From a virus (lineage: Duplodnaviria > Caudoviricetes): 62,293 nt of DNA. The position numbers and the translations under genes were made by a program. The stretch is taken from positions 1 to 62,293 of the IMG/VR virus record IMGVR_UViG_3300025687_000003, one strand, 5' to 3'. Shown here piece after piece: positions 1 through 62,293 of the stretch. The notes beneath the pieces were generated by a model, which did no database searches, was not told the DNA's origin, and worked only from the letters and a program-made list of their open reading frames with translations. Numbering within the stretch: the first letter of the stretch is position 1; every line of letters starts with the position of its first letter.

Positions 1-127
1 TGGATCGCCTTGGCGTAGCCGTCGGCGTCCGTCTTGCCGGGGCTGGTGAAGGCCGTGATGCCCCGCGCAGCCCGCGAGGGCCCCGCGATGACGTTGCCCA
101 CCGCGTTGGTGTGGATGCTGAGCACCA
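1..127. repeat. Terminal overlap, copy 1 (circular assembly)
   Basis: Identical to 62167-62293; falls inside the amidase ORF, typical of a k-mer overlap. Confidence 0.97.
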
Positions 128-392
128 CGTCCAGCTTGATGCTGTTGGCGTAGTCCTTGCGCCGCTTCAAGCTGGTGTCTCCGTCCTCAAGCGCGTGGAC
201 CGTCCCGACCTTCTTGCGGGCGACCAGGTCGTAGACCACGGCCCCCGCCTCGAGCAGCTGGTCCAGGACCTCCAGGGCGACCAGGCGGTTGATCTCCCCC
301 TCGACGGCCTCGTACCCGTCCCCGTCGAAGCGGTAGCGCTTGGCCCCCTCGGGCAGCCGCAGGCCGTGCCCGTAGTCCAAGCCGACGATCAT
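1..392 (-). CDS. N-acetylmuramoyl-L-alanine amidase (Amidase_3) endolysin, 5' part; continues across the origin to 61950
   Basis: ATG at 392 overlaps the upstream stop (ATGA); MIVGLDYGHG...EGEIN...SLKRRKDYAN...LSIHTNA zinc-amidase motifs; joined ORF is 202 aa. Confidence 0.92.
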   Translation of the reverse strand, partial: MIVGLDYGHGLRLPEGAKRYRFDGDGYEAVEGEINRLVALEVLDQLLEAGAVVYDLVARKKVGTVHALEDGDTSLKRRKDYANSIKLDVVLSIHTNAVGNVIAGPSRAARGITAFTSPGKTDADGYAKAI

Positions 393-1168
393 GCCGCCCC
401 CAGCCGCGCGCCGTGTAGGTGCGTCAGCGTGATGCCGCAGTCCGACGCTGCCGCCACGGTGGCGTAGTCGGTCTCCGCGTCGAAGCCTCCTGCGTCCACG
501 CGTAGGCGTGTCTGCTCGGCGGCGTCGTTCCGCGTCCAGGAGCTGAGGTCGTCCCAGGTAGGCGCCGAGCCCCCTGCGCTGGTGCTGTAGTAGCAGGCCG
601 TGTACCCCGTGCGCGTGTCGACGATCATCAACATGCGGCGGACGGTGCTCCCTTCGGCGACGGTGTCGTTGGTGGCAACGCCTCCGGTGATCGCCTGGGA
701 GTCCACATCTCCGTTGCCCCGCGCTCGGATCCGCACGCCCTCGGCGGCCGCGTCGGTCGGGTCCTGCTCGATCATCAGAACGTAGGCGTCCTGCGCCGTG
801 CTGTGGTCCACGGGGGTGACGAAGTCGGCGCACACGCCGATGATGTCTCCGTCTGAGACGCCGGGGATCACCTCCGTCAGCAGCATGCTCAGGCAGCCGG
901 TGTTGCGCGAGGTGGCGTTCCACGCCTGAACGCCGTCGGTGCGGAAGACGCACCCTGTGCCGTCCGGCCCGAGGGCGGAGTTGTTGCCCCCGTTCGTGAT
1001 CACGACGTCCGCGGAGCCGACGGTGTCGGCGCTCTCCCCGGTCCAGTCGTCTGCGGCCTCCGCTGTGAAGTCGTGGGTCGTGTTGATCCACTGCAGCGTG
1101 GCTGCGGCTGCGGGGGGCGTCGGTGTCACGACAGTGGCTGTGGTCACGACGGGGGCGACGGTCGCCAT
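389..1168 (-). CDS. Putative virion/tail protein, beta-rich, possibly lectin-like
   Basis: 259 aa, T/A/G/D-rich, translationally coupled in the late operon. Confidence 0.55.
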   Translation of the reverse strand: MATVAPVVTTATVVTPTPPAAAATLQWINTTHDFTAEAADDWTGESADTVGSADVVITNGGNNSALGPDGTGCVFRTDGVQAWNATSRNTGCLSMLLTEVIPGVSDGDIIGVCADFVTPVDHSTAQDAYVLMIEQDPTDAAAEGVRIRARGNGDVDSQAITGGVATNDTVAEGSTVRRMLMIVDTRTGYTACYYSTSAGGSAPTWDDLSSWTRNDAAEQTRLRVDAGGFDAETDYATVAAASDCGITLTHLHGARLGAA

Positions 1169-1626
1169 CAGTCGCAGTCCTCGGCGTAGAGCACCAGCCG
1201 GGCGGTGCCTCCGGTTGTGACGGTCGCCGGGGCCTTGATGCTGACGCCCACGGTCTCCGCTGCGGCATCGTCCGCCGGGTTGGAGCTGGCGTGGGCCGCG
1301 TACGTCGCCGGGGTGGCCCGCAGGTCGGTCTCGTCCGGCGCGGACGAGCTGGCGCCGGTGGCGTACACCACGCGACGGTGTACGTCCGTGACGATGGTGG
1401 CGATGTCCGCCGTCACCATGTTCGGCAGGTCGTAGGGGCCGTTGAACACGACGAAGTCGAAGGTGCCCGTGACGTTGCCGGTGAGCATCTCGAACACGGC
1501 ACGCACGATCTTGCCGCCCGTGCCGAGCTCCGCAGGGCGGAGAGGCACCAGCCAGTTGCCGGCGTCTCCCGTCGCGAATGTGAAGGTCAGCTCGGCGCGC
1601 TTGTTGCCTCGGCGGGCGCGGGCCAC
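1168..1626 (-). CDS. Putative virion structural protein (152 aa)
   Basis: GTG start just after the upstream stop; beta-strand-rich; ORF-track N-terminal extension overlaps the previous gene. Confidence 0.6.
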   Translation of the reverse strand: MARARRGNKRAELTFTFATGDAGNWLVPLRPAELGTGGKIVRAVFEMLTGNVTGTFDFVVFNGPYDLPNMVTADIATIVTDVHRRVVYATGASSSAPDETDLRATPATYAAHASSNPADDAAAETVGVSIKAPATVTTGGTARLVLYAEDCD

Positions 1627-1628
1627 GC

Positions 1629-2468
1629 CTACACCAGGTCCGCGAGGGTGACGACGCGGTAGGCGATCATCAGCTCCAGGGTGCTGAGCGGGGCGCCGGT
1701 GTTGTGCCACTCGGTCCCGGCGATGGTCGCCACCACCTTCGTCGCGGCGCGGAGGATGTAGCTCGCGGGGTTGAGGCGCATCCACGCGTCGGCGGTCGCG
1801 TCGCCGAAGTCCCGCGGGTCCACGTCCTGCGTCAGGACGTCCTCTCCGTCGTACTGCAGCCGGAAGAAGTCGGTCGCTGCGACGGCGTTGAACGCCTCAT
1901 CGACGTAGTCCAGCTTGACGACGGCGTGGACCAGATCGATGGCGGTTCCTGCAGCGGGCGCTGCCAGGGCGTCCACGGGCGTGGCGTTGAGCGTCCGCAC
2001 CGCGGCGTTGGCGATGCTCAGCGGCATGTACAGGATGGTGCGGTCGAAGTCCTGCGGGTGGAGCTTCACCAGGTTGGTGCCGACGACGGTGCCGACGCGC
2101 GGACCGCCGTTCGCCGTGAGCACCAGCTCGCCGGCGTTGGCGCTGTCCAGGTACACGGGGTCCTGGTCGCTGAAGCCCGTGGTGTCGACCGTGACCAGCG
2201 CCTCGCGGGACATGCGGGGCTTCTGGTCGTCGTCCACGTCGAACTGCCCGTGGGTCACCCAGATGTCGCCCTTGCCCGTCGCCGTGGCGGGGATGACGCG
2301 CTTGGCGCTCTCCTGGGCGGTGGTCTCCTCGGCGAGGATGGCGTTGGCGCCAAACGCCGTGACGCAGATCGCCGTCCAGCGGTTGCGGTCGACCCGGATG
2401 TCCGGCTCCACGCTGCGCGCTGCGAGGTTGGAAGGACGGTCTGCGATGCGCGTGATGTCGAGGCCCAC
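1629..2468 (-). CDS. Putative capsid decoration/cement-like virion protein
   Basis: GGAG RBS before GTG 2468; VDTTGFSDQDPVYLD..AGEL...RVGTV resembles DUF2190-like cement proteins. Confidence 0.6.
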   Translation of the reverse strand: MGLDITRIADRPSNLAARSVEPDIRVDRNRWTAICVTAFGANAILAEETTAQESAKRVIPATATGKGDIWVTHGQFDVDDDQKPRMSREALVTVDTTGFSDQDPVYLDSANAGELVLTANGGPRVGTVVGTNLVKLHPQDFDRTILYMPLSIANAAVRTLNATPVDALAAPAAGTAIDLVHAVVKLDYVDEAFNAVAATDFFRLQYDGEDVLTQDVDPRDFGDATADAWMRLNPASYILRAATKVVATIAGTEWHNTGAPLSTLELMIAYRVVTLADLV

Positions 2469-2506
2469 TTTCGTCTCCGCGTAGGGGTCAGGGAAAGTTC
2501 TTCGCT

Positions 2507-2536
2507 TGCGTAGCACGGCGAGGGGGCGGCGCGCAA
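2507..2536 (-). promoter_or_regulatory. Sigma70-like promoter for the virion/lysis operon
   Basis: TTGCGC-N18-TACGCA with an extended TG. Confidence 0.45.
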
Positions 2537-2548
2537 GGAGTAGCGCGC

Positions 2549-2699
2549 TGGCACGGAACTTGAAACGCGGCTGCGCGTGCGCGCCCGCCCCCGATCAAGT
2601 CCTTTTTGACAGACTCAGCTTTAGATTTCAGGCCCCTTTAATTTTTTCGCCAACCCGAAAAACCAGTCGCGTGCGCGCGCCCGCGCCGCGCGCGTATAG
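2549..2699 (+). repeat. Long inverted repeat, copy A
   Basis: Reverse complement of 40147-40299 with 3 substitutions and one 2-bp indel. Confidence 0.97.
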
Positions 2700-2778
2700 T
2701 CGACCGAGGCGCTAAGCGCAAATCGCGATCGGACGATCGTCTGCGTGCGTAGCCCCCGTCGGGCTCATAGGGGAGGGC

Positions 2779-3684
2779 ATGGCCACCTATCAACGCTCTG
2801 GCGCCGCCCTACGACAGCCTGGACTCGCGGCGGAGATCGCGCGGCGGCCCCACGTCCGCTTCCTTCAGCCGAGGGACGGCTGGACGCCGGACGACTTCGC
2901 TCAGACCATCGCGCTGCTCAGCGCTACGCAGGACGCACCCATGAAGGTCGTTGCTTTGGAGTCGCCGTTCGCGGGCGACGTCGCCCGAAATGTCGCCTAC
3001 GCGGAGGCCTGCGTTCGCGAGTGCGCGCTGCGCTACGGCGAGGCCGCCTTCGCCATGCACCTGTACTTCCCTCACGCGCTGCAGGACCTGGACGACGCCG
3101 AGCGCAGCGTCGGTATCGAAGCCGGCCTGGCGCTGGTCGGCGCACTCCAGGCGGAGGCCTCCGTGGTCTACGTCGACCTGGGGGTGTCCTCCGGCATGCG
3201 CCAAGGCATCAAGGACGCCTGGGCCAAGGGCCGGGCCGTCGTCTTGGCCCGCCTGGGCGCAGGCCGCCTGCCGATCGAGAAGGGCGCCTGGGCCATGGTC
3301 GACTTCTTCGCGGAGAGCGCCAGCGGCTGGACGCCCCCGGAGCGGCCCGCCGCGCCGGCGGAGGCCCCGACGCCGGCGAAGCCCGCCCCGGCCGGGGCGG
3401 AGCCGGACCCCGAGGCGCCCTTCGACGTCGAGAGCCTCCAGGAAGGCGACGTCGTCATGATCCTGCACACAGGCACCCAGGATCAGCGGGACTACCGCTA
3501 CGAAGAGAAGGGACCCGACGCCGACCCCGAGGCGTTCAAGAAGAGCCTGCGAGAGCTGGGCAACGGCTGGACGATCCAGCTGGTCATGCGCGGCCAGACC
3601 ACGCTGTGGCGCATGCCTGCCCCTCCGGAGGTCTTCCACGAAGACCCCCCGCCGTACGTCGCCCCCACGAAGGACGCATCATGA
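2779..3684 (+). CDS. Nucleoside 2-deoxyribosyltransferase-like (DUF7768/DUF4406-like) protein with extra C-terminal domain
   Basis: GGAGG RBS; ESPFAGDVARNVAYA...AFAMHLYFP..L.D....ER..GIEAG...VYVDLGVSSGMRQGI signature. Confidence 0.72.
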   Translation: MATYQRSGAALRQPGLAAEIARRPHVRFLQPRDGWTPDDFAQTIALLSATQDAPMKVVALESPFAGDVARNVAYAEACVRECALRYGEAAFAMHLYFPHALQDLDDAERSVGIEAGLALVGALQAEASVVYVDLGVSSGMRQGIKDAWAKGRAVVLARLGAGRLPIEKGAWAMVDFFAESASGWTPPERPAAPAEAPTPAKPAPAGAEPDPEAPFDVESLQEGDVVMILHTGTQDQRDYRYEEKGPDADPEAFKKSLRELGNGWTIQLVMRGQTTLWRMPAPPEVFHEDPPPYVAPTKDAS

Positions 3685-3818
3685 GTCTCCTCGACTTCTT
3701 CCTGGCCGCGGTCGCCGTCTACGCAGGCTGGGCCTTCGCAGGCACAGGCTTCATCGTCGCCATCCTCCTGGTCGGAGGGGTCCTGTTCGTGCTGACATCC
3801 AGAATGGAGACCTCGTGA
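3681..3818 (+). CDS. Small membrane protein
   Basis: ATGA overlap; 45 aa almost entirely hydrophobic. Confidence 0.6.
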   Translation: MSLLDFFLAAVAVYAGWAFAGTGFIVAILLVGGVLFVLTSRMETS

Positions 3819-4147
3819 GCGACCTGTCGCCGTGGCAGCCGCAGCACCGTTCGGTGTCGTCGATGGCGGAGAGCGGCACGGCCCAGATCCAACGCCTCTA
3901 CGAGATGGCCTTGAACGCAGAACCCTCGCGCATCCCCGACAGGGTCTACGTCATGTCGTTTGAAGACTGGCGCGGCGTGAGGGGGTACATGCTCCGAGGC
4001 CGCCTCAACCCGCCGATCCCCGTCCTTCGCCACTGGTGGACGGGTTGGCTCGGTCGGACGAACAAGAGCTTCAAGCGCACTCGGCTGGCGGACATCCGCC
4101 GCAAGTGGCGCAACGCCATCACCCCGCCGCCTGCGGAGAAGGCATGA
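3815..4147 (+). CDS. Hypothetical protein
   Basis: GTGA coupling, GGAG RBS. Confidence 0.6.
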   Translation: MSDLSPWQPQHRSVSSMAESGTAQIQRLYEMALNAEPSRIPDRVYVMSFEDWRGVRGYMLRGRLNPPIPVLRHWWTGWLGRTNKSFKRTRLADIRRKWRNAITPPPAEKA

Positions 4148-4365
4148 GCAAGAAGAAGGCCCTGATCTGCGCTCTCCGCCGAAGAGGCGTTCGGGTTCTG
4201 CTACCCTCTCCAGGAGACGCAGACACCCGAGCAGTGCTTCGCCTTGGTTCCCCGAGGCACCACATCAAGTACCGCCTGCACCTCGTCGCTGCTGCCGCAG
4301 GAGACGTAGAGAAGACCGCGGCCTGTGTGGCCGAAACCATGGCGCGCGCCGCGCTCTCTACTTGA
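4144..4365 (+). CDS. Hypothetical protein
   Basis: ATGA coupling. Confidence 0.5.
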   Translation: MSKKKALICALRRRGVRVLLPSPGDADTRAVLRLGSPRHHIKYRLHLVAAAAGDVEKTAACVAETMARAALST

Positions 4366-7300
4366 TCTCGCGCAGTTCGTAGTCCGCGCCCAGCTGCTCG
4401 AGCGCCAGCTTCCCCGCGCCGCCCTGCACGGGCTTCGCCGGGGTGCCGAGCTCCAGGGCCCCGATCTCGCGCCAGACCTCCGGCTCCAGCGCCTGGGCGA
4501 AGAAGTCGTTGGCCTCGGTGCTGAGCGAGCGCCGGAGCACAGGCTCCAGGTCCCGCGCCACGCGGTTGACGCCCGGCATCAGGCGGGTGCCCCAGATGCG
4601 GCTGGCGGGCCCCCGGTAGCGGTAGCCGGTCTCCGACGCGGCGAACTTGTACTGCACGGGGATACCGACCATGCCCAGCAGCTTGGCCTCCGCCGGCGAC
4701 GCCGTCAGCTTCCCGTCGTAGCTCTCGTACGCCTTGTCCATGCCCAGCAGGCGCGCCGCCACCGGGTTCAGGAACGTCGCCGTGGTCGTCTTGAGGTGCT
4801 GCGCGTACTGCTCGGCCTCCAACCCGGTCGACCGGGTCCGGCCGGCGCCGTCGATGAACAGCGCCGTCTGCAGCGCCGTGTTGAACATCATCAGGCTCAG
4901 GTCGTGGGCCATGATGTTGGGCAGCGCCGTGGCCATGGTCGTGGTCGGCGCGCCCTTGTAGCGCACGCCCATCATGGCCTCCTCCTCGGTCGCCGGGCGT
5001 GTGATGAAGTGCTGCCCCGACGTCTGGCTCCACCACGGGAGCTCCCGCCGCAGCGACTCCATGTCGCCCTCGCCCTCCTCCGACAGCGCACGCGTGACGA
5101 TGTCTCCGGCCTTCCACAGGTCCATCATCCGCTTGGCCTTGGCGGGGTCCATGAGCGCCGCCACGGTGTGCCTGATGCCGTTCTCCCACATGGTCGGGAA
5201 CATCATCAGGGGGATGCCCGCACGCAGCTCCGTGATGGTGCCCGCGTGCGTGTAGCTCCAGTCGAAGTACGCTTCGCGGACCAGGGCGCCGGACTCCGCC
5301 GCGGTCGCTCCTTCCCTGATCCGGCGTTGCATGTACGCGGCGACCCGCTGCCCGGACTCCAGGTCGTCCATCCACCGGCTGTACCGAGTGGGGTTGGCCT
5401 TCAGCCCCTGCCACATGCGGTCGACCAACGACCCTCCGGGCATGCCGGTGGCCAGGGCCACGCCCGCGTCCTCCAGCAGCAGCGTGCTGGCCTTGGTGGA
5501 GTAGACCCCCTCCCGCGCCATCTCGCGGATCAGGTGCCCCTTCGTCAGCGACTCGCCGCGCTTGGTCACGAAGACGAAGTCGTCCGGCATGATGCGGCTG
5601 TCGAACATGCCGTTGACCCACATGTTCATGCGGCGGACCTGGAACGGCGGCAGGACGTTGTCGGTCTTGAACTTCTCGACGTTGTGCTTGATGATGCGGC
5701 TGAAGGCGTTGTCGATGGGCGCGTACCCGAAGTACACCGGGTCCGCCATCTGCCACGGCACCTGCCCCCGCGACGCGATCGTGTTCAGGACGGCGTCGAC
5801 GTGCCCGCGAGACGTCGAGACCTGGCCCATGACGCCGACCAGGTTCTTGTAGTAGTAGGAGGCCTTCGGGGCGATCAGCCCTGTCGTGAGGCCCCACCGC
5901 ATCAGCATCATGGCGCGCTGGGCGTTCGTCCCCAGCGTCTGCACGACGCTCGCCGTGGTGGCGGCCTTGACCGGGTCCGCCGCCTTCTCGAAGCGAGCGA
6001 GGCCCTCCTCCATCGCCCGCATGTACGACGTCGGGACCAGCGCCTTGATGGCGGCGTCCGCGTTCTCGACCCCGCGGAGGCCCTGCAGGTCCACGATCTG
6101 GCGCTGCTTCTGCGCCAGGCCGCGGGCGGTGCGCGGGGGCACGCCCAGCTTCTCCAGCACGGCCAGGCCCTGGGCCGCGTCGAGGACCTTCTCCTGGGAG
6201 CCGGCCAGGCCCTGGGCGCTTTGCAGCGCCCTGGCGTCGAAGCCCGCCACGCGAGCAGCCAGGGCGTCGAAGACGCGGTTCATGGACGCGGCGTTGACGA
6301 TGCCGGCCGCCATGAAGGTGTGGGAGCGCACGTCGTCGAACGCGGCTGCGCTCTCCCCGAAGGGCTTGCGCGACTGCGCTGCCAGGTCGTCGTACGTGAA
6401 GCGCGCGTACGACCCGTCCTTGCCCTTCTTGAACACCAGCTTGGCGAGGCTCTCGACGGCCGCGTCCGTGGCCTTGCCTGTGGACGTGCCGGTGCCGCCG
6501 AACGCCTTGGCGGCGACGTGGAAGGACTGCGCGTTCTTGGCCCCCTCCTCGCCGAGCTTGCGCCAGGCGGCGACCGCCTCCTCGAACGGCGTCGCAGCGC
6601 CTCCGCTTCGGAAGCGGGACGACCCGCCTGTCGGCAGAGGCTCCGTCAGGAAGCCCTTGATCTGCTTCACCGCGCTCTCTCGCACGGCCCACAGCTTCAG
6701 CACGTCCTTGCGCGGGAGCTTGGTCGCGGTCGGGTTCGCCTTGCGCCACGCCGCGGCCGCCTGCTCCAGGTCGACGCGCTTCATGACGTGCTTGTAGAAC
6801 ATCCCCATGGTGGCGCCCAGGTCGTCCAGACCCATCTGGCTGAAGCTCACGCCCATCCGAGCGATGTTCAGGGTCTCCTCGTTGCCGACCCCGAAGCGCT
6901 TGAGCAGCGGGCCGATCTTCAGGGTGCGGATCACGCCGTCGACGTGGGCGAACATCTGGTACGCCGCCGGGGCCCCGCGCAGACGCAGGTTCCCCAGCTT
7001 GGCCAGGTGGATGCCCATGGACCAGGCGCTGAACGGGTCCGCCGACGCCCGCGCGGCGAAGGTCCGGACCAGCTCGGAGAGCTCCACGTCCGTCGGCCGC
7101 ACGCCCTTCTCCAACGCCTGCAGCGTCTTGTCCCCGCGCAACGCCTCGAAGGCCTCCCCGCCGTACGTGCCGCGGAACTCCTTGAGCAGGTCCTCCGTCT
7201 TGGTGCCCTTGAAGCGGTAGAAGTCGTAGAGGCCGGCTTCTTCCGCCGTGCTGCCTCCGGCCCGGATCCGAGCCGCGGTCTTCTCCGAACTCTCCGCCAT

Positions 7301-9859
7301 GGCGCGAGCCAGGGAGCGCACGCCTCCGAAGCGCACGCCCGTCTGCAAGCCCTTCGCCTCCAGGATGGGGCGCTTGGCCCGGGACAGGCCCAGGTCCTTC
7401 GGCGAGCTCTTCAGCATCTCGTTCAGGTCCATCATGAAGCTGCGGTGAGCCACGCGCAGCTTCATGGCTCCAGGGGCTGCCGGCAACGCTCGCGTGGCCT
7501 CCACCAGCAAGGCCTCCAGGCCGTCCCCCGAGCTCTTCAGCGCCTCGCGCAAGGCGTAGATGGCCTTGTCGGCGACACCGCCGCTGGCCTGGATGTGGCG
7601 CTGCATCGCGTGCCGGTACCGCAGCTGCGCCTTGGCGAGCGCCTCGCGGGCCGCGTCGTCTCCCTTGGACGCCATTCGCGTCATGGCGTCGTCCAGTACG
7701 CGCGAGGCGGCCTTGAACTCCACCAGCGCAGGCAGGGCCCCCTCCGTTTTGGAGGCCCCGCGCACCAACGCACCCAGCTTCTCCAGGCGCTGGATGGACG
7801 TCGTCGCCAACGCCTCCTGCGCGCGCACGGCCGCCAGCTTGTACTGGAGCCCGACCATCTCCCGCTCGGCGACCTTCAGCACCGTCTCGGGGGGCAGGGT
7901 GTCGGGCAGGTGCTGGAAGCGCAGCGTGGGGGCCCAGCCGTCGACGACCTTGTCCGTGCCGAAGCTCTTGAAACGCGCGCGTCGCGGAGGCAGCGCGTCG
8001 GTCCCCGTCTTCTTGGGCAGGGAGGCCAGCAGCTCCTGGACGTTGCGCTCCGCCTTCTCCGCCGCCTTGGCGTGCTTCTGGATCCGGCCGGCGAAGTGCT
8101 GGGCCTGCGGACTGCCCCCCACGCCCTTGCGCACCTGCTCCAGCACGGCCTCTTTGGCCTGGGTGCCCAGGCGCTTGTCTGCGAGCAGCGCCTCGACCGC
8201 GCGCTCCTGCGTCGCCAGGTCCTCGCCCGCGGCACTCATCGACGCCTCGAAGTCTCGGAACGCCGCCAGCTCGCGCTCGGTCGCCCGAGCGTAGACCTCC
8301 AGCTTGGCGCCCTTGGCCACGCTGCGCGCCGTCTTCGCGGCGCCCAGGGCTCCGAACAGGATGTCCGGCGTCGACACGGCCACGGCCAGGGGGCCCAGCA
8401 CGCTGCGGGAGAACTCCTGCGCAGGCAGGGGCTCGACGCCCATCAGCGCCCCCAGGGGGCCCTGCACGGGCTGCATCTCCGTCATGGGTGTGCCGTCGCG
8501 GATCGCTCCGGGGAGCGCCGCCAAGCTGCGGCCCGGCCGGAGCAGGAACGCCTGGGCTGCGTCCTGGAAGTCCATCACGGCGTTGTCCGCCGGGTTGATG
8601 CCGACGATCTCCTCGACCGTGTCGAAGACGTTGCCGCCGGTCAATGCCTTCCAGCCCAGCCAGAAGCCCGACAGACTCATCGGGACCTGGTCCCGTTCGG
8701 CCATCTCGTAGCTGCTCTCGTTGTTGCGCACGCGGTCGATGACGTCAGGCGCCGCCAGGGCGCGGCTCACGGACTCGCTGTACGTCAGGCCGTCGTCGGC
8801 GTCGCGCAAGCCCTTGGCGTGCTCCTGCACCGCCAGCACGGGGAAGACGAAGTCCTGAGCGACCTTGTGGAGCAGGTTCCAGTCGCCTCGCCCGTAGCCG
8901 TGGTGCGGGTAGAGCATGGCCGCGGTCGCCCGCGCAGGCACAAGACCGATGCGTTCGGGGATCCGGCCGATGGCGCCGGCGTCGTCGATGAGGCCCGGGG
9001 CGACCCACTCGATCGGCGCCTTGCCGGTCGTGGCCTTGATCGCCGCGGCAGCAACGGGCCCCGGCAGGGGCATCGCCATCAGGTCGAACGCCAGTCGCGC
9101 GGGAGAGCCCTCCTCGAGCACGCCCTCGGTCATGTCCAGGACAGCGCGCTGCAGGTCGGCCGCGCGCCCGGCCAGGTTGCCTTCGACGCTGGCCGTCGGG
9201 AGCAGTCCTGCAGCCAGCGCCTCGTTGTCCTGGTCGGGCGTCAGCGCCCGGGTCGGGTCCATCGCCGGGGGCGTGGCGTCCCGATCTTCGATCAGCGCTG
9301 CGGTGTAGCGCACGGCTTCGTTTCGGAGCCGCGCTCGGGTCGCCGCCTTTTGCTCGTTCGTCAGCGGCTGCCCCAACGCGATGATCGACCGCGCCTCCTT
9401 CTCGATCAGCCGGGCGTGGACCTGGTACAGCGTGGACTCCGGGTCGTCGAAGCTCCCGAACTCCAGCCGGTCGATCATCACGCCCGTCTGAGGGTCGGCC
9501 TGCGGCACCGACCGGGTCGTGATGCCCGTGTAGTCGAAGTCCACGCCAGGAGGGGGCGCCGGCGCCGCCACCTGGAAGGGGTCGTCCGTGGTCAGGTCTG
9601 CCGCCCCTGAGTATCGCCGGGCGGTCCTGTCCGCGTGGTCCTTGCGATGCTCCTCGGCGCGGTAGTCCAGGTCGTCCGGCAGGGCGATAGGGCGCAGAGG
9701 CACCTTGATGCCTCCCGCAGCCTCGGGGATCGGACCAAGACCGAGGGGCACCTTGATGCCCTCCACAGCCTCGGGGATCGGGCCCAGGGCAGACGCCCCC
9801 TGCACATCGCTGTGGGGCTGCGGCGTCTGGAGCTCGGGAGGCAGGCGGATCGTGGACAT
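4358..9859 (-). CDS. Large internal virion/DNA ejection-like protein (1833 aa)
   Basis: Very large helical Ala-rich ORF at the end of a podovirus-like structural module; function inferred from size and position. Confidence 0.65.
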   Translation of the reverse strand: MSTIRLPPELQTPQPHSDVQGASALGPIPEAVEGIKVPLGLGPIPEAAGGIKVPLRPIALPDDLDYRAEEHRKDHADRTARRYSGAADLTTDDPFQVAAPAPPPGVDFDYTGITTRSVPQADPQTGVMIDRLEFGSFDDPESTLYQVHARLIEKEARSIIALGQPLTNEQKAATRARLRNEAVRYTAALIEDRDATPPAMDPTRALTPDQDNEALAAGLLPTASVEGNLAGRAADLQRAVLDMTEGVLEEGSPARLAFDLMAMPLPGPVAAAAIKATTGKAPIEWVAPGLIDDAGAIGRIPERIGLVPARATAAMLYPHHGYGRGDWNLLHKVAQDFVFPVLAVQEHAKGLRDADDGLTYSESVSRALAAPDVIDRVRNNESSYEMAERDQVPMSLSGFWLGWKALTGGNVFDTVEEIVGINPADNAVMDFQDAAQAFLLRPGRSLAALPGAIRDGTPMTEMQPVQGPLGALMGVEPLPAQEFSRSVLGPLAVAVSTPDILFGALGAAKTARSVAKGAKLEVYARATERELAAFRDFEASMSAAGEDLATQERAVEALLADKRLGTQAKEAVLEQVRKGVGGSPQAQHFAGRIQKHAKAAEKAERNVQELLASLPKKTGTDALPPRRARFKSFGTDKVVDGWAPTLRFQHLPDTLPPETVLKVAEREMVGLQYKLAAVRAQEALATTSIQRLEKLGALVRGASKTEGALPALVEFKAASRVLDDAMTRMASKGDDAAREALAKAQLRYRHAMQRHIQASGGVADKAIYALREALKSSGDGLEALLVEATRALPAAPGAMKLRVAHRSFMMDLNEMLKSSPKDLGLSRAKRPILEAKGLQTGVRFGGVRSLARAMAESSEKTAARIRAGGSTAEEAGLYDFYRFKGTKTEDLLKEFRGTYGGEAFEALRGDKTLQALEKGVRPTDVELSELVRTFAARASADPFSAWSMGIHLAKLGNLRLRGAPAAYQMFAHVDGVIRTLKIGPLLKRFGVGNEETLNIARMGVSFSQMGLDDLGATMGMFYKHVMKRVDLEQAAAAWRKANPTATKLPRKDVLKLWAVRESAVKQIKGFLTEPLPTGGSSRFRSGGAATPFEEAVAAWRKLGEEGAKNAQSFHVAAKAFGGTGTSTGKATDAAVESLAKLVFKKGKDGSYARFTYDDLAAQSRKPFGESAAAFDDVRSHTFMAAGIVNAASMNRVFDALAARVAGFDARALQSAQGLAGSQEKVLDAAQGLAVLEKLGVPPRTARGLAQKQRQIVDLQGLRGVENADAAIKALVPTSYMRAMEEGLARFEKAADPVKAATTASVVQTLGTNAQRAMMLMRWGLTTGLIAPKASYYYKNLVGVMGQVSTSRGHVDAVLNTIASRGQVPWQMADPVYFGYAPIDNAFSRIIKHNVEKFKTDNVLPPFQVRRMNMWVNGMFDSRIMPDDFVFVTKRGESLTKGHLIREMAREGVYSTKASTLLLEDAGVALATGMPGGSLVDRMWQGLKANPTRYSRWMDDLESGQRVAAYMQRRIREGATAAESGALVREAYFDWSYTHAGTITELRAGIPLMMFPTMWENGIRHTVAALMDPAKAKRMMDLWKAGDIVTRALSEEGEGDMESLRRELPWWSQTSGQHFITRPATEEEAMMGVRYKGAPTTTMATALPNIMAHDLSLMMFNTALQTALFIDGAGRTRSTGLEAEQYAQHLKTTTATFLNPVAARLLGMDKAYESYDGKLTASPAEAKLLGMVGIPVQYKFAASETGYRYRGPASRIWGTRLMPGVNRVARDLEPVLRRSLSTEANDFFAQALEPEVWREIGALELGTPAKPVQGGAGKLALEQLGADYELREIK

Positions 9860-9891
9860 GCCCGGAGCCTAACACCCAGGACGGACGGGGA

Positions 9892-11310
9892 CTACGTGTC
9901 CTCGACGCTGCCGACCTCGGCGGTGTCTCGGGGCCCGGGGCGCTTGTGCTGCGCCCCGGCACCGGGAGCCAGCCCCGCCTTGATGTTCTGGCGCTTGCGC
10001 TCCCGGAAGTCCTGCCTGCGTCCGCGCTGCTGCTTCTTGGCGACGCGCGTGTATTCGCGCAGCACCTGACGGTCGTCCGCCCCCTCGTAGCCCATCTCCT
10101 TCTTGAAGGTGGTGTACGGGGACGACTCCAACAGGTACTGGCGGGCCTCGACCACAGGCGGGTGCTCCGGGTGTTCCTCGATGGCGTCCATGATCTGGAC
10201 GTAGCGGTCGAGCGCGTCCGACTCCGGCACGATCTCCAGGCCAGGCAGCAGCTGCTTCTGGGGGTCGTAGCCCTCGTAGTCGATGACGCCGTCACCGTCG
10301 GTGTCTTCGCCCTTCGGCAGGAAGGTCGGGGCCTGGGCCTGGATCTCCTCCCACGACGGGAGCTTGCCGGCGCCGAGGTATCCCAGCTTCTCGACCGTCT
10401 GCTGGTAGTCCGAGCCGACCTGCGCCTTGTGCTGGATGGCGGCGTTGCGCAGGAACTCGTAGTGGCCCGTCGCGACGCCTTTGACCGAGCCGTCAGCCAT
10501 GGTCTGGGCGCGCTCGGGGTTCAGACGGTCGACCTTGGCCAGCAGGTCCGGGACGTCCGTGCCTGTGACGGCGGCGACGGCCGCGATGTCGTTGAACACC
10601 GCCGCGGCTTCCTTCGGATCGAGCTGCGCCATGTCGCCGGCGCCGGACTCCAGCAGGCGGCGCGTGATGAACCGCGCGCCGTCGATCTTCAGGGACTCCG
10701 CCTCGGGTGTGCCCGGCTGGGGGAGCACCCCCGCCAGCTTGTCGTTGCCGACCATGGAGGGGTTCAGCGCCTCGCCGCCCAGGGCGGCGTACATCAGCAG
10801 CATGTTGGGGTCGATGCCCCCGGGGCCTGTCTGGGCCCCGCTGTTACGGATGATGCCCTGCAGGAAGGCCTCCCCCGGCTGGCTGAGCCCGGACAGCTCC
10901 TGCGTCATGCGCTCCAGGTGCGCGGCCTCGCGCTGCAGGCCGGCGGCGTGGACCTGGGCGGACACAGCCTTGAGGTGCGCGTCGTGCCCGAGCTTGGCCT
11001 GGAACAGACCCATCTCCGTCACGTACTGCTGCGTCAGCGCGTCGAGTCCGGCGGTGTAGTAGTTCTGTTGAAGCTGGCCGTACTCGGCGTTGACCTTCGC
11101 CAACTCCAGGCGCTTCTCCTCCGCCGTCATCAGGTTCGGGTAGGGGTCGCGTGCGGCGAAGGCAGCGGCACCGCCCTCCCGGCCGGACGCCACAGCGCCT
11201 GTGCCGGAGATGGCCTGGGCCGCCAGCCGCGCGCGATGCTGGCGTCTCTCCCGCACGTAGTTCATGGCGGTGTCGAGCTCGGCCTGGCTCATCTCGTACG
11301 CCGGCATCAC
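9892..11310 (-). CDS. Putative internal virion/ejection protein
   Basis: 472 aa, helical, positional inference. Confidence 0.55.
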   Translation of the reverse strand: MMPAYEMSQAELDTAMNYVRERRQHRARLAAQAISGTGAVASGREGGAAAFAARDPYPNLMTAEEKRLELAKVNAEYGQLQQNYYTAGLDALTQQYVTEMGLFQAKLGHDAHLKAVSAQVHAAGLQREAAHLERMTQELSGLSQPGEAFLQGIIRNSGAQTGPGGIDPNMLLMYAALGGEALNPSMVGNDKLAGVLPQPGTPEAESLKIDGARFITRRLLESGAGDMAQLDPKEAAAVFNDIAAVAAVTGTDVPDLLAKVDRLNPERAQTMADGSVKGVATGHYEFLRNAAIQHKAQVGSDYQQTVEKLGYLGAGKLPSWEEIQAQAPTFLPKGEDTDGDGVIDYEGYDPQKQLLPGLEIVPESDALDRYVQIMDAIEEHPEHPPVVEARQYLLESSPYTTFKKEMGYEGADDRQVLREYTRVAKKQQRGRRQDFRERKRQNIKAGLAPGAGAQHKRPGPRDTAEVGSVEDT

Positions 11311-11753
11311 ATCCCCCCAGCGCCCGGGATCATCCCGGCCATCGCCTGCCCGCCCGCGTCCATGGCGTCGAACGCGTACTTCATGGCGACCTGGCGCCGT
11401 CGTGCGTCTTCAGCGCGCTGGCTTTGCCCCAGCGTCAGGGCCTCAGCCCGGCGTGCCTGGGTCGCTGCTTCCTTGAACGCCCCGGCCTGGCCGCTGGCCT
11501 GGACAGCGGCGGTAGACGCCTGCTTCTGGGCCTGGTCGGCTGCGCCCTTGTACACGTCCTGCTGCACGGTGCCCTCGGCGGACGCCTGCGCCATCTCGTT
11601 GGCGGCGGACTGCTGGGAACGAAGCGCAGCTTCGGCCTGGTCCTGGGCCTGGTCCTGGAATTGCTGGGTCTCGCGATCTGACACCAGGTTGCCGCTCAGC
11701 GCCTTGCCGAGCTGCTGCTTGGTGTACTTGCGCATGGTCTGGTTCAAAGGCAC
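11307..11753 (-). CDS. Putative small ejection protein
   Basis: 148 aa, Q/A-rich coiled coil with a Gly-rich hydrophobic C-terminus. Confidence 0.5.
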   Translation of the reverse strand: MPLNQTMRKYTKQQLGKALSGNLVSDRETQQFQDQAQDQAEAALRSQQSAANEMAQASAEGTVQQDVYKGAADQAQKQASTAAVQASGQAGAFKEAATQARRAEALTLGQSQRAEDARRRQVAMKYAFDAMDAGGQAMAGMIPGAGGM

Positions 11754-11757
11754 GGAC

Positions 11758-11949
11758 TCAGCCTCGCTTGACCCGGTAGCGCCGAAGCGCGCTCATGGAA
11801 GCCCCGGCGTTCTGCGCCGCCTGCTGGGACGCTGCGGCCTCCAGGGGTTCGCCGCGCTCGATCTTGTCGACCTCCTCCTCGGAGGTCTCCTTCATGTTGC
11901 CGGCCGCCTTCTGGACGGTCTGCATGATGGCTTTGATGGGCATGCTCAT
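11758..11949 (-). CDS. Hypothetical protein
   Basis: 63 aa, ATGA coupling, GGAG RBS. Confidence 0.65.
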   Translation of the reverse strand: MSMPIKAIMQTVQKAAGNMKETSEEEVDKIERGEPLEAAASQQAAQNAGASMSALRRYRVKRG

Positions 11950-13049
11950 ACGGCAGACTCCCCTTGCAGCTCGCCGGTGCGAAGGTACGCCTTCAGCTCG
12001 GCCATGTTCGCAGGCTTGCGCCCGTGTGCGCGCTCGAACTCGGCGATGATGGTCTCGCCCTCCGTCGGGGGCTCTTCCCCGCGCAGGGCCTTCCCCGCAG
12101 CGGCCCCGAGAGCAGCGCCGGGGGCGTTGACGGCGCGGGCGTTCTCCATACCCGCATCGACAGCAGACCCTGGAGGGGTGTCCAGCGCCGCGTCCCGAAG
12201 CGCGCCCCCGGCGGCAGCACCCAGGGCAGCGCCCGGGACGTTGACGGCGCGGGCTGCCTGTAGCCCCTTCTGCGCCGCTCGCGCCGCCTTCCCTGCCTGG
12301 GGGGTCGCCGCCTCGACGCGCTGCTGTCGCTCCAGGGCGTCCTGGCCCGGCACTCGCGCCATGTCGGAGCGGATGACGGTGGTGCCGGCGTCGAAGGTCG
12401 GGAGCACCTCCGGGCCCTCCGCGGACGCATCGACCACGTCTGCAGCAGTCCCCTTGAACTCGATGTCGTCGTGGGGGGAAGGCTCCACGGCCAGGCCGTC
12501 GCCAGATGCCGGGTCGCTGCCCAGGGGCGGAGACCCCGGCCCTGCGTCAGCTCCAGGCTTCGTCGCGGCGATGGCGTCGAACGCGGGGTCGCCGGGGCGG
12601 ACCTCGGCGCTGACGCCACGAGCCTTGTTCTCCGTCACGAAGTACACGTTGCCGGCGGCGTCGATGTACTCCGTGTAGGTCCAAGGGTCGCCGGGCTGCG
12701 TCCAGGACGTGGTCTCTCCGGCGGCCCGCGCCATGGCCTCGTTCCGGCGCTGGTCGCGCGGGATCTCGAAGTCCTCGGACCCCTCGTACTCCGGGGTGAA
12801 GAACTCCGGGTCGAAGTAGCTGTCGATGTTGGCCTTGGCGGCGTCGGCATCCATGACGCCCTGCTCCAGGGCACCCGCCACGGTGGCGACGCGGTCGGCC
12901 TCTCCGGAGACCTGGTGCGGCACGGCGACCTGTTCCGGGATGTCGGCGTCTTCCGCAGCCTCGTCCATGGCCTCGCGGATCGCGTCCTTGTCCTTGCCGT
13001 CATCGCCCTTCAGCAGGTCCGTGACTTTCTTGCGCAGCTGACGGGCCAT
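11946..13049 (-). CDS. Acidic virion-associated hypothetical protein with an internal duplication
   Basis: AGGAG RBS; ARAVN(V/A)PGAALGAAAG(G/K)ALR occurs twice. Confidence 0.7.
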   Translation of the reverse strand: MARQLRKKVTDLLKGDDGKDKDAIREAMDEAAEDADIPEQVAVPHQVSGEADRVATVAGALEQGVMDADAAKANIDSYFDPEFFTPEYEGSEDFEIPRDQRRNEAMARAAGETTSWTQPGDPWTYTEYIDAAGNVYFVTENKARGVSAEVRPGDPAFDAIAATKPGADAGPGSPPLGSDPASGDGLAVEPSPHDDIEFKGTAADVVDASAEGPEVLPTFDAGTTVIRSDMARVPGQDALERQQRVEAATPQAGKAARAAQKGLQAARAVNVPGAALGAAAGGALRDAALDTPPGSAVDAGMENARAVNAPGAALGAAAGKALRGEEPPTEGETIIAEFERAHGRKPANMAELKAYLRTGELQGESAV

Positions 13050-13098
13050 GGAGGTCTCCTCATGTCCGGCCTATGCCGTGACCAGGCCTCCGTCAACC

Positions 13099-13971
13099 TC
13101 AGCGCTGAACGGTGACCTCGAAGTATCGGGTCTTGAAGCGCAGGATACGGTGCCTGCTGAACGCACGCAAGCTCGCTGTGTGGAAGCCTTGGCTCCGGGG
13201 GCTGACGCTCAGGGGGCCGCCCCAGGCGGTGATCGCGGCCGCGTCGATCATGGCGCTGAACTCCCACGTCTGGAAGTCCGAGTGCTTGATCAGGTTGTTC
13301 GCGGGGCTGTTCTGGTAGTCCGCCGCAGGGACCGTCGTCGACCGCCCTTCCGGAATGCGCTTCAGCAGGTACGGGTGCGGCACGCCGTTGACGAACAGCC
13401 GGAGCACTCCTGCGTCCTTTCCGCGCTTGAACTCCGTGGTCTCCATCGTCTTGGCGGAGCCTCCGTAGCGGTCCTCCGTGTCCTTCGCCCCGTACTTGGA
13501 GAGGGACCCGCGCTGGTACAGACCAGGGCCCGTGACGTAGCTCACACGCCAGGTGATGCGCACCCACGATGCCCCGTCGTACGGCACGTGGATCGGCGCG
13601 CTCATGCCGGGGATGGTGATGTACGGCAGCTCGTCGGCGCCGAACACGACCTGGTCCTGCGCGCTGTAGACGTTGGTCGTGACGCGGGCGTCGGTGTAGT
13701 CCTTGCCGAAGTTGGGGAAGAGGAAGTCCCCGACGAAGTCCACGTTCGCTGTGGCACCGAACTGCGCACCGCGCGACCAGGCCCCGCGCTGGACGTGCCT
13801 CCGCTGGAACTTCATGGCCGCGTGCGTGTTGTCGTAGTTCAGGTGTCCGTTGGACTCCCCGAGTTCGGATCCGTCGCCCTTCGGGAAGTAGACCTTGCGG
13901 TTGAGGTCGTGGGCGGTCGGGACGTCGTCTGTGACGAGCGCGGTCGGGTCGTTGTCTGCAATGTCGGCCAT
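13099..13971 (-). CDS. Putative tail protein
   Basis: 290 aa, beta-rich, GGAGG RBS, follows the nozzle cluster. Confidence 0.55.
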   Translation of the reverse strand: MADIADNDPTALVTDDVPTAHDLNRKVYFPKGDGSELGESNGHLNYDNTHAAMKFQRRHVQRGAWSRGAQFGATANVDFVGDFLFPNFGKDYTDARVTTNVYSAQDQVVFGADELPYITIPGMSAPIHVPYDGASWVRITWRVSYVTGPGLYQRGSLSKYGAKDTEDRYGGSAKTMETTEFKRGKDAGVLRLFVNGVPHPYLLKRIPEGRSTTVPAADYQNSPANNLIKHSDFQTWEFSAMIDAAAITAWGGPLSVSPRSQGFHTASLRAFSRHRILRFKTRYFEVTVQR

Positions 13972-14835
13972 CTACAGGTCCTCCCGCAACAGCGGCTCGA
14001 GCGTCAGCCCCCACTGCCCCAGCCACCAAGAGTCCTCCGTCATCGTGGTGCTGCCGAACGCTTGGTCCTGGCGGATGCAGACGCATAGCCCGATGTTCGT
14101 GATCTGCGCGCCGGCGCCGATAAAGCCGCCGGGGTCCAGGTCGTTGATCGTGGACGAGCGGATCACGGCCCTCGTGTGCATGTCGTCCTTGTTCAGCACG
14201 GACGGGTACATCCGCATGCTCCGAGGGATGACGATCTTGCGAGGGCTCCCTGCGTAGTCGTCGATCTCTACGAAGATCCCGACCATGGGGCTGATCAGCG
14301 TCGGTTCGTAGCCGAGGGCAATGAGCGCGGCACGCACGGTCTCGTCCACGTACTCGACGGTGACGAAGCCGTCGACCTTGACCTCCCAGGCGCCTGTCGA
14401 GAACAGCCCGGTGTCAAGGGGGATAGCGCACGCCACCTCGGCGGAGTCCGTGGTGCTGTTGTTGCGGGCGACCACGCACCAGCCGGGGTTCGTGTCGGCG
14501 CCGTAGGGGGCGTTCGCCCCCGCCGTCCTGAAGGCGCTGGCGGTGTAGTAGTCGGGGTACGCCATGGTCGGGGTGCCGTACGCCAGCTGGTTGATGTGGC
14601 TCTCGTACCGCTCCGCTCCCAGGGGGTCCGTGTCGTCGTGGCCGCCGTACGCGCTGAGTTCCCCGAAGGGCGTCGCGAAGACGCCGCCCGTCGGCCCCGC
14701 CTTCGGCAGATGCGGCCACCCGAGCGCGGCCCGGTCGACGTCCTGGACCTGCAGGTCGTTGTACAGCCCGTACAGGTCCGTGATGCGGTCGTTGAGCGAC
14801 GCCTGGTTGAACGGGTCCTGGTCACGAACGGTCAT
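13972..14835 (-). CDS. Putative tail protein
   Basis: ATG 14835 overlaps the upstream stop. Confidence 0.55.
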   Translation of the reverse strand: MTVRDQDPFNQASLNDRITDLYGLYNDLQVQDVDRAALGWPHLPKAGPTGGVFATPFGELSAYGGHDDTDPLGAERYESHINQLAYGTPTMAYPDYYTASAFRTAGANAPYGADTNPGWCVVARNNSTTDSAEVACAIPLDTGLFSTGAWEVKVDGFVTVEYVDETVRAALIALGYEPTLISPMVGIFVEIDDYAGSPRKIVIPRSMRMYPSVLNKDDMHTRAVIRSSTINDLDPGGFIGAGAQITNIGLCVCIRQDQAFGSTTMTEDSWWLGQWGLTLEPLLREDL

Positions 14836-15548
14836 CGCGCACGCTCCGTGATGTGGCACTCGGCCCAAAAGATCCAGGCCCCAAGAGCGTCAGACGTGGC
14901 AGTCAGGTTCTCCCCCGGCTGCGGCTGGACCCAGATGGCGGCGTGCACGGTGTGCCTCCCACGAGGCACGGGCACGGTGACCTCCATGTCGAACGGCAGC
15001 GTCACCCAGCCCACGCCCTGGTCCATGTTGGGCATCTCGGAACCCTCGTCCAGGCCCCCGATCACGGACTCGGAGATCAGCGCGCCGTTCAGGAACACAC
15101 CGAACTTGTAGCACCGGACGTTGTTCTCCCACTTGTAGCCGGCGCCCTGCCCTCCGACCTGGATGCACAGGCGGCACGAGTCCATGTCTTTGGTCAGGGA
15201 CGTGCCGGCGATGGTGATCCAGGTCTGCGTCTCCGTCACCAGCTGCGCGTTGTTGATCGCGAAGACCTCGATCGCCGACGACGTGTTGGCGAGCCACGGC
15301 CCGTTGTAGCCCAGGGCGAGGGCTCCAGGGACGTCAGCAGAGAACCCGGAGTCCGTGTACGCCGTGCGCACCAGCGCCCCCGCGTCGAAGTCGCCGTCGA
15401 GCTCGGTGTTCTTCAGCGCGCCTGCGTCGAAGTCGTGCTCGTTGACAGCGCCCAGCCTCTCCTCGAACGGCCGAACGGCCTCCTCGTAGTCCTCGGGAGA
15501 CAGCGAGCCGGTGACCAGGATCCTGCGCTTGGGGTGCGTGTGCGCCAT
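14832..15548 (-). CDS. Putative tail protein
   Basis: 238 aa with a C-terminal beta-sandwich pattern. Confidence 0.55.
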   Translation of the reverse strand: MAHTHPKRRILVTGSLSPEDYEEAVRPFEERLGAVNEHDFDAGALKNTELDGDFDAGALVRTAYTDSGFSADVPGALALGYNGPWLANTSSAIEVFAINNAQLVTETQTWITIAGTSLTKDMDSCRLCIQVGGQGAGYKWENNVRCYKFGVFLNGALISESVIGGLDEGSEMPNMDQGVGWVTLPFDMEVTVPVPRGRHTVHAAIWVQPQPGENLTATSDALGAWIFWAECHITERAR

Positions 15549-17908
15549 CAGCTGCCGCTCCTTCCGCCTTCAAGTGCTCCGCCGCCGATGTCTGCGGCGG
15601 AGCTGGCCTCCAGGTACTGGATGCCGACGAACTCCGCGTCGCCGGTGAACGTCAGCTTCACGCGGAAGCTCGACGCCTTCGGGATGAAGTCATCGAGCTT
15701 CTGCCAGAACGGCCGGCGGGTCTCCCAGCGCACCAGGTCCTTGCCCCGGGGGTTGAGCGCGGAGTGCAGCTTGCGGTGGGGCGCGGAGCCTCCGACGATG
15801 CTGGCGCCCCAGAACCCAGGGGCGTCCGCGTCGGGGTAGTTGCGAGGCGCCTTGGCGGACGTGGCCTCGAGCGTGGACGTGGCCCGCCGGCGGAAGTCCC
15901 GGAAGCTCTCGAACTTGATGCGGGTGTTCCCTGTCTCGACGAGCCACAGCAGGAAGCGCGGGACGGTCACCGCCATCTGGCTGGTGGTGCGCCGTAGCCA
16001 GGAGGTCTCGATCCACGCCTCGCGGGTCTCGGCGGTGCTGCGATGCACTCCGTCCCCGTCGTGGTCCAGCACGTAGACGGAGGACACCACGGCGTTGGCG
16101 CGGGCGCCGTGTTGGTCGAGCACGGACATCGTGGCGTCGCCAGCAGCCAGTAGGTACTGCCGCTCGTCGTTCGTGGCACAGACGGCCTGCACCTGGACGT
16201 CGTCCCGCGTGCTCCAGCCGGAGCTGTTGAACACGAACGTCAGGTTGTTCTCCGCGGAGCCGTCCACGGGCACGGAGCACCGGTACTCGCCGCGGACGGG
16301 GTCCACTGCAGCGCACGCGCGCAGGGCCCAGTTGGGGTTGATGCGCCGGACGTTGCGGCGCAGGTCTGCGCTGATGGGCACCGGGGCCTCGGCGCCGGCC
16401 GCCCAGGCGAAGAACCCCTCGCGCGCCAGCCACACGACGGTGCCATCGAACAGCGTCTTCACGGTGTCCGGGCTCACGCACCCCACGCGCGTGCTGATGG
16501 AGGCCACGCGGAAGCCCTCGCCGAAGTCGTTGTTCGTCACGAGGAAGACGGAGCTCTCCGTGAACGCCAGCAGGCCTCCAGGCACGGCGTGCAGGGCCGT
16601 GACCTCGCCGCGGACGTCGGGGTAGATGCGCTGCCCTGCTTCGAAGGTGCCGTACACGCCGGGCAGCGAGGGCATGATCCGCCCGGGGTCGCCGCGGCAG
16701 TTGCCGATCCACAGCCGGCCCAGGGCCAGCGTGGCTACCTTGAACTCCGGCACGGGCTCCAGCTCCCGCGCGGGGCGCACCAGCCAGCTGTCCGGGATGT
16801 TGTCAGGGTACACGGTGCTGGTGCTGCCGGGCAGGGTCACGACAGCCAGCTGCCCCGCGGTGGCGTAGTCCAGCAGCTGGTAGAACGAGGCGTCGCCGGA
16901 GTTGACCAGGTCCTTCGTGCGGTACAGATTCGTGCCCAGGACGGGGCTGCGCACGTCGGACGTGTCGAGGTCCCACCGGACCTGGACCTTCAGCCGGTCC
17001 ACGCTCTGCTGCACGGTCTTCCGGCGGCGGTCGACGGTGACGTTCTCCTCCTGGGCGCACGTCACGGCGCCGCTGGCTGCGCTCAGGGGGCTGCGGTTGC
17101 CCCAGATGTCCACCAGCTGCGAGCGGCACCGCCACTCCCCTCGGTGAAGCTCGCCGCCGTTGGGGTTGGTCTTGGCGCCGGCCGTGCCGAACGTGGTCGC
17201 GTTCGGCGTGACCGTACCGATGCGGTGGGGCCCAAACACAGGGGGGATCGCGCGCATGTCGGCGGCGATGCCTGTGGCGATGCCATCGGCAGGGTAGTCC
17301 GACGTGGTGCGGTAGCCACCCATGTTGGCGCCGTCGTCGTACTCGGTGTCGCTGGTCGACGAGTAGATCGCCGACTGCGGTCCGAACCCCTGCGGCGGAG
17401 CGGGGGCGGCGTCGAAGCCCAGGGGGCCCACAAGGCTCCCGTCGTAGAACAGCGCCCTGGCGTAGTCGCCGCCGCCCTGGGGGATGACGATGACGCCCAG
17501 GGGCGTGGACACGAACTGCGTCAGGAAGCACCGCGCGCGGGCCGACTCCAGACTCCAGGTCCAGTCGGCCCCAGAACCCGACACCAACGAGGCCCAGCGG
17601 CTGCCGTGCGTCGCCCAGCCCCTGTGCTCGTACAGGGTGCCTCCGGCGTGCACCAGCAGGATGTCCCGGCCCCCCTCCAGCTTGTGGTGGTGGATGCCGT
17701 GGACGGTGCCGGAGATGTTGTCCGACGTCCCCCCGCCCTCCAGCTGGATCGGCTGGTAGAGCACGGGGCCGTGCACCGCCCGAAGGGTGCCCTCCTCCGT
17801 CTCCCGGAAGTTGTGCACAGCCGCGCCGGCCCGCTCCTCGGAGAGCAGGTCGTCGTTGATGCCCCGGATGTCCAGGACGTCGCTGCGGCGGCTGTGGTGG
17901 GAGAACAC
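15548..17908 (-). CDS. Tail nozzle/tubular protein B-like beta-propeller
   Basis: 786 aa; GRLWIG, GEVTALH, LLAFTESSVF, VGCVSPDTV, VWLAREGFF blades typical of P22 gp10/T7 gp12-type proteins. Confidence 0.7.
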   Translation of the reverse strand: MFSHHSRRSDVLDIRGINDDLLSEERAGAAVHNFRETEEGTLRAVHGPVLYQPIQLEGGGTSDNISGTVHGIHHHKLEGGRDILLVHAGGTLYEHRGWATHGSRWASLVSGSGADWTWSLESARARCFLTQFVSTPLGVIVIPQGGGDYARALFYDGSLVGPLGFDAAPAPPQGFGPQSAIYSSTSDTEYDDGANMGGYRTTSDYPADGIATGIAADMRAIPPVFGPHRIGTVTPNATTFGTAGAKTNPNGGELHRGEWRCRSQLVDIWGNRSPLSAASGAVTCAQEENVTVDRRRKTVQQSVDRLKVQVRWDLDTSDVRSPVLGTNLYRTKDLVNSGDASFYQLLDYATAGQLAVVTLPGSTSTVYPDNIPDSWLVRPARELEPVPEFKVATLALGRLWIGNCRGDPGRIMPSLPGVYGTFEAGQRIYPDVRGEVTALHAVPGGLLAFTESSVFLVTNNDFGEGFRVASISTRVGCVSPDTVKTLFDGTVVWLAREGFFAWAAGAEAPVPISADLRRNVRRINPNWALRACAAVDPVRGEYRCSVPVDGSAENNLTFVFNSSGWSTRDDVQVQAVCATNDERQYLLAAGDATMSVLDQHGARANAVVSSVYVLDHDGDGVHRSTAETREAWIETSWLRRTTSQMAVTVPRFLLWLVETGNTRIKFESFRDFRRRATSTLEATSAKAPRNYPDADAPGFWGASIVGGSAPHRKLHSALNPRGKDLVRWETRRPFWQKLDDFIPKASSFRVKLTFTGDAEFVGIQYLEASSAADIGGGALEGGRSGS

Positions 17909-17914
17909 GGAGGG

Positions 17915-18205
17915 CTACTCCTTCGGCTGGGGCCCGGCGTAGAAGGTGCCGTAGACCGGCTTGGCCGTCTTGGTGCCGGGCCAGGGCTTGGCGATCAGGG
18001 CCAGCCGCGCCATGCGGTGACTGCCGGCGTCGAACGAGATGGTGCCGCCCAGCTCGGGGATGAAGGCGTAGCCGCGCGCGACCTTGCCCGGGTCCTGGAC
18101 CACGGTGACCATGACGAACTGGATGTCCTGCTTGGTCTCCGGGTCGACGCTGCGGTACAGGCCGCCGGCGACCAAGGGAGGGGCGACGACTTTGGGATCT
18201 GCCAT
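17915..18205 (-). CDS. Hypothetical protein
   Basis: AGGAG RBS, 96 aa. Confidence 0.7.
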   Translation of the reverse strand: MADPKVVAPPLVAGGLYRSVDPETKQDIQFVMVTVVQDPGKVARGYAFIPELGGTISFDAGSHRMARLALIAKPWPGTKTAKPVYGTFYAGPQPKE

Positions 18206-18215
18206 GGAGAGGCTC

Positions 18216-19730
18216 CTACGGGTACGATGACTGGTCGGTGTCCCCAGGGCGCAGGTTGCGCAACTCGGAACGGGAGACGTGGCCCTTGCGACGGCCGGGG
18301 AGTCCGGTGTGCACGGGCTGAGACGCGGGGATGCCAGTGCCCTGGCGCCGCTTGTGGCGGGCGAGGCGCATCCGGTAGTCCTTCATGGCCAGGCCCTCCC
18401 CCGCGTAGTTGCCGTTCGCGCGGTGGACCTTGGCCTTCACCAGGTCGATGATGCACGCGGCACCGATCTTGGTCACGTTCAGGACCTGCGTCATCGTCTC
18501 GATGCGGTGGCTGCGCCATCCGGCGACCAGCACCATCTCGTAGCGCTTGTCGGGCAACGGCCAGAAGTCGAGGGCGTGGTACGCGCCGGGGTACGGCGCC
18601 GGGGTGTTCCGGTCGGGCGTGATGGAGCCGTCGTCCGTCCACGTCGTGACGTGCCCGTCGAGCTCGGTCATCAGGTACGCGCGCTGGTCGAAGTCGGTCA
18701 GGGCGTTGCCGGCGCTGTCCGTGATGCGCTTGCGGTAGATCCGCGTCTTCCAGCCCGACTTCTGGTAGCGGAGCACGGCCGCGTCGTGGAACCCCGCGGT
18801 GAAGTCCATGTTGGGGAACGTGACGTCGACGCCCTTGGTCGTGACGACGATCGTGTCCGAGCCGCGGCTCAGCGCGGACTCCTGCCATGGCTTGTAGCGG
18901 GTGGTGCTCGCCGAGGTCGCGCTTTGGGTGTGCGGGTTGCCGTGGTTGACCCAGATTTCCTGCTTCCCCCAGACGAGGCTGCGGAAGTACTGGAACTCGC
19001 CGGCCGGCTCCGGACCGACCCAGTTGTCCTCCGACTCCGCCACGGTCGGGCGGAGGTGGGGACCTTCGATCGGCTCCATGTGGGTGCGCCAGAACGACGT
19101 CGGGACGCCCTCGGCGCGGGCGCCGTCGCTCTCCCTGTTCCTCAGCCAGGCCACGGCCTGCTCGGGGAGCACGCCCTCCAGCGGCGCGTACTGCTGGTCC
19201 TTGACGTAGAGGTACTTGACCTCCATCACCTCCGGAGGGAGCACCACGGCCTTGGTCTGGATGATCCACTCGAGCACGGACGACGCTGTGTTGCCCCAGG
19301 GCGCGGACAGCGAGACGTAGGTGTAGCCCCCGGCGCTCCAGACCTCGCGGATCTGGAAGTCGTGGTACTGCTTGGGGTGCCCCGACACGGCCTCCGCGGG
19401 GTCGTGCACCATCAGCTTGCGTCCGGTCCACTCCCGGTAGGTCTCCCACGCGACGATGTCGGCGTGGGCGTCGGCCAGGACGCGCTTCAGCACGTAGGGG
19501 TCGGCCGTGGTCTCCAGCAGGTCTGTCGTCGGGGACGTCGGCCGCGTGTCGGGCTCTACGCGGAAGTGGACCTCGCGCTCGTTGAAGAAGAACGGCGCGT
19601 CCTCGGCGAGGGTCTCTTGGGCCTTCTGGATGTGCCGGATCAGCCGACGCTCCCACTCCGCGGAGCCTTGGGGGGAGTGGTCGACCTCGGCGATGACCTC
19701 TTCGAGGATCTCGTGGACAGGAAGGGCCAT
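18216..19730 (-). CDS. Head-tail adaptor-like protein with insertions
   Basis: Helical termini, FWPLPDKRY motif, located between the capsid genes and the nozzle. Confidence 0.55.
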   Translation of the reverse strand: MALPVHEILEEVIAEVDHSPQGSAEWERRLIRHIQKAQETLAEDAPFFFNEREVHFRVEPDTRPTSPTTDLLETTADPYVLKRVLADAHADIVAWETYREWTGRKLMVHDPAEAVSGHPKQYHDFQIREVWSAGGYTYVSLSAPWGNTASSVLEWIIQTKAVVLPPEVMEVKYLYVKDQQYAPLEGVLPEQAVAWLRNRESDGARAEGVPTSFWRTHMEPIEGPHLRPTVAESEDNWVGPEPAGEFQYFRSLVWGKQEIWVNHGNPHTQSATSASTTRYKPWQESALSRGSDTIVVTTKGVDVTFPNMDFTAGFHDAAVLRYQKSGWKTRIYRKRITDSAGNALTDFDQRAYLMTELDGHVTTWTDDGSITPDRNTPAPYPGAYHALDFWPLPDKRYEMVLVAGWRSHRIETMTQVLNVTKIGAACIIDLVKAKVHRANGNYAGEGLAMKDYRMRLARHKRRQGTGIPASQPVHTGLPGRRKGHVSRSELRNLRPGDTDQSSYP

Positions 19731-19769
19731 GTCTACGCCTACCTCGCGCGAGGGGTGCCTGTCAAACGA

Positions 19770-19798
19770 CGAAGGCCGGGCACAGGGCCCGGCCTTCG
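19770..19798 (-). terminator. Intrinsic terminator after the capsid genes
   Basis: 12-bp GC stem with 5-nt loop, followed by TCGTTT on the minus strand. Confidence 0.7.
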
Positions 19799-19816
19799 CG
19801 TAGCGCTGCTACGGCA

Positions 19817-20467
19817 TCAGCCGCGGCAGTCGAGCCACGCCAGGGTCAAGCCGGCGGACCCGTTGTCCTCCAGGAAGTACCCGAAGGTCGCGTCGGTCAC
19901 GGCCGCGGCGTCTCCCGCCTCGTGGTCCGTGACCGAGACGATGGCGCCCACGCCCGCGGTCACACCAGCGGCGAGCGTGTAGACCTTGCCCTTGCCCTTG
20001 CGCAGGATCCAGCCGTAGGTGTTGATGGCGATGTTGTGCTGGGCGACGCCCACCACCTGTCCGGGCGCCTTGCCGGCGTTCGCCATCTCCACCAGCTTGT
20101 CGCCGACAGCGAAGCCGGTCGGAGGGCTGGTCAGGTCGATGGAGCAGGGGCGGCCCGCGGAGATCGCCTCGGTCGCGTAGACCAGGATCCACTCGGACTG
20201 CCCTGCGTTGCCGTACTGGAAGACCTCGACGTCCGTGGCGCCGGCGGAGTAGGGCTTGCCCTGCACCTTGGATGCCTGGATGACGTCGCCGGAGCTGTCG
20301 ACGGCGTAGAGGCGCTTGTCGACCTGGACTTCCTCGCTCGGGACGACGGCACCCAGCACGTACGGGGTGCCGTCCGACGCCACGATGAAGCCGTTGAGGC
20401 CGTCGGTCAGGCTCGCAGCGGTGTAGGTCTCAGCGAAGTTGGTCGAGAAGGGACGGGGCATGCTCAT
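19817..20467 (-). CDS. Capsid decoration/cement protein
   Basis: Follows the MCP; VVGVAQHNIAINTYGWILRKG pattern. Confidence 0.7.
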   Translation of the reverse strand: MSMPRPFSTNFAETYTAASLTDGLNGFIVASDGTPYVLGAVVPSEEVQVDKRLYAVDSSGDVIQASKVQGKPYSAGATDVEVFQYGNAGQSEWILVYATEAISAGRPCSIDLTSPPTGFAVGDKLVEMANAGKAPGQVVGVAQHNIAINTYGWILRKGKGKVYTLAAGVTAGVGAIVSVTDHEAGDAAAVTDATFGYFLEDNGSAGLTLAWLDCRG

Positions 20468-20476
20468 GGCTGGGGC

Positions 20477-21565
20477 CTACTGGATGGCGGTGCCCGCGAG
20501 GGCACCCTGGTTGCGGAGCTGCTTCACCAGCATGCCCAGGCTCAGACGCATCTCCTGGCGGTGCATCTGGTAGCCGGGCAGGCGGCCGATGTCGTTGAAG
20601 GTGATCAGCGGGCACTCGGTGGCCTTGCCGTCCATCTCCGGGGTGCCGCGCTCGGTCACGAACTCGATGCCGCTGGTGTTCAGGTGGTACTGGATGCCCT
20701 GGCGGACCTTGGTCCCAGCGGTGAACTGGGTCAGGTCGATGGCCGGCTCGTACCACAGCTTGCCGCCGAACTTCAGCGGGATGGCGACCCGGACGTCGTC
20801 GTCGCCCAGGACGTGCGCCGCCGCGGAGCCCTTCTTGTCGTTGACGATGACGTAGCCGTCGTTGACGTCGCAGAAGTTCAGGAAGGACACGCCGTCGGTC
20901 AGAACGCAGTCGATCTTGCCCATCGACACGCGGCCCTGCTTGCTGCAGTCCTGCTGCAGGCCCAGCATCTGGCGCATGCCGTCGGCGGAGAAGGAGCTGA
21001 CCTCCCGGTACTGGTTGAACCAGCCAGGGATGCTGTTCCGCGCGCGCTGGAACACGGTGCCGGTCTGCAACGGAGGAGCCGCGAACTCGATCAGCCCCTG
21101 GTTGGTGATCACGTGTCCGGTGTAGGACTGCTGCCCGTTCAGGGTCGGCATGTGCCCCAGGTCGGGGTGGTTGCCCATCACGAACTGGTAGGCCAAGGCC
21201 TCGATGATCTCGGACACGCCCAGCTCGGGGTAGTTCTGGATCAGCTTGGCCATGTTGAGCTTCGACTTCTCGCTGAGTCGGAGCTCCCGCATGGGGATGT
21301 CGTACGTGTAGAGGTACTCGGTGGCCTCCGTCACGGCCCGACGGCTGTCCTGAACCCGGCCGCCCATGATGGGCTCGGTGCCCGTCCGCATGTGGGTGAA
21401 ACGGCCCGGACCGTTCGGGGTCAGGGTCCACTCTTTGGTGGCGGACTCCAACGGCTCAAGGCCGTTCTTCTCCAGGACGGCCTTCATGACCGGGTGCGCT
21501 TCGGAGAAGGTGTCGTTGTAGCCGGGCATGAGCTCGGTGACGGACTGTACAAAGAGGTCGGACAC
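20477..21565 (-). CDS. Major capsid protein
   Basis: 362 aa after the scaffold; GGAG RBS; C-terminal RNQGAL.G pattern of HK97-fold coats. Confidence 0.78.
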   Translation of the reverse strand: MSDLFVQSVTELMPGYNDTFSEAHPVMKAVLEKNGLEPLESATKEWTLTPNGPGRFTHMRTGTEPIMGGRVQDSRRAVTEATEYLYTYDIPMRELRLSEKSKLNMAKLIQNYPELGVSEIIEALAYQFVMGNHPDLGHMPTLNGQQSYTGHVITNQGLIEFAAPPLQTGTVFQRARNSIPGWFNQYREVSSFSADGMRQMLGLQQDCSKQGRVSMGKIDCVLTDGVSFLNFCDVNDGYVIVNDKKGSAAAHVLGDDDVRVAIPLKFGGKLWYEPAIDLTQFTAGTKVRQGIQYHLNTSGIEFVTERGTPEMDGKATECPLITFNDIGRLPGYQMHRQEMRLSLGMLVKQLRNQGALAGTAIQ

Positions 21566-21645
21566 TTGAGCCGCTCCGTTGAGTGAACGAAGCCACCCTA
21601 AACTGAGCCTCTTCTAAAGACCATCGCGTAGACCTGTATGTTCGG

Positions 21646-22608
21646 CTACTTACGACGAGACGCAGCCCGCTGCACCGCGGCGTAGGTCGACCGCAACCGG
21701 GCGGGGACGTGCGCGGGGATGCCTCCCTGCCCGCCGCCTGCGGGCAGGTCGCGGGTCAGGGTCTCCGTGCCGTCGGCGCCCGCCATGGCGTCCGCTGTCG
21801 GCGCGGGCTTCGGGCGGGGCGGCGACGCGGCCGCAGCGGGAGCGGTGTCCCCTCCGCGCTTCATGGCCAGGTAGTCGACGGCCACATCGTAGGGGATGCC
21901 CCGCTCCGCCAAGGCCTTGAGCTGGTCCCCCTGTCCCGCCACGGCGATCTGCATGGCGTCGACCATGTCTCCCTCGAAGTAGAGCCGCCCGTCAGGGGTC
22001 TCCAGGTCGCACGTGATCTCGGTGAACGCGGCAACGGCGGCCTCTCCGGCCTTGCGGAGGGTGTCGCCGTGCTCGACCACGAACGCGTTGATCTTGCGAT
22101 CGACGTCCGCCTCCTGGCGCTTGATGTCTCCCGCCCGGTACGCGTCGAACTCCGCCTGGAGCTCCTGGTACTTGGTCGTGTGGCTGTCTCTCTCGGCCTG
22201 CAGCGCCTCCATCTCCTGCCGCATCTTGGCGAAGGCGGGGAGGTGCGACGGGTCCTGGCCGCTGACCATGCTGTTGTACATGTCGCGGTCGAAGGCGGAC
22301 GCCTCCTCCTGCGCGACCAGGTCGGCGAGCATGCGCTCGTGGATGCCCTGGACCCAGGGGCGGGCGGACTCCGGGAACACGTCGTAGTTGCGCTGTCGGT
22401 AGTCGTAGGCCTTGAAGTCGAAGTCGGCCGCGCTCGGCTCGGCGACAGGGGGCGCTGCCTCCGGCTCGACGACGGGCTCGGCCGCCGGGGCGGCGACAGG
22501 CTCGGCGGCAGGGGCCGTGGGCTCGGTCGTTGCCGCCGCGTCAGGGGCTGCGGCCTCGGTCGCAGGGGCGGCGACAGGTTCAGTGGCGGTGGTGTCAGGC
22601 GTAGTCAT
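21646..22608 (-). CDS. Scaffolding protein
   Basis: Low-complexity acidic N-terminus, coiled coil, basic C-terminal helix, immediately upstream of the MCP. Confidence 0.7.
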   Translation of the reverse strand: MTTPDTTATEPVAAPATEAAAPDAAATTEPTAPAAEPVAAPAAEPVVEPEAAPPVAEPSAADFDFKAYDYRQRNYDVFPESARPWVQGIHERMLADLVAQEEASAFDRDMYNSMVSGQDPSHLPAFAKMRQEMEALQAERDSHTTKYQELQAEFDAYRAGDIKRQEADVDRKINAFVVEHGDTLRKAGEAAVAAFTEITCDLETPDGRLYFEGDMVDAMQIAVAGQGDQLKALAERGIPYDVAVDYLAMKRGGDTAPAAAASPPRPKPAPTADAMAGADGTETLTRDLPAGGGQGGIPAHVPARLRSTYAAVQRAASRRK

Positions 22609-23054
22609 GCCGGGCTCCCGGTGGGCTTGGTCAGTCGGGGGATGTTCGACTCGAACTCCCCGTGCATGTGTTCACGGGTCCGGGCCTTGGCCTGGAACTC
22701 TCCGGCGTCGGAGTACCCGAAGCCGGCCGCGGTCTTCGCGGCGTTGCCTTCGATGCGCTCGCGCAGCCGCTTGCCCTCGAAGGAGTCCATCGACACCGCG
22801 CGCTTGCCTTCCGACGCGAGCTTCTGCTCGAACGCCTCCCGCGTCGCGAACTCCCCTTCCTGCTGCGCGTGGCTGTAGCCCCCGGACGCGCCGGGGCCGG
22901 GCGTGCTGAAGGTGCTGTAGCGCAGATTCGGGGCAGAGATGATCTTGGGCGTGGTCGCGCCACAGTCCTCACACTCGACGGTGAGGGCGTCGGTGGGGCG
23001 CGGGGTCCATGTCTCGTCCGCGCCACAGGCGCAGGCGATGCGGTAGCAGGGCAA
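22605..23054 (-). CDS. FmdB-like zinc-ribbon protein
   Basis: MPCYRIACACG...CEDCG...KIISAP; AGGAG RBS before TTG. Confidence 0.72.
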   Translation of the reverse strand: MPCYRIACACGADETWTPRPTDALTVECEDCGATTPKIISAPNLRYSTFSTPGPGASGGYSHAQQEGEFATREAFEQKLASEGKRAVSMDSFEGKRLRERIEGNAAKTAAGFGYSDAGEFQAKARTREHMHGEFESNIPRLTKPTGSPA

Positions 23055-23062
23055 GGGTTCTC

Positions 23063-24865
23063 CTATCCGAGGGCGGGGGCGGCGCCCCCGGAGGCTTCAG
23101 GCAGCGGCGGGGCGAGCTCTTCGCCTCCAGCGCCGACGCCGCCGCCCTGGAGGATCGGCTGCATCTCGTCCGGCACGCCGGGGGCGGAGGCGTCCAGGGG
23201 CGAGGCCGGGGCGTTGCCCGGCATCCCCGGGCCCATGCCTGGGCCCATGCCTGGGGGCGGCGGTGGCTTGGACTCCTGGAACACGTGGCTCCAGTTCAGC
23301 GCGCGCAGCAGCTCCTTGACGACGAGCTCCTGGTCCACGTTCGGGTTGCCCCCGAACAGCAGGTCGGCGAAGGCCTCGATCTTCTTCAGCTGGACGGTGG
23401 AGTTGTCCTCCGCCGCGTTGTACGGGTGGGCGCTGTAGTCGAAGTCCCATGCGCCGTCCTTGGTCTCCAAGCCGAGCGTCTTGAGCGTGGCGACCTTCTC
23501 TCCGCCCTTGTCCATCTTCAGGTAGATCGCCTCTTCGTCCTTCTCGGAGAGGTACAGGCCGAAGAGGCGGATGGTCGACTGCGCCGCCCACTCGATGGCG
23601 TCGTAGATCTCCTTCTGGCGCCGAGCGTTCCGCGTCTTCTGGGCGGTGTCCACGAGCGCGAGCTCGGTGGCCACGTCCGCGCGCCCGACCTGGCCCCGGC
23701 TGTACGCCGGCAGCGCGAGGATGAACTCCAGCAGCTGCTGCATGGCGTCCATGCGGTTCACGAAGTCGATGGGCAGGGGGTTGCCCTGGCTCCACTGGAT
23801 GACGTCGTTGATGTTGTACTTGCTGGAGCTGATCTTGGCTTGGATCAGCTCGCTGGGGCCTCTCCACTTCGACCACGCGGAGAGCAGCTCGTCGGGGTTG
23901 TCCACGCGGTCGAGCACGGCGACGGGTCGCGGCATCGCCGCCATGACGTGCTCGTGGCTCATGGTCGACAGCTGGTTCAGCCGCGCGAGGGGCTCGCGCA
24001 CCATGGAGGCGTCGCTGAAGCTCAGCAGCCCGAAGAGGCCGTCGTTGAAGCTGATGCGCCAGTACGGGTTCTCCTGCGTCGGGAACGGCAGGGCTCCGTC
24101 GAGGAGGGGCTCGTCGTAGCCCTCCATCAGATGGTAGAACTTCTTGGCGACGAAGTCGTAGACCTCGTAGACGACGGCGTAGGTGTAGGACTTCCGGGAC
24201 GTCTCGATGTCCGTGTCCTCCCCCTTGGTGTCTGTCTCGAGCCACGAGGGGTACGCCTTGAAGAGGTTGGCCGTCTCCTCGCGGTGCTTCATGTCGTACT
24301 TGGCCTTGGCGTCCTTGCCGCGGCCCTTGGACTTGCACCGGCTCAGGAACTCCGCGCGCGTGAGAGGCACCGCCTCGATCAGGTAGCGGATGTCGTCCCA
24401 CTCCTCGGCGTTCTTGTCGTACCAGATTCGCGTGGGCGGCACGACGCGGAAGCGCGGGCGCTGGCGCTTCTTCGAGTAGACGATCTTGAGGAAGCTCTCC
24501 CGCAGCAGGCTGGTCTGAGCGGCGGCCCGCCACAGCTTGGACGTCAGGCGGTCCTTCTCGAAGACGTCGCGCACCAGGTGGCTGCGGACCTCGGCGGTGG
24601 CGGACAGCGCCTGGCGCCGGGCCCGGATGTCGCACGCGGGGTTAGGAGGCACGATGTTGCTGACGAGGACGTCGACGAACGCGTACATGTACGGCCACTG
24701 GACCGTGGCTTCGGTCTCGTCGTCGGTGTTCTCCCCCCAGAAGTCGCCGCGGTACGCGGCAATGTCCTTGTTCCATCCGGCCAGGTTGGCCTTGTGTTGG
24801 GCCTTGTGGTGCTTGATCACCGACTGGAAGTGGGCGACTGTGCCGGAGGTCTGGGGAGTAGACAT
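23063..24865 (-). CDS. Portal protein
   Basis: 600 aa after terminase; helical; ..RG..VATE motif; Pro/Gly/Met-rich tail. Confidence 0.85.
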   Translation of the reverse strand: MSTPQTSGTVAHFQSVIKHHKAQHKANLAGWNKDIAAYRGDFWGENTDDETEATVQWPYMYAFVDVLVSNIVPPNPACDIRARRQALSATAEVRSHLVRDVFEKDRLTSKLWRAAAQTSLLRESFLKIVYSKKRQRPRFRVVPPTRIWYDKNAEEWDDIRYLIEAVPLTRAEFLSRCKSKGRGKDAKAKYDMKHREETANLFKAYPSWLETDTKGEDTDIETSRKSYTYAVVYEVYDFVAKKFYHLMEGYDEPLLDGALPFPTQENPYWRISFNDGLFGLLSFSDASMVREPLARLNQLSTMSHEHVMAAMPRPVAVLDRVDNPDELLSAWSKWRGPSELIQAKISSSKYNINDVIQWSQGNPLPIDFVNRMDAMQQLLEFILALPAYSRGQVGRADVATELALVDTAQKTRNARRQKEIYDAIEWAAQSTIRLFGLYLSEKDEEAIYLKMDKGGEKVATLKTLGLETKDGAWDFDYSAHPYNAAEDNSTVQLKKIEAFADLLFGGNPNVDQELVVKELLRALNWSHVFQESKPPPPPGMGPGMGPGMPGNAPASPLDASAPGVPDEMQPILQGGGVGAGGEELAPPLPEASGGAAPALG

Positions 24866-24892
24866 AGACGTGGTCCTAACCGTGGTGCCGGG

Positions 24893-25321
24893 TTAGGGCA
24901 AAGGATCGGCGAAGGGGAGGCTGAGCTGCGCTGCCTGGTCAAGCGTCTCCGGCATCTCCGGGTACAGACGGAGCAGACGCTTGACGACGCCCGGGGCTAC
25001 AGGCGTCGCGGGGGCTGGCGGAGCTTCTTCGAGGTAGACCGCGCTTCGTGCCTCCATACACAGCACGACCGCGACCCGGCGCCCGTCGGCACGGACTATG
25101 TCGCTGCGCTTCAGCTGATCGACGCTGGTCACCCCGACGGTGTACTCCCCGTCGACGAGCACCCGCACGTGTAGCGGCGCCTTCGACAGCAACAGGCCCA
25201 TGTCGGACTCAGGGACGTGGGGCCCGTCGGCCGTGGCCAGGTGCAGCGTGATGTCGCCCGTGCCGAGATCGGCGGGGGGCTGCAGCCAGGGAGCTCGCGG
25301 GAGACGGATGCGCACAGCCAT
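24893..25321 (-). CDS. Hypothetical protein
   Basis: AAGGAG RBS, 142 aa. Confidence 0.7.
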   Translation of the reverse strand: MAVRIRLPRAPWLQPPADLGTGDITLHLATADGPHVPESDMGLLLSKAPLHVRVLVDGEYTVGVTSVDQLKRSDIVRADGRRVAVVLCMEARSAVYLEEAPPAPATPVAPGVVKRLLRLYPEMPETLDQAAQLSLPFADPLP

Positions 25322-25363
25322 TGAGGCTCCTTGTGTTCCAAGTACCGAGGTGATCGCGCAGGG

Positions 25364-27157
25364 TCAACGCTTCTTGTTGAGGCGTTTGTATTCTCGCATG
25401 AAGTCGCGGGTGTGCTCGTGGAGTCCGGGCATGACCGAGGGCGTGAGGTCTGTGCGGGGCCGGTCTCGGAGCGGCTGGAACTGCACGCCGTAGCACGCCC
25501 ACAAGAAGGCGCTGACGCGGTCCCAGTGATGCTTCTGCCGGCGATGCGCGCCAGGCTCGTCCGGCACCAGGATGGCGGCCGTCTTCGACTTCTCCACGCT
25601 CTTGTCGTGGCGGTACGTCGACAGCTGCGCGTGGAGGTTGTGACTGCGGATCTCCAGCACGCCGCGCCCTCCCTGGGCCTTGTCCAACGCCATGTCGATC
25701 AGCAGCCCGAGCGCCTCCTCGTGGCGAGGCTTCGACATCGGCACGCCAGGGGTCCCTCGCTTGTAGTAGTGCAGGTTGCGCAGGTTCCCCTTGTCCTGCT
25801 CGACCTCCAGGATCGTGACGGTGCCGGCGCCCACGCCATTGTTCTCGCAGAAGACCTCCGCGTTGTGGTAGCGCGCGGCCGCGGCGACGATCGCCATCGC
25901 GAACTGGTGCGGGTCGACGGTGTTGCTGCTGAACTCCGCCACCTGCACGATCGCGTCGGCCCAGACCTCCAGCACCTGGAAGGACGAGGGGTCGCCGCTG
26001 CCCCACCCGGCGGGGTCGGCGCCGATGACGTAGCGGGCCCCGGCCTGGGGCGGGTGGTACTCCTGGTAGCAGCCGTCCTGCGGCCGCCACTCGACCAGGT
26101 TCTCCGGGCCTCCCGAGCGTCGAAGCATCGCCTCCATGGCGTGGCCGGGCATCGTCGAGTTGCCGCTGATGTGCCAGCAGCTGATGTCGTCCTTTGGGTA
26201 GAACACCCACAGCAACTCGGGGTTGCGCCGCACCTTGGGGTCCATGGTCCGGACCTCCCGCAGGAAGGCCAGGTTCTCCAGCGTCAGGAAGCGCACGTCC
26301 TTCGGGCGGCTGATCGGGCCGCCGTCCTTCGGGCCGTGCAGCGTCATCAGCGCGATCTCGTCGTTCGACAGGCGCCAGTCGGGGCGCCACGGGCGCTCGT
26401 TGAGGATGGAGGTCCACATCGGCGCGAAGACGTACAGCCAGCGCCCCAGCCCCTGCTTGGCCTCCATCATCAGGTCGCGGTACGCGGCGGACGACGGCTC
26501 GGTCATGGCGCCGGGCGTCGACTCCACGACGACCGCGGCGTTCTTCCGGTTGGCCACGGCGGGGTAGTACTTGTTCCAGAACCCCCCGAAATCCTTGTGG
26601 AAAGGGCCTTCGGAGATGTGCGTGAAGGCGATGCCTCGACCCAGTCCGGTGTTGCCCCGGAAGCCGGACGTGAAGGTGGAGTAGCTGCCGCCGTGGACGA
26701 AGTTCAGAACGCGGCTGGCGCGGGTGTTCCGTGTCGGGAAACGCAGGCCCCTCGGGGTGTTGTTGTACGTCAGCATCACGTGCTCGAACAGCGCGTCGGC
26801 GCGGGCCTCCTCGTCCGCGATCGTCGCGGCCTTCGTGGCCGGCGTGTACTGGACGCGCGACAGCAGGCAGTTGGCCGTGGTCGCCGACTTGGTGGTCTGC
26901 CGCGCGCCGACGAGCGCCAGGAACTTGGTGTGCCCGGAGGCCTGCCGCGGCGGGCTGGAGACGTACGCGAGGATGCTGTGCTGGACCGCCGGGCAGATGT
27001 CGTGCCTGAAGCGGATGATCATGTCCGTGGCCTGGTCCAGGACGTGGCCGTGGTTCGGCAGGTAGAAGTCCGGCCGGGCGAGCTCCGCGAGGCGATCGGG
27101 GTCCTTGAGCTCGCGGGGCACGCGCTTGTCGAGCTGCCAGGCGTGTTGCTCCGTCAC
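25364..27157 (-). CDS. terL: Terminase large subunit
   Basis: GARQTTKS Walker A, HISE Walker B, VESTP, IGADPA/GDPS RNase H acidic residues, ENNGVG, HWDRV; GTGA-coupled start. Confidence 0.93.
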   Translation of the reverse strand: MTEQHAWQLDKRVPRELKDPDRLAELARPDFYLPNHGHVLDQATDMIIRFRHDICPAVQHSILAYVSSPPRQASGHTKFLALVGARQTTKSATTANCLLSRVQYTPATKAATIADEEARADALFEHVMLTYNNTPRGLRFPTRNTRASRVLNFVHGGSYSTFTSGFRGNTGLGRGIAFTHISEGPFHKDFGGFWNKYYPAVANRKNAAVVVESTPGAMTEPSSAAYRDLMMEAKQGLGRWLYVFAPMWTSILNERPWRPDWRLSNDEIALMTLHGPKDGGPISRPKDVRFLTLENLAFLREVRTMDPKVRRNPELLWVFYPKDDISCWHISGNSTMPGHAMEAMLRRSGGPENLVEWRPQDGCYQEYHPPQAGARYVIGADPAGWGSGDPSSFQVLEVWADAIVQVAEFSSNTVDPHQFAMAIVAAAARYHNAEVFCENNGVGAGTVTILEVEQDKGNLRNLHYYKRGTPGVPMSKPRHEEALGLLIDMALDKAQGGRGVLEIRSHNLHAQLSTYRHDKSVEKSKTAAILVPDEPGAHRRQKHHWDRVSAFLWACYGVQFQPLRDRPRTDLTPSVMPGLHEHTRDFMREYKRLNKKR

Positions 27158-27465
27158 GGCTGGCTCCAGATGAACGCCTGCCACTGCTCGCCCGTGCGGG
27201 TCTCCTCCACGACGTGCGCGGGAAGCAGGGTCTCCGCCAGGTCGCGGATCTGCTCCCATGCCGGCGCGGGGTCCAGAGGCCCCAGCCGAAGGGTCGCCGG
27301 GGGCGTCGAGTCGTGGAAGAGGTACAGCGTGCGGGACGAATCGACGGGGTTCCGCTGCACCCCTGCACGCCAGCGCCCCCCGAAGATGGACTCCAAGGAG
27401 AAGCAGGCCCCCGCCAGAAGCGCGTCAGTCCTCTCCATCGGCGTTGTCGCGAGGAGGGGGCTCAC
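27154..27465 (-). CDS. Hypothetical protein
   Basis: GTGA coupling at both ends. Confidence 0.6.
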   Translation of the reverse strand: MSPLLATTPMERTDALLAGACFSLESIFGGRWRAGVQRNPVDSSRTLYLFHDSTPPATLRLGPLDPAPAWEQIRDLAETLLPAHVVEETRTGEQWQAFIWSQP

Positions 27466-27674
27466 GCGAGCTTCCCGTCGTCGACGAGGAGCAACGCGAC
27501 CGGCCAGTACTTCTCCGACCGGCGCAGGTCGAGGACGGTCTCCGCGCCGAAGAACACCTCCCCAAGAGACCACGCCATCTGCAGCGCGGGGATCTCCTCG
27601 GTCTTGATGGCGACGGTGCGCTTGAGCGCCTCGTCGACGCCGGCCTCGCCGTAGATGTACAGGTACTCGCGCAT
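27462..27674 (-). CDS. Hypothetical protein
   Basis: TGATG coupling, 70 aa. Confidence 0.65.
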   Translation of the reverse strand: MREYLYIYGEAGVDEALKRTVAIKTEEIPALQMAWSLGEVFFGAETVLDLRRSEKYWPVALLLVDDGKLA

Positions 27675-28054
27675 CAGGCACCATCCTCGTCCGCGGACAC
27701 AGCCACGGCGCTCGGGTTGGGGAACTGGGTCCAGGAGCCCTCGAACACCGGAGGTTTGGGCAGCCTCTTGGGCTCCGGCTCGTTGCCGCCCTTCGCCTTG
27801 CTGTCCTGCAGCCGGCGCTGGAGCGCCTGGGAGTCCTCGAACACGAGGCTCTTGAAGATGTTGTTGGCCATCTCGGTGACGGCCTCGCCGGCCTCGACGG
27901 TGATCTTCCCGACCGCGACGTAGACGCCGACCTTCTTCAGGAACAGCCGATAGGACGCCTGGTCCTCGATGTCCGGCAGACCCATGAGCGCGTCTTCGAT
28001 CTGCTTCCGCACCTCGGGGGTGTGGTTCAGCATGTAGGAGCCGTAGTCAGACAT
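27674..28054 (-). CDS. Hypothetical helical protein, candidate small terminase
   Basis: GAGG RBS; helical; upstream of terL (positional inference only). Confidence 0.45.
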   Translation of the reverse strand: MSDYGSYMLNHTPEVRKQIEDALMGLPDIEDQASYRLFLKKVGVYVAVGKITVEAGEAVTEMANNIFKSLVFEDSQALQRRLQDSKAKGGNEPEPKRLPKPPVFEGSWTQFPNPSAVAVSADEDGA

Positions 28055-29126
28055 TCGCTTCATCCTCGGGAGACCAGACCTGGTCGGTGACAGCGTACTT
28101 CCTGTGCCAGTGCGACTTGAAGCTGGTGGCTCGGGTGAACCCAGAGCCCTTGAAGTACATGGGGTTGAGGCCAAGCGCCATCTCCGGCGTCTGGCCCCGC
28201 TTCAGCCGCGACTTGAACGTCTCGTAGGGGATGCGGAAGTAGAGCGAGGCGTGGTACACCGACCGGAAGTACACGTCCGCGACCTTGAACTCGGTCCTGT
28301 GCCCCTTGGGCTCCAGGTACGGCGTCGCCTCCTGCCAGGTCTTCAGCTTCTTGGGGCTGCGGGCGTAGACCGCCAGGCTCCATCTCGTGAGCGGCGACGG
28401 CAACAGCATGGCCCAGGGCTTGGCGTTGCTGAACGGCGTGCTCGGGACGGCGAAGCGAGGCAGGGCGTCGGCGTCGAAGCTCTGGTCGGGGCGCAGGTAG
28501 GTCTTGCACTCCCGGCGCTGCAGGGCGGGGTCCCGGAGCGGTGCGTCCAGGAACTCGAAGCGGAGCTCCATGGCGGCGTGCGCGTCCACGCCCCGGGGGA
28601 GGGGCGCCGGCAGGATGTTGATGCGCTCGACCCAGGTCCGGAAGCCAGGCATCGTCATGGCGATGTCGAGCTGCCGGCGTGCGCGGTCGACGTCGACCGT
28701 GTCCGTGAGGTTGAGCGCCCAGGCGGTGAGCTCGTCCAGGCCCCGGAAGTTGAGCAGAGGGCACTGGGTCGGGACCTCGGGCAGGTAGCTGCCGGCCCAG
28801 ACGAAGGGCGAGGTCAGATCCAGGGCGGGGTGCTGGAGCGGCCAGGGGTCGTCCCGGGCGATGAAGGCGTCGGGTCGGGCGATGGTGTCCTGGAGCACCG
28901 AGCTGCGCTCGAGCAGGAAGAGCCACTGGCTCGTCCTCGCCTGGTGGTTGTTGACCAGGTGGATGCCCCGGGCGGCGTGCAGGCCGTTCATCGAGCCGAA
29001 GGCAGGCATGCCGATGGGCAGGGCCTCCGCGCACTGACGGACGAGCCACCGGACCTCGGGCGCAGTCCGGTAGTTGAACATGGAGTCGACGGACTGCAGC
29101 AGGTGCTGCTGCGGGCGGTTGCTCAC
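28047..29126 (-). CDS. Hypothetical protein with a C-terminal DNA-binding-like motif
   Basis: GTGA-coupled start; IPYETFKSRLKRGQTPEMAL resembles a common phage HTH-like module. Confidence 0.6.
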   Translation of the reverse strand: MSNRPQQHLLQSVDSMFNYRTAPEVRWLVRQCAEALPIGMPAFGSMNGLHAARGIHLVNNHQARTSQWLFLLERSSVLQDTIARPDAFIARDDPWPLQHPALDLTSPFVWAGSYLPEVPTQCPLLNFRGLDELTAWALNLTDTVDVDRARRQLDIAMTMPGFRTWVERINILPAPLPRGVDAHAAMELRFEFLDAPLRDPALQRRECKTYLRPDQSFDADALPRFAVPSTPFSNAKPWAMLLPSPLTRWSLAVYARSPKKLKTWQEATPYLEPKGHRTEFKVADVYFRSVYHASLYFRIPYETFKSRLKRGQTPEMALGLNPMYFKGSGFTRATSFKSHWHRKYAVTDQVWSPEDEANV

Positions 29127-30181
29127 GAAACGCCCGACGTTGCGCGGAGGTAGAGCAGGCACAGCCGGGCGGCGTGGTCGGCGGCTCCCGGGTGCGAGAG
29201 GTCGACGTCGTCGAGGCCCACGATCTGGTACGTGGCGCCGGCGTCGCCGACCAGACCGAAGTCCACGTGCGTGAGCATGGACGGCTGGGCGCCCGGCAGC
29301 GTGCACAGGAACCAGCGGTTTACGCCCGGCACGTGATAGAAGCTGGCGGCCTCGACCTGGTCCATGCCGGCGGCCGCGGCGAGATCCCGGGCAGCGTCCG
29401 GGAGCCGGGCGGGGGCGGGGGGCTCGGTCTTGGCGAGGTGGGCCAGGATCAGCGTGGCCGCAGCTTCGTAGTCGACTTCCGGGCGCAAGGGGCGTTGCTC
29501 CCGGACGGACGCCAGGGTCGGGACGACGTGGTAGCGGCTCGGGGCCGTGGGCCCCTCCAAGGGAGACGAGAAGAAGTAGACGCTGCTGCTGTCTCCGTCG
29601 TCGAAGACCCAGCCGTGGTTCGACCCCCGCGTCCGACGCAGCTCCCCGCCTGGCAGGCCCAGGGCCTCGGCGAGCGCCACGTTGTACGGCGCGGGCGTGT
29701 CCTCGGGCGGGGTACATTCCGCGAGCAGGGCGTCGATGCGCTCGATCTCGGCGGCGTGCTTGGCGCGGGCTTCCAGGGCGCGGGCGACGTCGCGGTACAA
29801 GCACAGGTGGAGGTCGTAGATCGGGGGGCCGGGGCAGACGACGCGGTGCCCCAGCAGGGCGATCCCTGACCACTCAAGGCGCCCGACGAGGGCACCGCAG
29901 TGGTGTAGGTCTCCGTCGGCCATGACGGTGAAATCGGAGTGCCCCGTGACGAGGAAGCTCCAGTCGCTGATGGGTCCGGTGACGGGGATGCGGGTTTGTT
30001 CGGGCACGGGAAGCTCCAGGGTGTGGACGTCTACAGGCGAGGCCGGATCACGCGCTCCAAGACGGTGAGGCAGACAAGGTTCCACCACGCGTAGACGCCG
30101 GTCCAGATGCCGAACGTCCACGACAAGGTCTCGGCTGTTTCGGGTTGCATGGGCGGTTCCGGGCGTTTGCGGTTCGTGCAC
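29123..30181 (-). CDS. Hypothetical protein
   Basis: Long ORF with coding-like bias; start uncertain (GTG 30181 follows TTGAGC-N17-TACAAG). Confidence 0.6.
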   Translation of the reverse strand: MHEPQTPGTAHATRNSRDLVVDVRHLDRRLRVVEPCLPHRLGARDPASPVDVHTLELPVPEQTRIPVTGPISDWSFLVTGHSDFTVMADGDLHHCGALVGRLEWSGIALLGHRVVCPGPPIYDLHLCLYRDVARALEARAKHAAEIERIDALLAECTPPEDTPAPYNVALAEALGLPGGELRRTRGSNHGWVFDDGDSSSVYFFSSPLEGPTAPSRYHVVPTLASVREQRPLRPEVDYEAAATLILAHLAKTEPPAPARLPDAARDLAAAAGMDQVEAASFYHVPGVNRWFLCTLPGAQPSMLTHVDFGLVGDAGATYQIVGLDDVDLSHPGAADHAARLCLLYLRATSGVS

Positions 30182-30266
30182 CCTACTTGTAGTACGCCGC
30201 GAGAAGGAGCTCAAATTCTCTCCCGAAACGATCGTCTACGCGAGGCGTGGGAGCGGGGAACTGGCG

Positions 30267-30417
30267 TCCGTTTCAAACCGTCAGGTTTGAAACGGAAGGA
30301 CGGTAGGGCGGAAGGGCCGGCTGTATCTCGGTCCTCCTGCTGGGGCGTGGCGGCGGAGGCGTGGCGGCGGAGGCGTGGCTGGAGGCCAAGCAAGTTTCAA
30401 ACCGTTCCGGTTTGAAA
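30267..30417. repeat. Two TTTCAAACC...GGTTTGAAA palindromes flanking a GGCGTGGCGGCGGA tandem repeat
   Basis: 30267-30296 (13-bp arms), 30395-30417 (10-bp arms), tandem repeat 30344-30383. Confidence 0.9.
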
Positions 30418-30840
30418 GGCCCTGTCTTGGGAGGAGCGAGGGGCTCCATCCAGGCCGGGCCTGGCGCGGGCCGAGCCCGGACAGGGCCCGGACAAAGGCT
30501 TGACATCTTGTTGACGTTTGACACCCGCAAAAGCCGTTACCTACGGAGGGACGACGGGCGACGTTTCCAACTTACCGTCCAGCCCCGTACGGCTTACGTC
30601 CAGAAATCCTAAGCCTTACAGGTCTTACGCTCCCCGCTACAGGGCTCCAATTAGCCTCCCGCAGCGCTTACAGCCCTCTTAGGTCTTACGGTGAAGCAGG
30701 GACTCGGGGGGACTCTAAGCCCCTGCCCCCGCCCTAAGGAAGGATAGGGGGTCCTAAAGCCCAGTGATTCCAGGCACTTAGCTTACGCTAAGTCTTAGCC
30801 TGGACTGGGCGCCCCCCTACGCTACCGGGCCCCTTAGGCC

Positions 30841-31143
30841 CTACGCAGCCCCCTTGTAAGGCGACCCGACCCGCACGGGCTGGGATCCCATGAAGTAGAA
30901 GCTCGATTGCCCGTGCTCCACGACCGTCGACCAGAACGGCGGACCCCAGCCCGTGCGCCGTCGTAGCTCTCCCGACAACGCTGTCAGCGCCCGCGCGCCT
31001 TGTGCGAGCGTAAGCCACGCCCCTCCCCAGTACAGGACGGCGTCATACGCATCGCAGTAGGGGCGGGCCTTCCGAGCGCTGGCGTGTGCCCGTCGAAGGG
31101 AGTCAAACGCCGTGAACAGGGTTTGTGTGTCGGTGTGTTCCAT
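30841..31143 (-). CDS. Hypothetical protein, probably leaderless
   Basis: TTGCAA-N17-TACCTT ends 6 nt before the ATG. Confidence 0.6.
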   Translation of the reverse strand: MEHTDTQTLFTAFDSLRRAHASARKARPYCDAYDAVLYWGGAWLTLAQGARALTALSGELRRRTGWGPPFWSTVVEHGQSSFYFMGSQPVRVGSPYKGAA

Positions 31144-31370
31144 GCCCTAAAGGTACTCCGGCGCTACCGGGGTTGCAAAGGAATCGAGGGACCTGTTGCG
31201 AAAGCGTAGTGATCCCGGGCACTTGCGAAGCGATCGCCCGCGCCCCGAAGACGATCGCCCGGCACGTCGCGCCCCGTAAGTGCCCGGAATCACTGCGCTT
31301 TCTGCGCCCCGCCGTGGTTTGGGCGGCCTTTGCGATAAACCTTGTCCCGCCCGCGCCCGCGCCCGCGCGT

Positions 31371-31620
31371 TTCAAATCCCGTGCCAGCCGTAGATGTCGC
31401 GGTCGGGCGTCGTGATTCCACGCACTTAGCGCTCCCTACCCCGGACCCCGGCGTGGATGTCGCGGTCTATGTGCCTGAAATCACGACGCCCGGCCCGGAT
31501 CCACGACATCGATGTCGTGGATCTGGCCTTGCATAGCCCCGATCCGGGGGTTGGCACGGGCTCCCGCGAGGCTCGATCCGCCGTGGTGGCGGGTTCACAG
31601 CCGCTGGCACGGGGGCTGCA
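31371..31620. promoter_or_regulatory. Divergent sigma54-like sites enclosing palindromes
   Basis: TGGCACGGGATTTGAA (minus, 31386-31371) and TGGCACGGGGGCTGCA (plus, 31605-31620); 26-bp palindrome at 31498-31523. Confidence 0.5.
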
Positions 31621-31648
31621 ATAGTGGTTGGCGTCCACGGGGCACACC

Positions 31649-31822
31649 GCCCCTCAGGACAGCCCCACAAGGGGCAACGACCGAAAGCGCAGCGATTCCA
31701 AGGGCTTAGCCCACAAACGATCTTTCTCGGATCATTTGTTGGCACTCCCCGAATCAAGCGCCTAAATGGTTTGTGTCTCCGGGGTTGCAAAGCCCCTCAG
31801 GACAGCCCCACAAGGGGCAACG
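31649..31822 (+). repeat. 31-bp exact direct repeat, two copies
   Basis: GCCCCTCAGGACAGCCCCACAAGGGGCAACG at 31649-31679 and 31792-31822. Confidence 0.95.
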
Positions 31823-31912
31823 CTCTCACTACAAAGCGAACGCCAGCCCGCAAAGGGGATCCGTCTGGATCGTGGCGTCCTTACAAACCAAACTCCAGAT
31901 AGGAGGGACGAT

Positions 31913-32293
31913 ATGGGCATCCGCCTTATCCGTCCACGGTACGCGGACCCCGACCGTGTACGCCATGGAACCATGGTTAGAGAGCCCACCCCGACAGCGG
32001 GTTGGGCATATGGCACGGGTGAAACCGTCGCCGAACGCAAGTCGGCACAAAGGCGCGGTACGCGCTGGGCTGCAGGCAAGGCCGCAGAGGCCCGTTTCTG
32101 GCGGGCGATGGAACACGGTCCGCGTCTCAACATGGCGCACCTGCAGGACCTGAGGCACGCGCGCCCATGCGGCAGCGAACCCGTGCACCTGCCCGCCATG
32201 GACGAATTCTGGGACCGCGATCGGTGGACGCTCGCGGGTCCCGATCGCGCGGCCAAGCGCCGCAAGAAAAAGCGCGGCGGCAAGCGCTACTAA
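31913..32293 (+). CDS. Basic hypothetical early protein
   Basis: AGGAGG RBS; K/R-rich tail. Confidence 0.7.
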   Translation: MGIRLIRPRYADPDRVRHGTMVREPTPTAGWAYGTGETVAERKSAQRRGTRWAAGKAAEARFWRAMEHGPRLNMAHLQDLRHARPCGSEPVHLPAMDEFWDRDRWTLAGPDRAAKRRKKKRGGKRY

Positions 32294-32384
32294 CGCACCT
32301 GAGAGCCCCGGCGGAACCCCCGCCGGGGCACCTCGCGTTGGGGTGCATGCACCCGCCAACACCCGTCCGCCCTCCCCCGCTCGA

Positions 32385-32435
32385 GATCCGCGCATGGCAC
32401 ACGGCTGCCGGGGATCCGCGCATGGCACACGGCTG
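32385..32435 (+). repeat. 23-bp direct repeat, two copies
   Basis: GATCCGCGCATGGCACACGGCTG at 32385-32407 and 32413-32435. Confidence 0.92.
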
Positions 32436-32570
32436 ACGTCCCCTGAAACCGGAGGTTGCTCTATACCCTAAGCATCGCGTAGCCCTACGTTAGGTAGGGC
32501 TACGCCCTCTCCGGATACCCCCACCCCGCCCGGCTTGCCGGCGCGGGGTGCCCTTGTTTCTGGAGGCTCT

Positions 32571-32738
32571 GTGCCGATCAACAGACGACGGCGTCCGTCG
32601 AAGCCGACGACGCCCGCCACCACCGCACGCCCCGTCCGCACGGGCCACGGGTCCATCGCGGACCTGCTGTTCATCCGTGAGACGTGCAACGGCACGTCCA
32701 CGTGCCCGTGCTTCGCGTGCTTGCGGCGGCGCAAGTGA
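32571..32738 (+). CDS. Small Cys-containing hypothetical protein
   Basis: GGAGG RBS; C-terminal CxCxxC. Confidence 0.55.
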   Translation: MPINRRRRPSKPTTPATTARPVRTGHGSIADLLFIRETCNGTSTCPCFACLRRRK

Positions 32739-32928
32739 GCCGCGCTTTGTGGCGGCTCGCCCTTGCGGCTGCCCAACTCACGACCGTCGCATGGCTCGCG
32801 GGCGTGCGCCCGTCGCACGTGCTGGCCCTGCTGTGAACGGCTGGACCGGCCTTGTCTGGCTGCTGTCGCTCACGGCCATGTGCCACGTGCTGGCGGCAGC
32901 GCTGTCCTGAACCCCTGGAGGTGCCCCT

Positions 32929-33249
32929 ATGCCTGAAGGCTACACAGTCGGTCTGAACCTGGACCGCGTGAACGTCGCACGATTGCATGCGATCATCCAG
33001 GACCTGAGCCCAAACGGGCGTTGGTACTGCGGCACGATCGGCAGCTACAAGCGCGCGGCCCAGCTTGGGGTCCGGCGCTCGGCGTTGGCTCCGACTATCG
33101 CGTACTGCTGGAACCGGATCGCTTACCTGTCCTGCAAGGAACGCGGGGACAAGGCGGGCATGAAGGTCTACCGCCACAGCATGGACCTCTGTCTGGACAG
33201 CATGGCAAAAGCGGACACATCTGTGTGCTGGGAGGTGCCCCTCGCGTAG
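32929..33249 (+). CDS. Hypothetical protein
   Basis: GGAGGT RBS. Confidence 0.7.
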   Translation: MPEGYTVGLNLDRVNVARLHAIIQDLSPNGRWYCGTIGSYKRAAQLGVRRSALAPTIAYCWNRIAYLSCKERGDKAGMKVYRHSMDLCLDSMAKADTSVCWEVPLA

Positions 33250-33310
33250 ACCCACAAACCCCTGACCCGGAGTTCTTTCTGGTTGAACGTGGGCGCACGG
33301 CTGCAAGGTC

Positions 33311-33775
33311 GTGCGCCCTCTCCAACCTGGAGGCCCTGTGCCTGTTACCTCAGACGAGGACGCCGTGCGCGTCCTACGTCCCTTGGTCTGTAAGGACCGC
33401 GAAGCTGAGCGGCTCGCCGTGCTGTGCATCGGTGCACGTGGCGGCGTCGTGGATGCTGCCGTGCTGACGGTCGGCAACGACAAGTTCTGCATCGTCTGCC
33501 CGAAGCAGATCTTGCGCTACGCCCTGACGCGTAGTCGGCCCGTGGCCGGCATCGTGTTGGCGCACAACCACCCGAGCAACGACCCGACGCCCAGCCGGCA
33601 GGACATCGACTGCACCCAGCGTGTGCAGGCGGCTGCCGAGGCCGTGGGGCTGCGCCTCCTGGACCACGTCGTGATCTGCGACGACAGCCACAAGTCTCTG
33701 GCCCGCATGGGCCACATCGACGGGGGCGTGGCCCCCATGCTTCTCGCCTACGAGCCCGGAGTCCGTGGTGTCTGA
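33311..33775 (+). CDS. radC: RadC-like JAB/MPN domain protein
   Basis: E...LAHNHPSNDPTPSRQD...LLDHVVI. Confidence 0.93.
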   Translation: MRPLQPGGPVPVTSDEDAVRVLRPLVCKDREAERLAVLCIGARGGVVDAAVLTVGNDKFCIVCPKQILRYALTRSRPVAGIVLAHNHPSNDPTPSRQDIDCTQRVQAAAEAVGLRLLDHVVICDDSHKSLARMGHIDGGVAPMLLAYEPGVRGV

Positions 33776-34433
33776 CCTGTTCAAAGGCGTGCGCCGAACG
33801 CACGCCGTCAAGCGCGGCAGCGCCCTTGCGAAAGACCTGGGAATCTCCGCAGGGGGCTCGGTCTCCGTCAAGGCAGGGCTCTCCTTTTTGCGAGGAAACA
33901 AAGCCCCATACCTGTCGGTGACGGCCGAAGTGCGAAACGTCCGGGGTCGTGTCATGAGCGCCGGCCAGCAGCACGACCTCGTGCTGCGCTTGTGGCCGGA
34001 CCTCGAAGACCTGTGCGCGATGCACTTGTGGACCGTGGGCGAAGGGCCCCTGCACTACGAGGCGAACGCCCTCTACTGGTGGGAGATGCACCACGGGTGG
34101 GGCAAGTGGAAGCCCCGCGAGGGACAGGACCCTGCTGCTTTCTTTCGGCGACACACCCGCTGGGGGCTGCGCTACCCGCACGACCAGGACGAAGACCCTC
34201 TGACGTGGTCCCTGTCCGACGCCGGCGAGCCCGACCCCTCCGACGGGTGGCTCGCTGTCGGCGGGGTGTGGACCCGCAACGGAGAGGCGTGGCGGGAGCA
34301 CGCGATCTCTGTGCTCCGAGACAAGCTGCGGTTCATCCTACGCAGCCGCCAACCGACGCTGCAAGGCGCGTTGGTTCACGCACTGATGGACCACGGCATC
34401 GACCCTGACTGGAACCCCGGGAGGTCTGCATGA
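33765..34433 (+). CDS. Hypothetical protein
   Basis: GGAG RBS; PYLSVTAE...G..HD...PLHYEANALYW. Confidence 0.75.
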   Translation: MVSDLFKGVRRTHAVKRGSALAKDLGISAGGSVSVKAGLSFLRGNKAPYLSVTAEVRNVRGRVMSAGQQHDLVLRLWPDLEDLCAMHLWTVGEGPLHYEANALYWWEMHHGWGKWKPREGQDPAAFFRRHTRWGLRYPHDQDEDPLTWSLSDAGEPDPSDGWLAVGGVWTRNGEAWREHAISVLRDKLRFILRSRQPTLQGALVHALMDHGIDPDWNPGRSA

Positions 34434-34684
34434 CCCGTAACAACAGCTACGTCAGCGCAGCCAGCCGTGAGGCTGAGTTGCTTGCCATCATCGCCGAAGA
34501 CGAGGGCTACGAGTCCATCGACCAGCTGGTCGAAGACCAGGCCCTGCGCTCTGTGCAGTACGGCGTGTGCGCCTCGTGCGAGGCCACGACCTCCCGCGTG
34601 GAGCCTGACCAAGACGCCGGGTGGTGCCACGCGTGCGAGGCGCGCAAGGTCAAGTCCATCGGCATCCTGTCGGGGCTGTGCTGA
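34430..34684 (+). CDS. Small zinc-ribbon protein
   Basis: CASC...VEPDQ..GWCHAC; GGAGG RBS. Confidence 0.78.
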   Translation: MTRNNSYVSAASREAELLAIIAEDEGYESIDQLVEDQALRSVQYGVCASCEATTSRVEPDQDAGWCHACEARKVKSIGILSGLC

Positions 34685-34763
34685 CACCCAACGCCCTGGA
34701 AACAGGGGGTTGAGCAAGGCCCACGGCGGAGCCGTGGGTCCTGTCCAACCTGGAGCACAAAGC

Positions 34764-34961
34764 ATGAAATTCTACGTGTACGCAGGGCACGCCCCGCTGG
34801 GCCAAGAGCCTTTGGGGACGGCAGACCGCTGCATCTGGACAGACCTCAAAACGCCAGCCGGCGCACGGCGTCGAGCGTCGCGCCTTTTCCCGCAAGGCTT
34901 CAGCCTGTACAGATTCACGAACTTCTACAACAACGCCACGTTCGTGAAGGTGGGGCCATGA
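34764..34961 (+). CDS. Hypothetical protein
   Basis: GGAG RBS, ATGA coupling downstream. Confidence 0.7.
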   Translation: MKFYVYAGHAPLGQEPLGTADRCIWTDLKTPAGARRRASRLFPQGFSLYRFTNFYNNATFVKVGP

Positions 34962-35701
34962 CCCCCAAAGGCATCGTCGTCTACGAGGACCCAAGCGCCC
35001 TGAACGGCGACCCGATCGTGGCCATCGCCACGAATCTGAAGGTCCCGAGCAGGAACGCCAAGACCGGCAAGGTGGTCCAGGTCTGGATCCTGCCCGCTGT
35101 CGAGCGTCCGCACGAGGCTGTGAGGTCCGGCGCGGACGCCAGCGTGTGCGGGGACTGCAAGCATCGGCCCTCGTTGGAGGGCACGTGCTACGTGCCGACG
35201 TTCCGTGCGCCGGGTGCCGTGCACGCTGCCTTCCTTCGAGGGTCGTACGCCAGGCCCTCGCCGACCGAGGCTCGAGCTCTGCTGGCAGGGCGCGTGGTCC
35301 GTCTCGGGGCGTGGGGCGACCCCGTCGCCGTGCCGCTGGTCGTGTGGCGCGCGCTGCTGCGCGACGTCAAGGGCTGGACCGGGTACACGCACCAATGGCG
35401 GCTGCCCACGGCCCGGCCCTACCAGGCGCTGCTCATGGCGTCGGTCGACAGCCGCGCAGAGTACGACGCCGCGCGGGCTGACGGGTGGCGCTGCTTCGGG
35501 GTGCACGCACAGACGGAGCCCCGGCCCGAGATGCCCGGCCTCCGGCTGTGCCCGGCGTCGGACGAAGCGCCGACCAAAGACTCCGTCACCTGCGCCACGT
35601 GCAGGCTGTGCGACGGCAACGACCGAGGGGCACGCCGCCCGTCGGTGATCATCGCTGTGCACGGGGCGAAGTCCCGTCGCATGGCCCCATCTTGGAGGTG
35701 A
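34958..35701 (+). CDS. GP88-like (DUF7227-like) Cys-rich protein, radical-SAM-related fold suspected
   Basis: NAKTG, C..C......CY, VRLGAWGD, GYTH, ASVDS, CPA...TCATCRLC, AVHG. Confidence 0.7.
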   Translation: MTPKGIVVYEDPSALNGDPIVAIATNLKVPSRNAKTGKVVQVWILPAVERPHEAVRSGADASVCGDCKHRPSLEGTCYVPTFRAPGAVHAAFLRGSYARPSPTEARALLAGRVVRLGAWGDPVAVPLVVWRALLRDVKGWTGYTHQWRLPTARPYQALLMASVDSRAEYDAARADGWRCFGVHAQTEPRPEMPGLRLCPASDEAPTKDSVTCATCRLCDGNDRGARRPSVIIAVHGAKSRRMAPSWR

Positions 35702-36048
35702 CCGTGGCATCCCACGAACACACCACATTCGCCCAAGCCTGCGAACGGCTGGACATCCAAGGCACGTTGGAGCGTATCCCCGGCACAGCGTTGGCGGACA
35801 CCGCTTCCACTTCGGACCCCGACAGCCCTGCCTACGACGGCGAGACCCTCGTGTGGTGGGACGGACAGCGCACCATCACAGACGGGCGCGGACGACCGGT
35901 CTACGTGGACCGGGACGGGTGCGAGCACGTCTGGGACGGCTCGGGCTTCGTGGGTGTCGTCGCGACCACGCACCACGCCGTGGTCCCCGTCGGCGTGCGC
36001 TTCCCCCGCATCTGGCAGGCGATCGCCTTGCTTCGGAGTCTCCGGTGA
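35698..36048 (+). CDS. Hypothetical protein
   Basis: GGAGG RBS, GTGA coupling. Confidence 0.65.
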   Translation: MTVASHEHTTFAQACERLDIQGTLERIPGTALADTASTSDPDSPAYDGETLVWWDGQRTITDGRGRPVYVDRDGCEHVWDGSGFVGVVATTHHAVVPVGVRFPRIWQAIALLRSLR

Positions 36049-36320
36049 AACACGCTTACGCGTACTGCCCTCCGAAGGTTGGGCGCAAGATCAACCCCTT
36101 GTTGAAGGGGCTGGACGACGCGCAGATTTCCTTCCTCCGACACCGCCTCGCAGGGGCGATGCTCGCCTTCCACCGCGCAGAAGAAGCAGCGGCGGCAGAG
36201 GCGGCGACGCAGGGCTGGATCCTGTTCCAGCACTCGGCCCACGACGAATTCGTCGCGGCGAAAGCCGCCCTCCGAGACGCCCGCATGCGCGTTGCCTTCG
36301 CGGAGGCGTTCCGTGCCTGA
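36045..36320 (+). CDS. Hypothetical protein
   Basis: GGAG RBS, GTGA coupling. Confidence 0.65.
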   Translation: MKHAYAYCPPKVGRKINPLLKGLDDAQISFLRHRLAGAMLAFHRAEEAAAAEAATQGWILFQHSAHDEFVAAKAALRDARMRVAFAEAFRA

Positions 36321-36418
36321 GACCGCAGCCCACATCGCCATCATCACTGCCCTGCACATGGTCGGCTTCGCGCTGTCCCTCTGGATGCTGCGCGATGTCT
36401 GACCCCAAGGAGACACCG

Positions 36419-36724
36419 ATGGAACCCACCCCCCAGCGCCACCTGTTCGTGGTGACGCACGCTCGTGGCTTCGAGCCCGGAGACCCCGACGCGGCCGTGA
36501 AGCTCGACAAGCCCAAGCTCTTTGGCAAAGGCCACGGCACCGACCAGCCCGGCGTGCCCTTCCGGCTGTACGACGACGACGACATCCTCTACTACGAGGG
36601 GTTCCTGTTCGACCGAGGGCACGCCGACGCCATGGCGAGCTTCGCCCCGCTGGACTGGGCCATGGCCGACTCCGGCTGCACCCGCCTGGACCTGTTCGAG
36701 CGCGGCGAGTGGGGGCGGCTGTGA
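36419..36724 (+). CDS. Phage hypothetical protein
   Basis: AAGGAG RBS; FRLYDDDDILYYEG...FAPLD motif. Confidence 0.75.
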   Translation: MEPTPQRHLFVVTHARGFEPGDPDAAVKLDKPKLFGKGHGTDQPGVPFRLYDDDDILYYEGFLFDRGHADAMASFAPLDWAMADSGCTRLDLFERGEWGRL

Positions 36725-36768
36725 GCAAGACCCCGCGAACCCAAGGAGACACCGATGGAGGCCTTGTG

Positions 36769-37218
36769 ATGAAAGACGCTTTGACTGTGCTGCGCCGCAT
36801 CCACAAGCGCGCCCAAGACGTGGGGCTGCGCGATGTCGACGCCGACCTGTCCGCCGAGGCCGGCATGGACGGCAGCTACGCCCGCCTGTTGCAGGCGGCC
36901 CGGGACCTGGAGACCCTGCGCGTGGTCAACGCCATGGGTCGGCCCTTCAACGTCCGCATTGTGAGACAGGGCGGAGGGTACGGCGCGGACGACTGCCTGA
37001 CCCACGACAACGCCGACCCGCTCGTGGAGTTCTACGACGCAGCAGCAGACCCCGCCAAGTTCGGGCCTCGGGGGCAGTTCGTCAGCCGCTACTTCCTCTC
37101 CACGCTGGAGGGGAGGTCTGTCCCTGCCGGCCTCAACCTGCACGGCGGTGTGAGCGTGTGGCGTGTCAGCGCTGCCAACGTGGCGGCTGCCATCGCCTAC
37201 GCCCGGAGCCGTCCATGA
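36769..37218 (+). CDS. Phage hypothetical protein
   Basis: GGAGG RBS; PLVEFYD...GQFVSRYF motif. Confidence 0.72.
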   Translation: MKDALTVLRRIHKRAQDVGLRDVDADLSAEAGMDGSYARLLQAARDLETLRVVNAMGRPFNVRIVRQGGGYGADDCLTHDNADPLVEFYDAAADPAKFGPRGQFVSRYFLSTLEGRSVPAGLNLHGGVSVWRVSAANVAAAIAYARSRP

Positions 37219-37427
37219 AGCCCCGCATCCACAACCCCACAGCGTGGGTCATCCGTCGCTTGGACGAGGGCGATGCCAGCGCCAAGACGTTGGCCGCCGA
37301 GGTCGGCGTGTCTCCGGACACAGCCCGCCGCTGGGTCAAAGCGCTCGTCAGCGAGGGCATCGTCGAGGCCAAACGGAAGGAGAGGGGCAGCGACGGCAGA
37401 CCCGCCACGATCTGGGGGCTGGCGTGA
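37215..37427 (+). CDS. Winged-helix DNA-binding protein
   Basis: SAKTLAAEVGVSPDTARRWVKALVSEGIV...GRPA. Confidence 0.85.
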   Translation: MKPRIHNPTAWVIRRLDEGDASAKTLAAEVGVSPDTARRWVKALVSEGIVEAKRKERGSDGRPATIWGLA

Positions 37428-37729
37428 GCCGACACCAACAGCGCCACCGCGTCGTGGCCCTGACCCAAGAGCAGGCGTCGACCCTGGCGTCTGCCTTCCG
37501 CGCTGCGCACTTCAAAGCCCGCGTCTTCACCGACGCCCCGGCCGAAGTGGTGCGCCACAAGCAGCCGCCCCTGAGCCTCGGCGATGCCATCGGCTACGAG
37601 CTTGTGGCGTGGGGCGTGGGCGACCTGGCCCACATCCGCACGGAGACAGACGGCGTGCCTCTCGTGGTGCGCTGCAAGCTGTGGCGCGTCGTCGCCACCC
37701 GACCCCGACCGCAGAAGGAGGCGTCGTGA
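37424..37729 (+). CDS. Hypothetical protein
   Basis: GTGA coupling at both ends. Confidence 0.6.
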   Translation: MSRHQQRHRVVALTQEQASTLASAFRAAHFKARVFTDAPAEVVRHKQPPLSLGDAIGYELVAWGVGDLAHIRTETDGVPLVVRCKLWRVVATRPRPQKEAS

Positions 37730-38397
37730 ACGTCACAACCGAAACCTTGCTCGGCAGGAGCGCCTGCGCCCCCGGCATCGCCTGGTTCGAGGCCGCGTTC
37801 CCTGACGGCTTCGCCGGGGAGTGGACGGCAGACCACCAGAGATGGCTGATCGCCAGCGGCGGGGCCCGGTGGCTGGGCTGGGCCTGGGCCGAGGACCTGG
37901 TCCCGGCCTGGTCCATGGCGGGGCAGGACTGGTCCCGCGCCGACCTGCTCGGGGCCGACCTGCGCTGGGCCGACCTGCGCTGGGCCGACCTGTCCCGGGC
38001 CGACCTGTCCGGGGCAGACCTGTCCCGGGCCAACCTGACCGGGGCCAGCCTGTCTGGGGCCAACCTGACCGGGGCCAACCTGTCCCGGGCCAACCTGTCC
38101 CGGGCCAACCTGTCCCGGGCCAACCTGTCCGGAGCCAACCTGCTCGGAGCCAACCTGCTCGGGGCCAACCTGCGCGGGGCCAACCTGCGCGGGGCCAACC
38201 TGCGCGGGGCCCACCTGTCCGGGGCCTGCCTGACCGGGGCCAACCTGCGCTGGGCCAACCTGCGCTGGGCCAACCTGCGCGGGGCCCACCTGTCCGGGGC
38301 CTGCCTGACCGGGGCCAACCTGCGCTGGGCCAACCTGCGCTGGGCCAACCTGCGCCAGGCCGACCTGCTCGGGGCCCGGGGGCTGCCCCCGAGCTGA
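37726..38397 (+). CDS. Pentapeptide-repeat protein
   Basis: AAGGAGG RBS; about 30 A(D/N)Lxx repeats with 15-bp periodicity. Confidence 0.95.
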   Translation: MNVTTETLLGRSACAPGIAWFEAAFPDGFAGEWTADHQRWLIASGGARWLGWAWAEDLVPAWSMAGQDWSRADLLGADLRWADLRWADLSRADLSGADLSRANLTGASLSGANLTGANLSRANLSRANLSRANLSGANLLGANLLGANLRGANLRGANLRGAHLSGACLTGANLRWANLRWANLRGAHLSGACLTGANLRWANLRWANLRQADLLGARGLPPS

Positions 38398-38465
38398 CGC
38401 CACGCCACGTGCGAGGCCGCCCGCACCCCACCCCACCCCTCCCCTCCCCTCGCCATGGAGCCCTC

Positions 38466-38633
38466 GTGCCCAAGCAAGTGATCCGCTGGTACTTCGCCCT
38501 CCTCCTCGCCGTCGTCGTCGGCCTCGGGGCCACGCTGTGGAGCGTGGTTCGAGCCCCGTCTGTCGACGCGCCGGCCTCGGCTGCGGTGCCATTCCCCGAC
38601 CCCTGCACCCTGAACGCCGTGGAGTGCCTGTGA
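38466..38633 (+). CDS. Small membrane protein
   Basis: GGAG RBS; single hydrophobic helix. Confidence 0.6.
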   Translation: MPKQVIRWYFALLLAVVVGLGATLWSVVRAPSVDAPASAAVPFPDPCTLNAVECL

Positions 38634-39115
38634 CCCCCGCCGCCGCCCTGCGCGCCATCATCCGAGCCCGCGACCACCACGCGGAGCACGCCGAGTACCC
38701 GCCCGACACCGTCCGCACGGACCAAGGCTTCGACGACTGGGCTGCCGACCTGGCAGCCCAGGCGCTGAAAGGCGCGGGCACCGGTCACCGCCTGAAGCTG
38801 GCGGCCCACGCCGCCCTCGACGCCCGCGCCTCGCGCGTGCTGGACTGCGAGGTCCTGAACGTGCACTCCGTGCTGCGCCGCATCGACGGCGATGACGTGC
38901 GCTACTACGACGCGGCCCTGGTCTGGCGTCGGCCTCGCCTCCGGGGGGTGGAGCACGGCACGCACCGAGCAGAGGTCGCGCTGCTGCCCGACGGCTCGGT
39001 GCTCGGCAAGCCGACCCTGTACGGGGGTCACTACGGCTTGCCGCTGGAGCGCGTGCTGCTGGACTACGCCAACCGCTGCAAGGACGTCGACGTCCTGCGC
39101 CCGGCGGACGGATGA
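38630..39115 (+). CDS. Hypothetical protein
   Basis: GGAG RBS, coupled at both ends. Confidence 0.65.
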   Translation: MTPAAALRAIIRARDHHAEHAEYPPDTVRTDQGFDDWAADLAAQALKGAGTGHRLKLAAHAALDARASRVLDCEVLNVHSVLRRIDGDDVRYYDAALVWRRPRLRGVEHGTHRAEVALLPDGSVLGKPTLYGGHYGLPLERVLLDYANRCKDVDVLRPADG

Positions 39116-40065
39116 CCAACCCCATCGCAACCAGCGTCGACGGCTTCTCCGGGCTGGGCGGCACCGCCGTCGGTCTCCGGGCTGCAGGCGTGGACGTCTT
39201 GCTCGCAGCCAACCACTGGCGGTGGGCGGTGGACGCCCACCGGCTGAACCACCCCGACACCAGGCACGTGTGCCAGGACCTGCGCCAGGCCGACTTCAGC
39301 ACGTGGCCGAAGGCCGACCTTGGGGTGTTCACCCCTGCCTGTCAGGGCCACGCTGCCTCCGCCAAGCCTGCGCGCAAGCGCTCAGCGAGCGTGCGGCGAA
39401 CGCACGACGCTCTGCGGGGCAGCGCCTGGGCCGTGCCGGAGTACGCCGAGGTCCAACGCCCTCGCTTCCTGGTCGTGGAGAACGTCTCGAAGGATGGAGG
39501 CTTCCGCAACTGGGCGCTGTACAAGCACTGGTGCGGCGCGCTTCGGACGCTGGGCTACCGGCTCACGGAGAACGTGCTGATGGCGAGCCGCTGGGGCGTG
39601 CCACAGCGCCGCGAGCGCCTGATCATCGTCGGGTGCCTGGACCAGGAGATCGAGCTCCGGGATCCCGACGTGCCCGAGCCTGCGTTCGGGCCGTGCATCG
39701 AATGGGGCCAAGGGCGTTGGCGCCCCGTCGACGACAAGCTGCCCGCCGGGCCCCGCCGCCGCATCGCCAGGGCTCGAGCCAAGGGTCTCGGAGACCGCTT
39801 CCTGATCCAGAACGTGACGGGACACAGCGGCGTCTCTCTCGACGAACCCATCCGCACCATCACCACCGCCGATCAGTGGGCAGTGGTGGACGGGGACAGG
39901 TATCGCACGCTCACGTTGCGGGAGAACCTCCGGGCGCAGGGCTTCCCCGAGAGCTACCGCCTGCCCGGAGGGCGACGCAAGGACTGCATCAGGGGAATCG
40001 GCAACGCGGTACCTCCGCCCTTAGCTACGGGGATCGTAAGCGCCCTCCGCCGGGCCGTAGCGTAG
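39112..40065 (+). CDS. dcm: DNA (cytosine-5)-methyltransferase
   Basis: FSGLGG (motif I), PACQG (IV), ENV (VI), QRRER (VIII), GNAVPP (X). Confidence 0.95.
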   Translation: MTNPIATSVDGFSGLGGTAVGLRAAGVDVLLAANHWRWAVDAHRLNHPDTRHVCQDLRQADFSTWPKADLGVFTPACQGHAASAKPARKRSASVRRTHDALRGSAWAVPEYAEVQRPRFLVVENVSKDGGFRNWALYKHWCGALRTLGYRLTENVLMASRWGVPQRRERLIIVGCLDQEIELRDPDVPEPAFGPCIEWGQGRWRPVDDKLPAGPRRRIARARAKGLGDRFLIQNVTGHSGVSLDEPIRTITTADQWAVVDGDRYRTLTLRENLRAQGFPESYRLPGGRRKDCIRGIGNAVPPPLATGIVSALRRAVA

Positions 40066-40066
40066 G

Positions 40067-40106
40067 CTAAGCCTTACGGCCCTTAGCTAAGGGCCGTAAG
40101 GCTTAG
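40067..40106. repeat. Perfect 40-bp palindrome
   Basis: CTAAGCCTTACGGCCCTTAG|CTAAGGGCCGTAAGGCTTAG. Confidence 0.97.
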
Positions 40107-40146
40107 AGAAACCCGTAACTTTCTCTCCCGGTCCCTTCGTGCTGTG

Positions 40147-40299
40147 CTATACGCGCGCGCGGCGCGGGCGCGCGCACGCGACTGGTTTTTCAGGTTGGCG
40201 AAAAAATTAAAGAGGCCTGAAATCTAAAGTTGAGTCTGTCAAAAAGGACTTGATCGGGGGCGGGCGCGCACGCGCAGCCGCGTTTCAAGTTCCGTGCCA
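40147..40299 (-). repeat. Long inverted repeat, copy B
   Basis: Reverse complement of 2549-2699. Confidence 0.97.
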
Positions 40300-40309
40300 A
40301 GGAGGCCGC

Positions 40310-40477
40310 ATGCCCGAAGAACCCACCCGCTCCGGCAGACCGCTCAAGGTCGTGCCCCCCGGAGACAGACGCCGTCTGTCGGACGGACGCAACGCATGGC
40401 GGAAGATGACCCCAGAACAACGCCGCGTCTTCCTCGCCTGGATCGATGCGGCGGCCCTGCCTGTCTCTCCGCCTTAA
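40310..40477 (+). CDS. Small hypothetical protein
   Basis: AAGGAGG RBS abutting repeat B. Confidence 0.7.
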   Translation: MPEEPTRSGRPLKVVPPGDRRRLSDGRNAWRKMTPEQRRVFLAWIDAAALPVSPP

Positions 40478-40488
40478 GGAGGCCTCCT

Positions 40489-40680
40489 GTGGCCATCGAG
40501 ATCGTCAAAGCCCCGCGCCCCGACCGCCACGTGATCCAGGGCCTGTCCCGGAGCGAGGGCATCGCCGTCGCTGCCGGCTTCATCGACGCCGGGTTCGACG
40601 TGGCCCGCGTCCGTTCCGGGATCCGCCCGGCAACCTACACCGTCACAGCAACGAGGCCCCCATGCCCACCCACATCCTGA
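40489..40680 (+). CDS. Small hypothetical protein
   Basis: AAGGAGG RBS. Confidence 0.65.
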   Translation: MAIEIVKAPRPDRHVIQGLSRSEGIAVAAGFIDAGFDVARVRSGIRPATYTVTATRPPCPPTS

Positions 40681-41099
40681 GAGACGCCAACGGCAACGAG
40701 GCCGGGCGCATCCACTTCAACATCGATCTGAGCGGGGAGGCCCGGGTCAGCACCGAGGTCGAGGGCGTCGGCACCGTCCGCGTCTGGGTCCCCGCCCAGG
40801 CCCTCGTCGACTTCCGGGGCTGCGCCCCCGAGCCCGAGCCCGAGCCCGAGCCCGTGTGGCTGTGGGCCACGCTCCAGACGCCGCAGGGCCGGGTCGTCGC
40901 CAAGGTCGAGACGCTCGACGGCTTCCCCCGGCAGCGAGACGGCGTCTACCGCATCCGCCACGGTCTCGACTCCTCCGTCCTGGCGGGGCAAAGCCCGGCC
41001 CTTTTGTTCCCGGCCGCCGTCACGGCGGCCGACCTCGTCGAGATCGTCCCGGCCTGGCGCGCCAAGGCGCTGGACGAAGTCCTCGCGGGTCTCGGATGA
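40662..41099 (+). CDS. Hypothetical protein
   Basis: GAGG RBS; internal PE repeat linker. Confidence 0.7.
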   Translation: MPTHILRDANGNEAGRIHFNIDLSGEARVSTEVEGVGTVRVWVPAQALVDFRGCAPEPEPEPEPVWLWATLQTPQGRVVAKVETLDGFPRQRDGVYRIRHGLDSSVLAGQSPALLFPAAVTAADLVEIVPAWRAKALDEVLAGLG

Positions 41100-41413
41100 A
41101 AGCAGTCACCGTCGGCCGCGCCGGCACAGAGACCGCCACCGTCGTGAAGCGCGGCGTCAAGCTCCACTTCCCCGTGTGGGCAGCCAAGCTCTACGAGCTG
41201 CGTCAGCGCAGGAGCGACGGCAAGAAGTCCTGGCGCTACGTCGCCCGGGTCGACGAGCTCGACACCGTCACGGGCCCCGAGGCCCCCGCGGTCCTGGTCC
41301 AAGCGGCCCAGGACTACGCCCGGCGCAACGGCATGGAGTACCTGCCGGACATCGTGCAGGGCGCCACCACCACAGACCGCGCCGGCATCCGCTGGCGCAA
41401 GGAGAACCGATGA
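41096..41413 (+). CDS. Hypothetical protein
   Basis: ATGA coupling. Confidence 0.7.
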   Translation: MKAVTVGRAGTETATVVKRGVKLHFPVWAAKLYELRQRRSDGKKSWRYVARVDELDTVTGPEAPAVLVQAAQDYARRNGMEYLPDIVQGATTTDRAGIRWRKENR

Positions 41414-41432
41414 AGCACACCCCGGAGGAGCC

Positions 41433-41750
41433 GTGATCGTCTGCGTCCGAATCGAAGGCCAGGTCCTGGAAGGCAGGGACGACATCGCCTTCGTCGACAC
41501 CGTCTCCGACACCTTCGTCGAGATCAACGGCTCGCAGTTCTGGGACGACCCTGACGACCTGCGCGCCGACCTCCGTCTCGACGCGTCGACCGCGGACGAC
41601 ATCGGACGCTTCACATCCCTGGTGCCCGAGACCTGGCCCCGCAAGTGCAGCTACTGCGGGAGGTCCGGCGACGTCCACGACTACGAAGGCCCCGGCTACT
41701 TCCACCCCAGCTGCGTCGTTCTCGCGATCGACGAGCTCAACCAACGCTGA
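41433..41750 (+). CDS. Hypothetical protein with a CxxC...HxxC motif
   Basis: GGAGG RBS. Confidence 0.65.
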   Translation: MIVCVRIEGQVLEGRDDIAFVDTVSDTFVEINGSQFWDDPDDLRADLRLDASTADDIGRFTSLVPETWPRKCSYCGRSGDVHDYEGPGYFHPSCVVLAIDELNQR

Positions 41751-41765
41751 ACCCCAAGAGGACCA

Positions 41766-43766
41766 ATGCCGTTTCAAGACTTCGCTGCTCGGATGCACGA
41801 GCACTTCACCCAGATGACCGCAGCCGGCGAGCTGTTCCACGCCAACGTCTCGCGCGACCAGCTGTGGGACACCTACCTGGGCGCGTTCCCGCCCGGCACC
41901 AACCCCGTCTTCCGACAGCGCACGGAGCACGACTGCTCCTGCTGCAGGCAGTTCGTCAAGGGCGTCGGGGGCATGGTCTCCATCGCCCCCGACGGCAGCC
42001 TGCGCACCATCTGGGACGTCGACATGCCCGGCCACTACGGCGTGGTCGCTGCCCGCATGGCTGCGCTCGTCCGGGGTGCCGGCATCGACCGCGTCTACCG
42101 CAGCAAGGAGCCCGGCTACGGTACGGAGTCCAACGTCGAGACGGTCGAGGGCGGCCACGACATCACGTGGCACCACTTCCACTGCAAGCTGCCGTCGCGC
42201 GTGGTCGTGCCGAACGTCGGCACCGTCGTCGGCACCCACGCCGCCGCCTTCCAGGTCCTGCGCCGTGGGCTCCAGGATCTGACCGTCGAGGCCCTCGACA
42301 CCGTCGAAGACCTGATCGCCAGCAACTCCCTGTACCGGGGCGAGGAGCACCTCGCTGTCGTGCAGCGCTTCGCCTCCGTCAAGCGCGCCTACGACGCGGC
42401 CGCGCACAAGGACACCTTCGTCTGGGGCCACGTCTCCACGAGCGCCGCTCGGTTCCGCAACACCGCCATCGGCACCCTGGTCCAGGACCTGTCCGGAGGC
42501 ATGGGCATCGAGCAGGCCGTTCGCCGCTTCGAGGTCAAGGTCGCTCCGCAGAACTACCAGCGCACCAGCTCCCCCATCACCAAGGGCATGGTCGACAACG
42601 CGCTCAAGACGCTGCGTGGGCTGGGCCTCGAGGGTGCGGTGCACCGCCGGCTCGCCACCATCGGCGACGTGAGCCCGGCCGACGTGCTGTTCGTCGACCG
42701 CAGCGTGCAGCCCTTGATGAAGGACGGCCTGGCCGACCTGCTGATGGAGGAGGTCAAGCCCCAGACGCGCTCGATGAAGGGCGCGGTCGACATCACGGCC
42801 GACGCCTTCTTCGCCGACGTCTTGCCCGGTGCCGAGGGCGTCGAGATGCAGCTGGCCCGGGAGCACCTGGGCAACTTCGTGACGCTGACCGCGCCGAAGG
42901 AGCCCAGCACTGGACGCCTGTTCAAGTGGGACAACGACTTCGCCTGGGTGTACGACGGCAACGTCACCGACTCCATCAAGGACCGGGTCAAGGCCGCCGG
43001 CGGTCGGGTCGTGGCGCTGATGCGTGTGTCGCTGTCTTGGTACAACGGCGACGACCTGGACATCCACGCCCGAGACCCCAAGCACGGACACATCCACTAC
43101 GCGCGCCGGTGCGGCGTGCTCGACGTCGACATGAACGCCGCCCCGAGCGGCACCCTGTTCTCCCGCAACGCCGTGGAGAACCTCGCCTGGCAGTCGCTGG
43201 TCGACGGGCAGTACGAGGTCTGGGTGCACCAGTACGCAAAGCGAGAGTCCGTCGACGTCGGCTTCGAGATCGAGTACGCCTACGGCCACGACGTGCGCCA
43301 GGCCACCTACCCCAAGGCGGTGCAGCAGGGCGCCAACATCCCGGTGTGCACCATCACGGTGCAGGGCGGCAAGGTCGCTGCCCTGACCTGGGCCCCCGGC
43401 ATGGTCGGGGGCGAGGCATCGACGGAGAAGTGGGGCGTGCCTACCGGACAGATGGTGCCGGTCGACAGCATCATGCTCTCGCCCAACCACTGGGGCCCCG
43501 AGGATCGGCGCACCGGCAACCGGCACCACATCTTCGTGCTGCGCGGCTGCAAGACCCCCGACCGCGTGCGCGGCTTCTTCAACGAGTACCTGCGCTCGGA
43601 CCTCCACGGGCAGCGCAAGGTGTTCGAGGTCCTGGCAGGCAAGCTCAAGTGCGAGACCTCGGGAGACCAGCTCTCCGGGGTCGGCTTCTCCTCCACTCGA
43701 CGCGCAAGCGTCATCATCGCTGTCCGGAAGGACGGCACCACCCGGACGTACAACGTCCAGTTCTGA
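41766..43766 (+). CDS. Conserved phage protein with N-terminal HDCSCC motif and C-terminal YfaP/DUF2135-like domain
   Basis: LSWYNGDDLDIH...LDVDMN...VENL motif; GAGG RBS. Confidence 0.75.
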   Translation: MPFQDFAARMHEHFTQMTAAGELFHANVSRDQLWDTYLGAFPPGTNPVFRQRTEHDCSCCRQFVKGVGGMVSIAPDGSLRTIWDVDMPGHYGVVAARMAALVRGAGIDRVYRSKEPGYGTESNVETVEGGHDITWHHFHCKLPSRVVVPNVGTVVGTHAAAFQVLRRGLQDLTVEALDTVEDLIASNSLYRGEEHLAVVQRFASVKRAYDAAAHKDTFVWGHVSTSAARFRNTAIGTLVQDLSGGMGIEQAVRRFEVKVAPQNYQRTSSPITKGMVDNALKTLRGLGLEGAVHRRLATIGDVSPADVLFVDRSVQPLMKDGLADLLMEEVKPQTRSMKGAVDITADAFFADVLPGAEGVEMQLAREHLGNFVTLTAPKEPSTGRLFKWDNDFAWVYDGNVTDSIKDRVKAAGGRVVALMRVSLSWYNGDDLDIHARDPKHGHIHYARRCGVLDVDMNAAPSGTLFSRNAVENLAWQSLVDGQYEVWVHQYAKRESVDVGFEIEYAYGHDVRQATYPKAVQQGANIPVCTITVQGGKVAALTWAPGMVGGEASTEKWGVPTGQMVPVDSIMLSPNHWGPEDRRTGNRHHIFVLRGCKTPDRVRGFFNEYLRSDLHGQRKVFEVLAGKLKCETSGDQLSGVGFSSTRRASVIIAVRKDGTTRTYNVQF

Positions 43767-43774
43767 GAGACACC

Positions 43775-44182
43775 ATGGCAGACGACATCTTCATGCAGGC
43801 GACGCGCTGTCGCCTGCGCTTCCCCAGCCCCATCGGCTACCTGCGCACCGAGGACCTGTGGTCCATCGCCCTGACCTCGGAGGCGAGCACCAACGGCGCC
43901 TCCGTCGAGGGCGTGGGCGCGGCCTTGCTCGCCCGCCAGCAGCAGCGGCAGGACCAGAGCGTGCTGCGCAGCAGCAGCTCGCGCAGCGAGGACCAGGTCG
44001 AGCTCGACCTGCAGGTCGCGATCATCCGCAAGGTGGCCGAGATCCGAGAGGACGAGGCCGAGGCCAAGACGCTGGCCGCGTCGAAGGCGTCCGAGCGCCG
44101 CCGCCTGGAGCGCCTCCTGGCGCAGAAGGAGGAGCAGGAGCTCACCGCGGAGCAGATCCAGGCTCGCCTCGACAGCCTGTAG
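43775..44182 (+). CDS. Coiled-coil phage protein, probable partner of the upstream gene
   Basis: IFMQATRCRLRF...G.L..EDLW N-terminus; helical C-terminus. Confidence 0.75.
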   Translation: MADDIFMQATRCRLRFPSPIGYLRTEDLWSIALTSEASTNGASVEGVGAALLARQQQRQDQSVLRSSSSRSEDQVELDLQVAIIRKVAEIREDEAEAKTLAASKASERRRLERLLAQKEEQELTAEQIQARLDSL

Positions 44183-44187
44183 CGGCC

Positions 44188-44211
44188 GGAGGCCGGGGAG
44201 ACCCGGCCTCC
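44188..44211 (+). terminator. GC hairpin (terminator or processing site)
   Basis: 10-bp stem with GAGA loop; no U-tract. Confidence 0.45.
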
Positions 44212-44243
44212 CCGAAGAAACATCCACCACAGGACCCCACCCC

Positions 44244-44453
44244 ATGCTCTTCCTGATCTCCCTGCTCTTCGCCTGCGCCTCCGAACCGTACGCCCTTGGC
44301 TACGAAGACGGCTGTGCGTGGGGCCAAGCCGACGCCACGTCCTGCGCTGCCTTCGACGACAGCTTCGACGTCCGCGGCTCCGACTACGCCCGAGGCGTCT
44401 CCGCCGGCTACGCCGAGTGCTACGACGCCTGGGTCGAGGCCGGGGGCTGCTGA
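44244..44453 (+). CDS. Small putative lipoprotein
   Basis: AGGA RBS; hydrophobic leader ending LFAC. Confidence 0.55.
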   Translation: MLFLISLLFACASEPYALGYEDGCAWGQADATSCAAFDDSFDVRGSDYARGVSAGYAECYDAWVEAGGC

Positions 44454-44647
44454 TGCCCGAGCCCAAAGACCCAGGGCGCGTCGTCCTGGTGGTCGACGGG
44501 CACCCCGCCTTTCGTTTCGAGCGCCTCTTGGAGCAGACCGCAGCACGCTGCGCTGCCGAGGCGGAGCAGCATCTGCCCTCGCTGGAAGCGCCCCGGCCCA
44601 ACAGAAAGCAGCGGCGCGCCGCTCTTCGGCGGAAGCGCCTCACATGA
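44453..44647 (+). CDS. Hypothetical protein
   Basis: TGATG coupling; NRKQRRA motif. Confidence 0.6.
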   Translation: MPEPKDPGRVVLVVDGHPAFRFERLLEQTAARCAAEAEQHLPSLEAPRPNRKQRRAALRRKRLT

Positions 44648-44705
44648 TCGTCTTCTGGCTCTGCGTCGCGTAGCGGCGTACGTTGCATACCCCCAAGGAG
44701 GGGCC

Positions 44706-47372
44706 GTGGAAGCACTATGCTTCAAGAACAAGTACGTGGCCAGCCTGGACCCGGACAAGCCCACGGCGTCCCGCGCTGGGGACGTCCTCCCCCTCGCCGA
44801 GGCATGGGCCCCGCACTCCACAGACGCCCATGCCGTGGGCTACCTCCCGCCCGTCGGCGAGGTCCAGGGCTACCGCCTGTCCAAGGACCAGGCCGAGCTC
44901 GCCGATCAGCGCGGCATCAAGCAGCACTGGCTGTGCTTCGACATCGACCGCCCGGGACACGAAGCCTGGCCCGACCAGGCCCAGGCCCAGGACGCCCTGT
45001 ACGAGGCCATCGAGCAGCTGCCCGAGCAGCTCCAGGACTACGCCGGCGGCTACACCACGCGCGCCGGACTCCGCATCGTCTTCCATCTCGGCCTCCCGGT
45101 CGCCGTGCGCTACGTCAACCACCTGCTGCGGGTGCTGGGCGAGCGTCTGCACGACGCCGGGTTGCTCGTCGACCCCGCCTGCTACCAGTGGACCCGCCTG
45201 TTCCGTCTGCCCCGCGTTCGGCGCGAGCGTCACGGCCGGCTCGAGTCCTTCACGGAGAACCCCACGACCGTCCCCAGCAGCATCCACGCGCTGCTCGGGC
45301 TGGAGCCAACCGTCGAAAGCACGGCCGCGGTGACCGCCGAAGACATGCCGTCAGCTGCCCAGGAAACGCCTGGCTGGCTCCTGAAGCGCGTCACGGGTGT
45401 GTGCCCGGAGTTCCGGGACGGGAGCCCTGTGGACGTCCTGGACGACATGGACGGAGGCTCGTCCATGTTCCGCGCCATCCGCACCGTGCTCGCCCGCGCC
45501 TGCCGAGCAGGCGCCGTCACCGAGCCTTCCGTTCTGATCTCCCTGGCGTGGGCCTCCATCGTGGCCAGCGGCCGCGAGCCCGAGGAGTTCTGGAAGTTCG
45601 CCTGCTGGGTCTGCGCGCAGCAGGCGGAGACCGAGGCCCAGGCCCAGGCGACGCCCGACTACGGAGACACCCCGCCGTCCGACGTCGTGGTCGCCCCGGA
45701 GTCCTGGTGGAACGCCGTCACCGCTCGCGCCGCCAAGGCGAAGGCTCGGTACATCCCGGACGTGGTCCGGCGCATGCGCGAGGGCATGGACGTGACGCCG
45801 TCGCGCGGGATCAAGGACGTCCCGCAGGCCTTCGGCGTGCTCCTCGACCTGGTCGCCGGCACGCCCCTGGCGGAGGACCCAGCGGTCTTGGTCGCCGCCA
45901 TCCGCGACTCGTGGAAGCACACCCCCAAGAAGGCCTCGACCGTCGAGGACCTGTGGCGCATGGCCAAGGCCGCGTCCGAGGCGTGGCACGAGCTCAAGGC
46001 GGAGCGACTGCGCCAAGAGAAGGACGCGCTGCAGTCGCAGGACATCCTCGAGCGCTGGCCGCTGTGCCTCGCCACGGGCAACCAGTACTTCGTGCTCGTC
46101 GCCCGGGACGAGCCCGGCACGTGGACCTACGTCCCGGTCAAAGAGGGGCAGCTGGTGCCCCTGATGCGGAAGCTCCAGACCCGCCTGCCTATCGACGTGC
46201 GCCTGATCACCACCAAGGACCGAGGCGGCATGGTCTCCGCCATCGAGGCGCTCGACCGCTTCGGCCGCTTCGTCGACGACGTCCAGTACGTCAGCGCCGC
46301 CAAGGGCGCCCGATTCGTCGAGGGCGGCCGCGTCGCCCTGCTGCCCTGCCACCGCCGCAGCGACGTCGAGCCGCGCCACGACGCCCAGGTCGAGGAGTGG
46401 CTCCGTCTGCTGTCCGGCGATGCGCACGAGAGGTTGCTCCGCTGGATCGCTGCAGCACCCCGCACCGCCGACGGCCCGCTCGCCGCCCTCTACCTGCAGG
46501 GGCCCGCCGGCAGCGGCAAGACCCTGCTGTGCAAAGGGCTGTCCAGCCTCTACAGCGCGGGCCACGTCGACTACAACCGCATCACGGGCAGCGAGTTCAA
46601 CGGGGAGATCGTCGATAGCCCCATCCTATTCGCCGACGAGGGCATCAGCCCGCCCCTCGGCAAGGGGGCGGGCAGCCCCAGCATCGTGTTCCGCTCCTAC
46701 GTGAGCAACGGGGACCACGTCGTCCGGCAGCTGTACACCGCCCCCGTCCCCCTGCGTGGCTACCTGCGCGTCCTGGTCACGGCGAACGACGCCGAGGGCA
46801 TCCCCTTCAGCGAGACGCTGGGGAAGGACGGCATCGGGGCGATCGTCGAGCGCGTGTTCCACGTCATGTGCCAGCCCGAGGCTCGGGCGTTCCTACAGAA
46901 CGACGTGGGCGCCGCGACGATCCGCGAGTCCTGGCTCCAGGGTCGGGTTCTTGCGGCCCACCTCGCGTGGCTGGCGCAGCGCCCGGTGGAGCCCGAGGGG
47001 CGCTACCTGGTGTGCGGGCAGGAGACTGTGTGGCACAGACGGTTCGTGTCCAACCAGGGGCTGAAGCCGGAGTTGTTCAGTGTTCTCGGGGACATCGCCG
47101 AGCGAGCCGTGGCGAGCCGCTTCGACGGTGCCTTCATCGACGGCGACACGCTGTACGTCCACAAGAAGCTGGTGGAACGCACGTGGCCGGACGTGGTCGG
47201 CGGGTCCATGCCTCGGTTGCGTGTGATTACGCGTACACTGGCGGCAGTTTCGCAGGGTCCGCAAAGCCGCCCCAGGCGCGACGAAAACGACGAGCGGTGG
47301 TACTACGCCATCGCGTGGAAAGACCTGGAAGAAGCCGACGTTCTGTCGGCGAAGGCAAGGAGCCGCAAGTGA
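44706..47372 (+). CDS. Primase-helicase (AEP-like N-terminus, SF3/DUF5906-like NTPase)
   Basis: CFDID, YTTRAGLR, RLFRLP; LYLQGPAGSGKT, FN, FADE, VTAN; AAGGAGG RBS. Confidence 0.85.
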   Translation: MEALCFKNKYVASLDPDKPTASRAGDVLPLAEAWAPHSTDAHAVGYLPPVGEVQGYRLSKDQAELADQRGIKQHWLCFDIDRPGHEAWPDQAQAQDALYEAIEQLPEQLQDYAGGYTTRAGLRIVFHLGLPVAVRYVNHLLRVLGERLHDAGLLVDPACYQWTRLFRLPRVRRERHGRLESFTENPTTVPSSIHALLGLEPTVESTAAVTAEDMPSAAQETPGWLLKRVTGVCPEFRDGSPVDVLDDMDGGSSMFRAIRTVLARACRAGAVTEPSVLISLAWASIVASGREPEEFWKFACWVCAQQAETEAQAQATPDYGDTPPSDVVVAPESWWNAVTARAAKAKARYIPDVVRRMREGMDVTPSRGIKDVPQAFGVLLDLVAGTPLAEDPAVLVAAIRDSWKHTPKKASTVEDLWRMAKAASEAWHELKAERLRQEKDALQSQDILERWPLCLATGNQYFVLVARDEPGTWTYVPVKEGQLVPLMRKLQTRLPIDVRLITTKDRGGMVSAIEALDRFGRFVDDVQYVSAAKGARFVEGGRVALLPCHRRSDVEPRHDAQVEEWLRLLSGDAHERLLRWIAAAPRTADGPLAALYLQGPAGSGKTLLCKGLSSLYSAGHVDYNRITGSEFNGEIVDSPILFADEGISPPLGKGAGSPSIVFRSYVSNGDHVVRQLYTAPVPLRGYLRVLVTANDAEGIPFSETLGKDGIGAIVERVFHVMCQPEARAFLQNDVGAATIRESWLQGRVLAAHLAWLAQRPVEPEGRYLVCGQETVWHRRFVSNQGLKPELFSVLGDIAERAVASRFDGAFIDGDTLYVHKKLVERTWPDVVGGSMPRLRVITRTLAAVSQGPQSRPRRDENDERWYYAIAWKDLEEADVLSAKARSRK

Positions 47373-47954
47373 GCACGATCACCATCCGAGACCCCGGCGT
47401 GCGCGCATTGCACAGACCTTGGATCCCTCGCAGCTCGGCGTGTTTTCGCGCGCGGCGCCCTTGGTGCAGCACCCCCATCCGATACACAGGCTGGGATCGC
47501 TGCTGGCTCGGCGTCGACCCCGCATCCTCGGGGTACGTCGTGCTCTCGAAGGTCCGGGCCGGGTCGAAGTCGGTGCACGTCACGAACGTCGTGCACGACG
47601 AAGTGACCGTCTGCGTCCCCGAGACAGCGACCGAGCTCGCGCTCTTGGACGTCCCGCGCTACAGCTTCCGCACGATCCCCCCGGAGGTCTACGACGCCAT
47701 AGCCCGCTGGCAGCGGAACGTGCGCCTCTACGCCAAGACCGCAACCTTCGGGGTGCCGTACTACGCCCCGCCCCGGCGCTACCCGATCGACATCAGCCAC
47801 GCGACAGTCGACGGCTCGTTCCCCGTCTGGGCCCGCATCTTCTGCGTCGGTCTCGCCATTCTACGTCTGGCCCTGCGCCACGACATGCTCGACGTAGCCG
47901 AGGCCCGGTTGCCGGACCTGATGAGCCGCGCTGTGTTCTGGATGGGGAGGCTTC

Positions 47955-47962
<8 letters not shown>
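47369..47962 (+). CDS. Hypothetical protein carrying PolA-like and RNase H-like motif fragments
   Basis: AAGGAG RBS, GTGA coupling; WLGVDPA, NVVHDEV, R..AKTATFGVPY. Confidence 0.7.
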
Positions 47963-49703
<1,741 letters not shown>

Positions 49704-49784
49704 ACAACCTTTCAGCAGGCGCGAGGCCCCTCGGGGCGCTTCCAGGTCTACCTGGGGAGCCTCGCGTCCTGCTTTGGAGGCACA

Positions 49785-50495
49785 ATGTCTGAACGGATCC
49801 AAAGCGAAGGCCGCGTCGGCATGTCCCCGAGCAACACGTTTCCAGCCACCGATGCGCCGGGGCTCCTGCGTGAGGGGTGCGCGTGCCTCGGGCCGGAAGG
49901 GCGCCAGTTCGTTTTGTTGGGCTCCCACGGGGAGGGGTGGACTGTCGCCGACCAGTTTGGCAGCGCCTGGTGGTTCACCAATGCCCGGGTCACCATCGAC
50001 TGCGACCGCCCCGCTGCCCGCGACGTGACCGTGCGGTGGTTCGCTGAGCAGGGCCTCGACTACGGGTGGGCTCGGGACATCCCTGGTGCTCTGGTGGAGG
50101 GTGTGCGTCGGCTCAAGGCGGGGGAAGAGCCCTTGCTTGGGGTACTGGAGGGGCCGCTTGGGTGGAAGACAGATCCCCACGGCATCCACCGTCTTTCCTT
50201 TTTCGATCAAGGCAAGGCGGTCTGGATGGGCCTTGCTTTAGGGCGGCGAGACGAGCGCCAGAGCCAGTTGGGGTGGAGGGTCTACCTCTTTGTCCACCAA
50301 GAGGGCCCCGAGACCGGCGAAGAGGGCAAGCGCCTCGCTGAAGCCGCTGTGCGCCGCCGCTACTGGGTGACCGAGCCCGCGCGCTGCCTCAAGCCCATCC
50401 ACCACACGCACCACGGAGAGGTTCTGGCCAGCACCCTGTGCGTGCGCGAAGAGGAGCACGAGGGCGACTGCCTCGATGCGTTGGCGGCGCCATGA
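49785..50495 (+). CDS. Hypothetical protein
   Basis: GGAGG RBS. Confidence 0.72.
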   Translation: MSERIQSEGRVGMSPSNTFPATDAPGLLREGCACLGPEGRQFVLLGSHGEGWTVADQFGSAWWFTNARVTIDCDRPAARDVTVRWFAEQGLDYGWARDIPGALVEGVRRLKAGEEPLLGVLEGPLGWKTDPHGIHRLSFFDQGKAVWMGLALGRRDERQSQLGWRVYLFVHQEGPETGEEGKRLAEAAVRRRYWVTEPARCLKPIHHTHHGEVLASTLCVREEEHEGDCLDALAAP

Positions 50496-50866
50496 GCACC
50501 ATCAGCGACAGCATTCGCACCGTCCGCGTCGGCCGGCGCGTGTTCCACAACGTCACGCTGACCTCCGAGCCGCCGCTGTTCCTGCGCATCGAGGGCACCG
50601 AGACCTACACGGAGACGTGCGCTCGAAGCCACCTCAACCCCTACGACATCAGCGACTACACCCCCGACACCGTGCCCGAGGGCTGGCCTCGCGAGGCCCT
50701 CCCACGTTGGAATTGGCGGCGTCTGTTCGGCGCCGAGACCCGACCCGAGGCGCGCCGTAGCGTCACCCGCGAGGTCTCGCTGATCGTCAACTACCACACG
50801 TGCAACGTCCGCTTCAGCGACGGCTCGGCGTGGGCCCCACCCAAAGCCCTGGACCTGCGTTCATGA
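50492..50866 (+). CDS. Hypothetical protein
   Basis: ATGA coupling. Confidence 0.68.
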   Translation: MSTISDSIRTVRVGRRVFHNVTLTSEPPLFLRIEGTETYTETCARSHLNPYDISDYTPDTVPEGWPREALPRWNWRRLFGAETRPEARRSVTREVSLIVNYHTCNVRFSDGSAWAPPKALDLRS

Positions 50867-51144
50867 ACACCGCCCAAGACCAAGCCGCTGAGTACGCTCG
50901 CATCGAAGCCTCGGGGGGCCACGTGCTCCCCGTCGGGGCCGTGAGCCGTCTGGTAGGCGCCTTCGAAAGCATCCGCCCCGCGTGGGAGTGTCGTGGGTGC
51001 AACACACGGAGCGTAGGCTCCCGCACACCCGACACTGTAGAGAGATGGGACCCCCCTCCGGGGTGGTTCCGGGTGTGGCGGGGTTTCGCCGGCTGGTGCT
51101 GGTCCTGCCCTGACTGCAATCTGCCAGGACGCGAGGTCTTGTGA
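50863..51144 (+). CDS. Zinc-ribbon protein
   Basis: CRGC...PPGW...CPDC. Confidence 0.68.
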   Translation: MNTAQDQAAEYARIEASGGHVLPVGAVSRLVGAFESIRPAWECRGCNTRSVGSRTPDTVERWDPPPGWFRVWRGFAGWCWSCPDCNLPGREVL

Positions 51145-52874
51145 ACCAGCACATGAACTTCGTCCTTCAGGGGGCGGAGGGCGATGGCTCCCATGCCATC
51201 GACGCCCAGGACAAGGACGGCAGTCTCCGCGAAAAGTGGAACAACGTCTTCTGCAAGTCGGGGCTCTACGGGCTGCGGCCGTCCCAGGCTGCAGCGCTCG
51301 AGGCGGCGAGCCTGATCTCCGAGTTTGACGGCACGGGCCTCTTCACCTCCATGGCCGTGGGCGACGGCAAGACGCTCCTGCTCCTGCTGATCACCCAGCT
51401 CTACCCCGACGTGGAGCGCGCGCTGCTGCTGCTCGACCCCAAGCTGGTCGCCGAGTTCGAGGAAGAGAACGCGAAGTGGCGCCCGCACTTCCACCTTCTG
51501 ACACCGCAGCTGATGACCTACAGCCGCTTCTCCCACAAGGAGAGCACGGCCGCGCTGCGCGACTACGCCCCCGACCTGATCATGGCCGACGAGTGCCAGG
51601 CGTTGAAGAACGCCAAGAGCGCCCGCGGACTGCGCTTCTTCCGCTACATGAAGGAGAACCCCAACACGCGCTTCATCGCCACGACCGGCACGATCGAGGA
51701 CAAGTGCATCAGCGAGTACACGCACCTGCTGCGCTTGAGCCTGGGCCCGCTGAACTGGCTGCCCCGCCACAAGGCGGAGATGAACCGCTGGGTCTCCGTC
51801 CTGTCCAACGACGGTGAGCCTGCGAAGGAAGACGTCGCGATCTGGCGGCCCTTGGCCAAGCACTACGGCATGTCCTGGCCCCGCACGGAGGACCAACAGC
51901 GAGACGTCGCCCGACGCGCGTATCGCGAGCGCCTGAGCGCCTGCCCCGGCGTCCTGATGACGGAGGAGAGCAGCTGCACGGAGCCCCTGCGCATCCACCT
52001 GGTCAGGGACCCGGTGCCCCAGCCGCTGCACGACACCATCGTCAAGATGATGAAGGACTACGAGCTCCCCAACGGCGACGCGATCGTCGACGCCGCCGAG
52101 ATGACCCGCCACCGGCGCACCCTGGCGGTCGGGTTCTACAACCGCTGGGACTGGGACGCCGTCGACGCCGATGACGAGTGGCTCGTGGCCCGCAACGAGT
52201 GGTCCAAGGCCGTGCGAGGCTACCTGAGCTCCCACGCCCGGGAGGGGTGCGACAGCCCCGCCCTGGTCGAGGCATGGGTCGAGCGCGTGCAGCCCCGCAA
52301 CGGCCTGACCGACGCGCTCAAGGCGTGGAACGCCGTGCGCCACCTCAAGAAGCCTCCGACGATCCCCGTCTGGGTCAACTATTCGGTGCTCCAGAACCCC
52401 GTCCGATGGCTCCACGGGGAGGGCAAACGGACCCGCATCCTTTGGTACTACTCGCCGGCTGTCGGCGACGCCTTGGAGATGCTGGGCTGCACCGTCGTGC
52501 GCAAGCTGCCCAAGCCGTCGGCCCGGCGCCAGCCGCGCGTGTGCCTGCCGTTCACAGCCTTCCATCGAGGGCAGAACCTCCAGGACTACGACGAGCACAG
52601 GCTGATCGAGCCCACACCCAACGGAGCCCGCCTGGAGCAGTGGGGCGGCCGAGGCCACCGCGGGGGCAGGGACGGGGACATCGACCTGCTCCTCGACGCC
52701 CGCACCCAGAAGCAGCTGGAGACTGTCGAGACGGCGGTCGAGCGCAGCTGGGGCGCCGCCAACAGGAACCGACAGAAGCGCAAGATGTTCCTGGGGTGCA
52801 CCACCTGGACCAACCCGACGCCCTTCATCCGCGACATCATCCGACGCAGCCCTGCGTCCATCCTGGAGCCCTGA
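51141..52874 (+). CDS. SF2 (SNF2-like) helicase
   Basis: LRPSQ, VGDGKT, DECQ, TTGT, GQNLQ, EQWGGRGHR. Confidence 0.88.
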   Translation: MNQHMNFVLQGAEGDGSHAIDAQDKDGSLREKWNNVFCKSGLYGLRPSQAAALEAASLISEFDGTGLFTSMAVGDGKTLLLLLITQLYPDVERALLLLDPKLVAEFEEENAKWRPHFHLLTPQLMTYSRFSHKESTAALRDYAPDLIMADECQALKNAKSARGLRFFRYMKENPNTRFIATTGTIEDKCISEYTHLLRLSLGPLNWLPRHKAEMNRWVSVLSNDGEPAKEDVAIWRPLAKHYGMSWPRTEDQQRDVARRAYRERLSACPGVLMTEESSCTEPLRIHLVRDPVPQPLHDTIVKMMKDYELPNGDAIVDAAEMTRHRRTLAVGFYNRWDWDAVDADDEWLVARNEWSKAVRGYLSSHAREGCDSPALVEAWVERVQPRNGLTDALKAWNAVRHLKKPPTIPVWVNYSVLQNPVRWLHGEGKRTRILWYYSPAVGDALEMLGCTVVRKLPKPSARRQPRVCLPFTAFHRGQNLQDYDEHRLIEPTPNGARLEQWGGRGHRGGRDGDIDLLLDARTQKQLETVETAVERSWGAANRNRQKRKMFLGCTTWTNPTPFIRDIIRRSPASILEP

Positions 52875-53278
52875 TGCCCTTTCTCTCCGCCGAGAGCCTG
52901 CCCGAGGCCTTGACCTGGGTCCGCCTGACCGAACACAACGAGCTCGCCGAGGAGTCCTGGCATCGCTGGATGCTCCTGACGGACGACGAGATCAACCGGC
53001 TCGCCGACCACTTCACGGACAACGAGCCCTGGCTCGACCCCTTCGACATGGAGCGCTTCGACAGCATGACCCGCGCCGACGTCGAGGACCTGGTCGTTTC
53101 GGCCAAGGCGGACTTCAACTCCGACCGGCCGCGCCACACCGTCGACCGCGTCGAGCACGCCATCGTCGAGAACGCGGACGTCTCGGGGCTGTGCCAGGAG
53201 CACAAGGGTGCGCTGGAAGCAGCGCTCTACCGCGACGGCATCATGGACTTCGCCCGCGAAGCATCGGAGGCAGCGTGA
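52874..53278 (+). CDS. Acidic hypothetical protein
   Basis: GGAG RBS, TGATG coupling. Confidence 0.7.
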   Translation: MPFLSAESLPEALTWVRLTEHNELAEESWHRWMLLTDDEINRLADHFTDNEPWLDPFDMERFDSMTRADVEDLVVSAKADFNSDRPRHTVDRVEHAIVENADVSGLCQEHKGALEAALYRDGIMDFAREASEAA

Positions 53279-53775
53279 AGCAAGACGAGATCGACCTGGC
53301 CAAGGCCTTGCTCTCGCACCCCGGCTACCCGTCGGTGCACCGACAGCCGGGGGAGCGGCCGTTCGTTTGCCCCTCCATGGCCCGGGGCGACATGCACGAG
53401 AAGCGCTGCGAGAGCATCTCCGAGAAGTGGGAGGACCGAGGCTGGCTCGACGGCGTCGGCAACCGCGGCGAGCTCTCCGGCCTGACTGACAAGGGGCGGG
53501 CCGAGATGCCTGCCGCCATCATCGAGGCCGAGCGGATCTTGGCGCGGGGGCAGCTGCGCGACGCCGTTGACGCCCTGACGAAGACTCCCGCCGGCAAGGC
53601 GCTGCTCTACAACCTGCCGGCGGTGCTGCAGGCGCTCCACGAAGACGTGGCCCAGGCCCACGCCGACGGCCTCAACGCCACGTGCCTGCGTGCGGACTTC
53701 GACGCTACGAACACCTTGGTCCGGGACACCGTCGTCCCCGCCATCGACGCCCTGGTCGCTGCGGAGGACGCATGA
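53275..53775 (+). CDS. Hypothetical protein
   Basis: GGAGG RBS. Confidence 0.7.
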   Translation: MKQDEIDLAKALLSHPGYPSVHRQPGERPFVCPSMARGDMHEKRCESISEKWEDRGWLDGVGNRGELSGLTDKGRAEMPAAIIEAERILARGQLRDAVDALTKTPAGKALLYNLPAVLQALHEDVAQAHADGLNATCLRADFDATNTLVRDTVVPAIDALVAAEDA

Positions 53776-54509
53776 TCGTCGCCGTCACCGCCGTCGGCGG
53801 GGCCTCCGTCAACGTCCGCCTGGCCCTGTTCCCCGGCACCTACGAAGTCGTCGCCGTCAACGACAAGGCCGCGGTCCTGACCTCCGCGGGCGCGGGCGCG
53901 CCGAGCTACGCCGCGGCCGCAGGAGTCGCAGTCCCCCTCGCCGCCATCGAGAAGGCCCTGCGCGCCGCGCTCCGCAACGACTGGATGACCCCCGCGGGGG
54001 TCCTCGCCGGCGCCCTGGACTTCCTGGGCATCGAGCGCTTCGACCTGGACTTGGCTGGGCCTGCCGAGCCGGGGCCCGGCTACTGCGTCCCGTGCGACCA
54101 CATCATCGACGAGGACATCGACGCCCTGTCGTTCGACTGGCCCGCGGGCAAGCACTGGCAGAACTTCCCCTTCGGAGGGGAGCGAGGCCACAAGGACCGC
54201 TGGGCCGACTACGCCATCGCCCAGGTGGAGAAGAACCCCGCCCTGGTCGTGGCGTTCTACGGCCCGTACTACGGCGATGCCTGGTGCGGCCGCCTGGACG
54301 CTGCGTCCCGCGGCCTGAGCTGGGGGAACTTCCCCCGAGTCCATCACCTGCCCCCGCTGGGGCTGAAGGCCTCGAGCCCCCAGCAGCACGCCCACAAGAC
54401 GTGGATCCTGGCCGGCGCCGCCGCCCGGGAGCGCCTACCGAAGACCGTCCCCGGAGCCTGGGACTGGCGCGAGCAGGCATGGATCACCCCACCAACGGAG
54501 TCCCCGTGA
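53772..54509 (+). CDS. Hypothetical protein
   Basis: GGAGG RBS. Confidence 0.7.
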   Translation: MIVAVTAVGGASVNVRLALFPGTYEVVAVNDKAAVLTSAGAGAPSYAAAAGVAVPLAAIEKALRAALRNDWMTPAGVLAGALDFLGIERFDLDLAGPAEPGPGYCVPCDHIIDEDIDALSFDWPAGKHWQNFPFGGERGHKDRWADYAIAQVEKNPALVVAFYGPYYGDAWCGRLDAASRGLSWGNFPRVHHLPPLGLKASSPQQHAHKTWILAGAAARERLPKTVPGAWDWREQAWITPPTESP

Positions 54510-55018
54510 CTGAGACCCTCGACAAGCTGTACCTGGAGATCGCCCCCATCACCCAAGCCCGCTCGCAGCGGGATCTCGAGCTCTTCCACGCCATGGACGC
54601 GGCGCTGCACACGTGGGAGGAGGGCGGCGACATGCACACCGCCATGGACAACCTGCGAGACGTCCTCCACCGCCACGCCATCCCCGTCGCCGGGAACCTG
54701 CTGACGTCGCCGGAGCCGCCCGCCCCCGCGTCGGCCCAGCTGCCGTTGGGCCTGCCCCCCGCGGAGGGGTCGGGCCCAGGCCTGGACTTCGAGCGGGGCC
54801 CCCGCCAGGGCCACGCGAAGGACCTCTACGGAGACTCCTTCGCCCTCGTCGAGGGCTCCGAGAACACCGAAGACGGCGGCCCCACGCTGTGGCTGGGTGC
54901 ACACCGCCCCGGAGACCCTCGCGTGGCGAAGTCCTTGTTCTCTCGTAGGCAGGTCGGCGACCTCGTCCGAGAGCTCCAGGGGTGGCTGCAGACCGGCCGG
55001 CTCCCGGAGGGCGCATGA
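54506..55018 (+). CDS. Hypothetical protein
   Basis: GGAG RBS; LDKLYLE motif. Confidence 0.7.
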   Translation: MTETLDKLYLEIAPITQARSQRDLELFHAMDAALHTWEEGGDMHTAMDNLRDVLHRHAIPVAGNLLTSPEPPAPASAQLPLGLPPAEGSGPGLDFERGPRQGHAKDLYGDSFALVEGSENTEDGGPTLWLGAHRPGDPRVAKSLFSRRQVGDLVRELQGWLQTGRLPEGA

Positions 55019-55296
55019 CTGCCGGCGAACGCCTGTACCAGGTCTACGCCAGGGACCTCCCCGAGCTCCCCTTGTGGCTCTCCGTCCCGTTCGTGGAGCG
55101 CCAGCGCTGGGAGCGTGTGGCCGTCGAGGCCGGCATGCTCGCCGAGCGTGAGCGCGTCGAGGCGTTCGACGCAGGCGTGCGCGAGGGCTTCGATGACGCC
55201 GCCTCCGCCCTCGACGACTTCGTCGAGTACAACCCCGAGGGGTCCATCGTGGCCGACGCCCTGCGCGCGGCGCGACCGGCCCCTCTCGCGATCTGA
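55015..55296 (+). CDS. Hypothetical protein
   Basis: GGAGG RBS. Confidence 0.7.
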   Translation: MTAGERLYQVYARDLPELPLWLSVPFVERQRWERVAVEAGMLAERERVEAFDAGVREGFDDAASALDDFVEYNPEGSIVADALRAARPAPLAI

Positions 55297-55304
55297 TCGT
55301 CTCC

Positions 55305-55334
55305 TTGCACGGCCCGGCCTCTCCGGGGTACGTG
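55305..55334 (+). promoter_or_regulatory. Sigma70-like promoter
   Basis: TTGCAC-N18-TACGTG, intergenic. Confidence 0.45.
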
Positions 55335-55389
55335 TTTCACGCCGCAAGGCATTCCAACGACCCAAAGAACCAAGACATAGGAGGAGCCC

Positions 55390-55917
55390 ATGGGACTCCG
55401 TGACACCCTGAAGAACAACCAAGGCAAGGCCGGAGCCGACGAGCAGGACTACCTGGAGCACCTGCGCCTGGGCAAGTACCGCTTGGAGCTGCAGACCGTC
55501 GTCGACGGCGAGTACGGCGACCACAAGGGCGCCAAGGCTGGCATGGCCTACAACATCACCGAGTGGAAGGTCATCGAAGTCCTCCGCAAGGACTCCGGCG
55601 ACGAGCACTGGCAGACGGGCGAGCCCTGGGAGAGCAACGAGGCCGGCACGCTGGCCAAGGTGTTCATCGAGCTGCAGACCAACGCCAAGGGCTACACCAC
55701 CCGCGGCAAGAACGACCTCAAGCGCCTGAAGCGCGTCGGCGCCGCCGTCATGTCCAGCGACCTGGGCGAGCCCATCGCCCCGCAGGACCTGGACGACGAC
55801 CAGATCGCCGACTGGGCCGAGAGCGGTGACGAGTACGGCGGCACGCAGGTCATCTTGGACCTCACGCAGGGCAAGAACTACACCGAGATCCGCGCCTTCG
55901 CGGTCTCCTCGGACTGA
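55390..55917 (+). CDS. Putative ssDNA-binding (OB-fold-like) protein
   Basis: Strong AGGAGG RBS, acidic, G.Y beta pattern, precedes PolA. Confidence 0.5.
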   Translation: MGLRDTLKNNQGKAGADEQDYLEHLRLGKYRLELQTVVDGEYGDHKGAKAGMAYNITEWKVIEVLRKDSGDEHWQTGEPWESNEAGTLAKVFIELQTNAKGYTTRGKNDLKRLKRVGAAVMSSDLGEPIAPQDLDDDQIADWAESGDEYGGTQVILDLTQGKNYTEIRAFAVSSD

Positions 55918-55925
55918 TCTTCATC

Positions 55926-55950
55926 GGAGCCCGGCCTTGCGCCGGGCTCC
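55926..55950 (+). terminator. GC hairpin after the SSB-like gene
   Basis: GGAGCCCGGC-N5-GCCGGGCTCC; no U-tract. Confidence 0.45.
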
Positions 55951-55981
55951 ACAGCCCGGAGGCACTGTGCCCCTTCTGCCC

Positions 55982-58258
55982 ATGCCCCTCATCGTGGGCA
56001 AGGACTACGAGACGTTCCTGATCCGCCCGGACTTGCAAAGGCCTCCCCCGGTCTGCGTGAGCTACGCCGGCTCCGACAAGGAGCTGCACATCCTGAAGCG
56101 CCTGGAGTCCGTCGCCGGCGCCCTCCCCCTCGGCTTTCGAACCGAGCGCTTCGACCGCCTGCCGGTGCCGGGAGGCACCCGGCGCATGAGCCACGGCACG
56201 TCCTGGAAGATCGTCGCCGACCCGCGCACCGCCCACATCTGGATCGACGACCCCGAGTTCCGCGCCAGCGCGGTGTGGGTCGCGCACAACCTGCCGTACG
56301 AGGTCGGCGTCCTCCTCGAAGACGCGGGACGCTGGGACCTGCTGGCCGAGCTGATGGAGCCCGGCAACCTGCGGTGCACCGGCATCCGCGAGATGCTGAT
56401 CGCCATCGCCAACGACTTCCACTACTACGACCCGCGCCTCAAGAGGAAGGGCCACGGCAGCTACAGCCTGGCAGACATCGTCAAGCTGCGCTTCGGCGTC
56501 GACCTGTCCGCCGACAAGAAGAACCCGGACAGCTGGCGCCTGCGCTACTCCGAGTTGCACAACGTCCCGATCCAGGACTACCCGGACGAGGCCTACCACT
56601 ACAGCGCGGACGACAGCGTCTGGGCGCGCGAGGCCGCCATCGACCAGGCCCGCGACACCTACCGCCTGCAGACCAACGCCGGGTCGATGCTGGCGGACCC
56701 CGACAAGGATCCCTTCACCTTCGCCAACGAGTACCTGCAGCTGCTGGCAGACCAGGGCCTGGCGCGCTGCCAAATCGACGCCCCGACCGTCGACCCGGAG
56801 CAGGTCGACCGCTACGAGGACAGCATCCGCGACGACGCCATGCGCTGCATCGAGGCGTCCCGTCGGGGCGGCTGGAGCAAGCACGGCAACTGCCGAACCT
56901 GCGAGGGGTCTGGGGCCATCTGGGAGGAGGGCACGCCCATCGCCGACATGCGTGCCTGCGAGCTGTGCCACGGCACCGGCGAGAACGCCGCCGATCGCCC
57001 GCGGCCGAAGTCCTGGTCGCAGACCATCAAGAAGCGCAAGGTCGCGCGCATCACCGAGGCGTACGAGGGCGCCCCTCCGACCACGGACAGGGGCAACGTC
57101 CGCGAGACCGTCGAGATTTGCGAGGCCAGCGGCGACCCCGTGCTCGTGGAGTGGGCGGCCGGCGCCAAGGCGAAGAAGCAGCTCGAGCGGCAGATCCCCC
57201 TGCTCCGCGAGGGCATCGCCAACGGGGGGCGCGTGGTCTCTCGCTTCCCTGTGCTCGGGGCGCGGACCGGGCGCCCTACGTCGAAGGGCCCGAACATGTA
57301 CAACCCCGACCGCAAGGGCCTCTTCAGGAGCTGCTTCGTGGCGCGGCCGGGCAACGTCATCGGCTCCGTCGACTGGACCACCCTGGAGCTCTACCCCTGG
57401 GCCCAGGTCTGCATGGACTGGTTCGGGTACTCCACGACCGCGGACCGCCTGAACGCCGGCATCGACCTGCACAGCCGCATGGGCGTCAGCGTCCTCGACC
57501 GCTTCTGGGGTCGCTCCGTCACGTACGACCAGTTCATGGAGCTGCGCGCGGCAGGAGACAAGGACGTCAAGAACGCCCGGCAGATGGCCAAGGTCCCGAA
57601 CTTCGGCTGCCCCGGAGGAATGAGCAACCCGGTCACGCTGAAGGAGTACGCCTGGCAGAACTATCGCCTGGAGCTCACCGTCATGCAGTGCTCCGGTCTG
57701 ATCGAGCTGTGGCAGTCCGAGCTCGCCGAGGCGAAGCCCTGGCTCAAGCGCATCGGCCAGATGCAGCGCGCGGAGGGCGGCAACGGCTTCACCGTCCGCC
57801 TGCCGTCCGGCCGGATCCGCGGCGGCTGCCGCTTCACCAGCGGCGCCAACACCCTGTTCCAGGGCCCGGCCAGTGACTTCGCCAAGACCACGCTGTGGGA
57901 GCTGGTGAAGGCCATGCTGTGCGACCCGACGTCGCCCCTGTTCGGGGTCAAGGTGTGGCTCTTCGTCTACGACGAGTTCCTGTTCGAGGGCCCAGCCGAG
58001 ACGGTGGACCAGTGGATCCCGGCGGCCCAGGAGTTGATGCTCAAGTGGGCGAAGTTCTACTTCCCGGACGTGCACAGCTCGCTGACCACCGAGGCCGGCG
58101 TCAGCGTGCGCTGGGACAAAGAGGCCGAGCGTCTGCTCGACGCCAACGGGCGGCTGATCCCCACCGAGTTCCAGGACGTGGAGCGCGTGGCCCAGCTGCC
58201 GAAGGCATGGCTCGACGCCATGCCCGACCACTACCTGGACTACCTGGAGGTCTCGTGA
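55982..58258 (+). CDS. polA: Family A DNA polymerase with 3'-5' exonuclease
   Basis: DYET, AHNLPYE, YSADD exonuclease motifs; RTGR, DWTTLE, R..AKVPNFG, NTLFQG, YDE. Confidence 0.93.
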   Translation: MPLIVGKDYETFLIRPDLQRPPPVCVSYAGSDKELHILKRLESVAGALPLGFRTERFDRLPVPGGTRRMSHGTSWKIVADPRTAHIWIDDPEFRASAVWVAHNLPYEVGVLLEDAGRWDLLAELMEPGNLRCTGIREMLIAIANDFHYYDPRLKRKGHGSYSLADIVKLRFGVDLSADKKNPDSWRLRYSELHNVPIQDYPDEAYHYSADDSVWAREAAIDQARDTYRLQTNAGSMLADPDKDPFTFANEYLQLLADQGLARCQIDAPTVDPEQVDRYEDSIRDDAMRCIEASRRGGWSKHGNCRTCEGSGAIWEEGTPIADMRACELCHGTGENAADRPRPKSWSQTIKKRKVARITEAYEGAPPTTDRGNVRETVEICEASGDPVLVEWAAGAKAKKQLERQIPLLREGIANGGRVVSRFPVLGARTGRPTSKGPNMYNPDRKGLFRSCFVARPGNVIGSVDWTTLELYPWAQVCMDWFGYSTTADRLNAGIDLHSRMGVSVLDRFWGRSVTYDQFMELRAAGDKDVKNARQMAKVPNFGCPGGMSNPVTLKEYAWQNYRLELTVMQCSGLIELWQSELAEAKPWLKRIGQMQRAEGGNGFTVRLPSGRIRGGCRFTSGANTLFQGPASDFAKTTLWELVKAMLCDPTSPLFGVKVWLFVYDEFLFEGPAETVDQWIPAAQELMLKWAKFYFPDVHSSLTTEAGVSVRWDKEAERLLDANGRLIPTEFQDVERVAQLPKAWLDAMPDHYLDYLEVS

Positions 58259-58542
58259 ACAGAAGGAGGCGCGCCTTCGTCATCATTGGCGACGCCATGC
58301 TCCCGACCCGCGTGGTCTGGGTCCAGCCCACGTCGGGATCCTTCGTCCCCGTGCCTTGCGACCCGAGCCCCCAGCCGCCGGCCCTGGCCGAGGCACAGGG
58401 CCGCGTCCTCGCGCTCGAGGACGCGGTCGAGGGCCTGCACAAGAAGCTCAAGCTGGAGGCCGACCGGCGTCTGGAGAACGAGGCGCTGATCGCCACGCTC
58501 CGCCGCCGCAATCGCATCCTGCGCAACGAAGAGAGGGACTGA
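58255..58542 (+). CDS. Coiled-coil hypothetical protein
   Basis: GGAGG RBS. Confidence 0.65.
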   Translation: MNRRRRAFVIIGDAMLPTRVVWVQPTSGSFVPVPCDPSPQPPALAEAQGRVLALEDAVEGLHKKLKLEADRRLENEALIATLRRRNRILRNEERD

Positions 58543-58748
58543 TGCCTGCCAAGACGAAGACAACGCAGCATCGCGCTCGGCTGCGGCACACGTGCTCTCT
58601 GTGCGACTTCCCCATCCGCCTCGGCAGGTTCTACGTCCGCTGGCGGTGGTTCGGGCCAGACGGCCCTGTCACGGTCAAGGCGCACCCCTACTGCGACGAC
58701 AGGGCCCGAGAGAAGGACTGGCACTACGACACCGAGGGGCCGTTCTGA
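58542..58748 (+). CDS. Small zinc-finger protein
   Basis: AR..H.C..C...I..G..Y...H..C. Confidence 0.72.
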   Translation: MPAKTKTTQHRARLRHTCSLCDFPIRLGRFYVRWRWFGPDGPVTVKAHPYCDDRAREKDWHYDTEGPF

Positions 58749-59008
58749 TGGGCCTCCGCAAGTCGCTGAAGCAGACCCCGCGCACCGCAGAGGACGACGT
58801 TCGGGAGATCGTGACGAAGCACCCCGGACGCTGTCAGTGCAACAGCCAGTTCGGCGTCGGGTCGACCGTGCGTTGGTCCCCCCAGCGCGGCGTGGTCGGC
58901 TGCGCCAGCTGCGGGGGCGTGACGTGGGAGGACATCGGCGAACGTCCGGACGACCCCTGGGGCCTCTCCGACATGTCCTACTACTCCTTCCACAACGAGT
59001 TCGACTGA
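58748..59008 (+). CDS. Small zinc-finger protein
   Basis: KHPGRCQC...G..V.W...CASC. Confidence 0.7.
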   Translation: MGLRKSLKQTPRTAEDDVREIVTKHPGRCQCNSQFGVGSTVRWSPQRGVVGCASCGGVTWEDIGERPDDPWGLSDMSYYSFHNEFD

Positions 59009-59511
59009 TGCCCTCCATCAAGCCCCCGACGCCCAAGGCCCCGTCCGGACTCCTGGCCATGGACCCCGGCGCCAAGAAGGTCGGCATCGCCATCTTCCAG
59101 GACGCCCTCCTGATCGACGCAGGCACGGTCACCGCCGGCTCCGACGCTGCCACGGAGCGCGCTGTTCGCACGTGGCTCAAGGCCCGGGGCTACAGCTGGG
59201 GCAGCTTCACGACCACGGTCTGCGAGCGCATGCACCTGCGCCCCGGCAAGACCAAGTACGACGCCGACCTCAAGCGCGTGGAGCGCACCAGGCGCAGGTT
59301 CAAGTGGACCCGCACCTACAACCCCACGCAGTGGAAGGGCAGCCTCAACAAGACGGTGCACCACCGCCGCTGCCGCGACGTCCTGACGCCGGCCGAGCGC
59401 CTGCTGTGGGACACCTTGAGCCACGACGCCCGCGATGCTGTGGGCATCGGGCTCTTCGACCTGAAGCGCATCAAGCGCGGCGGCCTGCCGGGCCGGAGGA
59501 GTGTTCTGTGA
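59008..59511 (+). CDS. RuvC-like Holliday junction resolvase
   Basis: LAMDPG..VGIA, VCE, WKG, HDARDAVGIG. Confidence 0.85.
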   Translation: MPSIKPPTPKAPSGLLAMDPGAKKVGIAIFQDALLIDAGTVTAGSDAATERAVRTWLKARGYSWGSFTTTVCERMHLRPGKTKYDADLKRVERTRRRFKWTRTYNPTQWKGSLNKTVHHRRCRDVLTPAERLLWDTLSHDARDAVGIGLFDLKRIKRGGLPGRRSVL

Positions 59512-59924
59512 TCGACGAAGCGAAGGCGAGAGAGTTGGGACTGCGGGCGATGGCCTGCAAGGGCTGGACGTGGACGATGCCGTGGTGCAGCCTGCCCGAC
59601 AAGCACGGCCGGGTGTGGCGCCGGAACTGGTGCCCGCAGGATTCGGGCTTCGGCTGGACGCAACTGCGCGGGCGCAGGCTTCGAGAGCCTCGCGACTCAG
59701 AGAACTGCTGCCCCGACTTCCGCGACCCCGCATCCTTGGGCTGCCTGTTGGCGCTGGTGCTGGAAGCCCACCCGGGATGCCGCATCACGCTGGGCCATGA
59801 GGTGGAGTCGATGCGAGGGCAGGGCAGCGTCTGCTACGAGGGAGTCGATGGGCGCTGGCACCGCACCAAGCCGGGGCTGTCCCTTGTTGAGGCCCTGGTC
59901 GCCGCGCTCGAGCAGGCGCCGTGA
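59508..59924 (+). CDS. Phage hypothetical protein
   Basis: AGGAG RBS; PDFRDPASLGCLLALV motif. Confidence 0.72.
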   Translation: MIDEAKARELGLRAMACKGWTWTMPWCSLPDKHGRVWRRNWCPQDSGFGWTQLRGRRLREPRDSENCCPDFRDPASLGCLLALVLEAHPGCRITLGHEVESMRGQGSVCYEGVDGRWHRTKPGLSLVEALVAALEQAP

Positions 59925-60196
59925 GGTGCTCCAGCGGCAAGGCCGGGTTCTCCAGCAGACGCAAGGCCCGGCACGCCGGTCGCCTGGTACGCGAGGGGGG
60001 CGTGTTCCTGAAGGCGTACCCCTGCGGCGAGTGCGGCCGCTGGCACCTCGCCACCGTCAAAGGCGGCGCCGTCCCCCGGGCGTCGACCGCGCGACCGACC
60101 CCGCACCCCCGACACCTGTCGATGGAGGGCCTCGAAGAGCTCGCCGCCCGGATGCGCGCCGAGCGGTGCCCTCCCCCAGAAACGGAGACCTCATGA
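59921..60196 (+). CDS. Small zinc-binding phage protein
   Basis: C.SGK..F...AYPCGECGRWHL. Confidence 0.75.
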   Translation: MRCSSGKAGFSSRRKARHAGRLVREGGVFLKAYPCGECGRWHLATVKGGAVPRASTARPTPHPRHLSMEGLEELAARMRAERCPPPETETS

Positions 60197-60456
60197 CCCT
60201 CGCCGACAAGATCGACGCCTACCAGAAGCGCATGCGGGAGATCGGCCGCATGACGCCGGAGGAGGCCGCCGCAGCGAAGCGGGAAGTCTTCCGTACGGAC
60301 CCCTTCGTTGGCGGAGCCCACCGCGCTGGAGCCACGGACGACCAGCTGATTCTGCTGCTCGTCGAGGAGATGCGCCTGTCCAGGGCTGCGGCCGAAGCAC
60401 TCGCCGAATCGAACGTGAGGGACATCGTCCTTCCTGCGAGCCAGGCGGAGGCGTAG
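60193..60456 (+). CDS. Hypothetical protein
   Basis: GGAG RBS. Confidence 0.68.
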   Translation: MTLADKIDAYQKRMREIGRMTPEEAAAAKREVFRTDPFVGGAHRAGATDDQLILLLVEEMRLSRAAAEALAESNVRDIVLPASQAEA

Positions 60457-60501
60457 CCGCCCTCGTTGACGCCCGCCCCCAAGGCGAGCTATGTCTGGGT
60501 C

Positions 60502-60753
60502 GTGACAAAGCCCGAAGAACGCCTGCCCTGGTGGTCCTTCCCTCGACTGGGAGAGGCTGGCGTCCGCATCTGCTCCGCCTTGGACGGGTCCCCCGGGATG
60601 ACCACGGCCGAGATCGTGGACCACCCCCTGCTCTTCCCGAGCAACGACCGCACGGTCCAGACAGCGCTCACGCAGCTCCACAAGAGGGGCATCGTCGAGG
60701 GCGCCCGGGACCCCAACCAACGCCGCCGCTTCATCTGGAAGCTGTTGCAGTAG
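60502..60753 (+). CDS. Winged-helix (MarR/BlaI-like) regulator, probably leaderless
   Basis: MTTAEI...RTVQTALTQLHKRGIV...D..R; TTGACG-N18-TATGTC ends 6 nt before the GTG. Confidence 0.75.
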   Translation: MTKPEERLPWWSFPRLGEAGVRICSALDGSPGMTTAEIVDHPLLFPSNDRTVQTALTQLHKRGIVEGARDPNQRRRFIWKLLQ

Positions 60754-60924
60754 CGCGACCGTTGCACGCCGAATTGCGCGTGTGCAACGCACGCCACGGG
60801 CGCACCCGGCATATCGCTGGCACGCTGCGTGCAACGCCCCCGCCGCATGACCGACCAGCTGCGCGAAGTCCTCGAAGAACGCCGTCGGCGTCGCGACCGC
60901 CACCACCGCTGGTGGGCGGTCGCG

Positions 60925-61308
60925 TTAGCCCTGATCCTCCTGCTCTTGGCTGTTCAGGGCTGGCTCTGCGTGGATGCTGGTGTCTCCCTGGGTGGCGGTG
61001 AACGTCACCCCGACCATGCCTCCCATGATCACGACGACGACGAGCATGATGACGCTCATAGTCATGAAGCGCTTTGAGTCGTGCTGCCGTAGCGCCGTGA
61101 GTTCCTCGCGGATGGCGTTGGTCATCTGCTCCATGGCCTGGGCCTGGCGGTGCAGGCTCGATGACAGGATGCCCATGACCGGGTCGTCCTCCAGCGCGCG
61201 GAACGCCGTGCGCACCACAGCCACGTGCTGTCGGTTGTCTTCGCCCTGTGCCGCCAAAGTGGTCAGCGCTTGGTCCACCTGGTCTTTGTCGTAGCGGTCA
61301 CTGCTCAT
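60925..61308 (-). CDS. Coiled-coil plus single-TM protein, candidate holin or lysis accessory
   Basis: AGGAG RBS; FMTMSVIMLVVVVIMGGMVGV transmembrane segment; last gene of the endolysin operon. Confidence 0.6.
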   Translation of the reverse strand: MSSDRYDKDQVDQALTTLAAQGEDNRQHVAVVRTAFRALEDDPVMGILSSSLHRQAQAMEQMTNAIREELTALRQHDSKRFMTMSVIMLVVVVIMGGMVGVTFTATQGDTSIHAEPALNSQEQEDQG

Positions 61309-61721
61309 CGTCGCTCCTGGCCAGCATGGCTGCCGCGCTCTTGGTTAACGCGGCGCTCGCTCGACAGGCACCCAGGGCCTGTTCGAGGCTTGTACCACGC
61401 CGGTTCGGTGCGCGCCGGAGCTTCGCTATGGCGTGAAGCTCTCCCTCGTGCGTGAACGCGCGCCACCGCATCTCGACCCACCCGGTTGGGGGTCTTGTAG
61501 CGGTTGACGAAGCCCACGACGACGGAGGCGTCCTTCAGCAGCCCGGCGGCCGCCTTCTGCGACGGGGCCAGGTCGTCTGGGTGAACGAAGCGCTCCAGCC
61601 ACACGGACAGGAGCATGCCCTCCAGATCACGCAGGGGCACGCCCAGAAGGTCCTCCCACCCCGTGGGCAGGCCGACGACGATGAAGTCCTGCCCCGAGCG
61701 GCGAAGCGTCAGCGAGAGCAC
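61298..61721 (-). pseudogene. PAS-domain protein interrupted by a +1 frameshift (pseudogene, assembly error or recoding)
   Basis: Frame 0 gives WEDLLG...FVHPDD...FVNRYKTP; the +1 frame continues TGWVEMRWRAFTHEGELHAIAK to a stop at 61298-61300. Confidence 0.75.
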
Positions 61722-61731
61722 GGCTCAGCCC

Positions 61732-61953
61732 TCAGTCAGCACGCGCGTCGCGCAGGGCGTCCATGAAGGCGCTGATCTTGTTCGTCACCCGACCGAGCTC
61801 CCGGAAGGTGACCCGGCCGTCCTCGACCACGTCCACGCACACCTCGACCACGTCGAAGGCCTTGTCCACCAGCGCGGGGACCTCGTCGGGCTTGACGTTG
61901 CTGTCGGCCAGCTTCTGGGCCAGGCGCTCAGCGCGCTCACGGATCTCGGTCAT
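61732..61953 (-). CDS. Small helical protein in the lysis cassette
   Basis: GAGG RBS; ATGA overlap with the amidase stop. Confidence 0.72.
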   Translation of the reverse strand: MTEIRERAERLAQKLADSNVKPDEVPALVDKAFDVVEVCVDVVEDGRVTFRELGRVTNKISAFMDALRDARAD

Positions 61954-62293
61954 CTGGTCCTCTCGGTGTGGTGGATCAGCAGCCCCTGCACGTAGCACGC
62001 TGCGAGCTTCCGCCTGTAGCCGCGATCGCGGAGCAGCGCCACGTCCTCCGCCGACGTGAAGAACCCGCCCTCCACCAACACGGCGGGGGCGCGGGTCTCG
62101 CGGAGCATGTAGAAGTTGGCCTCGCGGGGGTGTCGCGCGCGGAGACCGTTCGCCACGACCTGCTGGTGGATCGCCTTGGCGTAGCCGTCGGCGTCCGTCT
62201 TGCCGGGGCTGGTGAAGGCCGTGATGCCCCGCGCAGCCCGCGAGGGCCCCGCGATGACGTTGCCCACCGCGTTGGTGTGGATGCTGAGCACCA
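61950..62293 (-). CDS. Amidase_3 endolysin, 3' part
   Basis: SIHTNA...NFYMLRETRAPAVLVEGGF. Confidence 0.92.
   Translation of the reverse strand, partial: VLSIHTNAVGNVIAGPSRAARGITAFTSPGKTDADGYAKAIHQQVVANGLRARHPREANFYMLRETRAPAVLVEGGFFTSAEDVALLRDRGYRRKLAACYVQGLLIHHTERTR
62167..62293. repeat. Terminal overlap, copy 2
   Basis: Identical to 1-127. Confidence 0.97.

Follow-up and report, generated by a model that had tools for sequence, protein, structure and literature searches.

The DNA analysed here (the window, 62,293 nt) comes from a 62-kb uncultured freshwater phage with a GC content of 69%. It is an IMG/VR record with direct terminal repeats, and its 127-nt terminal direct repeat gives a unit length of 62,166 bp. 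On this unit, the two copies of an inverted repeat, copy A of 151 nt and copy B of 153 nt (Table 1), separate arcs of 37.4 and 24.4 kb, as the earlier note had it. A repeat search returned the pair as 146 nt at 98% identity (2549-2694 and 40154-40299), and alignment reproduced the reported differences, namely three substitutions (2618 G/A, 2635 C/T and 2656 C/T) and one 2-bp (CG) indel at the inner end. The pair is far beyond chance, given that the second-longest inverted pair in the window has 47 nt at 70%. The likeness stops sharply at both ends, the repeat running from TGGCACGG... to ...GCGTATAG between the flanks GCGCGC/TCGACC at copy A and CCTCCT/CACAGC at copy B. Both copies are intergenic and, as had been claimed, have the same orientation relative to the operon outside them: the TGGCAC end abuts the start of an outward-reading operon, with gene 1629-2468 (-) adjoining copy A and gene 40310-40477 (+), whose ribosome-binding site lies 1 nt past the repeat, adjoining copy B.

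Table 1. Features of the window discussed in the text (positions in nt)
Feature	Position	Strand	Remarks
Cassette copy A, 151 nt	2549..2699	+	Divergent gap between gene 1629-2468 (-) and gene 2779-3684 (+)
Cassette copy B, 153 nt	40147..40299	-	Between C5 methylase gene (39112-40065, +) with hairpin and gene 40310-40477 (+)
AT-rich core, copy A	2587..2668		Minimum GC 0.38 in 60 nt; holds the three SNPs
AT-rich core, copy B	40172..40263		Minimum GC 0.33
GC box 1 (CGCGTGCGCG), copy A	2574..2583	+	At or near the predicted sigma-54 start site
GC box 2, copy A	2668..2677	+	Direct repeat of box 1, 94 bp off
GC boxes, copy B	40171-40180 and 40265-40274
Sigma-54-type motif TGGCACGGAACTTGAAACG, copy A	2549..2567	+	Reads inward to gene 2779-3684, 215 nt downstream
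Same motif, copy B	40281..40299	-	Reads inward to the hairpin and the methylase 3' end; not followed by a co-oriented gene
Candidate sister promoter P1, TGGCACGGGATTTGAA(ACGCG)	31371..31386	-	Faces ORF 31143-30841 and the structural operon
Candidate sister promoter P2, TGGCACGGGGGCTGCA	31605..31620	+	Faces ORF 31913-32293 and the rightward small-gene block
Fifth motif, TGGCACGCTGCGTGCA	60818..60833	+	Convergent gap where both outer operons end
Outer operon 1	40310..60753	+	Headed by copy B; replication module
Outer operon 2	389..2468	-	Headed by copy A; three unknown genes
Perfect 20+20 palindrome	40068..40107		Between the methylase gene and copy B
Outward sigma-70-like candidate, TTGGCG-17 nt-TGAAAT	40195..40223	+	8/12, weak; the only outward one
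Same sigma-70-like site, copy A	2653-2625	-

The operon headed by copy B encodes a 666-aa phrog_1735 protein, an 888-aa DUF5906 primase-helicase-like protein, a PD-(D/E)XK nuclease and a family A DNA polymerase. The one headed by copy A crosses the circle junction and continues through an Amidase_3 endolysin and small genes down to 60925. The two outer operons are convergent, and the fact that each copy heads one of them is sufficient alone to explain why the copies are inverted. The palindrome beside copy B folds into a hairpin of about -36 kcal/mol on either strand (z about -5) and is likely a two-way terminator lacking a U tract. With this hairpin upstream of copy B and 10 nt from the copy to the next start codon, the cassette is the sole room for a promoter of the replication operon. 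A consensus promoter tool detected no sigma-70-type promoter in either copy; the sigma-70-like candidate of Table 1 came from a looser scan, and a motif scan found no outward-facing sigma-54 motif in the cassette.

When the whole window was scanned, 60-nt intervals with a GC content below 45% occurred only in the two cores of Table 1, so that the cores, described earlier as rare for this genome, are its sole AT-rich places. The alternating GC tracts said to flank them are present as well, and two direct copies of CGCGTGCGCG, 94 bp apart, bracket the core in each cassette. This spacing corresponds to about nine helical turns. The proposed closeness of the core to the IHF consensus did not hold up: the IHF-like site GATCAAGTCCTTT has two mismatches to WATCAANNNNTTR and is not among the four matches to that consensus found in the window at one mismatch or fewer, a count reached by 33 of 100 shuffles.

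Each cassette opens exactly with a sigma-54-type -24/-12 motif, TGGCACGG-N3-TTGAAACG. At one mismatch or fewer, TGGCACGNNNNTTGCA has five matches in the window against 0.35 expected, and none of 100 shuffles reached this number. All five sites are intergenic, as are 7 of the 10 occurrences of TGGCACG alone, in a genome of which intergenic DNA makes up about 10%, and a co-oriented gene start follows 215-293 nt downstream of three of the five. The consensus is given as TGGCA(T/C)(G/A)nnnnTTGCA in the excerpted text of PMC11704786, and the -24 half and the spacing match it exactly at 5/5 sites. For the -12 element, the cassette and P1 have TTGAA, with the conserved C changed to A; P2 has CTGCA, the site at 60818 GTGCA, and a distant relative, G004, ATGCA. 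P1 and the cassette have in common the extended form TGGCACGG-N3-TTGAAACGCG, and an inverted pair of a 19-nt motif lies between P1 and P2. Six-frame Pfam searches of the phage revealed no Sigma54_activat, Sigma54_DBD or Sigma54_CBD domain, and the protein scans no Sigma54_activat either; an activator may come from the host. Enhancer-binding AAA+ activators of sigma-54 promoters have their sites about 80-150 bp upstream; the likeness of copies A and B ends at -26, and the copies therefore share no upstream enhancer.

Sigma-54 dependence of these sites is predicted from their sequence. A sigma-54-like promoter has been reported for Pseudomonas phage YuA, as excerpts of PMC10914365 have it, and the sites described here resemble such promoters in combining TGGCACG at -24 with a TTGNA -12 element at precisely the right spacing, in lying between genes and facing them at several operon starts, and in belonging to a phage in which profile searches recognised no RNA polymerase or sigma factor. 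They differ in the TTGAA of the cassette and P1, which has no conserved C, and in the absence of an activator gene and a shared enhancer, points which also weigh against the control cassette proposed below. Moreover, the motif is embedded in a 146-bp unit duplicated at near-identity, and the AT-rich tract is downstream of it and not upstream. The lack of a phage activator and of an upstream enhancer in the repeat would suit a docking site that makes no RNA, at which sigma-54 polymerase forms a stable closed complex on the outer edge of the cassette, 10 to 80 nt ahead of the first gene, and either hinders the outward operons, as a roadblock or repressor, or serves as a holoenzyme sink. Docking is also favoured by the overlap of the motif with the 5' leader of these outward genes and by the lack of a gene for the copy B promoter to express. 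However, the copy A motif has a co-oriented gene 215 nt on, and this motif, P1, P2 and the G004 site alike have the look of working promoters; docking without transcription is in our judgement distinctly improbable.

G004, with about 25-60% protein identity and 58% GC, carries TGGCACGGATAATGCA 210 nt upstream of an operon start, between homologues of the 1833-aa protein and g85, in a neighbourhood that matches that of copy A. Its sole CGCGTGCGCG in 37.5 kb abuts this promoter motif (0.26 expected from composition). The most AT-rich tract of G004 also adjoins the promoter motif and the GC box, but it lies upstream of the promoter, whereas in the window it lies downstream, and the G004 motif faces the lysis-side operon, the reverse of the window. 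Seeking the element in related phage genomes, as the earlier note had suggested, brought up none that carries the cassette: the core word is absent from viral and metagenome collections, and the promoter-plus-GC-box pattern has no match in a genome collection.

Public runs offer a view of the repeat in other populations; of the listed runs that contain the stretch, none is recorded as RNA. Contigs of runs X5, X7 and X10 include both kinds of flank at either side of the repeat, and the depth of the two arcs in X5 is equal (144.6 and 144.3); this contradicts the suspicion that one copy is a misassembly. The copy-A and copy-B forms were scored at the three SNP sites by contig depth. Only the copy-B form was found in X5 (204.8/204.8 depth), where both flank types were seen, and in X6 (14.3/14.3). 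In X7 the copy-B form amounted to 0/6.56, so that only the copy-A form was present, on a 908-nt contig that joins it to the outer flank of copy B; X10 contained both forms (copy-B form 2.1/5.8). Two variant contigs of X6 differ at 4 and 22 positions in the 146 nt outside copy A, despite which their 146-nt repeat is identical to the copy-B form. Within a population, both copies thus carry one shared SNP haplotype, and haplotypes differ between populations. The copies evolve in concert, which indicates recombination between them. All contigs end inside the repeat (at 2549-2578 and 2665-2694), none spanning a copy from unique flank to unique flank, and inversion isomers produced by homologous recombination are plausible.

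These data also bear on whether the repeat arose as an artefact, through chimeric assembly of two genomes with 146 bp in common, or by insertion of a MITE-like element. The record was assembled from a metagenome, and the three SNPs could partly reflect mixed strains. Against a chimera stand the junctions and the arc depths just described; against a mobile element, the absence of terminal inverted repeats and of a target-site duplication at either copy, together with the empty searches for the core word and the promoter-plus-GC-box pattern. Both forms of this explanation are largely refuted, and we consider them extremely unlikely.

Chloroplast inverted repeats and the yeast 2-micron FLP/FRT system flip-flop across inverted repeats. 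By the logic of 2-micron or of Hin/Gin, the copies might be dedicated flip-flop sites, selected because they invert the 37-kb arc and thereby yield two genome isomers. The copies are inverted and nearly identical, and their homogenisation across populations needs recombination between them; a lytic phage, phiMatilda, makes isomers by homologous recombination across inverted repeats, according to the excerpted preprint (bioRxiv 10.64898/2026.10.21.760668). In common with phiMatilda, chloroplasts and 2-micron, the window has inverted, identical repeats that evolve in concert, and its segments could flip without breaking operons. However, the phiMatilda repeats measure 1.5-18 kb in the same excerpt (bioRxiv 10.64898/2026.10.21.760668), against 146 bp here, and unlike 2-micron this phage has no FLP-like recombinase, and its second orientation is a prediction. 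Six-frame searches with PF00589 (Phage_integrase) and PF00239 (Resolvase) gave 0 matches at E <=1 while controls matched, and no recombinase was found among 80 proteins (Pfam and PHROGs) or 55 (NCBIfam), in agreement with the earlier failure to recognise one by eye. Furthermore, inversion alters no promoter-gene link, so that nothing would be switched, and the cassette has a promoter anatomy of its own. A dedicated flip-flop function of the 2-micron type is therefore very unlikely, although recombination between the copies is indicated by their concerted evolution.

The AT cores raise the possibility that the copies are twin transcription-activated origins, each with a promoter and an A+T-rich unwinding element as in T4 oriF and oriG. 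The transcript from such a promoter would melt the AT core or serve to prime it, and the phage primase-helicase could use the GC boxes as initiator sites. The T4 origins have little sequence likeness to each other and use MotA/sigma-70 promoters. In the window cassettes, as in oriF and oriG, an AT-rich tract immediately follows the promoter in a compact unit: the genome's sole AT-rich tracts are directly downstream of the promoter motif, the A+T-rich element lying within about 100-150 bp (motif 2549-2567, core 2587-2668). Copy B is just upstream of the replication module, and the most AT-rich tract of G004 is likewise next to a promoter and a GC box. Two such units lie far apart in the window, as do origins in T4 and in SPP1, whose distant oriL and oriR are bound by one initiator according to the excerpt of PMC3485210. 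On the other hand, the extremes of cumulative GC skew are near 13, 31 and 62 kb and not at 2.6 or 40.2 kb, and a gene-free hub at 30.2-31.9 kb with five copies of a 19-nt motif is an equally good origin candidate. The window units are, unlike the T4 origins, identical and inverted, and their order is reversed in G004, so that the arrangement is not conserved. The succession of promoter and unique AT tract speaks for the twin-origin proposal of the earlier note, and the missing skew signal at the copies against it; we regard this proposal as a possibility, if a rather unlikely one.

A transcript across the core could also be the product itself, a duplicated small RNA or leader of about 125 nt that would run from the sigma-54-type start, the GC boxes pairing with each other to close it. 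The copy B product would stand alone, with the hairpin 40068-40107 as its possible terminator, and the copy A product would form the leader of gene 2779. The predicted transcribed part folds with z = -2.2 in copy A (2 of 200 shuffles as good) and z = -1.9 in copy B (7/200), and the SNP at 2656 changes G-C to G-U in a 7-bp hairpin of copy A. However, the whole cassette folds no better than shuffles (z = 0.14 and -0.50, both strands), z is 0.19 and 0.35 for the AT core by itself, and the inner predicted structures differ between copies; the weak fold signal comes from the GC ends only. Rfam 15 returned no match at the gathering score in the whole window and none on the cassette at E <=1, and three weak hits fall on, or end in, the neighbouring hairpin. 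The suggestion of a non-coding RNA thus finds little support, and we hold it to be improbable.

Among the options put forward for the repeat, a duplicated intergenic promoter or control cassette of about 150 bp fits best, because the sigma-54-type motif is common to other operon starts and the copies head two convergent operons in the same orientation. We propose this reading with moderate confidence; most likely, the cassette switches two gene blocks together, rather than being a dedicated genome-flipping site. What has been observed is the repeat itself, a family of motifs placed between genes, the pair of boxes, the uniqueness of the AT cores, the orientation logic and the homogenisation of the copies. 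On this basis, the cassette would comprise, in order, an inward-pointing sigma-54-type promoter at the outer edge, a GC box at the predicted start, an AT core of about 80-90 bp and a second GC box. Outward transcription of both operons would begin in the core, and the sigma-54-type promoter would fire back across it, expressing genes 2779-4147 from copy A and giving from copy B an RNA of about 200 nt that ends at the hairpin 40068-40107. The inward and outward start points would be opposed at a distance of about 40 bp. When the sigma-54 promoters are activated together with the sister promoter P1, outward transcription of both operons may be damped at once by interference, and a looping regulator may use the paired GC boxes as its operators. 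Recombination between the copies keeps them alike, and the 37-kb arc would invert as a neutral by-product, since each operon stays joined to an identical cassette.

Coliphage 186 pR/pL is a face-to-face promoter switch, and in the gal repressosome an operator pair loops the promoter region. The predicted facing starts of the cassette recall the former, and the pair of identical boxes, which lie about nine helical turns from each other on the two sides of an AT-rich promoter region, recalls the latter; the likeness is architectural only, as the outward promoter is a weak candidate and the regulator of the boxes is putative. Against a control cassette it also counts that the single outward sigma-70-like candidate scores 8/12, with no outward sigma-54 motif, that the copy B promoter motif has no facing gene, that promoter direction and the side of the AT tract are reversed in G004, and that 146 bp of near-identity exceeds the needs of a promoter.

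The control and origin functions might also be combined with genome inversion. The copies would then be sigma-54-fired inverted twin origins, kept identical by recombination, in the course of which the 37-kb structural/early arc turns relative to the 24-kb replication/lysis arc and two equivalent isomers result. This we consider unlikely; if true, it would represent a small-scale, recombinase-free analogue, in a tailed phage, of the herpesvirus, chloroplast and 2-micron design.

What is new here is the exact sigma-54-type motif, as recognised in the sequence, that opens each copy and is found also at other operon starts. To our knowledge, few phages run on host sigma-54 polymerase. Sigma-54 promoters are silent unless an ATP-driven activator acts on them, and a lytic-looking phage that has such motifs at all its control points and encodes no activator poses the question of who fires them. 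YuA is the only documented case we found of a phage using a sigma-54-type promoter, on the excerpted account (PMC10914365). The cassette is a compact, testable 150-bp unit, with two boxes, one AT core and one promoter, that can be moved to reporters or origin assays. A short non-coding phage repeat homogenised in populations is direct evidence of ongoing intragenomic recombination, and this homogenisation predicts genome isomers that standard short-read assemblies hide.

Alignment of the two copies of the cassette, copy A (2549-2699, + strand) and copy B (40147-40299, - strand), confirmed the near-identical inverted repeat described in the earlier note. The copies differ by three substitutions (2618 G/A, 2635 C/T and 2656 C/T), all inside the AT-rich core, and by one CG indel at the inner end. 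A repeat search of the window returned them as the longest inverted pair (146 nt at 98%; the runner-up has 47 nt at 70%), and their likeness breaks off sharply at either end. Since the window has a 127-nt terminal direct repeat, the unit is 62166 bp, and the proposed arcs of 37.4 and 24.4 kb stand. The AT-rich core had been called rare in this genome; in 60-nt windows, the two cores are the only places in the entire window with GC below 45%. The IHF-like site suggested within the core fared less well, as it is weak, with two mismatches, and the IHF consensus is not enriched in the window.

Twenty public sequencing runs from 14 studies, mostly freshwater with some marine and estuarine, contain at least part of the copy-A region, and none of the 20 listed is recorded as RNA. 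All evidence from the runs comes from contigs, those of four runs being compared over 1200-4400; the contigs end within the repeat and none bridges a copy, as expected for 31-mers. The misassembly considered earlier finds no support in these data: in runs X5, X7 and X10, each side of the repeat is found with both kinds of flank, and the depths of the two arcs in X5 are equal (144.6 and 144.3), so the duplication is real. Together with the sharp ends, these observations largely exclude an artefact or a mobile element. Where the three SNPs lie, only the copy-B form is present in X5 (204.8/204.8) and X6 (14.3/14.3), and only the copy-A form (0/6.56 other letters) in X7, on a 908-nt contig with 762 nt of copy-B outer flank; X10 has both (2.1/5.8). 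The haplotype thus goes with the population and not with the copy; either gene conversion homogenises the copies, or mixed strains account for part of the difference between them in the record. Two variant contigs co-exist in X6, with 4 and 22 differences in the 146 nt that border copy A on its outer side, next to a repeat that does not vary; the hypervariable part (2433-2541) covers the leader of gene 1629-2468 and its first codons.

The gene calls are our own, from a codon-usage model for which the 12 longest frames served as training set; PHROGs and Pfam were searched with 80 products and NCBIfam with 55. No tRNA was found in the window. The equal orientation of the copies relative to the outward operon, also claimed earlier, is evident from this map, in which the same cassette end adjoins the operon start in both copies; the copies are inverted to each other because the two outward operons converge. 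At copy B, AAGGAGG lies 1 nt and ATG 11 nt past the repeat end. A dedicated flip-flop system of the 2-micron type had been among the options, although the earlier note had recognised no site-specific recombinase. Six-frame Pfam searches of the genome, in which positive controls were detected, agree, finding neither a tyrosine nor a serine recombinase; moreover, inversion would rewire nothing, and we regard such a system as very improbable.

Operons and sigma-54-type sites around the two copies of the cassette
Feature	Position	Strand or direction	Remarks
Gene-poor hub	30215-31912 (~1.7 kb, about 30.2-31.9 kb)		sole candidate gene a weak 100-aa ORF, 31143-30841
Structural operon	30214 to 4358	leftward from hub	large terminase, portal, 1833-aa protein
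Small-gene block	31913 to 40065	rightward from hub	RadC, HTH protein, pentapeptide-repeat protein, C5 methylase
Replication module	40310 to 60753	+	after copy B; phrog_1735 protein, DUF5906 primase-helicase-like protein, PD-(D/E)XK nuclease, family A polymerase
Outward operon from copy A	2468 across circle junction to 60925	leftward	Amidase_3 endolysin; converges on replication module
Short operon from copy A	2779-4147	rightward	
Copy A site			faces gene 2779, 215 nt off
Copy B site			faces no gene, but 40-nt palindrome 40068-40107 and end of methylase gene
P1	31386	-	back to back with P2 in hub; faces ORF 31143-30841 and structural genes
P2	31605	+	-12 is CTGCA; faces ORF 31913-32293
Fifth site	60818		at meeting point of outer operons

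Several gene products deserve mention. The 1833-aa protein closing the structural operon (4358-9859, - strand) has no match in PHROG, Pfam or NCBIfam and a homologue of 1826 aa (28% identity) in G004, a fragment from a distant relative; possibly it is an internal virion protein that is ejected. The 666-aa protein (41766-43766, + strand) belongs to phrog_1735 (E = 5e-220), with relatives in 554 phage records, among them those from phages of Pseudomonas, Stenotrophomonas, Caulobacter, Salmonella, Klebsiella and Bacillus, whose annotations conflict; a sequence search of the PDB gave no usable match for this or the 577-aa protein, and no PDB relative of the former. The pentapeptide-repeat protein (37726-38397, + strand; Pfam E = 1e-79), coded by a 15-bp periodic array at 37849-38448 among early-type genes and beside the C5 methylase, may be a DNA mimic or an anti-defence protein. 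Within the nuclease gene, a (GACCCC)n array at 49379-49459 codes for consecutive Asp-Pro repeats. Three small genes after copy B (40489-41413) also occur at the end of a 159-kb viral contig of 57% GC (L003 / G001 157696-158410), where the proteins are 59-88% identical; the rest of the contig shares nothing with the phage, and the trio looks like a small mobile gene cassette.

The cassette opens exactly with TGGCACGGAACTTGAAACG, which agrees with the sigma-54 consensus TGGCA(T/C)(G/A)nnnnTTGCA (PMC11704786) in the -24 half and the spacing; its one mismatch is an A in place of C at -12. With at most one mismatch, the window has five such sites against 0.35 expected, a number reached in 0/100 shuffles, and all five are intergenic. 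TGGCACG is intergenic in 7 of its 10 occurrences, intergenic DNA being about 10%, and P1 and the cassette have in common a longer form, TGGCACGG-N3-TTGAAACGCG. Sigma-54-like promoters in phage are on record for YuA (PMC10914365). The six-frame Pfam searches, again with positive controls detected, returned neither a sigma-54 activator domain nor a DNA-binding or core-binding domain of sigma-54; the lack of an activator gene despite these motifs is unusual here, as is the -12 variant common to three promoters. In Bradyrhizobium and Rhodobacter, rpoN paralogues are described as using promoters with differences at -12 or -11 (PMC3162934). The palindrome beside copy B is perfect over its 40 nt and folds at about -36 kcal/mol on both strands (z about -5); its word TAAGCCTTAC recurs in the hub at 30609-30620. 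That the cassette serves as a non-transcribing docking site for sigma-54 holoenzyme, a role compatible with a motif that faces no gene at copy B, seems improbable to us.

The hub is rich in other elements. The 19-nt motif AGTGATTCCNGGCACTTAG has five copies at 30763-31485 (0.02 expected), forming one inverted pair around P1 and one between P1 and P2; the copies resemble enhancer or operator sites, or the iterons of an origin. Its 12-nt core recurs in the cassette, where one SNP hits it; with a pattern set after the cassette had been seen and a total reached by 25/100 shuffles, this is a lead only. The stretch separating P1 from the beginning of the structural operon has two strong hairpins formed by GTTTCAAACC...GGTTTGAAAC, at 30262-30290 and 30394-30418 (z about -5 and -4.6); these hairpins contain the TTGAAAC word of the promoters and may be attenuators or binding sites. 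Three TTGAC(A/G) words (TTGACA, TTGACG, TTGACA) lie within 24 nt at 30500-30523 (+ strand), like a cluster of -35 boxes, and 30540-30850 is crowded with CTTAC/CTTAG words. The leader from P2 to the first rightward gene has a perfect 31-nt direct repeat, GCCCCTCAGGACAGCCCCACAAGGGGCAACG (31649-31679 and 31792-31822), each copy of which could form a small hairpin.

Downstream of the motif, the GC box CGCGTGCGCG occurs at 2574 and 2668 in direct orientation, 94 bp apart, on either side of the AT core. No sigma-70-type promoter scored above the consensus threshold in the region of either copy; a looser scan of the cassette gave a single outward candidate, TTGGCG-17 nt-TGAAAT (8/12 match), and no outward sigma-54 motif was found in the cassette. 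The option that the element encodes an ncRNA finds little encouragement. As RNA, the whole cassette folds no better than shuffles on either strand and has no Rfam match; the part past the predicted start folds at z = -2.2 and -1.9 because the GC ends pair, and the AT core alone does no better than shuffles, with inner structures that differ between the copies. We therefore consider an ncRNA a poor prospect.

The earlier note had called for a search of relatives, and none bearing the cassette emerged from the viral, metagenome, genome or phage collections. A 25-nt core word had no match in viral_contigs or metagenome_contigs. The promoter word TGGCACGGNNNTTGAAACGCG led to three viral loci, all unrelated (46-54% GC, no protein match), where it lies apparently within reading frames, as judged by eye. 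The composite promoter-plus-GC-box pattern was absent from genome_contigs and found at three metagenome loci, one being G004 and the other two a single unrelated sequence of 46-47% GC (L021 806-834 / L022 2001-2029). In the latter, TGGCACGGAAGTTGCAACGCGCGTGCGCG follows an AT-rich tract, with three more TGGCAC-type motifs within 300 nt; such a pairing may exist beyond this phage group, or the match may be due to chance. Among protein anchors, gene 1629-2468 returned no relative, gene 40662-41099 only the 159-kb contig (three small genes in common, no cassette), the large terminase six loci (cassette in 0/3 records searched), the 666-aa protein five loci at 42-45% identity without the motif, and the 1833-aa protein, alone or as an alignment, only G004. 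Searching the cassette by blastn-short against 74 fetched loci (640,621 bases) gave no match at E up to 0.05. In the phage collection, the cassette region matched nothing, and the replication arc had a single match of 149 nt at 77%. The endolysin piece returned only generic amidase clusters in Atlas, and the best bacterial match to the C5 methylase (67%) is on a 3-kb contig of a proteobacterial MAG, in a different context.

G004 (37.5 kb, 58% GC), reached through its terminase, is syntenic from polymerase to terminase at about 25-60% protein identity. Its TGGCACGGATAATGCA, located between the 1826-aa protein and a homologue of gene 61732-61953, precedes an operon start by 210 nt, and the promoter faces the lysis-side operon. 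The GC box occurs once in the fragment (0.26 expected from composition), directly adjoining this promoter. Past promoter and box, the leaders of the two genomes are not alike (10/300 shuffles reach the score, which is that of the box itself). The most AT-rich tract of G004 (minimum GC 0.22) adjoins the promoter site on its upstream side. Promoter, GC box and AT tract are thus conserved together at this place in the genome, but not in their order. This reversed order bears on the main rival explanation, in which the cassettes would be origins composed of a promoter and an unwinding element, as reported for oriF/oriG of T4 (PMC3016281). The AT tracts, unique in the genome, speak for such origins; the GC skew profile and the order in G004 do not, and we think this explanation unlikely.

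Of the options raised earlier, a regulatory cassette is the one that we rate highest, and we hold with evenly balanced confidence that the repeat is a duplicated control cassette. This reading accounts for the family of promoters, for the abrupt outer end of the repeat at -26 and for the identical orientation toward two operons. The outward operons have no other room for a promoter, copy B having a hairpin upstream and 10 nt downstream, and copy A lying in a divergent gap. An outward start in the AT core would face the inward sigma-54 start about 40 bp away, and the paired GC boxes would act as operators; to this specific mechanism we give perhaps half of that confidence. On this reading, the inward start would fall near 2577 and 40271, about 12 nt past the -12 element, and the outward one near 2618 and 40230. 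Against a control cassette stand the TTGAA at -12, the lack of an activator gene, a shared enhancer, an identified host or a convincing outward promoter, and the promoter of copy B, which faces no gene.

It is unusual that a 146-bp cassette is kept identical in two inverted copies, with an AT core and a pair of boxes downstream of its promoter, and no description of this combination, together with the -12 variant and the missing activator gene, was found in open-access papers and bioRxiv. Recombination between the copies is implied by their concerted evolution. In the lytic phage phiMatilda, homologous recombination across inverted repeats is reported to make isomers (bioRxiv 10.64898/2026.10.21.760668). 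Given this precedent and the implied recombination, genome isomers would be expected in this phage as a by-product.
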